In this document: in pieces, positions 1 to 64,000 of the stretch
How positions within the stretch are numbered: the first letter of the stretch is position 1
Layout: the number at the start of each line of letters is the position of its first letter
Source: Ginglymostoma cirratum
Taxonomy: Eukaryota
Assembly: GCA_024137785.1 (NCBI GenBank)
Contig: JAHRHZ010000271.1
Span: forward strand, 25,404,554-25,468,553
Direction: 5' to 3'
Length of the DNA: 64,000 nucleotides
The notes under the pieces: model-generated
Database searches by the model: none
What the model was told of the DNA's origin: nothing
The model's input: only the letters and a program-made list of their open reading frames with translations
Position numbers and translations under genes: made by a program

Positions 1-37
1 CTAACTTTGATTTCTGTTTTGATCCTTTCCCATTTAG

Positions 38-238
38 GATTGTCCACAGCTGGTGCCCTCTGATGAGATTCTTATCCCAGTTGGAGAGGTGAAACCAATC
101 ACATTAAAAGCACGGAACCTGCCACAGCCGCAGTCTGGGCAACGGGGATATGAATGTATACTCAATGTACAAGGAGTAACCCAACGAGTGCCAGCTCTCC
201 GATTCAACAGTTCGAGTGTTCAGTGCCAAAACAGTTCG
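38..238 (+). CDS. PLXNA2: Plexin-A2 internal coding exon (end of PSI domain and IPT), phase 0-0
   Basis: tttag|GAT...TCG|gtaaat. 201 nt: [67 protein letters not shown]. Closest to recalled plexin-A2 ([32 protein letters not shown]) rather than A1 or A4. Confidence 0.95.
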
Positions 239-475
239 GTAAATAGATAATTTGTCTCTGACTTGATGTATTCAGTTTGTAGTCATGCAGAAGTTAAGTA
301 TAAGTCAGATTTTAGTCTAGACATTGCCACAGCACACCATATTAAGTATTGATCATTCTGAAGGAATGGCCATGCTCCTTCATAATCTACAAGAGATTAA
401 CTAAATTGGAATCTTTTAAAACTTGAACCAATTTTGTTCACTAGATTTAACCGTAAGGCGATTATGTTGAATAAA

Positions 476-589
476 CAAAAACCTTTCTGCTCTGAGGAAG
501 GGTCACCGGACCCAAAACATTAACATGGATTTTTCTTCACAGATGCTGCCAGACCTGCTGAGCTTTTCCATCAACTTCTGTTTTTGAAC
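476..589 (+). mobile_element. PLE 3' end fragment (second family) with decayed hammerhead motif
   Basis: CTGAGGAAGGGTCACCGGACCC(A)AAAC..cacagatgctgccagacctgctgagcttttcc, similar to 40278-40375. TSD GTTGAATAAA at 466-475 and 590-599. Confidence 0.8.
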
Positions 590-1420
590 GTTGAATAAAT
601 GACAGCTTCCAATTGTCCATTACATGGAAACTGATAAAGAATCTGCTATGTTGATTAAATGCTAATTGTGTGGTTTAGGTGTAATCAAGTACAGGAGCCA
701 TAACCCATTAGAGAAGCAAAAGCTGCAGCATGAAATTTTAGTAAAAACCAATAAGATAAAGCCATCTATGTCATCATTTTGTTGTGGATACTATCTGAAA
801 CTTTTTTTTCCAATACAGGGGGATGAAGTTTTGTTTTGATGTGGATTAAAGATCAAGAATATAATTCATTAATTTTTCAGAAAACGTTAAATATTTTGTA
901 TAATTACTTCAATTGATTGCTAACTGGCCAATTAGTTTTTCAGTTATAAGAGAATACAATGAAAGATGAATTAATAAGTTCACAATACCTTAATGCTTAA
1001 ATCAGGATTTATATAATGTTCATAAACTAAAAACAACCGATTGGCAAATAGTTGAATTATGTGCTATTTAAGCATTTATTCAGCAACTACATCCGCCCTT
1101 ATTTTAACAACTTCAGAAACATGACATGGTCTCTTCATCTTTCATCATTTTGTAGAATTTCAGGAGTGTGCAACTCTTTACCTTCCCAAATTTTTTGTTT
1201 ATTTTGCACAAGCTGGTGTTTTATTACTTGATGTTACTCGGTTGCTGCTGCTGATTTAGTCCATTTTCAGTTTGATGCTAAAATCAAAGAGATAATTTGG
1301 GAATGTTTTATGTCTGGATCAGAAATACCTATGCAATGGGAAATAGTTTGATCAACAGTAATTCATTGCTTTGATAAGATTGGCTTAATTCAGAACTGAA
1401 TGCCGACAGTCAGAGAGTCT

Positions 1421-1503
1421 TGTGATTGACAGTACCTGGCAATCAATCAAAACACAAATGTGTGATTGACAGTCTATTCAACCAAGCTTTAACATGTCAG
1501 TCA
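1421..1503. promoter_or_regulatory. Cluster of PBX-PREP/MEIS-type motifs
   Basis: TGATTGACAG at 1423-1432 and 1463-1472; minus-strand TGATTGAT (atcaatca, 1442-1449); minus-strand TGACTGACA at 1495-1503. Motif match only, function not shown. Confidence 0.35.
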
Positions 1504-1749
1504 TTGTTAAGAGTGTTTTAAGTATCAGAGAGACAGTTAAGCTTTTCATTTCTATGTGAGATTAGACACTGTCTCTTTTCTCATCATAGGTTTTGTTATT
1601 GTCAGACATTTCCTTCTCAGCAATGAGATTTGTAGATATGATTGCTTATTTCTTGTGTTTGTGCTCTTCTGATCACAGATGATGTCCTTCTGACTGATCA
1701 GTCAACAGTAGCTCTCTTTATATTTTACTTTGCTAAATCAAAATCTAAG

Positions 1750-2550
1750 GGGAGAAAAAATGTAATAGGTTAAAATTCAGATTTAAACCTGGTTGGAGAA
1801 TTGAATGAGGTGCTTGAGACTTTGTGGAAGGTGACAAAGCAGAGGAATTTATAGAAGAATGGTCCAAAGTTGGGCTGAGATAGGGAAGCTCTGCCAACAG
1901 GAGGAAGGGAGAGGGGGATGCAGTGAAAACACACAATCAGAAGATCTCAGGGAATTATGGAGAGGGACACCAAAGTAAAATACAAAGATAGATTAAAATC
2001 ATTGAGGGATTTGAAGGTGGATTTTTGTCCTTAAGTACAATGCACTAAAGAGACAGGGAGGCAATATGTATCAGAAAGGCAGGAGTGAGTGAAGCAGCAT
2101 CTCTGTGGGATACTGTGGGGCAGGTTGCATTTTAGTGGTTTAGGGTTAACAAGGTGATTGTAAGCTAGCAAGTACGACCTTGAGGAACTCTAATCTGGAA
2201 ATGTGAGTAAATGTTCTGCAGCTAAGAGGCTAAACTAAGGGCAAAGACAGTCAATATTACAAAGGTAAAAGTGACTGACCTCCATGATAAATAGAATGTG
2301 AATTCTCTTCCTTCTGGAACAGAATGCTAATTGTTTGCATGGTATGGTCAGTATGACTGTGTGACTAATGAAAAGGGATAGAATATTTAACGGTACAGCA
2401 GAGTTTATCAAATGAGCAGAAATCTATTTCTTCCTCCTAATTTTCTAATCACATCTGTGTCCACATTTCCTCCCCTGAAAACTACTAGACAGTCTGACAG
2501 CACAGATGTTCTGGGGTTGGGGAACATGATGGAGAGATAGTGCAGTCAAC
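1750..2550 (-). mobile_element. Highly degraded L2-like LINE
   Basis: Purine-rich tract resembling 30730-31545 in composition and motifs. Approximate boundaries. Confidence 0.35.
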
Positions 2551-4451
2551 TTCTGATAGCTATGTTCAAAATATGTATTATTAAAACCATCCTGTACAGC
2601 CAGGAACACGTGCTCACAGCGCTTGGTTACCTCAAAATTGCCCTAGAAAATGTAGTCGTAAATGTACAGAGTAGAAGTGTGCATGTTTAAGGTAGCAAAT
2701 TGTAAGTGGTAGTCTGAGAGAGCTTCATAGTCTGTTAAGTAGTCTTTGACCTGCGTGTACTACAAGTGGCTGATGGCCTGGCCTGACAAAGCAGTATCCT
2801 TTGAAAAGTCTGTGGTTGCAAGGTCTAAAGCTTTATACTTGTACAAAACAGGCTTTCAAAGAACAGAAGGCTACTTCATCAAGAATTACAATAGCAGAGA
2901 GGTGTGTAATTATATGGGGCACTGACATGGCTGCTTCTGAAATAGAATTCTTATCTTGGATTTAACTAGATGTGCCCTATCAGTCTGTGTCGTTCAAAGG
3001 GTGGCAGGGGCACTGAAGGCAATAATAGGAGAAACCAAATTCTGTTATCAGCAACTGTCAGCTTTCAGGACTCTGCAGCTGAACTGAATTCAGGATGAGT
3101 CACACATACTCAATGCAAACTGAGTGTGGGCTGGTGTAGGATCATTGTTCTAAGGTTACCACCTTGATTTTAAATAAGGTCCGTGAGTTACTGTGTGAAC
3201 ATAGCATTCGTGATTAAATTGTTGGAGGACTTTCTCACAAGTAAATAAGAAGTGAATAACAGCACCCATTTGCATTTTTTTTGGTTGAAGGAGGCTTTCT
3301 TTTAAAGATGAAGTAAGCAAGTTTTGCCAATAATTCCTTCAGTGTCTTAAGCCATACACATTAGAAGGATTCCAGATTGACTTCTAGTTTGTGTGAAGTT
3401 CGTAAATATTTAGTGCAGAGTCAGTAAAGGTACAACTGTTGGTATTCTTATGAGTTATGGAGGGTAGAATGGCTGCAGTTTCTATTAGTGACTTGTGTTT
3501 AGTGACACAGACATTATTGTCATATAATGATGTGTAATATGTTAGGAATCACATTTGTAGCTTCACAGTAGTAATGATGAAAATTATCTACTTCCTGTGA
3601 TGAGGTATGTGCTAGATTTCTGCTGAAATCCTGAAACAGACATAACTCTAAACTGTACGTAGAACATAGAAGTAGGTGACGGTGAAAACAACATACCCTC
3701 TAAGAAACAAACAAACATCTGAAGTGATGACTATGAATTCCAAAGATGAGTTTTGAAGCTCAGTCAATCCCTGAGCCTCAAACACAGAACTTGTTGCTGT
3801 GATTGACCATTTTCCTGTTGAACTATCAAGCTTGTCTCGTGTATTGTGAGCAGCTAAACAAATGACCCAAAGGAGGGCATTGATGCTTCTTTCACCACCT
3901 TATTGGAGCTACAGGTTGGACGAGCGATTCTTATTACCATGGCTGTAAAAGAAACTGATCTGCAATCAAACGATGGGTATTTTTATAGAGGGGGAAACCA
4001 TTGCTTTTTGGCAATGCAAGGTAGGGTTCAACTGCTTTACCATCATGAGAATCCCAGCCTGGAAATGGTCACAAGTCACGTCCAGAGAGCAGGCTAGTTT
4101 AAAGCCGAATTAGTGTTGAAGCAGAGATTGGCTTTGCTTGAGACCATTATGTTGCTAGATGAATTTAATACTTTAACTGTAAGGCTGAGTATAAGTTCAG
4201 TTAGTATGGAAAGGTGTTTTTCCTAACATGATTTTTTTTCTGGCAGAAGAAAGACTTTGGGCAGATTAATATGACATACTAGAAACAAGAAGAAAAAGTC
4301 ATTGTAATGTCAGTGATCTCTGCTATCTTCTACAGCAGCCACTTTGTTTTAAAATGACATGTAGAATGTTTGAATTACCAAATTTGGTTTTAAAAATATT
4401 ATTAATGAAGTATCAAACTTATGTGTGTGTTTTTCTGAACTCTTATTTCAG

Positions 4452-4548
4452 TACCACTATGATACAATGGACATCAGTGACCTGCCCATTGAGTTTTCAG
4501 TGGTGTGGAATGGCAACTTCATCATTGACAATCCAGCAGACATCAAAG
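4452..4548 (+). CDS. PLXNA2: Plexin-A2 internal coding exon, phase 0-1
   Basis: tttcag|TAC...AAA G|gtataa. 97 nt: [32 protein letters not shown]. Frame not given in the ORF track. Confidence 0.94.
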
Positions 4549-6944
4549 GTATAAGTACAGCCAATATAAGCATAGGCTCCTTCTAACTCTGCAGCTACCT
4601 TTCTGGGATCAAAGATGCATTTTAACCTGCAGCTCTCAGTTCTGTGAGCCATGGTGCCATCCATACCAATTTGACACCTGCTTCAAGGGAGGGAATGTAG
4701 ATTTCGTTGGAGTTTGAACTTACCAGTCAGAAGTATGGGGTTTGGTGGATCTTGGGTACTGTGCTGTGAAAACCTGGTGATTGAGCTTCCCCAACATACT
4801 GCCAGAGATTTAATTCCAAATTATGCATAAGTATGACTCGTGAGGTTTCCCACAGGGAACTAAGTGGTATGCAGTTTGGATTTAGACCCTTAACGTTATA
4901 AGATCACCAACAACACCCATCCTTTACTAAAATTCGTTCTATAGTTCATTTTTTTCTTGTGTTGCTCATCATATTGTGGCCTGAAGCAGGTTTATTTTGC
5001 TACAGAATGATTTGCATTAAATAATCTCTCTTGTGCATGGTTCAAAGGCTTTTGTTTCTCACACCGCCAACAAAGTCTCTACACTCTGAAATGCAGGACC
5101 CTGAATTTTATGAAAGTATCTCTTACCTGACTCTAATCATCAGTGTTAATTATATGCATCTTGCTTTCTTCAAATTAAATTTCCTGCCCATGCACAATGA
5201 CCCACTGTGTGATCAACCAGGCAGACTGTTGACTCTTCCTAAAGCTCTTGACGATGCAACATAACTCTGGACTATTTTAAAAACAATATATAGGATTGAT
5301 ACACTTGCCTTGCTGCCAAACATTTTCCTTAAATGTTTGGGTTTTTTTTTGAGTAACATGTTTTCTGCTGTTTTGGGGTGGTACCTCTCATTGCTTATCT
5401 GGGATAATTAATTCTGATTCTAGTGTTCTGCTCCATGTTTGGTCTCCATGCCATGATAATATTTATGTAATGATGGCATCAGGTGTGAAACACATTAGTT
5501 CCAACTTCATACTGAATATGTTGATGTGGAAAAAGACAACCTCTAACTGCAAATACTCTGTTGATCTTTGGTGCAACCAAATGATAACACCAATGAGTAT
5601 AGCACCACTCATTTCTCCTCTTAAACAGCCTTCTACACCCTGAATCTAATATTCATTGGTTAGAACATGTTGACTTATCTTGGGACACTCTAAACTGATG
5701 CAGTATTTGCGTATATGACATCTTTGAGTACAAAAATGGAAAGCAGCTCGGTAACCTGTTGCCTGAGAAAATCTATCTTTTATTTGAGGTTCACATTTGT
5801 TCCTATAGTGAGGTGTGAATACTAATATTCTAGTTGGAGATAAAAGGCTCATGCCAGTTTTTTTTTGTGTTTAACTTGCACAACTTACTGCTGGTGAACA
5901 TATTTCAAATACAATAGGGCTGGATAGCAAAGTTTTGAAATTGACATTAATACCATCAGATGTTTTACATGTCACTACGTTATTAGGGTTCACTCTGTGC
6001 TAAGCGATGCCTGCTGTTCTCTAATGTCTTTGTATAATGTATATCCCTCACTTTAGCATTTTATTAAACTGCTTTCTCTCTGAATTCCAAAGCACTTTTA
6101 GTGTCTGAGAGATCTGCTTAATCTTGCCATGTATGAGCAGAGTATCCACTCTTTATGCAAGAAGGAATATTTTGCTTCAGAATGACAACATTGATTTTAA
6201 AATGTCAGACAAAATTAATTTGTGTTTTTTGTTATGTTAATGAAATTATTGGATAATTTCTATATATTCATGCCTTCAACAGAGGTAATATTTCTTCCTC
6301 TTTTAGACAAAAGAATGCAATGCCAAAATGATTTATAAACAAACCCCTAAAGGAAGACTACCAGTGTGCATATGGTGTTGTAAAGATGTTCCTTTTGAAT
6401 GTCTGACATTGTCCTCTAACGTTCCTTCAAGTGACAATTTCGGTTATATCAGTTTTATGACTAAATATTAAATATTGCCAGAAAACATTCAAATACCCAA
6501 CTAGCTAACTTGAAAAATTGGATAATACTAGAAAGGTAGGATTTAGTTATTCAAATGATATACAATGTGATTTTCTGCTTTTGTGGAAAAGATTGTTTCT
6601 GATGAAGATGAAATTTGACATGTAGACCATGAAGGTGAAAACCTGAATGCCCTAATTTTCAAAATGACTAACATGCTGCTGCTTTTGGATTATTTAGTTC
6701 CTATTACATTATCTGGTGATATTGAAAGGAGTCTAAAAGACTGCTGTATCACTTTGGTAAGCATGAGCCAACTGCTGTCCCTATTATTTTGTTGCCCAAA
6801 AGGAGCACTCGAGCCTTTCACGCAGGTGTTCTTCTCTTGTGTGACAGACAAAAGACGGGAGTTGACTCAGAATTTATCAAACAAGCATTTGTTCATTTAA
6901 CCCTTTAGATACTGATACTCAATATAAAACGTACATACATTTAC

Positions 6945-7055
6945 TTCCTACTTCATCTAATTTAACTTCAACTTTAACTCACCATTCAACTTTGCTTTAA
7001 TTTTAACTTCATTCATATTTAATGCTAACTTTAACCTCAAAAGTTTGACTTGAAA
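6945..7055 (+). repeat. Degenerate hexamer (TTTAAC/TTCAAC) low-complexity tract
   Basis: tttaacttcaactttaactcaccattcaactttgctttaattttaacttc..aactttaacc. Confidence 0.6.
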
Positions 7056-7305
7056 TAAATACCGCTCCAATTTGAGTGAAGTGGCCAACTTTGCTCTCAG
7101 TGTAGGCCCTGCCTTGTGGTTCTTTGTCTTCTCTGAAGATGACATCAAGACACATGCTTCTCAAATGTTGGTGTCACTCCTGCAAAATCCTTTGTTCCAC
7201 TAAAATGTGTTCTGTTTCCGAAATGTCTCTGGCGCTCAGAACTCTGAATTGACCAAACCCTGATCGCAATATTCAATCCTAGCCTATGGAGTTAAATGTT
7301 TATAC

Positions 7306-7497
7306 AGTGTGGAGCTGGAGGAACACAGCAGGCCATGCAGCATCAGAGGAGCAGGAAAGTTGACGTTTTGGGTCAGTACCCTTCTTCAGAAAGAAGAAAT
7401 GTCAACTTTCCTGCTCCTCTAATGCTGCTTGCTATGTTGCTCCAGCTCCACACTGTGTTGTCTCTGACTCAAGCGTCTGCGGTTCTTGCTCTGTCCC
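7306..7497. mobile_element. Short palindromic PLE-derived insertion
   Basis: Two inverted copies of the PLE 3' end (gtgtggagctggaggaacacagc... / ...ctccagctccacactgtg). TSD AAATGTTTATAC at 7294-7305 and 7498-7509. Confidence 0.85.
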
Positions 7498-7579
7498 AAA
7501 TGTTTATACCGAGTCATAAACAGCCACATTCCATGCTTCATATAAGGTAATAGCTGTGCCAGTATGTCTAGCAAACCAC

Positions 7580-8920
7580 CATGACATCTCCCTTAATTGA
7601 TCAACATAGGAAATTGCATGGCACAGCACACAGGACAGGTCACAACATGATCTGGCTACAGTTTTAACCTTAGTCAGAGTTTAACCTAGCTTGACCAAAG
7701 TTCCCAGCATGCTTGATTATAACTTGTAACCATTTCTCCTGCTGGCCACCTGACCACAATTTCCTTCAATATCAGATACAGACTTTGGGAAGCAAACCTA
7801 AGAAATATAAATTTGAGCATGCTGTGCATAGATGGTGAAGCCAGTTCTGATTTGACCATGTCAAGCATTGTCTCATTCTCTTGCAAAATTACCAACTACT
7901 CTAGGATCCTCTAAAAGGATAAACGTAACCCAAAATACTTTATTTTCTCTGCAACCAAACACCACTTTTAACCTCTTTTTATTGAATGCACCTGCCTCTC
8001 CTTGAATATGAAGTGTGAGGAGCTTATGGACCTTCCATTTAGCTGTCATCATTCTTTATGACTCTTCCCTTTAATAGCCGTCCATAGACAAGGACAGGTT
8101 TCTACTTGTATCTTGGTGAAGCATACATCTTCCTCTGCATTATCATTATAGATCCATGCGCTTCTTCTGCGACATTCATGCTTGAGTGAATATAATTTTC
8201 TCCAGCTGAATGTAACTTTTTCCAGCTAAACATTAAAAGGACAGAAGCCGTTATATTTAGCCCCCCACCACAAATGCAGTATCTTTGCTACCTGACTAAT
8301 TTCAGCCTCTCTATCTGCTGCAGGGCTTAACCAGACTGCTTGCAACTTCAGTGTCCTGTTTTACCCTAATCTCATGTCTTCTCTACCTCTACTTGCCTCT
8401 ACTCCTTTTTCAGCCCAATATCCATTGCATGTATTGTTCATATTTTTGTTAATTACAGACTCAATTCTGCTAAGGTCCTCCTGGCCGATCTCATAGCCTC
8501 CCTCCTGTGAACGCATTAGATGATTCACACCCAGATTCTATCCTGCCAAAGACCCACTCTCAATCATCCTGGTCTTGCTGATGCACACTGCCCTTGCTGT
8601 GTTTAAATTTCTCCTTGGTTTCATCTCTCACTGTCTAATACAATGCCAACCCCACTTTCCCATGAATGCCTCATTCCTTTCAAGAAGCTCCTTGTATGAT
8701 ACCTCCTGCTTTCTTAATTTGTGGCTATGCTTCAGTGGTCTAGCTCCTTTACTCTGGAATTGCTTCACCATACTCTCTTCCACACCCCGCACACCTTTGT
8801 CTCTTGCTTCTCTTCAAAATCTGTTTTGGATTTTTGCTCACGTTTTCTTCGCCTTCTTTAGACCAGTGTCTCGTGATTCTTCATTATGCCTGTGTGATCC
8901 ACCTAGATTTTTTTAAGCAG
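7580..8920 (+). mobile_element. Highly degraded L2-like LINE
   Basis: Pyrimidine-rich plus strand with L2-like remnants (ccagactgcttgcaacttcagtgtcctgtt..; ttcagtggtctagctcctttactctggaattgc). Approximate boundaries. Confidence 0.45.
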
Positions 8921-9629
8921 TGAAACCAATGCATGAATGCAAATCATGGCTGCCAAAAGCTGTAGCCCATCACTGCATGTGCTGCCTTGAATTTTATTAA
9001 GTCACAGATTTCCATCGCAGTATTGGTTTATTGAGCAGACATAAAAAGTAAATACAATTGTGTTACAGATTGAATAAAAGCTTTTCTTAATTAATGAGGA
9101 AATGTGAGGGCTTAAGATGGATCTTAAAAGTTGTTAGTGCTGATAAAGTTTCAGAAATAAAGTGGCAGATGGTATCTGTAGCAAGAGTAATGATCTTAGC
9201 AGTATTTTTGTAAACCTTTTCCAATATCATAACATTTTTCTCAGCATGAAGGCAACACTCCCCATCTCTTCCCGCCTACATCAGTTGAACAGTGTCACTT
9301 CACCAGCATATCTTGATTGTTGCTCCTTCATGTCACCCATCTATTTCCGACATTGAAATAAAGTGAGCCCTTGCCTAAGTTTATTTATCACAAATCTTGC
9401 ATTCAAGGCAGAATAATGTATCAAATGCCTGGGACCCAATGTAAATATGGGCGTCTGGTAGCACTTGCTACAATGCAGAACACTTTCATGGAATGTTGGG
9501 AATTGTAATGAATTGTAAATGTGAGGTGTGAGGGGGGATGTTGAATGTTCTTCTTGAGCAGAGCCCCTAAGAATTCTTAATGCCATATCACAATTGAGCT
9601 GGAAACCTTTCCCTGCAATTCTGATTAGA

Positions 9630-10185
9630 ATTTTTTTTATTCATTCATGGGATGAGGGCGTCACTGACTAGGCAGCATTTATTGCCCATCCCTAATTGCC
9701 TAGAGGGCAGTTCAGAATCAACCATATTGCTGTGGGTCCGGACCCACATGTAGGCCAGACCAGGTAAGGATGGCAGTTTTCTTCCCTAAAGGACATTAGT
9801 GAACCAGATGGGTTCTTCCAACAATTGACAATGGATTCACGGCCATCATTAGACCCTTAATTCCAGATATTTATTGAGTTCAAATTCCACATCTGTCATG
9901 GTGGGATTTGAACCCAGGTCCCCAGAACATTATCTGGGTCAACAGAGATAACAAGCATGGGGCTGGATGAACACAGCAGGCCAAGCAGCATCACAGGAGC
10001 AGGAAAACTTGACGTTTCAGGCCTAAACCCTTAATCAGAAATGGGGGAGGGGAAGAGGGTTCTGAAATAAATAGGGAGAGAGGGGGAGGCGGATAGAGGA
10101 TGGATAGAGGAGAGGATAGGTGGAGAGGAGGCAGACATTATCTGGGTCTCTGGATTAACAGTCCAGTGATAATACCACTAGGTCA
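9630..10185 (-). mobile_element. tRNA-derived SINE, interrupted by a PLE fragment
   Basis: Minus strand has an A-box-like cctagtggtatt and B-box ggttcaaatccc head and an A-rich tail. Close copy at 24815-25141. Confidence 0.85.
9941..10134 (-). mobile_element. Single-arm PLE 3' fragment nested in a SINE
   Basis: Matches 44454-44620. TSD ACATTATCTGGGTC at 9927-9940 and 10135-10148 interrupts the host SINE. Confidence 0.88.
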
Positions 10186-10373
10186 ACTGTGCTCATCAAT
10201 TTGGTGGTCACAGTATCAAATCCCTGTGCCCCATTTACTCTAACCTGATTTGAAATCTTTATTTACAATTTTCTGATCAGTATAGTATAACTTATTGTTG
10301 TTAAATGCTGAAGTCTAAATTCACCTAAACACTGTATGTTGCTCTTCTTTTTTGGATTCTCTCTGATTTGCAG

Positions 10374-10564
10374 TTCACCTGTACAAGTGTGATGCACTGA
10401 GAGAAAGCTGTGGTCTTTGCCTGAAAGCGAACCAGAAGTTTGAGTGTGGCTGGTGTAGTGGTGAAGGACGATGTACTCTGAGGCAACATTGCCCCATTGC
10501 TGCTTCTCAATGGTTGGATCTGTCTAGCAAAAACATGAAGTGCACCAATCCTCGTATTACAAAA
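10374..10564 (+). CDS. PLXNA2: Plexin-A2 internal coding exon (PSI domain), phase 1-0
   Basis: ttgcag|TT CAC...ACA AAA|gtaaga. 191 nt: (V)[63 protein letters not shown], with the PSI cysteine pattern (CGLC, CGWC). Confidence 0.95.
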
Positions 10565-11589
10565 GTAAGAGAAATATTATTATTTTCTATTACTCCATGA
10601 TGCCCTGTGGCATCTGATGAATAGTGTTTGTTTTTAGCTGCTCCATGAGTGCCTGGTGAGTAATACTCTCAAATAACTTTTCCCTCAGATCCATTCTTCA
10701 CAAACTTTCACATGAAGCCTGGGATATAATACTCATTTTTTCCTAATTGTTTTCTTATTGAGTGTTGTAAATCTACCATGATTCAAATAAGACTTGAATA
10801 AGGTAGAAACCTTGCTGTCATAATAAGTTTGCTGACTGCTGCTAGTTGGCTTATAACCTGATAATGCAGAGGGGTCAACAAAAACATTATCTAACAATGT
10901 TAGCCATTTAGTTTTCATGAACGCTAACCTTGTTAGATAAACCAATTGTGAGCTTTTGCGTTTGTTGGTCACATATATTCTGCTCCAGTGCACAAACTCT
11001 AATTAAACTCTGTTCAAAGTGGGGAATCTAATTAGCCCAAATTGATTGGCTCATTATATAAATGTAACATTAAGAACCTTACCCAAGGTGACTGACTTAT
11101 GTGCAGGCCAGCCATTTTAACCAACCCATCACAAAAACACTTTTCCTAAGTACGAGTATAGCTTGCTTATTTGTTGACCCAAGATCTTAATATTGACAAA
11201 CTAATTTGTATTATAGCTTCGGTTTTACAGCATGTATATGTGCTGTCTAGCTTTATGAAGTACGATTGTTCTTCAGAGTTGTTTGGCCTGGCTTGTATGT
11301 GTTTATCAGTGCCTAATGCCAAATCCTCAGGGAAGATAACTCTAAAATGAGTATAAGCTAAGCATATGACGAGATAATGAGCCAAAGTCTTTTTTGTTAG
11401 CCCTTGCAACACTGAAACTTCAAGGATTTTGCAGCTGTAATTTACTGTCGTTCAATTTAAGAAATGCACCAGACAATCACCAGTTTTTTCAGACTTTCAC
11501 AACCTTTTGAAATAACATGATTGCTTGTATTGGTGTCCTAAATAATCTGTCTCCTTCATAATGAAATAAGTTTGGAGAATCCTTGAACG

Positions 11590-11895
11590 TATGTTGGGGA
11601 AGTCCAGACTGAGGGGCCGCAGTCTAAGAATGAGGGTAAGGCATTCAGGACTGAGATAAGGAAGAATTTCTTCCCTCAGAGTTGTGACCCTATGGAAAAC
11701 TGTTGGGGCCATGTCATTACATATATTCAAAAGGGAGCTGGACATGTCCCTTATGGCTAAAGAAATTGAGGTGTATGGAGAGAAAGCAGGAGTGGGGTAC
11801 CGCATTGAATGATCAGCCATGGTTATATTGAATGGTGGTGCAGGCTCAAAGGGCCAAATGGCCTACACCCGCACCTATTTTCTGTATCTCTATAT
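11590..11895 (+). mobile_element. CR1 LINE 3' end
   Basis: ..ttcaggactgagataaggaagaatttcttc..gatcagccatggttatattgaatggtggtgcaggctcaaagggccaaatggcctac.. with tctatgt-like terminal microsatellite. Confidence 0.8.
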
Positions 11896-12339
11896 ATAGA
11901 AACATTACCTTTCTTTAAACAAAAATGACATTCTGAAGGTTAATTTTGTAATTTCCTGCCATCAAAGGCACTTATTAAATGTGCAGAAAACAATTCTGCA
12001 TGCTTCTTTGCGATCTACCTCTGCCATTTGCTTTCATGTGTGTGCATTGTTTTACCATAAATTACGTTCCATTGGTTATATGAACAATAAATCATGAAGA
12101 GCAGGTCTTAGTCACAAACAGATTATGAACAACTATTTGATGCCAGTTATCAGGCAAGATTTTATTTGTCTTGGCATCAAAACCAAACCAAAACTGTGAA
12201 CCATCAATGAAATGTTGCTCAGGTGTAAAGCAGCTTCTGCATATATCTTGCCCCACTGTCCTCTCGCAAGGTATAATGGAATAACTCTCCATTTGTTTGC
12301 CATCCATAATCCATGTCACACACTGTTTAATCTGTATCC

Positions 12340-13965
12340 CAAAGAAACTTACAGCAGATCTACTAGGGGAAGATCTTTTGGCCCAACTTGTCCATGGTGA
12401 CCAGGTTTCCTAAACTGAACTAGTCCCATTTGCCAGCATTTGACTCATATCCCTCTAAACCTTTCCTACCCCTGTACCTGTCCCAATGCCTCTTAAATGT
12501 TGTAATTGTACCCACGTCTACCTCTTCCTCCAGTAGCTTGTTCCATATGCATACCACCTTCTGTATGGAAAGGTTGCCCTTAGGTCTCTTTTAAATCTTT
12601 CCCATCCCACCTTAAAACTATGCCCTCTGATTGTGGACTCCCGTACCCTGGGAAAACACTTTGGCTCTTCACCTAATCTATGCCTTCATGCTTTTATAAA
12701 CCTCCGACTTTCCAGAAAAAAAGTCCCAACTTATCCAGCCTCTCCTTAACTCAAACCTTCCAGTTTTGGTAACATCCCTGTCTCCAGTTTAATAAAACCC
12801 TTCCCATTAGCACAGCAACCAGAATTGTTTGCAGTACTTAAAATGTGGCCTTACCAATGTCTTGTACAGCTGTAACATGATGCCCCAACTCCTGTACTCA
12901 GTTCTCTGATCAATGAAGGCAAGCATGCCAAACACCGCCGACACCACTCTGTCTACATGTTTTGATTTGATTGATTTTATTGTAGTCACATGTACCTAAG
13001 TACAGTGAAAAGTTTTGTTTTGTGAGCTATACAGACAGACCACAGCAAATAAGGACACACAGATCATAGGGTGCTTAGGCAGAGCGAGGTGTAAAAGGTT
13101 AAGGCTGCACAGGAGGTGCACAAAGTAAAATCAACATTATTTCAGGTTATAGAGGTCCATTTATCAGTCTAATAACAGCAGAGAAGATGCTGTTCTTGAA
13201 CCTGTTGGTCCATGCATTCAAGCTTCTGTATCTTCTGCCTGACAGAAGAGGTTGGAGGAGAGCATTACAAGAGTGGGATGGGTCTTTGATGTTGGCAGCC
13301 TTTCTGTAGCAATGAGAAGTATAAATAGAGTCCTTGGATGGGAGGTCGACTTCCATGCTGGTCTGGATTGTGCACACAACTTTCTGTAGCTTCTTATGGT
13401 CCTGGGCAGAGCTGTTGCCTTACCAGGCTGCTATGCACCCCTATAGAATGCTTTCTATGGTGCATCTGTACAAGTTGGTGAGGGTCTTTATGGACATGCT
13501 GAATTTCCTAAGCCACCCGAGGAAGAGGAGGTGTTGCTGTGCCTTCTTGACCGTCACATCTATGTGGGAGGTCCAGGACACTTTGTTGGTTATTGTCACT
13601 CCTAGGAACTTTACGCTGTCACCTCTCTGCACATCAGCTCTTTTGATGAAGATAGGGGTGTGTCCTCCCCCTTTTTCTTCCTGAAGTCAATCAGTGACGC
13701 AACTTTTAAGGAACTGCACCATTAGTTCGCTGTTTGACAACACTTCCCAGGGCCCAAACATTAACTGTGTAAGCCCTGCACTGGTTTGTCTTACCAGTAT
13801 GTAACACCTTCCATTGATCTGAATTAAACTCCATCTGCCATTATTTTACCCATTGACCAGCTGATCAAGATCCCATTGTACTCTTGGATGACATTCTTCG
13901 CTGTCCACTATACCACCAATTTTGGTGTCTTTTGTAAATTTACTAACCATGCCTCCTATATTCTC
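12340..13965 (-). mobile_element. CR1 (HER1-like) LINE 3' portion, interrupted by a Rex/Babar insertion
   Basis: Minus frame AFGMLAFI..EYRSWGIMLQLYKTLVRPHFKYCKQFW (CR1 RT C-terminus). Host sequence resumes at ~13693 (gtgacgcaacttttaaggaact). Confidence 0.85.
12961..13692 (-). mobile_element. Rex1/Babar-type LINE 3' fragment nested in CR1
   Basis: VKFLGVTITNKVSWTSHIDVTVKKAQQHLLFLGWLRKFSMSIKTLTNLYRCTIESIL and DPSH..LLQPLLSGRRYRSL..TNRFKNS; tail aataaa(atca)n on the minus strand. Confidence 0.85.
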
Positions 13966-16304
13966 ATCCTATTATTGAAAATAACTTTCTTGCTTGCTGC
14001 ACAACACAGAGATCAATGGCACATAGAGCATAATGTATTGGCTAAAGCTTCTCACTTCCCAAATGCTGCTCAATTATTGAAATACCTGAATTCTCCCCTC
14101 GATTTGAAGATTAGATTGTGTTCCCACACTAACTTGTGCCTCACTAATTATCATTATTTCATTCATTAAAAAGATTTATATTTGTTGCGGCAATTGACAA
14201 TAATGGTTCATCTGTGCCTGTGGGGTAAACCCGGAATGGGAAATAAAACATCTGCCGGATGCATCCAGCTGCTTAGATATGAGAATAGCATGATGCTGAA
14301 TATGCAAATTTGTGATTATACATCAGTATAACCTTTTAAAAGACATGCTCATATAATCACTGTATTTGTCCCAAGGTTATAAAGGTCTCTTAGACCATCT
14401 TACCCTGGGATCGCTTGACGTGATACAAGAAGCATACTGCTACATATAATTTACTAGGTCAATGCTAGCACAGATGCACTCAGTCTGAGGAATGTAATGA
14501 TTGTATATAATTGTCAGGTCTAACAAATGTCTCTTGGATACAGCGACACCACGATATCCATACCCAATTTCTTATGTTAAAGGAGTTAATATAAGCATTG
14601 CTACATCAGGTAAAATGCCCTGTTTTAGGCAAACTGTGTCATTTATAACACTTGAATGTATGTTTTACTGATGAAGATTAAATAGTATGGAGTATGATGT
14701 ATATTTACAATCATACCATATCATGTACTCTGCCAAAAGGCAGGTTCCTGTCTCATTGTTGCCTTGAGCCTTAATATGACAAGTTTTATCAGTGGTTATT
14801 TGCTATTAGCTTTCACTCTCAAGGACAGGGTGAGGAGGTCGGTCTCCAGTTTATCTCAGATAAATTTGAAGCATTGTCAGCATTATTTTGAACTACACAC
14901 AAGCCACCTAGCCAATTGAGCTAATCAGCAGCTCCCCATTGACAATACACTGAAACACAAATGAAAAATATTACATGGACTTAGATTGCTTTCCTGAATA
15001 TGTTTGGCCTTTCCACCACATACCTAATCAGGGCAGAGGCAGGAAGGTGATAGGGGATTCATTTGTGGAGTTCCCGCCTGATTAAGTTTTCCCCAGCCAC
15101 CAAACTGACCATAGAAGAGGGCATTAAATCCTGGCCCACGTTTCTACGTGCGATTTACTTACACTTTCAGAACCAATTGAGAAGCATTGTTTTGGCTGTT
15201 TGATTATCAAAAAAAAATGTTAAAGTTAGTTACAAAAATTGTATTCATGGTACTGAAAGTTCAACAAAAAGATTTATTTGCTCCTCAGAAAATATAAACT
15301 AAACATCCTAAAACCCCTTATTGTGGTTGTCTAACAACTAATAACGTAGGACCAAATATATACTTTGGAGTTAGACTGATGAGACATGTCGTTGAGTGAA
15401 AACAAAGGATTAATTTCTTGCATCTTCATGTTGGTGGTAAAGTTGTGGCTGGCACCACTAAAAGGGGCTATAAAAACATCGTTAGTTTTTTTTGTTGGCT
15501 GTAACGGGAACTCACTGTTCTGGGTGTAACACGGAAACATCAATGAGGTGAGTGGAGGAGGCCAAATGGAATAGTGGCACAGTTGCAGTGAAGTCACCAT
15601 TCCCCTGTTGATATCCTTTTGAGGTCTGCCTTTCACCTCAATCACAGTAAGAGTTTAAAATCTTACCTCCTAGCCCTTCAATTCCCCACCAGGCCTGCAA
15701 TGAAGACAGGGAAATGAGCAGAGTTAGAGGTGGCAGGAAAAAGGTTGGAGTTATGGGTTGGAGGGAGTGTGAATAGATCAGAGGAGGAGAAGGTTGGTTA
15801 TGGTGTATGAATGCAGACAGAGCTGGGAATGTAGAAATGTTTTCACATTACTATTTGTTTAAAGGCTGTGGTCCTATGAAAGCATTGTGTCCATTGAGAA
15901 CTGCCCTAAGTAAATCAGTGTAAAAACTGGGATAAGTACACAAGCTAAACAGCCCAAGTTTTTTGTATTGACAAGTTCCAATGGGGTGATCAGTGTGGTC
16001 TCCCTCAGCCCAAAACAGGCACACTGAAAGTTCCAAATTTGAAAGTATCTTGTCCCAAGACTTGTGGCGTTATTGTAGCCCTTATTATTGGCAACTATCT
16101 GATGTCCATCAACATTACATAACTGCGAGATCTAGCCCGTGAGGAAACACTCTGCTGACAGTATGTTATTTACAACATGGGGCTGACTTCCAACAATTCA
16201 GCTAGGTGCCAATTTTGGGGAGTTTCACAGATGGTTTCTCTGTGAACCCAAGTCAGTTATTTCTTGCAGTTCACTGCTCCTCCTGTCCTACCAAAGGCAG
16301 GCGC

Positions 16305-16385
16305 GTGGAGTTAGGCCACAGATCAGCCATGATTTTATTGAATGGTGGAACAGGCTCAAGGGGCTGAATGGCCTACCTCTGCTAC
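16305..16385 (+). mobile_element. CR1 3' tail fragment
   Basis: gatcagccatgattttattgaatggtggaacaggctcaaggggctgaatggcctacctctgct. Confidence 0.7.
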
Positions 16386-19300
16386 TATAAATGCAGCACA
16401 CCTCTATGGTCCCACTCCCAAGCAGTAGAATTACCCATCACTCCTGGCACCTCCCGATATTGCTGCTGTCAGCATCATACTTAAAGCCCAACTGTGTGCT
16501 AGATCAAGTTATGAATAGCTCCTCACAGTATGCATAATGTGAGGAAAACTTCTCAGGTTGTGTAGATGACATGGATGATTGTTTTCTTCACTTTCTTTTA
16601 CCATATTTGAAAAATTGCACTATTTTCTCCCACTTGCCTTTTGAATTGAGAAGACAACTTTTCAGCATCATCTTTTTGCATTAAATTTTTGAATAAAGGT
16701 GAAGTGGCCTTTGTTCTGTCAGACCTTAGGGCTGCTCTCTCAATAGTGAGAAAGATGACTGATGGTGATTTAACCTGAGGGTCGCCACACCTCAGGTAGA
16801 GGGAGAGATCGAGAAGGAGAATGCTGAATATTGAGTTGCCTGATCAAAAATAACACAGATTTAGATTTACTGCCAGAATATAATTTGGGTGTGCAAGAAG
16901 AAAAATTGGTCAATATTTCAGCTGTGAATGTAAAGCATCTGTCTCATTTACAAGTAGTGTGTGAAGTTAAACTGGGAGGATCAATCAAACAATGTGTATA
17001 TATAAAATTCGAAGCGTCACATTGAATCCATCTCATATTGATAGAAATAGGAGGTTTAAAGAAGAAATAGACCTGGGTCTGTAAAGCAGGATATTATTGA
17101 ACTATTCAGCAGTGCAGCAAGACGGCTTTGTAATATGGAAGACTGCAGGAATTACTGTAGTCTACTTTTGCAGACTGTCATTTCTTTCAAATTATTTGTT
17201 TTTCTCTGTTACTCAGTATTAAGATAACATTTTTCTAACCCACAGAGTATTGCAATCGATCTAATTAGCCGGTAGCCTGGCCCACTCTCTTTGTGTGGTC
17301 TGATTGTGCTGATGATTCCATTTCATTTATTTCCTTGAGCTTTATTTATTTTGATGAATGGAGAGCTCATCATAAATGTGATAGAATGTCACAGTGAAAT
17401 CAGTCTGGAGTTTCTAAACAATGGCTGTTAGAAAGATAAATGGAATAATTTTAAATAATGTATTTGTTCTAGGTCTTGCATTAAATCCTTCAACATCTTC
17501 GTCATCAGAAGAGCCTGACTAACACTTTCTCCGAACTCTCTTCCTGTTATATTTTCCACTGATTTCCAAGCAGAAAACACATTAAAAATTGCACCTTTTA
17601 TACTATAATCACTATTCTGTATAGTGTCTTTGTGTTTGATTAACTTCCTTGTAAGATCTCTCTTGCAATAAAATTTGATATTCTCGATAAAGCTCTATGG
17701 GGTTGCATTGAGGGGCAGGAAAGTTGTAGTACTTTTCACAAACTCTGATTCATGAGGGTGAGCTGAGCAGTTGTTTAGCAAGATGATAATTACACTATCT
17801 TCAGGCTTGTTGTTTCTCTAAAAATCTTCATACAACAGATGAAACAATTCTTGAAGAAGTTATCTGTCCATCTGTGCATTACTCTACATATTGTAAACCG
17901 TGGGTAACTGCACAATACCGTTAAATGACTCCGGGCACTGAACTTTTCCGTTTACCAAAAGCATTATTTTAGCAAGCTTGCAGCATTTGCACATGTAGGC
18001 ATTGTAATTCTATCTTTAATCTGTTTAAAACTAGTAAGACCAGATTCTCCAGTATTGGCCAATGTTGCAGACATGGTTAACATAGCCAGTTTTGTCCACA
18101 TTATAAATTTGATCAAGGGTTAGGTTATGTTCGGAAAGTAATTTATTTAGTAGAAAAAAATGCTGTTTTTCTGTAGCCTCATATAGTCAGCTGATTTTGG
18201 TTCATCAGGTACATTTAACCTTCCAACAATGTGATAAAGTTTGTAATGTGAAATCTTCAGGTCCCGGATAATGCTTGAATGACTTCCAGTTGATTAAGCA
18301 AACAATGGGGACTATCAGAGATTCTGTGTTGGATAACATGGCATTCACTGTATATGGTCTCCTGGTGTTGTCAAATTGAGTACACGTTGGAAGACTGAGA
18401 AACTTCATATATCACATCACCTTTCAGTTGTCTAAGCTTTCCCCCATTGGGTAGCAGGCTGCATACACAGATCCATTTTTGCTTATTTTTGTCGTTTTCT
18501 GTTTTTACTCAATCCTCTCAGACACTCAATCTTGAGTTGACAAGTGGTAATGTTATTCCAGCAGTGTGAATGTGGATATTGTTGATCTTGTCTTTCCTTA
18601 GTGACAAAATGCAGAAAGGCAGGCTGATATACTGACAGATAAAAGGAACATCCCTGTCACTTCCATGCTGAAGCTGACTTGTAGCTGAGTTGTGAATTTG
18701 TCTATACTTTACACAGCGCAAACTTTGTTTTTCATTACCTAACATCTACAAGAATGATTTTAATAAAATGATAATGTTGAAAGAGATGAGAAATAAAGAA
18801 CTCAACATTAAGAATGTTCCTGTCGACTTCCACACGGATACATTTCATTGATGATCTCCAACGAAGAAAGCATCAGTCATTCAGAACATAAGACCCTTTA
18901 TATTAAAAAAAGAACAATAGATATTGCCTGCAGCACACAGAATGAGTTCTCTCCTGACTTCAGATGAAAGGGAGAACTTACTGAACTTTTATTGTCCTCA
19001 TGGTCACATCTTTTTATCTACCCTGTCTTATATATTGCTACATGGACAAAATTCTTTAATTCTGGCAGACTAGACTTATCCCAATAGAGTGACAGAAAAT
19101 ATTCAGTGAAGAACTGGAAAATACAGAATCTTTCTTCCATCAGGGCAAACTAATCATTGTAAGGAAATACAAGCTTTTCAATCAGTTCCTAACCCCTTCC
19201 ACAAAAAAAAGGTGCTCTGAGACAGTTTCTAAACAGTAGACAAATGCATCCAGGGAAAAGAAAACTTAAACTGGAAAGGTACATTCGTATTATGCACCTG

Positions 19301-20553
19301 ATAGGTTGTGCTGGAGGCAGAAGGAGAAAATAAACGTCACCCTTAACTTTAGTGCCTCAAGAGGCTGACAAAATTGGACAAGATACACTTGATGTTTTAC
19401 TCTGTGCATAGGATTTCTCCTTTTGGTCGTCAGCAAAGTGGTACTGAGTACAGAGAACTGATACGATTTGCCATGAAGCAGCATGAGATAGCTTTGATAA
19501 TCCCTTTCTGGGTGCCTTTTGGCAGCTACTGGTCTGTCAGTGCGATTGGACAAGGAACGTTGACAAGTGTAGTCAAATTTACAAGGTAGCACATACCTCA
19601 TGGCAGTTGGTCAGGGAGAGCATTTATGGAGGCTATCCTTCTATTTTGTTGACCAATGCATCAGTTCAGGTGGCCAGGCTAATAAGTGTAACAAAACCCA
19701 TGAAAATTAAGTTAGAAAGGCAAAAAACATGAGAAGATGTAAGAAATAAGGCTTCACAAAATATGCTTTTGTAACTATTGGTTTACGTATCTTATCTGCT
19801 CAATAACAAATAACTGTAGGTGCCGTCAACATTAAAGTTTTGTGTTTCTTCTGCAATAACAACTAAAATGAGAATTTGCTGACAGCTGAGAGAGGCAGTA
19901 TGTGGTATGACAGGCTGCTGACATTCCTGCTGAGTTCAGTAGCAATTTACTCATAGCTCGAAAAAGTCTGCATTCATTCAGCAATGGTATCGTTAAGCCA
20001 TTAGTGATGTCGTCTGTGTGTTATATTTTTAAAATGCACAAATAAACCTGTGAAGCTTCTTGTGGCTTATTTGGCTGAGTATTGTAGCTCATTAAAGTAA
20101 TCTGTCAGAGTGATGTACTGCCCTGAGTTACTGTGCAGCAGATGCAAGCCAGACCTGATTTAAACTTCATCTTATCCTTTATCTTAGTAAAATTGTCACT
20201 CACCAGGGGTAGGGGGGGGGAAGAACCTCAAATTTACACACACTAAGGAGAAACAGTTAAAATATATTTTCTATATGCGGTTAGTACTGTGGATTTGTTT
20301 GGCAGTATTATACTTTTTAGTTAACTGCTGGGCTTTGAGATGTTTGGTCCCCAAGCTAAAGTGTTAAGATACATTATTGAAATTTGTTTCTCCTCCTCTT
20401 CTGCTCTCAACTTCCCTCAACCAATAAAAACATTTCAGACTGCTGTTTAGTTAACTTCTAATTATTGAAACTGTTAAGTCAAAGTTACCCGCATCATTTC
20501 TCTAGTGTGTAGTGTCTATTGCACGGCTACAAAGTAGTAATTTACAGTTTGTA

Positions 20554-21153
20554 AGATAACAAGCATGGGGCTGGATGAACACAGCAGGTCAAGCAGCATC
20601 ATAGGAGCAGGAAAACTTGACGTTTCGGGCCTAAACNNNNNNNNNNNNNNNNNNNNNNNNNNNNNNNNNNNNNNNNNNNNNNNNNNNNNNNNNNNNNNNN
20701 NNNNNNNNNNNNNNNNNNNNNNNNNNNNNNNNNNNNNNNNNNNNNNNNNNNNNNNNNNNNNNNNNNNNNNNNNNNNNNNNNNNNNNNNNNNNNNNNNNNN
20801 NNNNNNNNNNNNNNNNNNNNNNNNNNNNNNNNNNNNNNNNNNNNNNNNNNNNNNNNNNNNNNNNNNNNNNNNNNNNNNNNNNNNNNNNNNNNNNNNNNNN
20901 NNNNNNNNNNNNNNNNNNNNNNNNNNNNNNNNNNNNNNNNNNNNNNNNNNNNNNNNNNNNNNNNNNNNNNNNNNNNNNNNNNNNNNNNNNNNNNNNNNNN
21001 NNNNNNNNNNNNNNNNNNNNNNNNNNNNNNNNNNNNGTTTAGGCCCGAAACGTCAAGTTTTCCTGCTCCTATGATGCTGCTTGACCTGCTGTGTTCATCC
21101 AGCCCCATGCTTGTTATCTCGGATTCTCCAGCATCTGCAGTACCTTTTATCTC
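20554..21153. mobile_element. Palindromic PLE-derived insertion with its centre in a 400-N gap (20637-21036)
   Basis: The visible ~83-bp arms are exact reverse complements. TSD ATTTACAGTTTGTA at 20540-20553 and 21154-21167. Confidence 0.85.
20637..21036. other. Assembly gap (400 N)
   Basis: Run of N. Confidence 1.
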
Positions 21154-23479
21154 ATTTACAGTTTGTAGGTATGATTGAGCACACATACATTTCCTCATCT
21201 TGACCAAGCTGTTGATCTGAGGCTGACTGTTTCGTTCAAGGAGGATATTTCCACTGGCCCGACATGGAATTCACATTCTGCATTTACTTGATCCATTCCA
21301 GGCGCTACATTCATTTATCACCTTCTACATATTATTATGACAATTCCACTTCACTCTCGTATGCAAAGAAGAATGCTTTTGATCACAACCTTGTCAGAGA
21401 CCTCTCAGATGAAGAAGAATGTTATTAGTAATTTCACGTGAGGATATGAGGTTCCTGTTTTATGGGGATAAAAGAGTTGAACCTTTTTACAAAATAGGTA
21501 TTGAATATCAACAAAACAATTTAATTATATGATACTGTAAAAATGTATGTATCATTTTAAAAATTGAAGGACTTAATTAAAGTAGTCATTTTGGTTCGGC
21601 AAATGTTGCCCTGAAGAGTAGTTATTTTATAATTATTTGCTGGGAAAAATTGTTATTGCACTGAATGCAAGTCTAAGCAGAAATACAGTAGATAAAGGTC
21701 TTGTTTAAACTAAAATAGTAAGCTAATCTATTAAGTGTGAATCTATTGCCTCTTCCTTTGTAAATTGTTTTCCAACAAAATAAGCACATCTGTTACTCTA
21801 AACCCATTTGTGCATATCCCAGGCTTTGGAGTAAGCATCTAAACCTCATGCTTAGTAGTGGAGTGGATTCCTTTCTATCAGTTGTATAGGGCATATTAAG
21901 TTCAAATGTTTCTTTACAGTATTACATAGCACCCTATTAGCTCAAATGTGAAACTTTGAGAGCATTTAAGAAAACTTAAATGCATCTCAGGCTCTGTGAT
22001 ATTAGAGACAAATTAAGTATCACACAAAATATTGTCAAAGCTAGGAAATCAAGGATAAAATGTGATAATCTTTGGCACCATAAAGGATTTTTAAAATTTC
22101 AGATTACGGATTGTCTTCAGTTCTGGACTGTTGACTAGGAGTTTCAGTGTCTAGAAATAGCTCCTATTTTAGAATTACTCCAAAGTAGGTTCTGAACGTT
22201 GTTTCTTGGATCCTACCTCTATTTTACCTGAATGTAATTTCAAGGCTGACATATTGTCTGCCAACCCAGCTTGATTTGAGTTAAGGGCAGTTGTCTGGGA
22301 GATCCTGTTGATCAAACCCAATGTGTATCAAAATTATATAATGTTGAAATGGACTGTATTCTGGTCTGCAGGACATATATGTGAACTCGGAAAGAGGAAA
22401 AAATCTGATAACAACAAATCAGACAGTTTTTCTCGATTTTGAAGTTTTTAAACGTAAAAGCAATTAACTTCTACCTTCAAATAATGCTGTTATTTCTTAA
22501 TGTCCAAACTTTTCCTTCATGCGTCAATGTAGTATTTCAAAAGTGCTTGATTGAATAACTGGGTTGCGCCAATTTTCTGTAATGTGTGAATGTTTTCATA
22601 AAGAGAGCTTGGCCAAAAGTGTCGACAGCTTGTGTAATCCAGAACTTTTGAGGCTGATCTAATAATAAAAGATATTTTATTGCTATACTTAACTCTTTAA
22701 ACAGGTTAACAACAGCCTTAAGTTAATGCCAGTTTGGAATGTTGTGATTGTTGTATATTAGATATGGAATAGTTTTATGATTGACCATATATTTGGAAGA
22801 GATGGAAAAGAAATGGTTGAGTGGGAATTATTATAATTCCAGGATTCAATGAGAAATCAAGTACGATCCTAATTAAGAAAGAACAAGAGAAAGTTTCAAC
22901 ACCTTGCTTATCAAAACATTCATCTCCCATGGGTTGCAGAGTTTGTGGTAATTCCAGTTTATAGCAGTGCACTTGGATAGTGCCAATCCCTACAGCATTT
23001 TTCATATATTCAATATTTTCTAACGCCAGCCCTTTAGCCATTCTCTTTTCTGCACATGGTTAAATGTGCTGTTCTATTTTCTACGAGATTGGATTATTTT
23101 GTAGGGAAATGTTTACCAGTAAAAGGCTTCATCTAATTTTTGAAATTTTGAAGCACTTTATTAAGAAAATGGATAATGCACCACTAATCAAATAATAAAT
23201 GCAGAATTTTGATGGACAATTCAGCTAATGTAGCGGAAACAAAATGTACCCAGGAGGATAATCAGTCAAAAATGAGTGATTCAAAAGAATTAAGATTTTA
23301 ATACGTTATAGCATCTGGAATTTAAATCAAACAGAATTCAGCATCAAGGAACTACCTGAACCAGGGAACTACGTCAGAAATAAGTTTAATCTCACCGATA
23401 AAATTCATGTACATTCAAAATGTACTGTATTGTTTCTCAGTTATTTTGATGGAGGATTAATATCTATTTAACCCAAATT

Positions 23480-24253
23480 TCAGGATCAAACTGAAATATG
23501 GCAAGTCACATTTATACCACAGTAGTATCAGGCAATGACCACCTCCAGCAAGTGCAAATCTAACCAATTTCCTCTGGAATTCAAAGACATTACCATCATT
23601 GGACTCCCCATGATCCGCATCTGGGGAGTTTACATTGACCAGATTCTGAACTGGGCCAGCCACCTAAATGCCCTGCCAGCAAGAGCAAGTTTTGGAATTT
23701 TTCAGTGAGTAGCTCACTTTCTGTCTTCCAAAAACATGTTTGTTATCGAAAGGCACAAGTCAGGGATATGATAGATTACTCTGACTTGCCTGGAAGAATG
23801 CAGCTCCAATGTCACTCCAGAAATCTAACACCATCCACAACAAAGCAACCCACCTCAATAATGCCCCATCCACTACCTTAAACGTCCACTCTCTCTACTA
23901 CTGATGTGCAGTGGCAGCAGTGTGTGCCATCTTCGAAAGGCATAGCAGCAACCTCCTTTACAGCAGTTTGCAAACCCATGACCTCTCCCACTGAGAAGGG
24001 CCAGGGCAGTAGATACATGGGAACACAATCATTTTATGTTTAGCGCCTAAGCCGCACCTCATTTTGACTTGGAACTATCTCACTGTTTCTTCACCATTGG
24101 TCAAAATCCTAGAACTCCTTTCCTGACAGCACTCGTAGACCGCAGCAGCTCAATCAAGTAGCTGACCACCACCTTCTCCAAGGCATTTGGAGATGAGCAA
24201 CAAATGTTGATTTAGCCAGTGATGCCCATGTCCCATGAAGAGTTTAAAAAAAA
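23480..24253 (+). mobile_element. CR1/L2-clade LINE 3' end whose tail matches the SINE family
   Basis: Decayed RT C-terminus (ctggggagtttacattgaccagattctgaactgggccagccac..aaggcacaagtcagg). Tail gagatgagcaacaaatgttgatttagccagtgatgcccatgtcccatgaagagtttaaaaaaaa. Confidence 0.75.
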
Positions 24254-24814
24254 CAGAATAAAGTAATACCTCAAAGATCGGTATGCCAATATCCCAGTAG
24301 TAACGTACCGTGTAATTTCATTTTAAGTCTTGTGTTTTGTTTACCAAATTTGGAACTGTGGATAATGTTGGCAAGACCAGCTTTACTGCTGAAGTTTATT
24401 TGCTCTGGCGAATGTTGGTGATGGGTATTCTTGAACAGCTGTAGTCCTCGCAGTTAGTCAAAGAATTACAGGATGCTGTGGGGTTTGGAAGGACATTTAT
24501 ATTTCCACTGCATTGTTGCTCTTGTCCATCTAGGGGATGGCGAATTCAGGAGGGGTAGACCCTGTCGAAGTTTAGCCTGCTGTGTTTCTGCAGTGCATTC
24601 TGTATGCAGAGCAGACTGTCAAGACCCACTAAGGAAAGTGTACTGATACTCGAGCCCACTCTGCCAAGTGCATCACAAATGTTGAAGATTTAATCAAATT
24701 ATTCAAAGTCCTAATTTTCTTGTCTGATTGGTGAGCGGGTAATAGAAAATACTGACTGGGTTTCTGCACTTGACAAAAACTACTATTGATTACAAATAAA
24801 CCAATGTTTAAAAA

Positions 24815-25141
24815 TTCATGGGATGAGGGTGTAACATTTATGGCCCATCCCTAAGTACCCAAACGGCAACCACATTGCTGTGGGTCTGGAGTCACATGTA
24901 GGCCAGACCAGGTAAGGATGGCAGTTTCCTTCCCTAAAGGACATTAGTGAGCCAGATGAGTTTTTCCAACAATCGACAATGGATTCACGGTCATCATTAG
25001 ACTCCTAATTATAGAATTTTTTTATTGAACTCAAATTCCACCATTTGCCATTGGCAGGAGTTGAACCTGAGTCCCCACAACATTATCTAGGACTATGGAT
25101 TAACAGTCCAGTGATAATACCACTAGGCCATCACCTCCCTG
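24815..25141 (-). mobile_element. tRNA-derived SINE (same family as 9630-10185)
   Basis: Minus head gggaggtgatggcctagtgg..ggttcaactcc; body ..ggccagaccaggtaaggatggcagtttccttccctaaaggacattagtga.. shared with the other copy. Confidence 0.85.
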
Positions 25142-26828
25142 TGGTATTATTCTAACTACAGGAAAATAAAAAATATCTTAAACTATGGTGGTACCAACTT
25201 AAACTCTCTAACCCCTTCTTAAGCCCTTACATAGGTACGCAGACCGACATAGACAAAGCAAACATGGATGTTATGTGCAGAGAAAAAAATATTAGGAGGG
25301 CACAGTTCCGTAGCATCAGTCCACAAGATTCAATACAGTGTCCCTTTTTGCATTTTTGAGTCCTTTTCACCATTTTGTGTCTAAGTCCTTTCAGTTCTTT
25401 ATTGCAAACAAGGTGCAGTGACACATTAATTGTTCAGTTGCTCAGTCATTGGTTAGAAGCAACAACTTACAGCAAATGGTGGGAGAGAATAGTTTGTTAT
25501 CCTCCAATTCTTTAATTTCTCTGAAGGGAGAGAAAGAGGCTGCCTTGCTGCAGATTGGAGACTTTCTGCCAAATTATTGTTCGAATTGATGACTATTGAC
25601 CCCCATAACAGGTCCTGATTTTTTTTTTAAATCAGCAGTCTGTCTCTGGTACAAAACCTTCCCTGAAGACAGACCCATTGTTCTGTTGAGTCTCATGCAC
25701 CTTCCCTCAAAGATCGAACAAATGACGATATAAATACCGTCAGTGTTGCAGCAGCTTGTTTTCACAAGTGTACCACCATCCTTGGTTTAAAGCAGTTTCC
25801 TTTTTCAGTTTTGATCCACAATCAAAAATAAAAAAAATGATCTTCACAATACCAAAAAGCCATGGTACTGGTGATGGAAAGGGAGAATATTGGGTCCAGT
25901 ACCAGGAATTCTGATCAAGCAATCTTTTATGTGTGAAACGTCTGTTCATTGGATAAACTTCATTCTGTAATTTTTCAATAAAAGTTTACCATCAGTGCTT
26001 TTTCTTCCACCAGTCGATAATGCACAGAGAGAATTTAGATCGAGGTTTCTGTTCTCTAGATGTGTTTGTAGTCAAAACATCTCTGTGTGCAATTAGTGTT
26101 GCACAAAAGAAGTCAACACAACTGCTGGGTTTTTGCGAAACAAATTTTGCAAACTAGGTAGCCTATACAATTTTAGGCAAACAACCAAATACAGTTGGCT
26201 TTTGAAAAATTTCTTAGCTCTCCCTCAATCTTAATTTATATACGTTGCTCATACTTTCGTCCCCTATTCATAACACCCAACTACAGAGCCAGGTTAGCTG
26301 AGGTTTTCATTAATTTCTTTTGTTTTGGTATTGAAAAAGAACTTTTTTCTTCCCCCCCACCCCCACAACAAAAACATCATCTTTAGCTTGCCAATTACTG
26401 AAATGCTCCTTGTAATGCTGAGGGCTAACTGTCAGCATTTTTAATTCACTGATCTTTTGTATCTGTGTTGTAATTTTGTACGCGCATGTGTTATTGTTGC
26501 TTGGCAACTATTAGTTCTACAATGCGGATAAGCAGAATGCTGGCTTTGCAGCAAATTAAAGCACAATAGGTTATCTACGCACTATTTATCACAACACTGT
26601 CAGGACTGTTTGATTCTTCAGTAAAGCTTTCCGATAGAACTTAGTCGGTAAATGCACCTTCAGCAAGTACCTGTAGGCATTTCCCTTCCCCTGCGTCTCT
26701 GTGTGCTTAGTGTCTTTTTTAATTACATTGAGCAGGAACATTATCAGCAACTGCTTTTAAAATGTTGACAGGTTAAGTAAATAACACATGTATTGATTGC
26801 TCTGAATTTATTTATTTGCCTTTTTCAG

Positions 26829-26980
26829 GTAACACCAATGTCTGGCCCACAGGAAGGGGGGACTCAGGTTACCATCCATGGAGTGAATCTTGGCCTGGAT
26901 TTTTTGGACATTGCTAATAATGTGCGCGTGGCAGGAGTGCAATGTATCCCACTGCTAGATGGATACATCATCGCCGAACA
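26829..26980 (+). CDS. PLXNA2: Plexin-A2 internal coding exon (IPT/TIG), phase 0-2
   Basis: tttcag|GTA ACA...GAA CA|gtaagt. 152 nt: [50 protein letters not shown](Q); IPT motif GPxEGGTxVTIxG. Confidence 0.95.
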
Positions 26981-27134
26981 GTAAGTTCAGTCTACAATTT
27001 GGAAAAGAAAATGATCTTTCTACCTATCTGATTTGACTCCTGGTGCCATAACCTTCCAGGTTACTGTACCAATGGTTTAGCCTGGCAGCTTTTTGTGTCG
27101 ACATTTGGAGGAATTTACCAAAGTGGACTCTGAA

Positions 27135-27222
27135 ACCAGTCCTGAAGAAGGTTTAATTCTGAGTTCTCGCCACAGATGCTGTCAGACCTGCTGCAATTTT
27201 CCAGCAATTTCTGTTTTTGCTT
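27135..27222 (+). mobile_element. PLE 3' end fragment (second family), internally deleted
   Basis: ctgaagaagg..cacagatgctgtcagacctgctgcaattttccagcaatttctgtttttg, similar to 40325-40372. Confidence 0.7.
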
Positions 27223-27351
27223 CTGAGGCCAAAGATCCTGATTTATCGTTGGTATTTTCCAGTGCATAAAATTAAATTATTAACTTTAAGTACTTTCATT
27301 TTCATTGATTGCTAAGAGCAGCCTAGCTGGTGTTGTTGTTGCAGCCCTTAA

Positions 27352-27511
27352 GACTAAAGACACAGGAGCAGAAGTAAATCCTTTGGCCTATTGAGTCCAC
27401 TCTACCATTCAATGAAATCATGACATCAGCTCCACTTTCCTGCTTTATCCCCATAATCCTTGGTTCCCTTAATGATTACAAATCTGTGTCTCTGAGCGTT
27501 GGATATGCTTA
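27352..27511 (-). mobile_element. CR1 3' tail fragment (host of the solo LTR)
   Basis: aagacacaggagcagaagta..ccattcaatgaaatcatg..ctccactttcctgctttatccccataatccttg. Confidence 0.7.
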
Positions 27512-28154
27512 TGTAATGGACCAGACCAGACCTCCCAAAATATAGTAAGGAGATAGCCTAAACCCAAACTTTTGTATTTATTTAAACACAAGTTGTAAGG
27601 TGCTGTGTTCCAGATGAAATTTGATTGGTCCACCCCTTGGCTTTAAGCAAACACACTTTATTCTTACAACGCAGTTAAAATACAAGTGGGAAGAAGAGCT
27701 GGTGTAGCTTTAACACTGTTGAAATACTTAACGAGATAATATATGGTTTAACCACTAATCATCAACTGTTCCAACATAGGCAGCATTCCCACAAACACGC
27801 TCTTTGGCAAAAATGCAATTCAGCAAAACAGTCATGGTTCTCACTTCCTATCTCTCTCCAGTCTGGAAGAAAGAAACAGTCTGCTGCTTTTGATTTTTAA
27901 GAGCAAGCCCCACTGTCTTAGACACTAGCAGCAGAGAACTCGAGCTTTTAGCTTCAGCAGCCAGCAGAAAATCTGCAACTGAAAGCAAAACCAAAAGTGT
28001 TCCAGGGACTCATGCATCTTTGGCCCAAGGATAACTTCAAGCTGTTTACTAACTGCCTGTCTGAAGGAGACATTCCAGCACCACTGTGGCAATGCCTCTG
28101 CCCAAGAGAAATGGGACAGAACACAATGTCTCTTAAAGACACAGTATCATTGCA
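27512..28154 (-). mobile_element. Solo LTR (643 bp), probably Gypsy-class, inserted in a CR1 tail
   Basis: Ends TGTAATG...CATTGCA (imperfect inverted termini, TG..CA). 4-bp TSD CTTA at 27508-27511 and 28155-28158. AATAAA on the minus strand at 27657-27662. Confidence 0.75.
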
Positions 28155-29329
28155 CTTAACATTTCAACTCAAGTGACAGGTTTTAAAAAGCTTTAGGACT
28201 TGAAATTGTCACTAGACAACAACTAGTTCTGGATATAGGTGTCCAGCATTTAACTGGCTTCAGTTATGAGCTAATTCTGAACTGAAATTTATATGGTTTT
28301 AATAGCCCACCGTTCTCTTAATGGGTCTACTCCCTTTACAAACCTTTTAATTTCATCATGAGCTTCACTTGCCATTGGGCCATAAGCAAGGCTGTTGTCT
28401 GTATTATGCATTGAAGAGCAGATCTTTGTCTTCATGATCCAAATAGCAATATAGTTGAGTAAACCATCAATTCTTTATAGAAGTCACCCAATTTTCATTC
28501 CGTCCGGAATAGTGGACCGGATAACTGTCCAGATGATGAAAATTCACAATAGTGTGCTGACTCTTGTCTTTGATTAAGCTTAGAATTCATTCAGAACTTC
28601 CTGATTTCTCCCATAAAACCTGCTTTAGAAATGGGACAGTGCAGCCTTATTGCCTACTGTCATTAGCCCTGTGGAGTAGTGGGTTTGTGTCTGTAGATTT
28701 CTGGAATTTGATTTAGTGGTACATTTAAATTTCTTCTGCAATTCTATGAGCCAGTGCTGTGGCGCCTGAGGCTTAGCTGTAGCATGACTGAACTTGCTCA
28801 CATCAAATCAATGACAATCACATTGTACAATGCGGTAAATACGTCTCCAGCCACATGTGAGGTTTCAGTTCAAACACTGAAATAAGGTTCTACAGGTCAA
28901 AGGCTATCATTGTGAATTTTGTTTTTTGCATATCTGTCCTGTAATACCCCAGGTTTAGAAAAATCAACTCTGCAAGTTTCTTTCACTGTATTGCCGACAA
29001 AGGATCAGCATTTGAATGTAGACTCTGTAGTTTCTGTATATTCCTGTATGCAATTATGAATCTTTAAAAAGCAATGCAACAAGTTGGCACTTATATAACC
29101 ACATTTACCATTGTGAAACATCACAAAGTGCTTCACAGAAATTGAATTTACAAAATTTGGTGCTAAGCTACATGAAATAATAGATTGGATACAGTGTAAA
29201 ATTTAATTTTTTCATTGTCGTGTTTATTTTGTTATAAAATGCAGTGAAAAGTGTTGTATGGTGTCGCCACTCTCCGTGCCATCTTCATGACCTTTTTCCC
29301 TAGACCAACTTATCTAGCATTTCTTGCTT

Positions 29330-30420
29330 GACTTCTCCCTTTAGCCCTGCAAATCTCATTTTAGGTTATGACCCAATGACTCTTTTGAAAGCCGTGATTG
29401 AATCTGTCTCCACCACACATGGGAACTGCAGCCCAAGACTGCTTACAGCGCAGAAGGATTTTTCCTCAATTTGCCGTTAGTCCTTTGCTGGCCACCTTGG
29501 ATCAGTATTCTCCAGTTCTCAAACTTTCTTTCAATGGGAACAGTTTCTCTGTACCTACTCTGTCCAGACCCATCGCAAGGTTGGACATTTGTATCAAATT
29601 TCCTTCAACAATCTTTTCTCTAAAGGCAAAGAGCCCAGTTTCTCTAACCTAGTAACTATAATCCCCTCTTCCCTGGGATCATTCCAGTAATTTTTTCCTG
29701 CACCTTTTCTAAAGCCTTCACATCCTCTAGAAATATGGTGTACAGAATTTGAAACAGTACTCCAGTTGAGGCTGAACCAATTGTTTAAAAAGCTTCACCA
29801 TAACCTGCTTAATTTTACATCCTATGCATCTACTTCTCACCCTCAGGATCCCATACACCTTAATAGCCACTTTTCCGACTCGCCCTGCCTCTTTGAATGA
29901 TTTGTGCCCATGTACCTCTATTTTACAATTGCTCCTGCAGCCTCCTTGGAATTGTTCTGTTTACTTGTGTTGCTTGTCCTATGAAAGTGTTTCACTTCAC
30001 TTTTCTCTGCATTGCATGTCATCAGTCACATCTCTACCTATTCCACCAATCTGTGTCCTCTTGAAGTGCACGTCTGTATCCTTCTCATAGTTCAAAAGGC
30101 TTCCTGGTTTTGGTGTCACTGCAAATTCTGAAATTGTGCTGGGCATGCCCAAATCAATGGAAGTAATATAATTCAAGGATGCTGTAGTTCAAATAGGAGC
30201 CTCTGCAGAACCTCACTGTTCTGTCGAGTTTGTAAAAAAAAAACTATTCAACAATGCTCTGTTCCTATAACTCAGCCACGTTTTGTATTCATGCTGTTTT
30301 ATTTGTGGCCTTTAGCTTCGCTGACAAATCTTTTGCATAGCCATTTAGAAGTCCATGTGTATCATATCAACAGCAATATCCTCATGAACCCACCCTGTTA
30401 CTGTATCAATGAAAAATTAA
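29330..30420 (-). mobile_element. Degraded CR1-type LINE
   Basis: ctaaagccttcacatcc..tggtgtacagaatttgaaacagtactccagttgagg (reverse complement of RPxLEYCxQFW-type motif) and ttggtgtcactgcaaatt (KFADD-region remnant). Confidence 0.65.
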
Positions 30421-30729
30421 ACTTATTTCATTCCATCTTATTTGCAGCTTCCTATTTCTTTCTTTCCATCTGTCTCTCCAAATGTCTTGTGCATTTGGTT
30501 CTTCTTCTCTCCTGGTAAACTTTTTTTTTGTTGTTTTTCCTGCGAGATTAATTTAACCCTTCCCCAAAGCACTAACAAATCACCCCACAAGAGCATAGAT
30601 CGCAGGACCGTTGATGTGCAACCTGTCAGATTTATTTAGGTCCTTCTTCCTCAAGTCAGTCACAATTCCCAGGATTGTAAACCTCTCTCCTTCCTGCACC
30701 ACATTTCCATTCATCTTTTCTTGAGATAT

Positions 30730-31545
30730 TCAGAGAGGTGACCAAAAGTTTGGTCAGAGAGCGATTTAAATAGCAACTTGAAGAAGGAAAGGAGGCAGAA
30801 GGTTTGGGGAAGAACTCTAGAATTTGGATCATCAATGACTCTGCCTTCGAGCACCAGTGGTGGAGTGATTAAAATAGATTGACTCGACATCTGTGTTACA
30901 AGGGTGAAAGTAATCTGTCTTAGACATGATGCAGTACTGTGATAGGAAGCTCACATCTGCATCATATATCGCAGACAAATTGCAAAGAGTCTTGCTCTTC
31001 AGCCTGAAGCAGAGGAATGGAATTGGCAGCTATGATATGGAGTTTGTAGCAATGGCTTTGTGCTTCCCAATATTTGTTTGGAGAAAATTTTTGCTTATCC
31101 AGTAATGGATATCAGTCAAAGCAGTCCTTACAATCTAGAGATAATGGAAGTTTGAGAGAAGTGATGGTGAGTTAGGGCTGTGTTCTTAGTATGTCTGTGG
31201 AAACTTGATGTTAACACATTAATGAGAAATTGGAAAGAAGCCAAATTTAGAAGCTTGGGAGAGTTCTGACATGACAGTACAAGGAATGCCAGGAAAAGGC
31301 TGATTTTCTGATTGTGACCAAATGTATACGAGTGGAGCAAGGAAGTGTAGTCTCTCACACCTGGACATTAGAGGGGAGACATTGGAGAAGGATGATCGGG
31401 TTAAACATATTAAAGACTGCGAACAGTTTGAGAAGGGCCAAGATGAATTGTTTGCCATAGTTCCTTCCATAGGATGTCATTTGTGACATTAATGGATGCT
31501 GGTTCAGCATTTTAGCAGGTGCAGAAAACTGATTGGAGGTTAAAA
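30730..31545 (-). mobile_element. Highly degraded L2-like LINE
   Basis: Purine-rich plus strand with L2-like remnants (ttcccaatatttgtttggagaaaatt..tgcttatccagtaatggat; gagaagggccaagatg). Approximate boundaries. Confidence 0.45.
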
Positions 31546-34500
31546 CTCCAGTCACACTCACTATTTTGTTCTCATATCCACGTTAATTGTAAATTATAAC
31601 AGTATAAATTATATTCATGATTTGTCAATAGGCTATCAATTGAAAGACTATAATAAAGGCTTTCACACATGGTATGCTTCCAGTAATAATATTGAGATTG
31701 ATTATATTTAAAAATGTCACAGATGAAATGATCATGACATTCAGCAAAAGACGTTCTAATTGATGCACTCTATTGTACTCGCGACTTTTTCATTCTGATC
31801 TCCCACTGTGTTCTTTGATTTGATATGTGCCAAGAAAACCAGGTTCTGCAGTAATGCTCTGACATCAGAGTTCAGTTACTCATAACTCAAATTAAAATCA
31901 AATCCAGATCACAGCACCAGATGAGAAACTGCTATGTCATTTGGGTAAGATCAGAGATTGATTGTCCATGCCAAAGGTTTCAAAAACTGTTTTAAACTAG
32001 CAAATGAACACATCTGCTGTGAATTTAAGATAAAGAAAACAAATGAAAAAGCTTTTACTGATTTTCAATCTTTCAGCATGACTTGATTGACAGTGTGTGC
32101 GGCCCAGTGTTTTTCTGATTATGTTGTACAAAAGCTTCAAAAACATATTAATAAAGCTCTGAAATGTTAACAATTACAATCAGACTTCCCCTCTTGGTGA
32201 TAGTATATAGGAAAAGCAGAGTAGCATGATGTTTTACTTCATAGCATATATAAATCTGCCAAATTTTACTTTAAAACATCTGTTTTATCAGGAATAAATT
32301 AAGTGGAATATTGATTTACCACCTGATGTAATTTATCAGTTGTAATCGGTACTCCAACAATGAGCAAAACTGAAGTATTTTAATGCTATGTTAATATTTG
32401 TCAACAATTACAATGAAATTCTAGAGCCCTTAAGCATAACACTTAAAATAAGTTATATATGAATGTTGGATACAGGATCTTAAGGATACTGCTGAAGGTA
32501 TTGAATGGCCTGGCTAACTGTAGAAGCATTTAATGAAATTGTTTGTTAGTATCTTACTTCAGATTGTATTGTTTTAAATTAATTTATTTAGTGAATACAG
32601 TATTAGAATCAGGCCAGTAATTCTATAGCATTTATAAAATAATAAAGTTAGATTCGAGTTTGAGAACTGAGCTCATTCTTTCATGATTGATTGAAGTCAT
32701 CCACTAAGTGCTTGTCTTATATGGACCAAGAAGGACTAAAGATCATCCCATTTCAGGTACCAATCTTAATGAGTGAGTAACAAAAAATACCTGAATTGTC
32801 GATGAGGACAAGATTGGATTTGGCCCTGACCAACTAGGCTAATGACACCGACTAAAACTACAGCACTTAATGAAGACCACCAAGCCAAATTACCACTGTC
32901 CATTAAACTGTAATCCATTAGAAATCAGAGTGTTTGGAAGGGAAACAATTTTCAATTCAAAAAAAAATTTCAAATCTTACCTGACATTTATGCCCTAGCT
33001 TTCCCCTGTGGACAGTTATACTCTTCCGTTGATTAAGATAGTGCTGATGTAACAGATTAACTTGTAGTGAGAGTGAAGCAGATATATAGTTTTACATTCC
33101 ATTTTCTGGCTCCATTACAGTGGATTCTGTCCAGTGTTTGGACTGTTCAACATATAGATAACGATGTAAACTATTACACAAACACAAGAAAAAAAACAAA
33201 TTGAAAATTTTGCATCTGAGCTTGATTTCATAAGAGTTAACTCATTTATAAACTGATAACTTCTGTATGAGAGAAGTGATTTATTTAGGCTTCATGTTTA
33301 GACTAGTTTCCTGCTGTGAATATGCCCTTTGGGAACTGAAATGAATCTCAATAAATTGTAACCAAATGAGCATTTGTATTCATGAAAACTAGTGATTAAC
33401 ATTTTGAATTCAGAGATAAGATTTCAAAATCAATATAAACATTATAGGCTTGAAATTACTGTTGTCAGGCAAGCACTTAAAACTCCATATGTGATATTCC
33501 CTTGCTCATTATTTTAACCTACAGGTTAAATTAAATCCTTTGTTAAATTAATGGACAAAGATCACACATACATGTTAAGCATTTGTCAGTGAGAGTCCTG
33601 GCTTTAAAATTATTTTTTCACTTGATTACAGGATTATTGGGAATGATTTGAACTCTGTATAATGCATGGTGCAACTAGGTGTGTGGTGTTTAGAAAGCAC
33701 TTTTGGTTTTGTTGATTAGGACAAAGAGAGAAATTCGGTGCTGTCTGTATTTCTCATTTAATTTAAAATCCATTTTTAAAACCTTGCTAGTCAGAAAGCA
33801 TACAATCATTATCATAGTAGCATCAAAAGTTTCACTCTTTTTGTATATTTTAGAAGAAATTTCTCCCAATATTTCACATTGAAGTAAGTTATCCTGTAAG
33901 ATTTATGAATCCATTGTTCAAAATTAAGGCTGTCAGGAAGCAGCCAGACTGAACACTCAATTGGTGCATTTGCACATTGACCTTTAGAAATGTGCTGGTC
34001 CTTGGCCAGACCTTTGTCTGAAACATTCAAGCTGTGTAATAAATGAGATGAACCATATTGGTCTGCCATTACTTGGTGTAATACATATAGCCTAATATCT
34101 CCTGCAGAAATTCTCTTAGCAAACATTAAATTTATGCTGTTTATCTATGTGAAATGAATATATTAGTTCCAGCACTATTTTTAATAACACAGCAATTTTT
34201 TAGTTGACTAGCTGAACCATGACTGGAGCCAAACTGTCCATTTTTTTTGGCAATTTTGTAGTACCTGAAGAGAAGTTTTCAATTAATGGTGTCTGTTTCA
34301 TCCATCTATCTAGCCAGTGCATGTCCATGGCTAATGCTGTCAAACCTAACCCTTTCAGCTGTTAACATAAAGTTAGAGAATTGGATTTAACAATCTCCTG
34401 CCAGCAGGTTTGGAAGTTAAGGTATGTAAGCTGCAGTGGGTGTCCTTTCTGATGCTAACCTGTTGCTAGGCCCATTGGAAGCGCCACCTCTCTCCCAGCA

Positions 34501-34644
34501 AGGTTAACCCCCCACTCAAATCTACACATGCATTCACAGCACACGCACGCACCATGCACATGCAAACATGCACGCGTCCAACATTCACTTGTAAATGACT
34601 AGAATTTCTGGCTCCCTATTCTTAACATAGATGTACCATATTGT

Positions 34645-34870
34645 GAATGCTGGATCGAGCTTAAAAAAAAAATGTTGGTAATACTTGACAGGTCCAGCAA
34701 CATCAATGGGGAGAGAAACAGAGTTAATGCGTCAGGTTGATGACTTTTCATCAGAACTAATCCAGATTTGATTTATAATAAAGGGTCATGGACTTGAAAA
34801 GCTAGCTCTATTTCTCTCTCCAGAGACATTGCTTGACTTGCTGTTCTGCCCATACCTTCGAATTTTTTTT
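34645..34870. mobile_element. Old, decayed palindromic PLE-derived insertion
   Basis: Minus arm reads gttCTGATGAaaagtcatcaacctgacgcattaactctgtttctctcc; plus arm reads gggtcatggacttgaaaagctagctctatttctctctccagagacattgcttgacttgctg. No clear TSD. Confidence 0.6.
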
Positions 34871-36048
34871 CAACTTTACTTAATATTATCAGCTTTTCAC
34901 ATAGATGGCTTGAATGGCTGTTTTTTCCCAACAAACAGGAATAATGAATGTGTCTTATTATTTTTCCAAACAAACAGAATCCTCTCTAAGAGCAGCCTGC
35001 AGTTTTGTTATTTTGACAGTAATGGATTTTATCTTTGAAACATGTCAAAAGGGGTGTTGCTAAATGACTTTCCTATTTTTAATATGAATTTTGTGAAAGG
35101 GGAAGGGCAGTGCCATCTGATTTTGGTGCTTGGTAGTAACTGGAATGGCACAATGGCATGTGCGAAGCCAACTCAACAGTTCTTCATTTCCATGTTAATG
35201 AGGTGAGTGCTTTAGGCGATTACCAATTCAGTGCATCATTCTTGAAAAGTGTAGTTTTATGGGATTTTGCAAGAAACGTGCAAAGCTGTAGTGACAAAAC
35301 TTCATTGCTAAAATCAATTCATGCCATTCATCAGCATCCAGTTCTTTCCTAAAGTGAGGAAATTAAGAACTCTGCATACATCATTAATTCAACTTCATTA
35401 ACTTAAAAACTCTATTGGATCTTTGACAAATTGTATGCTGTTAAAGCATATTATTCTTCCTTTTTTATTGCACTTTGCCTTTGGTTGAATGCTAATCACT
35501 TTAGTAGTACTGTTACTTTCAAGCAAGTAGTAACATTTAAAAGAACAATTGTCCAAGTTTTTTGTAAAAGTCTATTATTTTTTCGCAAGATGTGTGTTTT
35601 TTATTCTGTGAAATTCTTTTTGGAGTGGTTTAAGAGATGGGTTTGATTTTCCTGTTACTCTGTTTACTTGGCTGGTCTGCATTGCTTTGTTGTATGGAAT
35701 ATTACAAAATGTGAGACAAAGTGAAAGTTAATTGTAATAAATTGCTTTGTACTACAATCCCTTTCTTCCAGAGATAATCTTATAATTATATTTTCATGTT
35801 TTCTTTTTACTCTGTATAATTGAAATTCGCCATGTGCTACTTGCTGTAGGGGACAATTTGTTAGTTGTGCAGGAGTGTGACAGCAGCTTAATCTGTCCAG
35901 CTCTCTGCCAAGGAGCATTCATTTATTTCAGTAGAAAATGTCAGCGCAAAATTAGAAAGCAGCCATTTAACGGCAGATGCACATACAAGTGCTGGAAGGT
36001 GACATATGTTCTAATTCTGTGTTCTTACTTTCATGCTGCCTTTGACAG

Positions 36049-36166
36049 AATTGTGTGTGAAATGGGGGAGGCAAGGCCTCACAGAGAATCTGGTCCTGTG
36101 CAGCTCTGTGTTGGGGAGTGCAAGCCTGAATTTATGACAGAATCGTCGCAGCAGTATACCTTTGTG
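36049..36166 (+). CDS. PLXNA2: Plexin-A2 internal coding exon (IPT/TIG), phase 2-0
   Basis: tgacag|A ATT...TTT GTG|gtgagt. 118 nt: [39 protein letters not shown]. Confidence 0.95.
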
Positions 36167-36879
36167 GTGAGTTAATCTGAGAATGAGTGGCTGAATGGCC
36201 AATTGAGAAATATCACTCTTTCACAAAACCCATCCCAGGATGTAAAAAGTGAAATTAGCTTTCTTTGCTTTCGTACAGTCTACTGTAAATTTAGAAATAC
36301 TTCTATTCTGTAATAACTACATGATGCGATATCATCTAATGAGTGTTTTCTGATCTGTCTCTTTATTTTTTCTTTATGGTTTGGCCTTTCAATCTTTAAC
36401 TTAGTTTCCTGGGTGTCTGCTGCATTTTCATTTCAGTTATTCAGCCCTCGTTATAGTCATGATCAATTCTAGCTACAAGTTCTGACAGAAAAGACAGCAT
36501 TACAACTTTTATTGATGTTGTTGAGTGGCATCAGCATTTAATGTATTCAAAATGTTCCTCATTTCTGACTGTCCAGAAAACACTCATCTCCAAAGTCCTA
36601 ATCAGATTGCAAAAATCATTACTTTTTTTTCCATTTTTATGAAAAAAGATTGTGAAACTTTCTATATTTTTCAATTTATGGAGTGTTTAAAATCCAAAAT
36701 TAATGTCGATGACTTGTTGATTAAGTTTGCAACTTGACAGTGTTTCATGTTGTCTCTCTGTTATACTTTCTTGTAGCTTTTATTTCTCCTTCCCTCCCTG
36801 GCCAGATTTTCCCTTTCTGAAACTAAGTTTGGGGGAAAAGTGCATTGTTGTCAAATAACTTGCACCCCTCGCCTTATCA

Positions 36880-37130
36880 AAGAATCCTTACAGTGCAGGT
36901 AAAAGCCATTCGGCCCATCAAGTCTGCACCAACCCTTGAAAAGCATCACATCCAGACACACCCCACCTTTGGACTGTGGGAGGAAACCGGAGCACCTGGC
37001 AGAAACCCATGCAGACACAGGGAGAATGTGAAGACTCCACTCAGACAGTCACACAAGGCCGGAATTGAATATGGGGGTCACTGGCACTGAGAGACAGCAG
37101 TACTACCACTGAGTCATTCTGCCACCACCC
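36880..37130 (-). mobile_element. HE1-like V-SINE (elasmobranch), internally deleted
   Basis: V-domain ggaggaaaccggagcacc..gaaacccatgcagacacagggagaatgtg..ctccac, tRNA-like head at 37070-37128, CR1-like tail gccattcggcccatc. Confidence 0.8.
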
Positions 37131-37513
37131 TCCTAAAAGGCTCACAATAGTTCATGTGAATCAGCTTGTTGGGAGATGAACAGTGAGCTCCAGTGAGTTT
37201 CTTAGTCTATCACAGCCCCAACAACTAAGTTCCCCCAAATTCTTTCTGGTACTCAGACTTGAGGTCTGTGTGAGACAACAGCCTCTGAAAATGAAAGCCA
37301 GTGTGTCAGCATGCTGATCGCTGAGCAGGCGTGACCACACTGCTTCATGAGGGTCGAGAGTTCAGCAGGCTCTTGGTCGAACCCAGTATCCTGGTACTGT
37401 GAGGCAGCAGTGCCAAACACAGAGACATCGTGCTGCCTGAAAATTTGATGAATTTGTCAAGGTTCATTGCTAGCAGATAAAAGGTGTATGATATGCATAA
37501 ACCCATAGCATGG

Positions 37514-37535
37514 GTACGTACATACATACATACAT
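37514..37535 (+). repeat. (TACA)n microsatellite
   Basis: gtacgtacatacatacatacat. Confidence 0.7.
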
Positions 37536-38554
37536 TTAATGCCTTCGTGTACGAAAATATTGATTTCCCTGAGGGTCATTGGAGGCCTTCAGGAATCCTT
37601 GTGAAAGGTGAAATCTAACATTTCTGGGCCATTAAAAATAATGAAATAACCAAATTGTCCAAACAAAATTTATTTTGTGTTAAATAAGGTTATCATTTCA
37701 ATTTATGCTGATGTATGGGAGACATTTGTTGTCATTTTTGAATTTTGGAATTTCAATATCCTGCATAAACAGGCTAAACTGTATTTTCCTCGAATGCATC
37801 TACCTCAAGCTCCGAGTGTTTTCATAACTTCTCGGTTTCCTCCAAGTTAGATGTATTTCTCAAACCATCAAAGAATATTTCGATTCTTTGATTAGCATTA
37901 CAGTGAGTGCGTGATTCAGTTCTGATGAAGCAAATTTGACTGACACTGCTTAAAATTATTCAGTATGCCTTTGGTAATACACACAAGATTTGGAACCATG
38001 TTGAGAGAGTGAGAGCAAACCAAGTAGATTTGTTTCAAATTGCCTTTTTTTTTCCCAAAAACGTCAGAAGCTATTATTTATTTTTGTTAGTTAGCCATTT
38101 AACGAGAGAGAACAAAAGTGAAGGGTGTGCAATACTTTCCAAGGCACTTATGGTAATTTGTTTATTATCTTTTCTTATAAAGATAATACAGCTCCAAATG
38201 AAATACTGAGTTGCAAAACCAACTGTATAATTCAAGCTGTTACTGCTGGTGGTAAAAGTTAATGAATGAAAAAGAGGGCAGTCATTGAAAGTATTCTTTT
38301 CAAACCTTCAAAGGTGACAGCCATCAGAGATATGTATATATCACTGGGTGCCCTTGGGAAAGGAGAAGAAGGGAAGTTAATAAATGTAAGCCAAGGATCT
38401 TTGGTTTTCTTATCGCAAGAGTGACACATCATGAAAAGAATTTGTATGATAGTATCAGTTAGGGTAAACTGGAGAAGTGATATTATTTGTTAATCCATCT
38501 TTTAACATATTTCTCTTTAAAGTATGATTTTGCTTTCTCTTTTCCTTTGCGCAG

Positions 38555-38691
38555 AAGCCCTCACTGGAAGACCTGAAACCAAATCGAGGCCCAGAGTCTG
38601 GGGGAACAATGGTAACAATTACTGGAAGATATCTTGGAGCTGGCAGCAATGTCAATGTGTTGTTTGGGAATCAAACCTGCGAGTTTTACAG
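38555..38691 (+). CDS. PLXNA2: Plexin-A2 internal coding exon (IPT/TIG), phase 0-2
   Basis: gcgcag|AAG CCC...TAC AG|gtgagg. 137 nt: [45 protein letters not shown](R). Confidence 0.94.
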
Positions 38692-39439
38692 GTGAGGGTG
38701 ATGGTGGTGGGGAAGCTGTTAGGGTGATGATGTGCCAATTAATTTTCATTCCAGAAGCTGCAGGATTCTTCAGGTTGAGTTAGAACAGTTCTTGTGTTCT
38801 AAATATTAACGTTGATGAGTTGTTATCATGAATTCACACTAATACATTCTAAATCACTCAGAACAACTGTTTGACTATTACATCCACAAACCTCCGATAT
38901 CCTAGATTGATGGGAGATGAATGAATCACCAGGAAAATTCAAGGTCATATTTTTATTGGTGGGATTAGATATTAAAGAAAGTTATGGCGTAAACCTCAAG
39001 TTTTAATTGTCCTCAAGTGCGAGCTTTACATTGCATTTTTTTTTATTTTATGCCTATTGCAAATGTGGTGAAAAAGTTTGATATAATTAGTGAAAGAATA
39101 TCATTTATAACCAGCTAAAGGGAAGTAACAAAATTAATGCATAGAATAGGTACAAATTTCAAACATGAATCTTAAATGTGAAGACGTGAAGCCTCTCCAG
39201 TGCCCTGCTACTGTTGATTGAAATAACATTGATCCAACAGTAATCAGATATTTTTAATAACTTGCACAAATTTAACCCCGAACTGGATTGCCAGTACGAC
39301 TGGATTTCTTCCAGCTGTGCTGACTCTGTCGACGTTTTGCAATTAGCAAAGAGAAAGGGAACATTTAAACTTTCAAGTCTGCATGGGTTTGAATCCAGTA
39401 TTACAGCTAAGAAGATCCTGTGCTAACAGATGCAACCGG

Positions 39440-40155
39440 GAACTCACGAAGAGACACAGATCGATTCAGTGAGTTGGTTAAACTGCAGTCAATGGCAGTC
39501 AATATGGTGAATTGTAGCTCATCCAATTTCATTTCAAGGAAGACAAATTAGTGTGTTTTCTAAATGGTAAGAAACCAGAAACTGCAGGGGCACAAAGGTA
39601 TTTGGGTGTTGATGTACACAAATCACTAAAAGCTAAATGCTGGATTTTTTTTAAAAAAAATCAATCGCAAAGGCTAATGGAACATTGGCCTTTATCCAAA
39701 GGGGGCTAGAATGAAAGGGGTGTACAGAGCATAAATTCTTTGTTGTGTTCCTTTCACTTTTAGAAAATTGATAGATAATTTTTTGGAACAATACAGCGCA
39801 GAATAGGCCCTTCGGCCCTCGATGTTGCACCGACCTGTGAACTAATCTAAGCCCACCCCCTACACTATCCCATCATCATCCATAATCTGATAGAGATGTT
39901 TAATATAATAAAAGTATTTGATTGGGGAAGCTATTTCCTCTTGTAGGGAACTTAAGACCAAGAGGACATAATCTTAAAATTGTTCCAGACTATTCAGGAG
40001 TGAATTTACAAAATGCTTACTCAAGCAGAATGTTCTACAAATTTGCAATCTTCCTCTCTCAAAAGTCAGTGGAGGCTGGGTCAGTTGATGTATGTTAGAT
40101 TGGGTTTTTGAAGGTTATGGAATAACGCCATGTAAATGGGATTAGGCATGATCAA
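39440..40155 (+). mobile_element. Degraded CR1 fragments with a nested minus-strand CR1 tail (~39785-39885)
   Basis: ttgggtgttgatgtacacaaatcactaaaagct..aaaggctaatggaacattggcctttat..; nested gaacaatacagcgcagaataggcccttcggccctcgatgttg. Confidence 0.6.
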
Positions 40156-40171
40156 ATTGTGTGATGAATTG

Positions 40172-40409
40172 AGAACAAAAACAAAATTGCTGGAGAAGCT
40201 GAGCTGGTCTAGCAGCATCTGTGGAGGAGAAAACAGAGTTAACGTTTCGGGTCCGGTGACCCTTCCCCAGAACAGTTTTGAGGAAGGGTCGCCAGACCTG
40301 AAACGTTAACTCTGTTTTCTCCTCCACAGATGCTGCCAGACCTGCTGAGCTTTTCCAGCAACTTTGTTTTTGTTCCTGATTTACAGCATCCGCAGTTCTT
40401 TTGGTTTTT
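40172..40409. mobile_element. Short palindromic PLE-derived insertion (second family)
   Basis: ~100-bp inverted arms around cagaacagtt, each with a (mutated CTGAGGA)-AGGGTC..GACC-GAAACGTT hammerhead-like motif. TSD ATTGTGTGATGAATTG at 40156-40171 and 40410-40425. Confidence 0.88.
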
Positions 40410-41470
40410 ATTGTGTGATGAATTGGCTTGGGTGACTTGTTTCTCCTGTACCATGTATTGTCAAGCAAATAAACACAGAAGCTTAATATTCAGGGATAGC
40501 ACAGACTATACATTGAAGGTAATGGAGCAAATGAGTTTTCAAAAATTAAACCACTTGCTTTCTCATTGAAACAATAGCTGTAGTCTTCCCTGTTCCACAA
40601 TAAATTTTGAAGGCAGGACTGGGAGGAAAGTCAGATATATTACCATCAGGTAGAGGTTGGTAATCAGGTAAAGGTTGGGTAAGACTGGCAGAGATTGCCA
40701 ATCTGCAAAATTACTGCTTAATTGTGGACTGATTGGGACGATGACCAGGATCTTCCCAGTTCTGGGCAGGGGCCCCTCTCCCAATGAGGGCCAAGTGGAG
40801 CACATGTCTGGAAAAGGTGTGCTGCCAACTGTTACCCTCCCCACCTCTCTACGGCCTCCTACAATATTTCCCCTCCTCCACCGGCACCTCAGCAATGGCG
40901 TTGTGTACCCCGCCCCCACAAACACGTACACGCACGCGTCCACACGAGTCTGTTCTGACATTTTGTGGCCATCATTTATTTTATTAAACTGAAAACCTTT
41001 CACTGGGCTCCTCAAGGTGGAAGCACCCTTGTGATTCCCTGCCTACAATGGCAGCACCCATTGCTCCTGGTGGGGCTCTATCCATCCATGATATCAAACA
41101 ACATAATTAATGTCGTCTTTTCATTACAACAGTTAATTCATTTGGATTCCAGGGAGTTTAATCTAACTTAATTATATTTAAGGTATTGGTCAATGCTGTA
41201 TTTGAATGACAATTTTATTATTCTGTTTTTATTTCTGCCACATTTCAAATAAAACCCTTTCACAGAGTCAGATTTATGCCGAAGTAACCTGACAATTCCT
41301 TTATTGTGGTCAATGAAAGTCAATTAAGAAATGTGCAGTTTTAACCTGTGTATTTATTGAGGGAGTAGAGGTAATATCGTTAATAGATAAATCTGATTTT
41401 TTTTCCCAAAAAGGCTAAAAAATATGTAGACAATGACGGATGGCTTGTAGATAGTGAGATTGATATTTAT

Positions 41471-41909
41471 TAAGTCATAGACTTGCGCACCGAGCCATTT
41501 GGTGAGACACCAAGAGACACAACCGATTCTCACTGGTCTCAATACAAATGGACAAAGAAGGGCACGAATTTGACTGGGACAACACATCCAAAATCATACG
41601 AGCCAAACAGAGACATGTCAGGGAATTCCTGGAGGCCTGGCATCCCAACCAGAACTCCATCAATGAATACATTGAACTGGAACCCGATATATAAACCACT
41701 GAAAAACAAAATCAGAAGTGATGCCAATCACTCCAGTAAACAGAGGCATATAAATAACAAGCAGGACAGAAGACCAATGCTTCATTGGAGATGTACCGAT
41801 GATGTTTCCTAGCAGGGTGATGAAACGCCTGCAACCGAACGCACCGGCTCAGTGAGCAAGTCTACAATCTCCTCCACAACCCGAGCTACAAATCTTCTCA
41901 AAACCTAAT
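41471..41909 (+). mobile_element. Penelope/Poseidon-type PLE 3' fragment (GIY-YIG C-terminus and 3' repeat) with short inverted 5' end
   Basis: Decayed frame ..DKEGHEFDWDNTS..AKQRHVREFLEAWHPNQNSINEYIELEP.. Hammerhead-like C(C)GATGA..GAAACG at 41796-41829. Left end tagacttgcgcaccgagcc is inverted relative to ggctcagtgagcaagtcta. TSD TTGATATTTAT at 41460-41470 and 41910-41920. Confidence 0.8.
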
Positions 41910-42077
41910 TTGATATTTATCTTCTGAGCTTGATTGTTGTACTGCTTTATGTTTAACCCCTGCACTGTCAAACTAGTGCCATCTGTAAGCTTGAACTAAT
42001 TGACTCAGCACTTTAAATCCATTCTTAGATTTACATCATTGTTATGTAGCTTGAATATGGGGTCGAATAGTGTCCCT

Positions 42078-42205
42078 CATCTAAAGAAAGGTCATTAACA
42101 TGAACCTTAACTTACTTTCTTTCTCTGTAGATAGTCTGGTCTGAGGATTTCCATCAATTTTTGTTTACGTTTAAGATTTTTAGCATTTACATTGTTGCTT
42201 TTGTG
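42078..42205 (+). mobile_element. Highly decayed PLE 3' end
   Basis: ctaaagaaaggtcattaacatgaaccttaac..ttctctgtagat..ctgaggatttccatcaatttttgttt resembles the second-family tail. Confidence 0.45.
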
Positions 42206-44505
42206 TTGTAGCATTTGAGACAACATACAAGGCAAATACAGTATGTTTAAAAGTTGGAAATAATATTCAAATGTGTGAATCAGAATTTAACGTTGGACTT
42301 TGAGCATTGTGTGAGGTTAAATTTACTTTAATTTCTAAATTTAAATAGGTGTCTCTGTCTTTATTATATTTGATCACAACCCATTTATTTTAGAGCCCAA
42401 GGTACAAAAGTCTCTCCATTGCATGTTTGTAAAGTAAACCAAACAAAATGAATTAGACTAATTTCAATCCAGTCTCCTGACTGTATTATTAAAGAGAAAT
42501 TGAAAAAATGTATTCCAAGTTGACCATTTGATGGCTGGTTTCTCTTTCTGTGAATTTGAGATAAAGTAAGTTGCCTTGAAGAAATTCCAGTGGGAGTCCT
42601 GAAATGCATCCGTCTCCTTGCTTCAAAGAGCCAAAATATTATATTCCTCCACAACTAACCCTCACAGCTCAGTTTAAAAATGAAGCTTTTATCTTTTGAA
42701 GTAAGGTCTATATTTTCACCATTTTGCATGGGAGGACTTATCTTCCAGTGACTTCTTACAACCAACAGGGCTGCTTGATCTTGGAACTGCAGTTCCTTTG
42801 TTCCAAGTTCAAAACATCCTCAATGGCTATAGGGAATTGATCTTACGAACTGAGTCTTTAAAAAGCAGGTGGAAGGCACTGCACATGGCACTGGTGGTGA
42901 AACTGGCCAATGTTAGTGAGGTGTTTTAATTTATTTCTGTTACTCCACTAAGAGGACGGAAGCATGCTCTCTTGTCACTATGCTAGTGCTCAAGCTTCCT
43001 CAGAGGCAGTGTCAGCAGTTACACTCATGACTACCGAATTTTGAAGAAATTTCTCGCACTGTTGTGAAATAAGATCCTTGCTGTGTTTAGATAAGTTATC
43101 ATTTATTGTGTTAATTTGCTTTCAGATATTGGATTTTGTGGCTGTCAGCATTTTTACTGCGACAGCTACATTTCAGTGACAAAAAGACTGAGAATAGTCT
43201 CTTGAGAATTAAACAGGAACGTGTCATATGGCTGTAACCAAATCACATTATCTTGACGATATCAAAAATCATTGGAACTGATCGTATTGTTACTGAAACG
43301 TTGTGATTCGGTTATACACTTTAACTAGTTCCAGCGCAAAAAATGTGCTGTGTTCTTGGTTAAGATTGAAGAGTTTGCTGTCTTCAGTTTTCCAGTGTTA
43401 CTGCAGAACCCAGTGATATTTAAAGAATATTATTTTTTGACATTACAGGTAAATGTTTAGGTTGTAGAAATTCTAGGTATGGGATATACTGGAATGCAAT
43501 TCTAAAGCTGAATTAAAAAAAAGTCTACAAATTTATTATTCTATTTCTACTTCAAGCAATAGAAAATTGCAGACAGGTAACTTGCAGGTGATAATGGTTG
43601 ATAAATTTGCAAAGATTTAAATGACCCTTAAAGATATTCAGGAATTTGATGTTTTTATTGCTTGGTAATTGCAGAAGCAGCTTGAATGTGGAAGACATAA
43701 AGCGAGGGAAATTTAATTTGTTTGCAAAATGCAACATACCTTGGCCAGTGCTGATTCAGAACAAGAAGTGCCATGTGTCCTATGTGCAGCTATTGACTAA
43801 CGCAATATATTAAGGAAAGATTCAGTCTGTACACAGGCACAGAACAGTATGTTAGTCAATAAACTCCTAATATAGAACCGATCTGTATTCCATTAGAAAT
43901 AATGTGGTTTGATTTCTGGCTGAGCGCCGCAGGCTGGAAGAGTTTAATGAGATCCACACTAATTACAGCTTTCTATTTTCAATCTCCTCTGATGAACAGA
44001 GTTGAACAGAATAGAATTACATGAAAATAGTCCTGACAGGCTAATAATAATCTGAATAGCTAATTACTGAAGAATCCGGAGTACCTCAGACGGGTGGCAG
44101 TAGCACAAGATACAGTCTTTACTATAATATGTATCTGACCGTAATGCCATTTGGGTCGCCCGAGGCTTCCAGGATACCACAGCAGTTTTCCTGGAGTGTG
44201 TTCAATGCATTCCATACTTATTAATGTTCTTTCTCATATTCTACATTGGAAAACCCCTGCATCACAGTAATAGTCTTGGAACATAATAGACTATCACTGT
44301 GATAGTGCATTACATTAATGATTCCCTTTGCAGTGCTTATGACTGGGGTCTGCTTTCATTGAATGTAATAATTGCAGTTCTTATCGATCAGTATGCACTA
44401 CTCATCTCATGCAGTTGCAATTGCAGTATGTAAGCAAATGTCCAATTTATAAGAGATAACAAGGTGTGGAGCTGGATGAACACAGCAGGCCGAGCAGGAA
44501 ACCTT

Positions 44506-44533
44506 GACGTTTCGGGCCTAGACCCTTCTTCAG
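44506..44533 (-). ncRNA. Minimal type I hammerhead ribozyme motif in PLE terminal repeat (left arm)
   Basis: Reverse complement reads CTGAAGA-A-GGGTCTAGGCCC-GAAA-CGTC. Confidence 0.7.
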
Positions 44534-44869
44534 AAATGGGGGAGGGGAAGAGGGTTCTGAAATAAATAGGGAGAGAGGGGGAGGCGGATAGAGGAGAGGA
44601 TAGGTGGAGAGCAGGCAGACAAGTCAGAGGCAGGGATGGAGCCAGTAAAGGTGAGTGTAGGTGGGGGGATAGGGAGGAGATAGGTCAGTCCAGGGAGTAC
44701 GGACAGGTCAGGGGGGTGGGATGATGTCAGTAGATAGGAGATGGGGGTGGGGCTTGAGGTGGGAGGAGGGGACAGGTGAGAGGAAGAACAGATTAGGGAG
44801 GCGGGGATGAGCTGGACTGGTTTTGGGATACGGTTGGGGGAGGGGAGATTTTGAAGCTTGTGAAATCCA

Positions 44870-46065
44870 CATTGATACCATCGGGCTGCAGGATTCCCAG
44901 GCTGAATATGATTTGCTGTTCCTGCAGCCTTCGGGTGGCATCATTGTGGCATTGCAGGAGGCCCAGGATAGACATGTCATCTGAGGAATGGGAGGGGGAG
45001 TTGAAATGGTTCGTGACTGGGAGGTGCAGTTGTTTGTTGCGAACTGAGCGCAGGTGTTCTGCAAAGCAGTCCCCAAGCGTCCGCTTGGTTTCCCTGATGT
45101 AGAGGCGGCCATAACGGGTACAGCGGATGCAGTATACCACATTGGCAGATGTGCAGGTGAACATCTGCTTGATGTGGAAAGTTTTCTTGGGGCCTGGGAT
45201 TGGGGTGAGGGAGGAGGTGTGGGGGCAGGTGTAGCACTTCCTGCGGTTGCAGGGAAAAGTGCTGGGTGTGGTGGGGCTGGAGGGACAAGGGAGTCACGGA
45301 GGGAGTGGTCCCTCCAGAAAGCAGACAAGGGTGGGGAGGGAAAAATGTCTTTGGTGGTGGGGTCGGACTGCAGATGGCGGAAGTGTCGGAGGATGATGCG
45401 TTGTATACGGAGGTTGGTGGGGTGGTATGTGAGGATGAGGGGGATTCTTTTTTGGTTATTATTGCGGGGATGGGGTGTGAGGGATGAGTTGCGGGAAATG
45501 CGGGAGACACGGTTGAGGGCGTTCTCGACCACTGTGGGGGTGAAGTTGCGGTCCTTGAAGAATGAGGATATCTGAGATGTGCGGGAGTGGAATACCTCAT
45601 CCTGGGAGCAGATGTGGCGGATGCGAAGGAATTGGGAATAGGGGATGGCATTTTTGCAGGAAGTTGGTGGGAGGAGGTGTATTCCAGGTAGCTGTGGGAG
45701 TCAGTGGGCTTGAAATGGACATCGGTTTCTAGGTTACCTGAGATGGAGACAGAGAGGTCCAGGAAGGAGAGAGAAGTGTTGGAGATGGTCCAGGTGAACT
45801 TCAGGTTGGGGTGGAAGGTCTTGGTGAAGTGGATGAACTGTTCGAGCTCCTCGTGGGAGCACGAGGCGGCGCCCATACAGTCATCAATGTAACAGAGGAA
45901 GAGGTGGGGTTTAGAGCCAGTGTAGGTACGGAAGAGGGATTGTTCCACGTAACCTACAAAGAGGCAGGCATAGCTTGGGCCCCTGTGGGTACCCATGGCC
46001 ACCCCCTTTGTCTGTAGGAAGTGGGAGAAATTGAAAGAGAAGTTGTTGAGGGTGAGGACGAGTTC
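44870..46065 (-). pseudogene. PLE reverse transcriptase (C-terminal half) plus GIY-YIG endonuclease, frameshifted
   Basis: ELVLTLNNFSFN..QTKGVAMGT..GPSYACLFVG..YIDD..FHPNLKFT..FLD..KPTDSHSYL (RT and thumb), then VVYCIRCTRYGRLYIRETKR..EH (GIY-YIG). Spread over three reading frames. Confidence 0.9.
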
Positions 46066-46640
46066 CACCCCACCAACCTCCGGATCCAACGCATCATCCT
46101 CCGACACTTCCGCCATCTGCAATCCGACCCCACCACCAAAGACATTTTTCCCTCCCCACCCTTGTCTGCTTTCCGGAGGGACCACTCCCTCCGTGACTCC
46201 CTTGTCCCTCCAGCCCCACCACACCCGGCACTTTTCCCTGCGACCGCAGGAAGTGCTACACCTGCCCCCTCACCCCAATCCCAGGCCCCAAGAAGACTTT
46301 CCACATCAAGCAGATGCTCACCTGCACATCTGCCAATGTGGTATACTGCATCCGCTGTACCCGTTGTGGCCTCCTCTACATTGGGGAAACCAAGCGGAGG
46401 CTTGGGGACCGCTTTGCAGAACACCTGCGCTCAGTTCGCAACAAACAACTGCACCTCCCAGTCGCAAACCATTTCAACTCCCCCTCCCATTCCTCAGACG
46501 ACATGTCCATCCTTGGCCTCCTGCAATGCCACAATGATGCCACCCGAAGGCTACAGGAACAGCAAATCATATTCAGCCTGGGAACCCAGCAGCCCAATGG
46601 TATCAATGTGGATTTCACAAGCTTCAAAATCTCCCCTCCC
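46066..46640 (+). pseudogene. PLE linker plus GIY-YIG endonuclease (second, inverted copy)
   Basis: HPTNLRIQRIILRHFRHLQSDPTTKDIFPSPPLSAFRRDHSLRDSLV, a frameshift, then TCTSANVVYCIRCTRCGLLYIGETKRRLGDRFAEH...LGTQQPNGINVDF. The CxxC between the GIY-like and YIG motifs is typical of Neptune-type PLEs. Confidence 0.9.
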
Positions 46641-46944
46641 CCAACCGCATCCCAAAACCAGCCCAGCTCGTCCCCGCCTCCCTGTCGTGTTCTTCCTCTC
46701 ACCTATCCCCTCCTCCCACCCCCATCTCCTATCTACTAACCTCATCCCGCCCCCTTGACCTGTCCGTCCTCCCTGGACTGACCTATCTCCTCCCTACCCC
46801 CCACCTACAATCACCTTTACTGGCTCCATCCCCGCCTCTTTGACTTGTCTGCCTGCTCTCCACCTATCCTCTCCTCTATCCATCTTCTATCTGCCTCCAT
46901 TTCTCTCCCTCTTTATTTCGGAACCCTCTTCCCCTCCCCCATTT

Positions 46945-46972
46945 CTGAAGAAGGGTCTCGGCCCGAAACGTC
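46945..46972 (+). ncRNA. Minimal type I hammerhead ribozyme motif in PLE terminal repeat
   Basis: CTGAAGA-A-GGGTCTCGGCCC-GAAA-CGTC: CUGANGA and GAAA core boxes, GC-rich stem II, palindromic ACGT stem III, GUC cleavage triplet. Stem I is weak. Confidence 0.7.
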
Positions 46973-47794
46973 AAGGTTTCCTGCTCCTATGATGCTGCTT
47001 GGCCTGCTGTGTTCATCCAGCTCCACACCTTGTTATCTCGGATTCTCCAGCATCTGCAGTCCAATTTATAAGCTGTGGGAATTCTTTTTTGATGTGCAAT
47101 AAGAGTGGGAGAATGCCAATATTTTATTCTGGAGTCTTGATACCAACTTCTGAAAGTTTTGCGCAATTAACATGAAATTGACCTCAGCAATTTACAAGTT
47201 AATTTTTTTGAAATTCCTCAAAACAACTTGATGGAAGAATTAAAGAGACAGGCTGATGTAGCAATGAAATATCATGTGCATTCTGTATTCACCAAACATA
47301 CTGATCAATGTTAGGGAGATTGAATTGTACAGGATAAAAAATGTAAATGAGAATATAAGATTGTGCATTATTTTGCATGTGTATATAATATATATGGGAG
47401 GGGAAATTTACTTTTAAGATTAGCATTTATGTGCAGTGAACTGTGTCAGAATGTTGCCAGAATTTTTTTTTTATTTATATAAGATTCACAATGCAATCTG
47501 TGTGTTTGAGATTTGCTTTGTGAAAGTGCCATTTTACTGCAACATATCTAGATCACAGCAAGTGAAGAGGATGCTAAGTAGCATTCATACTTCTGCTATA
47601 CTCGTTAATTCAATGCTATTACAATGACACGGCTGTTCCTTAAAGCTTTTCTCTGTCCAGTTGATGCAGTTAGGAGCTTTCATCTCAATAAGGAGGCTTC
47701 TACATGTTTATATAAAGTCAGTTATGCACGTGAGCTTAAGGGTAAATGGGTGATTGATATTGAATGATAAATTATCTTGAGACCATATTGGGGG

Positions 47795-47972
47795 TCTTTT
47801 GGTGCTGTGAAAGTGTCCCTACATATGCTTAGGAGACCTGATTTCAAGTCCCACATGCTCCAGAGGTGTATAATAACAGGTTGATTAGAAAATATCTCTT
47901 TGAGAACATTTCGGGTCTTGAGGTACAGTGGTAGTATCCTTCCCTCTGACTCATGGGGCCTGGGTTCAAGTG
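47795..47972 (+). mobile_element. Two tandem tRNA-derived SINE heads
   Basis: ggtgctgtgaaagtgtccctac..ctgatttcaagtccc and ggtacagtggtagtatccttccctctg..ctgggttcaagt (A-box/B-box-like). Confidence 0.5.
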
Positions 47973-49010
47973 TGTTATATAAAAAGAAATGAAAATGGGA
48001 CTGGGGATAAGAGTGAGGAAGCTGGAATCTTTAAAACTACATCTGGAGAATAAAACTACTTTCCGGGGGTGGGAGAGCGCAGGAGAGTTTTCAGCTGGGT
48101 TTGGATCCATTTAATAGTCTGTGACAAATTTCACCACACCAGCTGTGAGACTACCAGTGACACTCCTAAAACAATCAAAATATTCTAAATAAAACAAACC
48201 ATACCAATCTTAAAACTCGACTCAACCTACCTCCCAATGTTGACAGGTCCTTTAAACCTTTCAGAATCCAGATTTAGTTCCACATTTTCATTGAAAATGA
48301 ATTGCTTATTTCTTAGACCATAACTTGTATACAAATTTTGTTTAAATCTGTCTATTTAGTTGTTGAAAGGTATTGTTTACGGACAAACGGAGGCAAAAAT
48401 ATTACCTTCGTGCACCTTCAGTGTAGGGGCTCATGAGCTATTCAGGAGGATCTTCCAGTATTTGAATTTGCAAGAATGATCAAATCATGCAAACTGATTT
48501 AGACTTGGGTATTCCAGATTCCAGATTAGATGAAATAATACTGGAAAAAAATTACTTTTTAATAAATTGTTACTCTAATTATGCAAATGTCTTAGTTGCA
48601 GATCACTTAATATGCACCAACATAGGAAGTTAGCATTAATTATAAAAGGTCAAGAAAAATGCATTGCACTGTTGAATGGGCATAATTTTTTATCAGTATG
48701 TTAATGCTAAGAACAGTCAGAGTCCTAAAATAATGTCAAGCATTTGACTTTCAGCATTTAAAAGTACAAAAATGTTAGTAATAGCATCTGTTAGAATATG
48801 CAGGTTATCAACAGTAGGTGAAAATCTATATAATCATCCTGTAGTTACTTGGCATGGTTGCATTCTTAGATCTGAGCAACAAATCCTGTACTCTTTGATA
48901 TTGAAAAGAAGCATGTCCACATTTCTTTCAAAACTGCAACATTGGGTAGTGCTAGAGACAGATTACGTTATATTTTTGAATTAACAATTTTCCCACTATT
49001 TTCTTTAAAG

Positions 49011-49178
49011 GAGGTCTCTGTCTGAAGTTGTTTGCGTCTCTGCTCCATCTCTTCATGGTACTGGGCCTGTGCGAGTTTCAGTGAGTGTTGATCGTGCTCA
49101 GATGGAGGATAGCTTGTACTTTGAATTTATTGATGATCCCACTGTCCTGCGGATTGAACCGGAATGGAGTATTGCCAG
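49011..49178 (+). CDS. PLXNA2: Plexin-A2 internal coding exon (IPT/TIG), phase 2-2
   Basis: tttaaag|G AGG...GCC AG|gtacca. 168 nt: [55 protein letters not shown](S). Confidence 0.94.
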
Positions 49179-52100
49179 GTACCAGATCTTGTGACATCTG
49201 ATGCATTCTAGAATGAAATTGCAAATGGAGGTGATTCAAACAAGATAGCAGTTTTATTCTCCAAGGTGCACAGGGGAAACAGTATACCAGCAGATTGATT
49301 CCCTGTTCATAATTTGAGTCATGCGTTTCTACAGCCTACAGTCTCATTAGTTACGTAGGTTGCTCAAGTATCATACAGTTTCTGTGCAGTGGGAGAGTTA
49401 CAGGTTCTGCATGATGATTACAGAGTTTCACACCTCACAGGCACATCTCAGTTTAGTGCATTGGAAACTCCTAACCTTGTGCGCATTCCTCAGCACTGAG
49501 TCCCTTTCTCCTGCCAATGAAAACCCTGATGGTGTGTCTTCCACAATGTTGGTGTCCCTTGTGTTACTTTTATAGTGTTACTTCCCACTCAGCTAGGGCA
49601 ATCATCTTATCCTCAGGTTAAATTATCCATTTGGCTCCAAGGTATCAATGGAGTCCCTTTTCCCTTTGTGTTGCAGAGGAGTTTCCTTGGCCCATCCATC
49701 ACTATAGCTCTTCACTAGATTATGATGGGTCCCAGCAGCTACTCTTCCTACTATAACATCATCCGACTACGACAGCAATGGCACTCAACTGTGCACTTAA
49801 AAAAAATTCTAATACAACAAAATCACGGATGAATTTTCCCAGCTGGTATGATCAATGACGTGAAATGTTAGAAAATATGGTGAAACTGATCTGAATCTGG
49901 ACATTGAGAAAAAATGTTCCAAGTTTCAGCAACGTTCTGAATCTCTCTGAGAAGCGGTGACTCCCTTATTTCCATGCAGTTATATTACATTGTTAGCGTA
50001 TCTCACCTCATTTACACAGGGTGCATCTTATCATTATTAGCTTTGTTTCTTAGCCCTCCCTCATTTTGAATTTTCTTCAAGGCTGCCAGACTTTGATTGC
50101 ATAGTCTTTTAGCCGGGACCGAGAATGTTTAATAGTTAAAATGGATGAAATCCATTGAGTGGAGATGCACTGCTGTTAGTCCATGACTGTTGGTGAGGTT
50201 TCTCTCCAGTGGGAGAGTTAAAGCAAGTGTGAAGTAGCAGAGCAATGAAGGTGGCTCTTAGCCTTGCAGAGCACTGAAGATCATTTAACTTTTTTCTGGC
50301 CATCTATGCTTCATGTCTTTTCCTCTTGGTCCATGGCCCATTGGGTAGAGAGTAGCCCCCTTCTTTGCTACCACTTATGCAGGGCTATCAGGGCTCTGTC
50401 TGGAAAGTGGCATTCCAGTTTCCTAAAAGGATGGTGCGCAAGGTAGGACCTGGCTTACAGCAACTGAAGTGATATGCAGCACCAGCAGCTTGGCTTCTGC
50501 AAGATCCTGGCAATAGCACGGACCTCACCTCTCTTGTCGCATAACTGCACAAGAAGGATACCAAGGAGGCCAGTTACATAATTAATGAAGAAACAAACAC
50601 AAGGTAACATGAGAAAAAAACTCTGTGAGCCATATGGGACATCCACCATGAAACTCCCTGAAAATACTATTTAGTATAAAAATAGGAAAATCCAGTCAAA
50701 ATGTTACTCAGGATGAATTTAGATAATTGTAGAATCAATACAAAATATTTTCACTTCGTCTGAAAACATGGTTACAGCACAATTACAGCCTAAATTGAAA
50801 ATCAGTCTGGTTTGAACTCAGAGTAAAGAAGAGTAAACCAGAGGAGAGAGTCTCTGTCCATGTTCCATTAGTCAAGTCCAATCTTAACCTTTAGTTTTAA
50901 ACTTGTACCAACTTAATGTCAAAGTGAAGGACAACAAAACGTTTGCATCAAAATCAAACTATAAATGCAAATGTACACTTAAGCAGCTGTTTATTTAACT
51001 ACATACAACTGTCCATTTTTCTTAGATATGATATCCTGCATTCACATTTTTCAGTAATATAATAACAGTCAAAGGTACAATCGCAAAATGCTCTTCTGGT
51101 TTTAAATGTTTTACAATTTATCCAGAAACTGCTGTGATTGATTAGCCTAATATTCAATTTTATGAATATGCTTCATATATAATAATTGCTGAAAGAGGAT
51201 TGCAATTTATTGAAGCTGTTTTTCAAGCTTTGCATAGCCATACAGCTCATATCATGGTGCTGCAATTTGGTATATTTTAATGAAGCATAGTCAAGTTACT
51301 TTGCTAAGCAGAAATATGACAAACAAGTAGGATGGGGCAGCACTGGGACTTTTCTCAATATGATTTTCTCTTCTAGTGAGTGTTTTCCTCTGGAATGTCT
51401 GAGATCGCAACATACAACTATGGGAACTATTATGCAATATTTCATAATTTGACGCATTCTGTCACTGCAAGTTTATCAAGACTTTGATTGCACTTCCAAT
51501 TTAAAACACTGATCCTTCCCAGAGTAACAAACCCCCCATATAATGGGCTTACCAAGCACTTGGAAGCACATGAATTCCAACCATTGTAGCAGAGATTCCT
51601 ATGACTCGGATATATCTGGATACAGTACATGCCAGATATAGAGGCAAAACGTGCATGTCATGGCCATTTGTAAACCCAACGTTTCTGATATTGTTGATGG
51701 CAAAATTGCCAGTGTTCCTTGCCATGTACAGCATGCTGTCAGCAATTTTGTGCTTCTCCAGATGGTGTACACTTGACGTACCCTAACTGCAGCTAATGGA
51801 AAATCTTGAGTTGACAAGAAGTCCACTTTATGCTGTTAATCTCACCGTAAAAGCCCTTGAAATAGTGCACTTTATTGAATGAGCTATAACTGGGTTTTAG
51901 TTCTATGCTAACTTGTGCCAACTTGCCCTGAGAAACTAATTTTATAATTGTGGATTGTCCAATAATATGAGAAAAAATAATTTTAAAGTTGTTTACTTTT
52001 AGTTTTTGATTAGGGTAGAAGCTGAAACAACCATTTATAAATAAAAGTTGCTTTGTTTTCTTCACTTTGAAACTTCAGATAGCAGAGTTTTTAAACTTCC

Positions 52101-55100
52101 TGATTTGCTGTGAAGATATGAATGTCTGCTACCTTGCTTTCTGGCGTAACTGCTGGTGCATGCCTGGAAATCCCTTTGACTTGCTGCAAAATTTATATTA
52201 CTGCTCAAAATTGAGGAAAACCATGCCATGGAGATTGTTCAAGCTTTGTCGGCAGATTCCTTCATTCTGTTGCTTTGCAGAATGCAAAGACTAAACTGAA
52301 GTTGACTTGACATTAATTAAGAAGCACCTAAGTGACAAGAGAACATTTACTGATGTCTTTGCTAATGCAGATTATCATTATGCAAGAGTTTTATTGTGGT
52401 TTAAATTTTCCACTTTATGTGAGTTATTCATTATCATTTGTTTGAACTTTCAATGTAAATGCAGAAGTTAAACCCTCTAATGTCTAAAAAGAGAAACCAG
52501 TGGATCATTAAAAATTTCCAAAACACACAAAATAGAGAAAACTGCAACTAATGATGCTGCAGTCTGTTTTATTGTTGTTGGCCCTAATCAGTCATGTCCT
52601 GGAGGTGAAATATGAAGACCCTATCCTCTTCACCAGTGCGTGAATTTCACTTTGACTGCTTCCCATACCAGCTGCAAACACTGCAAAGAGAGCTTTAGCA
52701 TCCTCTCAAAATTGAGAGATCTGGTATTGAGACCAAAAATACTCATGATATGATGATGGTGTCTGTAAAACCCCATTGTCACAGCTTTCTATCATAGGCT
52801 GCAAGCCAGAAACTGGAAGTGCTTACTTTAATGAGTCAATCAAAGTAAGTAACTAGTCAAAGCGTGCTGTGATTGAGGGAAACGGCATTTTCAGAGAGAA
52901 AGACATTCTTGCCAAAGAGAAAAAGCATGATGATAATAATTGAACTATCCTAAAGGAGTCAACCTTAAGCAAAGACTCAATACAGAGTCTTTTGGATTTA
53001 TAAACTTACCCTAGTTTTAGCATCACCAATGGCAAAAGGATGGCTTATTTCAACAGAGTTTGTCAAACTTGCTGAGTCCTTCTATCAGAGATGAAATGCA
53101 CTTGATGTATTTTCTTTTACCTCTCTGGCATCCTTGTATGGCAAAACCTGGCTAGTTGCCGATCTAAAAACATTGAACACTCCAGAAACAATAACCCAAA
53201 GGTTTAGTATGTGGAAGGAGAAGGAAATGTTTATCATCGCCTTGAGCTAATTTTGTCCCTACATAAGTGCTGGTGTGGGAAAAGTTTCCAATGTCATCAG
53301 GACAAATGTTGCCAACACTCAGTGCTGAAAGCCAAGCTCCTGCAGCGGTTTCTAATTGAAGCCCTTGGTTTAGGAATATTTCTCATAATTTCACAATATA
53401 GGTCCACATGGGATGAAAACACTACATGCATTACAAAACTTTTAGCATTTCTATTTTAGAGTACTGTTTCCTAAAAGGACAACTGAAGGTGAGTCTAAAA
53501 ACATCAAGAGGAAATGACTGAGCACTAAACAATTCTCTGCAAAACATTGCTTTGTTACATGAGTCTGCCTCCTCAGTGGCCCTTGGGCACCCACTCTGCT
53601 CAAGCAGAGATTTCATGCTTTGGTTTAAGAAAGTCAAGCAGAAAGGGCAGGATGAATCCTAAAAAGAACAAATGCAGCCAATTGCTGCCTCTGTTATGTC
53701 TAACGATCCAAGCCTATTACTGTCCTCAATACAGTGTTGAGATCTTGGTCTGTACAGGATGGCATCTGATGACTGTAAATGAGAAACCTGCCATACTAGA
53801 TGTCTCAATTAGCATTAGAATTTAGGAGAGTTGTTTTAACCATATTCACCTGACAATGAACATTTGATCCTGGAAGTGTGGAGATTTTACAGCTAACCAT
53901 TTGAGAATGGAAACGATTAAAGGTTCAGGCTGTACAGTGACCACTCATCTGAGTCATAGCGGCAGTGTGCTCCAGTTGATTTTAGTTCCTGGTCTGCCAG
54001 TCCTTTACATCAGCTTTATTTGCATGCTCAGATTTATTGAGGCATAAAATGCTATCAACATTATGTTTATCAAATTTCAGTCAAATTTCCATCAATATGT
54101 TGCTTTGGCAGTGTTCCACTTGAATGATTTGTTTTTTGGATTTTTGGTTAGTTTCTGTAGACATAGACATCAAAATACAAGGTTTAAATAAAATCTTTAT
54201 TAAACATGCGTTGCTGTTATTTTCACAGTTGCTACCTGTGATATTTCATGGTACTGAGAAAGGAAATATTACACGTGTGAAAATATTACTCTCTGGCCTA
54301 CCACATGCTGCAATTGTTCAGTGCTCCATACCCATGTGAAGGAAGCATAATTGTTCAGTGCTTAACAGTACAAGGAGGAAGGATTCCAAATAGCAGAACA
54401 GATGCTGAAGCATAAAGCCAGCAGTGCTCCCATTACCGGTGTAAAATTCCTCATTACAGTCAAAACTCGATGTGGTGCAAATTGTAAACACCTTTCTCAA
54501 TCGATTAGGCACATATTTAGCAATACCACATTAAAAGTGTCTGATTATGATTTTAGATCTATTCAATGTACAGCCCAACACACAGACATTTAACAAATAA
54601 TTCTCAGGTCATTTGATTTGCGGAGTAGTTTGTAAGAAATTGCTGTGATGCTGATTTTTGGAGGAGCAAGCTTTTCTTAAATCTGCAGCTGTTTCTTCAT
54701 TACCATCCATAAACTCCGCTGGTATGTTCTTAGATGCACATTGCCCATAATGTGAGAAATTCAGCTCTTTGCATCTAATTAACATTCTGGCAGAGCAGGT
54801 GGTTCTTAATAAATAATGAGCAGTCTGCCAAGAAAAAGTTTCTGCCGCGATCAGCATTACAGTATTTGGTAAAGGATTTGACTAGGCTGTGGTTTTGTAA
54901 TATTTGTCCCTCAGACTATTTAATAATTTATCATACAATATCTAGGCAGGAAACTGTTATACCAGTGGAACATTCAATCCACACTGAAGACTTTATTACA
55001 CGGGATACAAATTATAGGGAATGAAAAGTTCTTTTTTCTTGTAAATCTTGTCAACATTTCTATATCGCAGGAAATTACAGCTGGAATGTTCTCCTCCCTT

Positions 55101-56589
55101 GTGTATGTGATGGTGAGAAAGGTGGGAAAATATGGAGAGTCTGAAATCTCTCAACATCAAGAAATGTTCTTGCAATTTTTCCCCTCAAGCCGTAAATGGT
55201 GACTTTAGAATTTCACCATCAAGCAGCGACGGCCATATTTCCAAGCCTTTGCATCTTATTAAAATCCCAAATCACCTTATTTGAAGGCCATTTTGAATTC
55301 TCGCCTCCTTGCCCAAGAAACGAGAAGGCAAAAAAAATTCTGACTTAAGTCAAAGCAGGTACTTGGCAGCTAAGGCTTGCTGAATGCTTGACTCAGTCAT
55401 CATCCAACCGTGCCTTCAGCATAGTGTGCCTATATGCTCCATGGCCACCACCCTCCTCAACCCTTCGTTCTCACAAATCAACATTGTCAAACCAGCAGCC
55501 TCACCACGTCATTATGACTGCCTTTGGCACAAATCACACACCACTTCAACCCTTTAGGATTTTATTTTAGAGGTCAGGTACCCTATCGCAGATGATTTGT
55601 ATATTTCTGCCAGATCACTTTGTGCTCAGCGAAAAAACATTTCAAGATTATCTGCACAAGATGCAGCTTATGGCTCTTCACTTGCTTCCTTAACGTTCAC
55701 TCGTTTTGTGCTTGCCCAGAGGCTACCAACGTCTATGATTTTTTTGTTAGTTTCTTAGTTTACACTCAATGACTTCAGCACAGACTTGCAGCTACCAGCC
55801 TCTGTGTGGATCACATTGCTTTCTTAACATATAGCATCTTTAGTGCTTAGTTACATACTGCCAGCTTTTGAGGCATGCCTCGATTTTGAGCGCAAAGGGA
55901 CAGATTAGAGCTTGTTGACAGTGTAGTCACTGAACAGGTGAGGGTGTGTTACACTCTGCTACATCAAACACATTGCATACATTTCAAGCAAATCGTTGTA
56001 TGTGAAAGTCAAAGGGGAGCAGTCCTTAGTGGGATGTTGGGTTGATAGTCACTCAGGGGTCTTGTTCAATTCCAGCCCTCCAGGACCTCAGTCACAGTCA
56101 GTCCGGCACCTGGTCTTACCAGAGTCTGAGGATCTGACTTGAAACCCAGAGACTGGGCCATGATCAGTCCTACACATTAAGTGTGAAATAGTTGGGAAAT
56201 TATAGATCGGCGAGTCAAGGAATTATGGAAACATCAGTCCAAGGGTTAGGCCAATGTTACCTGAGTGACACTTTGGAAAGCATTTAATATGATCGATGTA
56301 TTGGTAATGCGGCAGCAGGAGAGCTGGTGAGGTGTCCACAGTAAGTGAGGGGGAAGTTGAGAGGGGAGGAAGTGTTAGTAATTGGCGAAGATGGGATAGG
56401 TGAGAGCCCCTGAGTCGGCATGCTGCATAGAACAGTGGGAGCTGGGGGGGGGTGGGGGGGTCTGTGGGGGCTAAGCCTTGGGGAGAGGCGTGTGCAGTGG
56501 CAGAGTAAGAGTGACTGACAGTGCTGTGTGTGAGGTAGCAAAGAGAAAATGATGAAACCCACCCTTGCAGACCTCCTCCATGCACCACT

Positions 56590-56785
56590 AAGCATCCTGC
56601 TTCAAAGGAGACACAGCAATGCCTGGGACTGCAGTTTGGTTTGAGATTGCCCTGATCAAGTGGTATGACTTTCTGTAGTCAGCTACAAGAAACAGCACTG
56701 CTTTTCTCCTCTTCACCCCATCAGTCAGATCCTCCAGATCTTTGTCTGCAAAGCAGGATGCACACTTTGTCATCAGAGGCATGGC
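56590..56785 (-). pseudogene. Decayed Myb/SANT-like DNA-binding ORF remnant, probably from a PIF/Harbinger transposon
   Basis: KCASCFADKDLEDLTDGVKRRKAVLF resembles the [KR]xxxF(S/T)xxELxxLxxxVxxxxxxLF start of Myb/SANT-like domains. Recognised by eye only. Confidence 0.45.
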
Positions 56786-57057
56786 CCAGAGGAAAGCAAA
56801 GGTAAAGCACCAGCATGTGAGGGGTCATTCCCAGTTTGCGCAACTGAAATGGTATACAGCTGGGGTTTCAATATAGCGCCAATGACATCAATGCTGGCTT
56901 CCTTGAGAAAATGGCCCAGTTGCATAATTAATTGAACAGAAGATTGCATGAGAAAACTTGTTGCAAGGCATGGTAGACTGGGCACCATGAATCTCATTCA
57001 AGTATGGTCTGATTCCATGTTGTGTTGGGAATAGTAACCCAGCAGTAGTTTTTCTCA

Positions 57058-57655
57058 GAGATAAAAGGTACTGCAGATGCTGGAGAATCCGAGATAACAA
57101 AGTGTGGAGCTGGATGAACACAGCAGGCCAAGCAGCATCATAGGNNNNNNNNNNNNNNNNNNNNNNNNNNNNNNNNNNNNNNNNNNNNNNNNNNNNNNNN
57201 NNNNNNNNNNNNNNNNNNNNNNNNNNNNNNNNNNNNNNNNNNNNNNNNNNNNNNNNNNNNNNNNNNNNNNNNNNNNNNNNNNNNNNNNNNNNNNNNNNNN
57301 NNNNNNNNNNNNNNNNNNNNNNNNNNNNNNNNNNNNNNNNNNNNNNNNNNNNNNNNNNNNNNNNNNNNNNNNNNNNNNNNNNNNNNNNNNNNNNNNNNNN
57401 NNNNNNNNNNNNNNNNNNNNNNNNNNNNNNNNNNNNNNNNNNNNNNNNNNNNNNNNNNNNNNNNNNNNNNNNNNNNNNNNNNNNNNNNNNNNNNNNNNNN
57501 NNNNNNNNNNNNNNNNNNNNNNNNNNNNNNNNNNNNNNNNNNNNGGGCCTAGACCCTTCATCAGATGAAGGGTCTAGGCCCGAAACGTCAAGCTTTCCTG
57601 CTCCTATGATGCTGCTTGGCCTGCTGTGTTCACCCAGCTCCACGCCTTGTTATCT
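57058..57655. mobile_element. Palindromic PLE-derived insertion containing a 400-N gap (57145-57544)
   Basis: Inverted arms with visible centre gggcctagacccttcatcagatgaagggtctaggccc. TSD CAGT(A/G)GTTTTTCTCA at 57043-57057 and 57656-57670. Confidence 0.85.
57145..57544. other. Assembly gap (400 N)
   Basis: Run of N. Confidence 1.
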
Positions 57656-58718
57656 CAGTGGTTTTTCTCAAATTGGCCAATTCATGGTCAGAGAATGTGT
57701 TCAGTGTTCACTGTCCACTGTGTGGACGCTCAAAACAGTGACCTCTTGTTACAGATGGTGCTTCCATCTTGATGTGCCCTCTTCTCAGTTCTAAAACATG
57801 CAAATTTAAAAAGCTGTTGTGGAAGGCTGCCTCACTTCAGGGGAATTGTGGGAGAGGTGGACTAAGTCATCCCAGCCAATTGGTTTACTTTGGCATGCGT
57901 GTTGCCCTAATTTGCTCCATACCACATGCAGTCAGATACCACTTCTGCCCCAGTCCCCCCTCCAGAAAATACTTTAGGGTTGGCATGGTGCTTCTATGCT
58001 GCCCCATGGCTCCATGTTGCTTACTCAATAGTCTCTAATAATAGAACAAAGAATCTGCCTATTGTTATGTTTATTTCAGTTGCTTCGATAAAATAAGCAA
58101 CTTGTATGATTCCTATCTGATAGTGAGTTCTTCAGAAACATTGGAAAAATGTTTGAATAAAGTCATGAGGATTTTTTAATAACTGTAGTTTATGCATTTG
58201 CATAATTAGATTTTGGGCTGTGTGGGCACGGTGCTGAATTTAAGACACCTGAACCACATACAGGATGGGCAGCACTGCTGTTGCTGAGAGAAGGTTTAAC
58301 ACCGATCTCAATGTTTTAATAAACAGAATAAGTCATTCACCAGATTTCTAATGTTGACGACAGGGTTTATCCCATGGGCTACGAGTCTTTTAGTTGAAAC
58401 AGCTACCTTCCCATTGAAGTTTTAGACAACTGGCGATGAAGAGCTGGAGTAGCTTTTACTATTTACATAGAGAGCCCATGAAAGTGGCAGAATAGTGCTC
58501 TTTGATGTGATTTCTATCCTGCCTTTCTAAAATGACAAATAGACAAACTTTCTTTGTGAAGATTGTGCCTCTTTGAAGATGACAGAATTACTATTATATT
58601 TTATCACCATTTGTTATGAGGCTATGAAAACTATAAATTATTTATCGACATATTTATTAACAGTCAAACATTTTCAATATTTATATTTTAAAAATCTCTG
58701 CTCTTTGTCATACTTCAG

Positions 58719-58812
58719 TGGCAATACTTCTCTAACTGTGTTTGGAACAAACTTGGATATAATCCAGGAGCCAAGGATTCGTGTGAAGCATAACAACCGG
58801 GAATCTCTTAAT
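58719..58812 (+). CDS. PLXNA2: Plexin-A2 internal coding exon (IPT/TIG), phase 2-0
   Basis: cttcag|T GGC...CTT AAT|gtaagt. 94 nt: [31 protein letters not shown]. Confidence 0.94.
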
Positions 58813-58919
58813 GTAAGTCATGGATTGATGTAAACTGTTTCTGTTTGATACAGAATTACATTCATGCACCAAGTCCTGGTTTGTGTGTTCAATGGTGTAA
58901 CAGTGCTGCTGAATCACAG

Positions 58920-59860
58920 ACACCTGCCATTCCACCAGCATTCACGCCCAGAGAGCCATTAGCCACCACTTCCGCTATCTCCAGCAGGATGCCACCACCA
59001 GACACACATTCCCTTCACCTCCCTTGTCAGCTGTGTGCAAAGACCATTCCCTCTGGGACACCCTGGTCTACTCTACTTCCACTCCCAACAGCCCCATGGC
59101 ACCTTCCCCTGCAACTGCAGAAGGGTAACACCTGCCCACTTACTTCCTCCCCCCTTCATATCTGAGGGCTCAAACATACCTTCCAGGTGAAGCAGCACTT
59201 TATCTGCACTTCACTCAATCTAGAGTACTGCATTCACTGCTCACGATGTGATCTCCTCTCTATTGGGGAAGCAAAGTGTAGACTGGGTGACCATTTTGCA
59301 GAACACTGACATTCTGTCTGCAAAAAAGACCTTTAATTTCCAGTTGTCTGCCAGTTCAACACACCACCTGGTTGCCTAGCCAGCATCTCTCTCTCTCAGA
59401 CTTGCTGCGGTACTCCAGCGAACCTCAGTGCAAGTTGGAAGAATTGCACCTTATTTTCTGCTTGGGAACCCTACAACCTTCGGGACTCAATATCAAATTC
59501 AACAATTTTAGGGTTTGAGGCACCTTCTCCCATGTTCTTACCCCAATCCCCACATACCAGGTCTTGTTATCACATGGTCTGTTATTACACACAACCCATT
59601 GTTAGCCATTAATAGTCCCCATTGGTAGCTATTCATTCCTCTATCCAATTGTTTTTCTGTCTCTCTGGGATCTAACTCCACATGTTGTTTGCTTCTTACC
59701 CTCTAACCCCAACCTATCTTTTGCATAAAAAACAATGTTTTCCTATCCAGGATTTGTTCTGAGGAAGGGTCACTGGACCCAAAATATTAACTCTGATTTC
59801 TCTCCTCAGATGCTGCCAGACCTGCTGAGCTTTTCCAACAAATTCTGTTTCTGTTTTTGA
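58920..59860 (+). mobile_element. Older Neptune-type PLE 3' portion (linker, GIY-YIG, 3' UTR, second-family tail)
   Basis: HSTSIHAQRAISHHFRYLQQDATTRHTFPSPPLSA, HGTFPCNCRR and YCIHCSRCDLLSIGEAK are homologous to 46066-46640. Ends in CTGAGGAAGGGTCACTGGACCC tail as at 40278-40375. Confidence 0.85.
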
Positions 59861-60639
59861 TTGATAGTTGCATCGTTTCAATCTCACATAGTTCCTCACT
59901 TGATTGTAGCATATTGAGGAAGATTTTCAATTAAGTTGATTGTGAAGTGCTGACAGGTTAGGATAAGAATTTTCTTTGAGGTATAGACATTAGCCTAGGC
60001 TTTGGAATGAGAAAATCTCCTGCAGTAGAGGATGTCCACCACAAGAATAATCCACCTTCTCCCTCCTGCTGCGAACGCCACTGACTGGAGAATGGGGTTG
60101 GAGGTTGTGAAATTGCACCTTTTGAGTATCTGCCATAGTAAGTTGGAGGAACTGGCTCAGCCATCTGCCTGGCTGTGTACATCCACCAGTTACATTAATG
60201 GTGATTTCCACTGGTGGCAGGAGCGTTCGCACTGATGCCAGTCTTTCCTCTGAGTTTGGCCATCTTCCTTCTATTAACGTGTCAGCTTGTCCAGTAAAAG
60301 TGATCTGGCTTGGTGGATGCTCTTTTGCCTGGTTGTGGACAGATATGGGGCGACAAAACATAATGGGCAGGGTGAAACTGACAGGACAGAGATGGGAACA
60401 AAAGCAAAATTCCGCAGATGGTGAAAATCTGAACTAAATAATACTCTTCAAAATACAAGGTTTCATCAGAATACTGCAGCATGATTTTGTCCAAACAGCC
60501 AACCAGAATTTGTATTAATGTTTTGCATAACCTAGTAAGTATTATAAGGCATAATGGATGTTTGGAGCCATTATTTATTGCTTACTGTCATAAATAATAT
60601 AAATGTAGAGGAGCATAAGAAGCAGTATTTTAAATATTC

Positions 60640-60873
60640 AGAGATAACAGGAACTGCAGATGCTGGAGAATCTGAGATAACAAGGTGCAGAGCTGGATGA
60701 ACACTGCAGGCCAAGCAGCATCAGAGGAGCAGGAAGGCTGATGTTTCAGGCCTGAGCAGCATCAGAGGAGCAGGAAGGCTGAAGTTTCGGGCCTAGACCC
60801 TTCTGTCAGCCTTCCTGCTCCTCTGACGCTGTTTGGCCTGCTGTGTTCATCCAGCTCTGCACCTTGTTATCTC
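60640..60873. mobile_element. Short palindromic PLE-derived insertion with internal ~41-bp tandem duplication
   Basis: Inverted arms (aaggtgcagagctggatgaacac / gtgttcatccagctctgcacctt). TSD ATTTTAAATATTC at 60627-60639 and 60874-60886. Confidence 0.87.
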
Positions 60874-61794
60874 ATTTTAAATATTCCGTTCCACAGTAAT
60901 CCTTAAATCCAGTCAAAAAACAATAAGCTGCAATTTCAGGATGATGCACTGCAGCAATGTGGAATGCAGAAAAGTTAATGCATTTTGTGCAAAATCCTCA
61001 GCTTTTAGATTCACACAGAGAGGGTTAATGGAATTTCTTTATCTCCTTAATGGTGTTTAATGGAAGATTAACTTTAGACAAAAGAGCCTTTGTCAGCATA
61101 AAGAGAAATGAAACTCAGGATGAGAGAAAGAGAAATCTATGTAGATTTAATTTTGTATTTTATCTTTGGTCATTCTTTAATTAAGTAAATTAGCTATTTC
61201 CTCTCTGTAAAAAAAAAACTCGTGGGAGTTTGCTTGACTCTGGTGAATTGACCGTATGGAATTTCAATTCAATATCTGGAATGTTCAGTTTTGCTTCAGC
61301 TCACAGGATCTCATTTGTGGAGTGTACTCATGCTAGGAAATTTAGTTCAAATTAACTTTCCCTAGAGGAAAAGTGAAATGAAAAATAAAGCTTACTGTAC
61401 ATCAAACTATATTTTGGGTACATCCTTGTAGCCTGTAAGGATATTGATTTTCTTTAATATAGAAAGGAAAGGTATCACTGCAGTGTTTTGAAGACTAGAG
61501 GGAACATAGCATTGATCTGGTGTGTTCACGTAATTTGCAGCACAGTTTAGTTCCTATGTCTTATTATAAAACACAATCAATATGTGAGCACCATTTACAG
61601 AATTTATAGGCAGAATCCTATGCCATCCTCTGTGGGTTTGATAGTGGATGGGGGTGGGGAAGTGTTCAATTGAGTGGGAGTGTGGTGAGTGAGGACCCCA
61701 CAGCCTTTTGCTCCTACCTCCCACACCCCCGATGCCAGGGGTGAGGTGAGGGGAGAGCTCCTGGGTGATCTTACTACCCTGCCACCTTTTTCTT

Positions 61795-61895
61795 TTTCTT
61801 TATTCATTCACAGGATGGGGGCGGGGGGGGGGGGCGGCAGCACTGGCTAGGCAGCACTTATTGCCCAGAAGGCAGTTAAGAGTCAACCACATTGC
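61795..61895 (-). mobile_element. 3' fragment of the same SINE family
   Basis: tttattcattcacaggatg..cactggctaggcagcacttattgcccagaaggcagttaagagtcaaccacattgct. Confidence 0.75.
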
Positions 61896-62029
61896 TATAG
61901 AGGCATTTTACCTATTGAGGCATTTAAGTGAACAATGAAGAAGCTCATCCAGCCAGCAAAGGGATTTAGCCCAGAGGTGAGTGGGTGACTCACCGGTTGG
62001 GAAGCCCAACAAACAAACCCAGTGGTGTG

Positions 62030-62219
62030 ATAACACGATATGGAGCTAGAGGAGCAGTAAAATTGATGTTTCGGGTCAGGACCCTTCTTTTTCTGAAGAA
62101 GGGTCCAGACCCGAAACATCAACTTTCCTGCTCCTCTGATGCTGCCTGGCCTGCTGTGTTCCTCCAGCTCCATACTGTGTTAACTCTGATTCTAGCATTT
62201 GCAGTTCTAACTGTCCCGT
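62030..62219. mobile_element. Short palindromic PLE-derived insertion
   Basis: Inverted arms around acccttctttttctgaagaagggt. Hammerhead-like CTGAAGA-AGGGTCCAGACCC-GAAA-CATC at 62093-62120. TSD AACCCAGTGGTGTG at 62016-62029 and 62220-62233. Confidence 0.85.
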
Positions 62220-63458
62220 AACCCAGTGGTGTGTTAGCTTGTGGGCTCTCATGTTGGGGGGAGGTGCGTTTACTTTCAGAGGCACTCAGTGATTGAGGAA
62301 TGCAGAATGGGGGAGGGGCGAACCAGCGGCTGGACTCTCTTTCACCTCCCATCACCAGTAGCCTGCGTTCCCTCCTCAATCTGAGACCTCAAGTGGGTAT
62401 GATACTGGCATCAGCCACCCCTACCCTTCTGGCACTGATGAATCCAAAAGATTGGCCAGCAGCTCTCAGTGCATGAGAGTTCCACTGTGGGTAATGGTCA
62501 CTTACTGTGAGTGGCCAGTTAATGGCACGCTGAGACAGGTGGACTCTGAAAGCTGAGGGGGTCATTTGGATGCCTTCCAGCTCAAAAGTTGCAGCAGGAT
62601 GCTGTGAGGTAAATGGGGCTAAGGGTACTTGGAAATGTTGGAGTCCCCTTCTCCAACTTCTTGAAAATCCCAATACAAAATCGCTGCCACTGTGCAGGGT
62701 GGGCCTCTAAGCCTAGTTAGAGTACCAGTTTGGTGACTGCCTCCAGGCAATCAGGGAACTTGCAGGCCAATGGGGAAAGCCCACTTCAATTTGTCTGAAG
62801 TAACTCTATAGAGATGCACCCACTCAAACCCTCTGTGACCCCTCCCCCTGAAAAATGGCCTGGGACAGGTTGGAAGTGTAAAATTGATACGTTGACTTGG
62901 GTTACTATTTTGAGCACCTACCCATCACTGATCTAGGCCCTAGTGGAGGTTGAAAATCCTGCCCAAACTCCTTGATGTTTTAGACTTTGGTTTTATTTTG
63001 CATTCTGTGTAAAAGGTATCTTGCTGATAGGTGAGATGATTGCTAATCTTGAAAATAGCTTGCTCTGCAAAAAAAGCTCGCAGGAAATGTCAGTGGTGCT
63101 GCAGAGTGAATCGCCAAGATATATGTCTCTACAATTTGTAGGCATAATTGCTATACTGTTAATTATTATTACTTACAGTACAGTGACTATTTTTCTATTA
63201 CATTCACTATGAATAGAGCTGTATGACTCTCTTTTAGAATATTAGTGACTTTTGAGGGCTACCAGTTTTCAAATAGCTCTGAAGTAATTCCAAAAGTAAT
63301 GAGTGTAAGCATTTTGCTTTGCTTTAATGTATATATTTCTTACAACATTATGTATTTGACATTGATGAAAAGTTCAGGTTATAAAGTAGAATGTTCCAAA
63401 TTTTGGAAGTGTAAGCAATATTTCAAAACTTAAATTTTGCTTTTTGGTTCTGCGCCAG

Positions 63459-63698
63459 GTATGTGAAGTACTGAATTCAACAACCATGACTTGCCGTGCC
63501 CCAGCTCTTTCACACGAATACAGACCTGGAGTAGACACTGTGGAACGGCCAGATGAGTTTGGTTTTGTCTTTGACAACGTGCAGACGCTGCTTATCTACA
63601 ATAATACCAACTTCATCTTCTACCCCAACCCGACATTTGAACCTCTGAGTACGACGGGCATGTTGGAACAGAAGCCAGGCTCCCCCATTATACTGAAA
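63459..63698 (+). CDS. PLXNA2: Plexin-A2 internal coding exon (IPT/TIG), phase 0-0
   Basis: cgccag|GTA TGT...CTG AAA|gtatgt. 240 nt: [80 protein letters not shown]. Confidence 0.95.
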
Positions 63699-64000
63699 GT
63701 ATGTGCTAAGATCCGTAAGTTGGAATGTAATACTATACCCTTAACCCCACTAATGAAATTTGTAGATATTGGTTTTCACTGGATGTGTCAGTCAAATAAC
63801 AGTCTTTGATGATAATACTGGGTGGATCTAGGAGATTCTTTGTTTTTCAGTTGTAGGTGTTGCTGACCATCACGCTGTTTGTTAACCATCCCTAACTGTT
63901 CTAAGAAAGTAATGGAATGTTTTGTCAATCACAAGCTGACTGCCTCCTATGAAATTTCAGAGTGCAGCTAAGGGTCACCCTATGATCGTATGGAATTCAA

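What the first reader, a model, noticed from the sequence alone, without database searches (positions are those of the whole stretch)
7294..62233. Recurrent class of short fold-back insertions made of two inverted Penelope 3' ends, each with a long TSD and a hammerhead motif at the hinge
Seen: six independent insertions (7306-7497, 20554-21153, 40172-40409, 57058-57655, 60640-60873, 62030-62219) plus a decayed one (34645-34870). They are near-palindromes with no visible coding sequence. The six are bracketed by different 12-16-bp direct repeats, and where the centre is visible the symmetry axis lies at or within the CTGANGA..GAAA motif. They come from at least two unrelated tail families, each linked in this window to a coding Neptune-type PLE (44454-47058 and 58920-59860). 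Established: PLEs can have inverted pseudo-LTRs and carry minimal hammerhead motifs. Inference: these look like MITEs but are retro-products. They are either a non-autonomous hairpin/retrozyme-like class that copies itself, or the stereotyped product of PLE integration in which both target ends prime on the 3' end of the RNA and the two cDNAs join near the ribozyme. About one per 9 kb here suggests a very large genome-wide class. I cannot tell whether it has been described for sharks.
Basis: partly seen in the sequence, partly recalled or inferred. Interest (0 to 1): 0.85.

Follow-up and report, generated by a model that had tools for sequence, protein, structure and literature searches.

The report
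Ribozyme-bounded Penelope fold-back insertions
These hairpin-shaped DNA insertions, about 200 bases long, are real and very common in this shark-like genome; each is two back-to-back copies of the end of a Penelope jumping gene, likely made afresh at every insertion when both cut DNA strands copy the element's RNA up to a predicted RNA start beside its ribozyme.

Summary
Observation confirmed, with corrections: two of the six centres are N, and the two tail families are homologous. In 1.23 Mb elsewhere in the genome I found 72 short head-to-head pairs and 16 more across N gaps; tail-to-tail neighbours numbered 0. TSDs centre on 14-15 bp, and a related species has the empty site for 60640. The inverted arm plus one-sided 34-nt tail is the known Penelope-like (PLE) insertion pattern, and this scan saw it before in other genomes. 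The pairs are not a self-copying family: 69 of 72 junction keys differ, and one exact hinge (183 copies) carries its tail on either side. Not found in my paper searches: arm 5' ends pile up 3 nt before the hammerhead core, not at its cut site, in paired, solo and ORF-linked copies. A TATA-like box and an initiator-like motif sit there in both families. The tail-less arm is usually the longer one (41 vs 18), which argues against single-cDNA fold-back. Best model: both nicked strands prime internally on PLE RNA, the cDNAs run off a transcript start at the ribozyme, and they are end-joined. The RNA start is untested. Verdict: new variant of a known kind.

The parts
7306..7497 (.). Fold-back, A2 subfamily; tail-less left arm reaches ribozyme position -3, tailed right arm starts at +20; 12-bp TSD 7294-7305/7498-7509
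20554..21153 (.). Young fold-back, family A; arms 100% complementary over the 83 visible bases; centre is a 400-N run; tail on right; 14-bp TSD 20540-20553/21154-21167
34645..34870 (.). Decayed fold-back of a more distant B-like tail; ribozyme core on the minus strand at 34754; TSD doubtful
40172..40409 (.). Fold-back, family B; both arms end at the 5' edge of helix I (axis at 40274); tail on right; perfect 16-bp TSD 40156-40171/40410-40425
44454..47058 (.). Long fold-back of the same family A: minus arm 44454-46017 (RT remnant, Zn-finger-like linker, GIY-YIG; tail-less) and plus arm 46018-47058 (GIY-YIG; tailed); 14-bp TSD 44440-44453/47059-47072
   Evidence: PF01541 above cutoff; RVT_1 E=0.0015, below cutoff
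44560..44568 (-). TATA-like box starting 35 nt before the ribozyme core, 31 nt before the initiator-like A (predicted promoter)
   Evidence: consensus motifs recalled
44533..44539 (-). Initiator-like YYANWYY with its A at ribozyme position -4 (44537); same bases as the 5' strand of helix I; arm 5' ends pile up here
46942..46975 (+). Minimal type I hammerhead motif: CTGAAGA, extra A, helix II, GAAA, palindromic ACGT, cut triplet GTC
   Evidence: compared with PMC4209133
57058..57655 (.). Fold-back, family A; tail on left; 400-N run; hinge palindrome visible just after the gap; 15-bp TSD 57043-57057/57656-57670; this exact 27-nt hinge has 77 matches in the genome
58920..59862 (+). 5'-truncated family B PLE remnant with GIY-YIG-like piece and ribozyme (core at 59759); tail-less; no inverted arm or TSD found
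60640..60873 (.). Fold-back, family A, with an internal duplication; tail on left; 13-bp TSD 60627-60639/60874-60886; empty site with a single TSD copy in a related species
62030..62219 (.). Fold-back, A2 subfamily; hinge +3/-3; tail on right; 14-bp TSD 62016-62029/62220-62233; both junctions also present in the related species

Best explanation
Each fold-back is two head-to-head copies of the pLTR end of an endonuclease-bearing Penelope-like retrotransposon, likely built afresh during one integration event rather than copied from another hairpin. Inferred steps: (1) The PLE protein nicks both target strands about 14 bp apart, which gives the TSD. (2) Each 3'-OH primes reverse transcription inside uncleaved PLE RNA, one at the far end of the 34-nt tail and one at its near end, so exactly one arm has the tail. 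(3) The RNA is predicted to start at the first bases of hammerhead helix I (TATA-like box plus initiator), so cDNA primed about 95 or 130 nt downstream runs off the RNA 5' end, like a strong-stop cDNA. (4) The tail-primed cDNA often stops earlier, sometimes right after the tail. (5) The two cDNA ends are joined by microhomology or with short inserts. The products lack the upstream TATA-like box and would be dead ends. Priming at the 3' pLTR of long RNAs would give the long versions such as 44454-47058.
For: Shown here: tail on exactly one arm in 62 of 72 short pairs; tail-less arm longer in 41 vs 18 (3 ties, p=0.004); 69 distinct junction keys among 72; 30 overlaps, 39 inserts, 3 blunt joins. 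Tail-only arm in 10 of 72. Per-base stop rate at -5..-3 is 0.117 (A) and 0.207 (B), against 0.003-0.009 (A) and 0.006-0.04 (B) upstream, with no peak at the cut site. Pooled mode at -3 is 43 arms, with 0-2 per position from -8 to -20. The same edge appears in solo arms and in 4 of the 7 ORF-linked copies that reach the ribozyme, among 20 fetched. TATA-like box in 57 of 62 long arms and initiator-like motif in 61 of 62; the pair occurs once per long reference, against a background of 0.13 per kb per strand. The identical B hinge has 183 copies; in 30 loci the tail is right 17, left 10, neither 3, and same-side and opposite-side identities are equal (0.869 vs 0.870; within locus 0.894). Partner arms share rare alleles in family A, 38 of 221 vs 9.7 expected. 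Empty site in a related species. Published: the Anolis PLE protein nicks and extends both strands, starts at two internal sites that bound the tail, and does not need ribozyme cleavage (PMC11167929).
Against: No RNA 5' end was observed; only assembled contigs were available. No excess of an extra G upstream, as copying of a cap might give. The mode is -3, while the initiator A is at -4, and family A arms often lack that A. The initiator-like bases double as helix I, so their conservation is not independent evidence. A and B are homologous, so they are one conserved case, not two. In D. virilis the start lies about 120 nt upstream and an intron ends at helix I (PMC2377424, PMC4209133). Family B has an AG at -4/-3 with a branch-point-like motif. 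Rare-allele sharing in B is weak (16 of 190 vs 9.5) and could reflect gene conversion. In 18 of 59 pairs the tailed arm is longer, which fold-back also allows. Junction overlaps come from a local aligner and were not compared with a null.
Confidence: 0.58

Rival explanations
1. Same de novo dual priming, but the boundary is a reverse-transcription block or template-release point set by the folded or protein-bound (possibly dimeric) hammerhead on longer RNA, not the RNA start.
For: The boundary coincides with the edge of helix I; no cap-G signal; the PLE protein assists the ribozyme in vitro (PMC11167929); minimal hammerheads are proposed to pair as dimers (PMC4209133).
Against: RT stalls are expected at the 3' side of a structure (general knowledge, recalled), and no peak is seen there. 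The motif folds no better than shuffles (z from -0.55 to 1.15). The TATA-like box at promoter spacing is unexplained by this reading.
Confidence: 0.22
2. Self-priming fold-back: one cDNA, or an antisense template, snaps back at the ribozyme's palindromes and is copied into the second arm (as proposed by Arkhipova et al. 2013).
For: Young arms are nearly identical (N-gap pairs 0.976); short palindromic overlaps recur at hinges; the tailed arm is longer in 18 of 59.
Against: A copied arm must be nested in the first arm, yet in 41 of 59 pairs the shorter arm carries the tail that the longer arm lacks, and in 10 of 72 one arm is the tail alone.
Confidence: 0.09
3. The boundary is a splice acceptor, as in D. 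virilis Penelope, and short arms come from spliced or splicing-intermediate RNA.
For: The intron end maps to the 5' end of helix I in D. virilis (PMC4209133); family B has branch-like CTGAC, a pyrimidine tract and CAG just before -2.
Against: Family A has no AG at that place. Solo arms share no upstream exon: longest match to upstream PLE sequence is mostly 5-8 nt, like controls (mean 6.2); pairwise matches of 7 nt or more are 0 of 136 (A) and 4 of 528 (B).
Confidence: 0.06
4. A non-autonomous hairpin or retrozyme-like family that copies itself as a unit.
For: Exact hinges recur: 183 copies of one B hinge and 77 of one A hinge.
Against: These are a small share of an estimated 10^5 elements. 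With an identical hinge the tail falls on either side (17 vs 10), loci belong to different subfamilies, and there are no left- or right-arm lineages. 69 of 72 junction keys differ.
Confidence: 0.04
5. Assembly artefacts at hairpins.
For: 16 of 24 400-N gaps in the sample lie inside head-to-head pairs, and some show duplicated edges.
Against: Diverged arms (mean 0.91 in A, 0.84 in B), one-sided tails, TSDs, an empty site in a related species, and both junctions of 62030 in that species.
Confidence: 0.01

Closest known systems
Inverted pLTR plus 30-40-bp tail of EN+ Penelope-like elements (Craig 2021 PMC8557442; Arkhipova 2013 PMC3846280; Schostak 2008 PMC2377424; passages read)
   Same: Head-to-head 5'-truncated inverted copy, tail at one end only, TSD, palindromes at the inverted junction, assembly trouble; a putative TATA plus initiator was noted in a rotifer pLTR.
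   Different: Here most units have no ORF, about 190 bp median and about 10^5 copies; TSDs are 13-16 bp rather than 8-10; arm ends pile up at the 5' edge of the ribozyme, which I did not find reported.
Anolis Poseidon (PAc) in vitro reaction (Frangieh 2024 PMC11167929; parts 1-2 of 4 read)
   Same: Both strands nicked and extended; two internal RT starts bounding the tail about 110-150 nt after the ribozyme; uncleaved RNA used.
   Different: Different clade; the parts read do not treat inverted dimers, joining of two cDNAs, or the RNA 5' end.
Minimal hammerheads of PLEs, including opposite-strand pairs 100-700 bp apart in Schistosoma (Cervera and De la Pena 2014 PMC4209133; results and discussion read)
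   Same: Same minimal motif with the extra A and palindromic 15.2-16.2; opposite-strand pairs and many solo motifs noted.
   Different: The pairs were only mentioned there; no TSD, tail or hinge analysis.
Animal non-LTR retrozymes (bioRxiv 10.64898/2026.07.22.740005; part 1 and passages read)
   Same: Non-coding, hammerhead-bearing, derived from PLE pLTRs; found in a chondrichthyan.
   Different: Retrozymes are tandem direct repeats with proposed circular intermediates; these are inverted, dispersed, and not bounded by the cut site.
L1 twin priming (recalled, not read)
   Same: Both target strands prime on the RNA, giving an inversion within a TSD; the 10 of 72 tail-only cases have this anatomy.
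   Different: Most units here duplicate the same segment on both arms, with fixed priming sites and no poly(A).

Membership tests
EN+ Penelope-like element insertion | Linked RT and C-terminal GIY-YIG endonuclease in the parent element | tested here: met
   PF01541 above cutoff; RVT_1 weak, E=0.0015 and below cutoff; same tail as the short units
EN+ Penelope-like element insertion | Inverted 5'-truncated copy with a 30-40-bp tail at one end only | tested here: met
   62 of 72 short pairs; 3' ends bimodal near +92-97 and +126-131
EN+ Penelope-like element insertion | Target site duplication made on insertion | tested here: met
   41 of 72 and 12 of 16 vs 0 of 145 controls; empty site with one copy
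EN+ Penelope-like element insertion | pLTR also lies 5' of the ORF (partial tandem) | tested here: met
   L004 and 1,548 exact tail-to-5'UTR junctions
Neptune clade | Zn-finger-like linker between RT and EN (shared with Nematis) and placement in an RT tree | tested here: inconclusive
   CxxxxCxxC linker seen in translations; no tree was built
Minimal type I hammerhead | CUGANGA, extra nucleotide, G-C-closed helix II, GAAA, palindromic helix III, UH | tested here: met
   All features in 51 of 97 A arms and 9 of 63 B arms; helix II 0.93 and 0.78 paired. Rfam gave no hammerhead hit at E up to 5
Minimal type I hammerhead | Self-cleavage | not testable with these tools
   Needs an in vitro assay
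Non-LTR retrozyme | Tandem direct repeats of ribozyme units bounded by cleavage | tested here: not met
   Same-strand neighbours 4 vs head-to-head 73; no stop peak at the cut site
MITE (non-autonomous DNA transposon) | Symmetric terminal inverted repeats, short fixed TSD, uniform copies | tested here: not met
   One-sided tail, TSD 10-18 bp, lengths about 107-244 bp, 69 of 72 distinct junction keys

The most novel reading that the evidence does not exclude
In shark PLEs the transcript begins exactly at the hammerhead. Internal priming in the 5' pLTR then yields strong-stop-like cDNAs on both nicked strands, and their end-joining has left about 10^5 dead-end hairpins. These would form a fossil record of two-sided priming by a PLE dimer and explain both the inverted pLTR and the one-sided tail.
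Probability: 0.45. Interest if true: 0.68.

Novelty: new variant of a known kind. Interest (0 to 1): 0.45.

Why it matters
How PLEs make their inverted repeats and tails is called open in the papers read (PMC8557442, PMC3846280). This class gives thousands of independent events with measurable arm ends. The arm-length asymmetry favours two priming events over self-priming, and the sharp 5' boundary gives a precise prediction for 5'-RACE and for the existing in vitro system. On the practical side, the elements look like MITEs or miRNA precursors (sub-threshold Rfam miRNA hits), and young copies coincide with two-thirds of the 400-N gaps sampled.

Tried and rejected
Rfam scan: no hammerhead family hit, only sub-threshold miRNA hairpins. 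Random sampling: 5 of 8 random 100-kb blocks read entirely N and were dropped; 20 of the 23 blocks analysed were then placed beside known tail hits, which inflates density (1 per 12 kb vs 1 per 26 kb in the 3 random blocks). Cleaved RNA as template: rejected, no stop peak at +28/+30. Cap-derived extra G: not seen. Shared spliced exon upstream: not seen. Target motif: TSDs 62% AT vs 59% background, no clear motif apart from few G at the first position and more A at the last (59 TSDs). Monomer folding: no better than shuffles. RNA 5' ends: only Logan contigs exist, so untestable; the loose-end pile at 62090 is caused by the reference itself and was not used. Loci for the 77 family A hinge matches were not obtained, so the tail-side test rests on family B alone. 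The 9 arms at -78 are a reference-length artefact. One short pair is counted twice across a gap (C17), and L218/L219 are one element. Paper searches found no description of this short class in sharks or of a start at the ribozyme. Repbase, Dfam, Arkhipova 2006, Evgen'ev and Arkhipova 2005, and the supplementary figures of PMC11167929 could not be seen and may bear on novelty.
Full report
OBSERVATION. The six insertions exist as described, each with its own 12-16-bp flanking direct repeat. Two have 400-N centres. One arm of each carries about 34 extra bases, the PLE 'tail'. The two tail families, A (with subfamily A2) and B, are homologous. The coding element 44454-47058 is itself a long fold-back with a 14-bp TSD, a GIY-YIG domain and a weak RT match, so short and long forms lie on one continuum. 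Positions below count the C of the hammerhead CTGA as 0.

GENOME SAMPLE. I analysed 23 blocks holding 1,228,609 real bases outside the window: 3 random blocks and 20 placed beside known tail hits. Five further random blocks were all N and were dropped. The search found 400 arms including the window's. Outside the window there are 72 short head-to-head pairs, 16 pairs across N gaps and 17 longer candidates, of which only 6 pass the TSD test. TSDs pass in 41 of 72 and 12 of 16, against 0 of 145 shuffled controls, with a mode of 14-15 bp. Neighbouring arms within 60 nt are head-to-head 73 times and tail-to-tail 0 times. Density is 1 per 14 kb overall and 11 in 283 kb in the random blocks, so about 10^5 copies genome-wide is an extrapolation.

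REAL INSERTIONS. Contigs of a related species (two samples, one study) run directly from 60626 to 60874, the empty site with one TSD copy. The same species holds both junctions of 62030, so that insertion is older than the split. Sixteen of 24 400-N gaps sit inside head-to-head pairs, and the gapped pairs have nearly identical arms (0.976). Young hairpins therefore break the assembly rather than being invented by it.

NOT A SELF-COPYING FAMILY. Among 72 short pairs there are 69 distinct junction keys; one of the three doubles is the same element on both sides of a gap. One exact family B hinge has 183 copies. In 30 of these loci the tail is on the right in 17, on the left in 10 and unresolved in 3. 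Arms on the same side of different loci are no more alike than arms on opposite sides (0.869 vs 0.870), while partners within a locus are more alike (0.894). So the same hinge forms repeatedly, from different subfamilies.

ARM ANATOMY. Arm 3' ends are bimodal, near +92-97 and +126-131. Exactly one arm is tailed in 62 of 72 pairs. The tail-less arm reaches further upstream in 41 pairs, the tailed arm in 18 (p=0.004). In 10 of 72 the tailed arm is the tail alone. A single cDNA folding back cannot put a tail on the copy that the template arm lacks, so most units need two priming events on RNA. The tail continues into the 5' UTR and ORF start in L004 and in 1,548 exact copies, so priming is likely internal. 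This matches the in vitro Anolis work, where both strands are nicked and extended, RT starts at two sites bounding the tail, and ribozyme cleavage is not needed (PMC11167929).

THE 5' BOUNDARY. Arm 5' ends peak at -3 (43 arms pooled; 24 at -2; 14 each at -4 and -5; 0-2 per position from -8 to -20). The per-base stop rate at -5..-3 is 0.117 in A and 0.207 in B, far above upstream rates, and there is no peak at the cut site. At least one arm ends within -7..+1 in 52 of 72 pairs. The same edge is seen in solo arms and in 4 of the 7 ORF-linked copies that reach the ribozyme, among 20 fetched; the other 13 stop further downstream or at N. Long arms carry a TATA-like box starting at -35 (A) or -33 (B) and an initiator-like YYANWYY with its A at -4. 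The pair occurs once per long reference, against 0.13 per kb per strand in background (consensus motifs recalled). I infer that the transcript starts at helix I and that cDNAs run off its end. Against this: no cap-G excess, the initiator bases double as helix I, the D. virilis start lies further upstream with an intron ending at helix I (PMC2377424; PMC4209133), and no raw RNA reads were available. A splice reading fails for want of an AG in family A and of any shared upstream exon. An RT block by the ribozyme remains the main rival.

COMPARISON AND NOVELTY. The inverted copy, one-sided tail, TSD and junction palindromes are described PLE features (PMC8557442; PMC3846280), and opposite-strand minimal hammerheads were noted in Schistosoma (PMC4209133). 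Two earlier notes of this scan on other shark-type genomes called the pattern real but ordinary; my tests agree on that much. My ten paper searches did not find the ORF-less minimal form as a mass class, the boundary at helix I with a candidate core promoter, or the arm-length asymmetry. Repbase, Dfam and several older papers were not searchable. Papers seen: PMC11167929 parts 1-2 of 4 plus a supplement term search; PMC4209133 outline, results and discussion; PMC8557442, PMC3846280 and PMC2377424 as passages; bioRxiv 10.64898/2026.07.22.740005 part 1 and passages; all others as listings only.

VERDICT. A real, abundant by-product of PLE integration and a new variant of a known kind. De novo formation at each insertion is about 0.9 likely; the full model with the RNA start at the ribozyme about 0.58. 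Interest 0.45, or 0.68 if the RNA start is confirmed.

Noticed in passing
window 60534-60957, run X2: A contig with no mismatches to the window joins 60647 to 60852, skipping 204 nt of the hairpin interior; either RT skipping of the hairpin during library preparation or a deletion allele.
   Followed up: no
L243, L245, L246, L248, L256, L257, L258: 7 of 20 ORF-linked 5' pLTR copies start at about +68 to +86, and several tailed arms of short pairs start at +63 to +72: a possible second boundary, unexplained.
   Followed up: partly
L004:1130-2500; G000 C77 block 35609-38326: Internally deleted PLE units (ORF start fused to the endonuclease end, or 5' UTR fused to 3' UTR) flanked by pLTRs and inverted arms; candidates for true non-autonomous PLE derivatives.
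   Followed up: partly
sample blocks: 19 of 24 400-N gaps have a PLE arm within 60 nt and 16 lie inside head-to-head pairs; at least two gaps have perfect inverted edges made of non-PLE-tail sequence.
   Followed up: partly
window 493-586 (+), 9945-10137 (-), 27136-27226 (+): Solo tail-less arms of the same families; genome-wide, solo short arms are about as common as paired ones in family B (66 vs 63).
   Followed up: partly
window 61720-61900: Another high-copy repeat, probably a shark SINE (name recalled, not tested), seen as deep coverage.
   Followed up: no
window 7342-7423, 60748-60839: The hairpins score as sub-threshold miRNA precursors in Rfam, a likely source of false miRNA annotation.
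   Followed up: no
several family A arms: Arms scored as starting at +4 look like -3 starts with one triplet slipped out of the CTGAWGA core, so the -3 peak may be undercounted.
   Followed up: no

Follow-up and report, generated by a model that had tools for sequence, protein, structure and literature searches.

The window analyzed here is a 64-kb stretch (64,000 nucleotides) of the genome of the shark Ginglymostoma cirratum that contains nine exons of the plexin-A2 gene (PLXNA2) on the plus strand, as placed by a tblastn exon map with the shark plexin-A2 proteins P0001, P0002, and P0004. The last of these exons is 98% identical to bamboo-shark plexin-A2 and has Plexin-A2 as its best PDB match. 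One window exon has a slightly higher PDB score for A4 than for A2, which is overridden by the whole-protein map, and the plexin paralogues sit on other contigs, with first-exon identities of 63% and 59%. Exons at 38555-38692 and 49012-49178 (+) border the intron 38693-49011 (+), which is a real intron with PLXNA2 exons on either side on the same strand. The exon at 36050-36166 is missing in the relative's protein model P0001 and present in P0002 and P0004, reflecting either an annotation difference or a skipped exon. For plexin-A2 residues ~448-693, tblastn finds no exons in the ~67 kb that lie upstream of the window, from window position 38 back to the second coding exon; since part of that stretch reads N, a gap or misassembly is more probable than exon loss.

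The intron hosts a single head-to-head unit of 2.6 kb (44454-47058) between two copies of the same 14-nt target-site duplication (TSD) at 44440-44453 and 47059-47072 (+). In a related shark, a 3,376-nt contig (data set X14) joins 44439 straight to 47059 with one copy of the 14-mer, and its flanks differ from this genome at 72 positions in about 1,840 nt. X14 alone gave such a contig; none bridges the site in the three other data sets compared. Judged from these sequences, the insertion is young and lineage-specific and is without signs of host use.

Both arms of the insertion are 5′-truncated, frameshifted copies of a Penelope-like element (PLE). The left arm (44454-46065, −), delimited by sequence comparison, comprises reverse transcriptase (RT) motifs, a linker Zn-finger, a GIY-YIG region, a 3′ UTR/pLTR, and a hammerhead, and it terminates at the short RT-start end with the tail absent. 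The right arm (46065-47058, +), delimited by arm alignment, holds the linker, GIY-YIG region, 3′ UTR/pLTR, hammerhead, and a partial tail. The arms overlap by 1 nt at 46065 and are 90.7% alike over 1,001 nt with gaps counted. The unpaired middle of the unit is an RT fragment, of which 45742-46065 (−) matches PF00078 with E = 9.7e-4, and a relative of 95% identity (L078) does so with E = 2.9e-6, both below the curated cut-off. A GIY-YIG domain lies at 46338-46571 (+) with a PF01541 score of 26.7 bits against a cut-off of 22.6 (E = 6.8e-6). In the left arm and L078, RT is followed by a C-terminal GIY-YIG endonuclease in one frame, as in endonuclease-bearing (EN+) PLEs. A PDB search with a relative's ORF gave no useful match.

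The clade of the element is indicated by the linker that separates RT from EN. A CX2-5CxxC linker marks Neptune/Nematis and is absent from Penelope/Poseidon, according to the accessible part of PMC8557442; translation of 46239-46265 (+) yields a CX4CxxC Zn-finger-like motif of the Neptune/Nematis type defined there, which is also found in relatives of the element, and translation of 46197-46739 contains a further feature by which the same source defines EN+ PLEs. The presence of this Zn-finger speaks against the Penelope/Poseidon clade, and the linker motif suggests the label of a Neptune-type Penelope-like retrotransposon. The C-terminal GIY-YIG with CCHH is likewise shared with the EN+ PLEs described in the parts of PMC8557442 and PMC3846280 consulted. 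A non-LTR retrozyme, made of non-coding head-to-tail repeats with a hammerhead in each, is ruled out by the coding remnants and the head-to-head arms.

The layout of the unit recurs throughout the family. Positions within copies are counted from C3 of CUGA. In 840 kb of readable sequence, drawn from a 464-kb neighbourhood and 76 arbitrary stretches (34 all N), family 3′ ends are bimodal at about +95 and +128, ~33 nt apart, which corresponds to a family tail of about 33 nt. The right arm alone carries part of this tail (47040-47058, +; loose ends at 47039 and 47060), which stops early at a 2-nt match to the target. A head-to-head partner lies within 4.5 kb of 60/106 sampled copies, and a short-end arm is joined to a tailed arm in 29 of 32 listed pairs, some of which reuse an arm. 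A full-length relative (L168) consists, in order, of an inverted arm, a tail, an ATG about 40 nt on, the ORF, and a 3′ hammerhead with tail. Together these copies present the EN+ PLE layout: a pLTR that precedes the ORF and recurs at the 3′ end (L168), an inverted truncated copy, a one-sided tail, and a TSD. PLE insertions typically include a truncated copy in inverted orientation and a tail on one side, and the units described in the accessible portions of PMC8557442 and PMC3846280 have head-to-head arms, a one-sided tail of 30-40 bp, and a short TSD, as here; unlike those units, this one has two truncated, frameshifted arms and no full pLTR-ORF-pLTR.

Each arm ends in a hammerhead. The first-pass annotation had reported intact CUGAAGA-A-stem II-GAAA-CGUC cores at 46945-46972 (+) and 44506-44533 (−), and both are present exactly so. 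The right-arm motif (46942-46975, +) is a minimal type-I hammerhead with a predicted cut 3′ of 46972, a 3-bp stem I (UUU/AAG, one G-U), a 4-bp stem II, and a palindromic ACGU stem III. The left-arm motif (44503-44536, −; core 44533-44506) also has a 3-bp stem I and is antisense in the PLXNA2 pre-mRNA. As first proposed, the right-arm copy is a sense copy that is transcribed within this pre-mRNA. The both-strand pattern of cores is real and is explained simply as the two arms of one inverted insertion.

The earlier description of these motifs as minimal, dimer-type PLE hammerheads (min-HHRs) holds, in that they have the conserved core, the base between 9 and 10.1, the G10.1-C11.1 pair, and the palindromic stem III. 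The min-HHRs of metazoan PLEs described in the accessible text of Cervera & De la Pena 2014 (PMC4209133) share with them the type-I core, the single base between 9 and 10.1, G10.1-C11.1, palindromic 15.2-16.2, a short stem I, the pLTR location, mostly truncated copies, and opposite-strand pairs. Stem II has 4-5 bp here versus 7-8 bp in Schistosoma min-HHRs, and stem I has 3 bp. Fishes, coelacanth, frog, and reptiles are among the hosts that this text names, and sharks are not. The Rfam hammerhead search suggested in the first-pass annotation came out empty, with 0 matches at gathering score in the 64-kb window and no hammerhead at E ≤ 10 in 44400-47100; the minimal motifs fall below its models.

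Amniote genomes contain intronic hammerheads that are conserved, canonical monomers. The trait in common with these (PMC6765202, in the part consulted) is the sense-strand intronic core; the shark locus, by comparison, is lineage-specific, repetitive, minimal, and by prediction masked. A host-conserved intronic hammerhead is ruled out by the empty site in the related shark, by a free monomer whose minimum-energy fold lacks the hammerhead (z = 0.24), and by the lack of an Rfam match.

The motif is abundant in the genome. Of 60 arbitrary genome stretches, 31 could be read and 29 consisted entirely of N; the readable 299 kb contain 22 strict cores whose stem II is paired, and GAAACGUC is present in 11 of these. 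In 20 dinucleotide shuffles, the counts are 0-1 strict cores and none with GAAACGUC. Cores with GAAACGUC have a density of about 37 per Mb, which, provided that unread sequence resembles the sample, extrapolates to the order of 10^5 for the genome of 4.36 Gb. This exceeds the 4,000-9,000 given for coelacanth and Xenopus, obtained with another descriptor, in the accessible text of PMC4209133. Knowledge of this motif class dates from 2014, and the locus is an ordinary one, with some 10^5 others like it in the genome. In the gene span, 9 ends of family A are sense and 12 are antisense, which shows no strand bias.

Variant cores listed in the first-pass annotation all exist in the window, and most have lost a catalytic base. 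G12A removes one at 492 (family B) and 59759, as does G8U at 10011-10038 (−), A6G at 40241-40270 (−), C3U with a GUU triplet at 40278-40307 (+), and U4A at 57562 (+), whose minus partner runs into a 400-N gap. The core at 41796 carries U4C and U16.1C and belongs to a separate, Poseidon-like family. The copy at 62093 is the only one to keep every catalytic base, with its stem III palindrome decayed at CpG, and an additional copy missed at first lies at 7362-7389 (−) with G12A. Fold-back insertions of 200-260 nt made of ribozyme and tail only, each with a target duplication, occur at 60620-60900, 61980-62240, and 7260-7520; 60707-60794 contains an internal duplication. Both 400-N runs of the window (20554-21141 and 57070-57656 region) are centred in a family-A fold-back, and the assembly may break at family-A hairpins because both runs sit at fold-back centres.

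Other hammerhead-bearing families are present as well. A second PLE type at 41506-41900 (+) bears an endonuclease end whose motif suggests a Poseidon-like element, with its own degenerate hammerhead at 41796; its family has 5,284 candidate genome sites, a stem I that differs, and a stem II of 6 bp. Family B (58913-59860 +, 40173-40375, 492) is a third, older family with 76-82% identity between copies, a GUU cut triplet, and a 5-bp stem II; of its members, 40173-40375 forms a fold-back of 100 bp and has a target duplication of its own. Two more families occur in the neighbourhood with 1-3 copies each, and one of them has CAC/GUG as stem I and a stem III of the AGCU type.

Conservation of the fold was assessed with 134 strict motifs (A1 77, A2 18, B 13, C 11, and 15 others or unassigned), whose loci were partly enriched by searches and whose descriptor places no requirement on stem I pairing. 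The first pair of stem I is U-A in A1 (76/77), A2 (18/18), and B (10/13 paired) and A-U in C (11/11). The second pair is U-A, U-G, or C-G across families, the third is U-G versus G-C with only 4/18 A2 motifs paired, and a fourth pair is not maintained. Stem III is ACGU in families A, B, and C except for CpG decay. The bulge A is kept in 77/77 A1 motifs and GAAACGUC in 64/77, the remainder being mostly CpG decay. A six-family permutation test gives 12/720, with a set that includes families of 1-2 copies, and is given no weight. Covariation is thus two-sided in stem I; the three stem II examples of the first-pass annotation do remain paired, but they differ only by a one-sided change from U-A to U-G and in the loop. 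The hammerhead fold was kept by the mobile elements and not by the host, because stem I covaries between three element families.

Within copies, catalytic non-CpG sites are off majority at 10/585 versus 122/3,915 elsewhere (Fisher P = 0.065) among 59 core-spanning copies that are biased to intact cores, and CpG sites of these copies are off majority at 5/35 catalytic versus 25/153 other positions; positions with a majority below 75%, including G12 in subfamily A2, were left out. The counts are not significant and lean away from strict neutrality, such that weak post-insertion selection is possible and none is clear. The two arms have in common two rare substitutions and a 13-nt deletion that other copies seldom carry (0-2 of 17 per column), and because of these shared changes they are assigned to one source lineage. 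Their identity is 95.2%, compared with a median of 94.1% between unrelated copies; since the arms have diverged as much as unrelated copies, their pairing has not been preserved.

The predicted fold of the pre-mRNA strand is dominated by pairing between the arms. The right arm pairs with the left at 918 of 975 bases, in 19 helices of 20-95 bp, and 33 of the 34 bases of 46942-46975 are included, as expected from the earlier suggestion that the antisense arm masks the core. Equilibrium energies, in which kinetics and proteins are ignored, are −120 kcal/mol for the local duplex that the core forms with the antisense arm, versus −8.4 kcal/mol for a one-site dimer; a monomer constrained to the hammerhead reaches −2.6 kcal/mol, compared with −8.8 kcal/mol for its competing fold. 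In a head-to-head unit, read-through from either side reaches the antisense arm earlier than the sense ribozyme, and masking would therefore be built in. The sense core likely does not cut the PLXNA2 intron, as modeled from these energies. Three points count against a silent core: opening of the duplex by ADAR or a helicase, or RNA begun inside the right arm, would free it; the catalytic-site counts lean as described; and among nine Xenopus dimers, one showed very good cleavage in vitro (bioRxiv 10.64898/2026.07.22.740005, in the part available). On balance, the two cores are very probably terminal-repeat motifs of one young, 5′-truncated, head-to-head PLE insertion, with a sense core that is predicted to be masked and likely inactive in intron cutting.

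The same predicted pairing raises the prospect that the ~1-kb double-stranded stem, and not catalysis, affects the host RNA through A-to-I editing, a splicing change, or circularisation of adjacent exons. The extent of the helices speaks for such an effect, and the fact that fold-backs of this kind are the norm in this genome speaks against it; back-splicing is not favoured because the whole stem is intronic and the closest exon is about 2 kb away. An effect of this type is rather unlikely.

Insights into the role of the motif in the element come from the 5′ ends of copies. A readable 5′ junction is available for 75 family-A copies (31/106 were dropped for N or an edge), counting both arms of each fold-back, so that copies are not fully independent. 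Of these ends, 29 fall at −6 to 0 (16 of them at −3), none at −56 to −7, 21 at +1 to +24, and 2 at the cut site, +28, both from one tandem locus. Family B (n = 78) has 36 ends at −7 to 0, 7 at −56 to −8, 22 at +1 to +26, and 5 at +27 to +33, and 2 family-C copies were sampled. This 5′ wall is based on the sample from this genome and on joints at 44532-44536 in other contig data. Splicing as its origin is rejected, with no AG at −3 and unrelated upstream sequences, and AT-microhomology alone is an unlikely cause, as the AT-richer stretch at −35 to −27 has no pile-up. Cut RNA as the main template is rejected by the scarcity of family-A ends at +28 (2/75) and by a family-B count in +27 to +33 (5/78) that is per position no higher than in +1 to +26.

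In long copies of families A and B (29 A and 19 B loci), position −4 is invariably an A, set in an initiator-like (Inr) context, and a TATA-like box lies 29-31 nt upstream, as compared with the general Inr and TATA consensus. Putative promoters can accordingly be delineated in both arms: 44537-44568 (−) in the left, with the Inr-like A at 44537 and the TATA-like box at 44562-44568, and 46910-46941 (+) in the right, with a TATA-like box at 46910-46916 that is one base off the family majority and the Inr-like A at 46941. A sigma-70 promoter scan gave no matches, and that consensus is irrelevant to a vertebrate host. Since 5′ ends cluster ahead of CUGA rather than at the cut site, the element's own RNA likely opens with the ribozyme as its first ~35 nt, and the inserted form is likely the uncut RNA. 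TATA and Inr motifs have been noted in rotifer pLTRs (PMC3846280, in the part consulted). In the open-access main texts searched, no publication was found that places a PLE hammerhead at the transcription start.

A mechanism compatible with these observations has precedent in the lizard Anolis. Transcription would start at the A at −4, and the ribozyme, probably within the first ~35 nt of RNA from the element promoter, would need dimerisation or the element protein in order to act. This protein would nick both DNA strands 14 nt apart, and two cDNAs would be primed, one per RT start site, on uncut RNA from one source locus. RT begun at the 5′ tail would run off the uncut RNA end, giving many copies of 100-130 nt. 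For the Anolis Poseidon element PAc, the accessible part of Frangieh et al. 2024 (PMC11167929) reports two-strand nicking, two RT start sites that delimit the tail, an AT-rich target, and, in vitro, a hammerhead that needs the element protein and uncut RNA as the insertion template, with reads never ending at the cut site. Here, likewise, two RT start sites delimit the tail, the target is AT-rich, and uncut RNA is the probable template. PAc differs in belonging to the Penelope/Poseidon clade and in having a ribozyme that overlaps the start codon, whereas L168 has about 170 nt between its ribozyme and the first ATG downstream. On the same contig, about 206 kb past the window start (neighbourhood 405979-406236), a single locus holds a small tandem array of ~106-nt units whose starts coincide exactly with the predicted cut site and whose ends lie just beyond the tail, as might be left by cut, circularised RNA.

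The putative promoters also allow a reading in which outward transcripts of both arms start with an unmasked hammerhead and can pair in trans with RNA from other copies, the left-arm RNA being antisense to PLXNA2. The Inr-like A and TATA-like box before each core, intact in the left arm, and the 5′ wall at that position in two families are in line with it, as are reports of pLTR promoters (PMC3846280 and PMC6765202, in the parts consulted). The TATA-like box of the right arm is altered, however, and solitary truncated copies are usually silent, with a tandem arrangement reported as necessary for expression in the accessible text of PMC6765202, all of which makes this reading improbable.

The weakest proposal is that of the first-pass annotation, in which a dimer of the sense core and a second sense copy would cleave the PLXNA2 intron at a rate of consequence, the fold-back serving as a tunable mask. 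The core, stem II, and palindromic stem III are all intact at 46945-46972, sense copies at 57562 and 62093 lie 10-15 kb downstream, and a mutated copy may still serve as the substrate strand of a hammerhead dimer. Against this, the intron 38693-49011 holds a single intact sense core, the other window sense copies are mutated or lie within their own fold-backs (40278, 57562, and 62093 each do), stem I is only 3 bp with one G-U, the predicted mask precedes the core in transcription and greatly exceeds a dimer in stability, the insertion is missing in the relative and shows no strand bias in the gene, and min-HHR monomers are inactive and dimers weak (PMC4209133, in the part consulted), so that dimer cleavage of this intron is highly improbable.

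For the preferred reading, that of a masked terminal-repeat motif, the consequences concern the element more than the host gene. The Neptune-type shark hammerhead might, as a tentative proposal that could well prove wrong, form the first ~35 nt of a capped RNA and act as a dimer- or protein-triggered self-decapping switch with built-in masking in host read-through. Self-decapping would then take abundant element RNA out of the translation and insertion pathway, and fold-back masking in both orientations would let the genome tolerate ~10^5 intronic ribozymes. The sharp 5′ wall maps the likely element RNA start from genome sequence alone and points to uncut RNA as what gets inserted, in agreement with the lizard element in vitro (PMC11167929, in the part consulted). 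If the ribozyme is indeed a self-decapping switch, the purpose of PLE hammerheads becomes directly testable.
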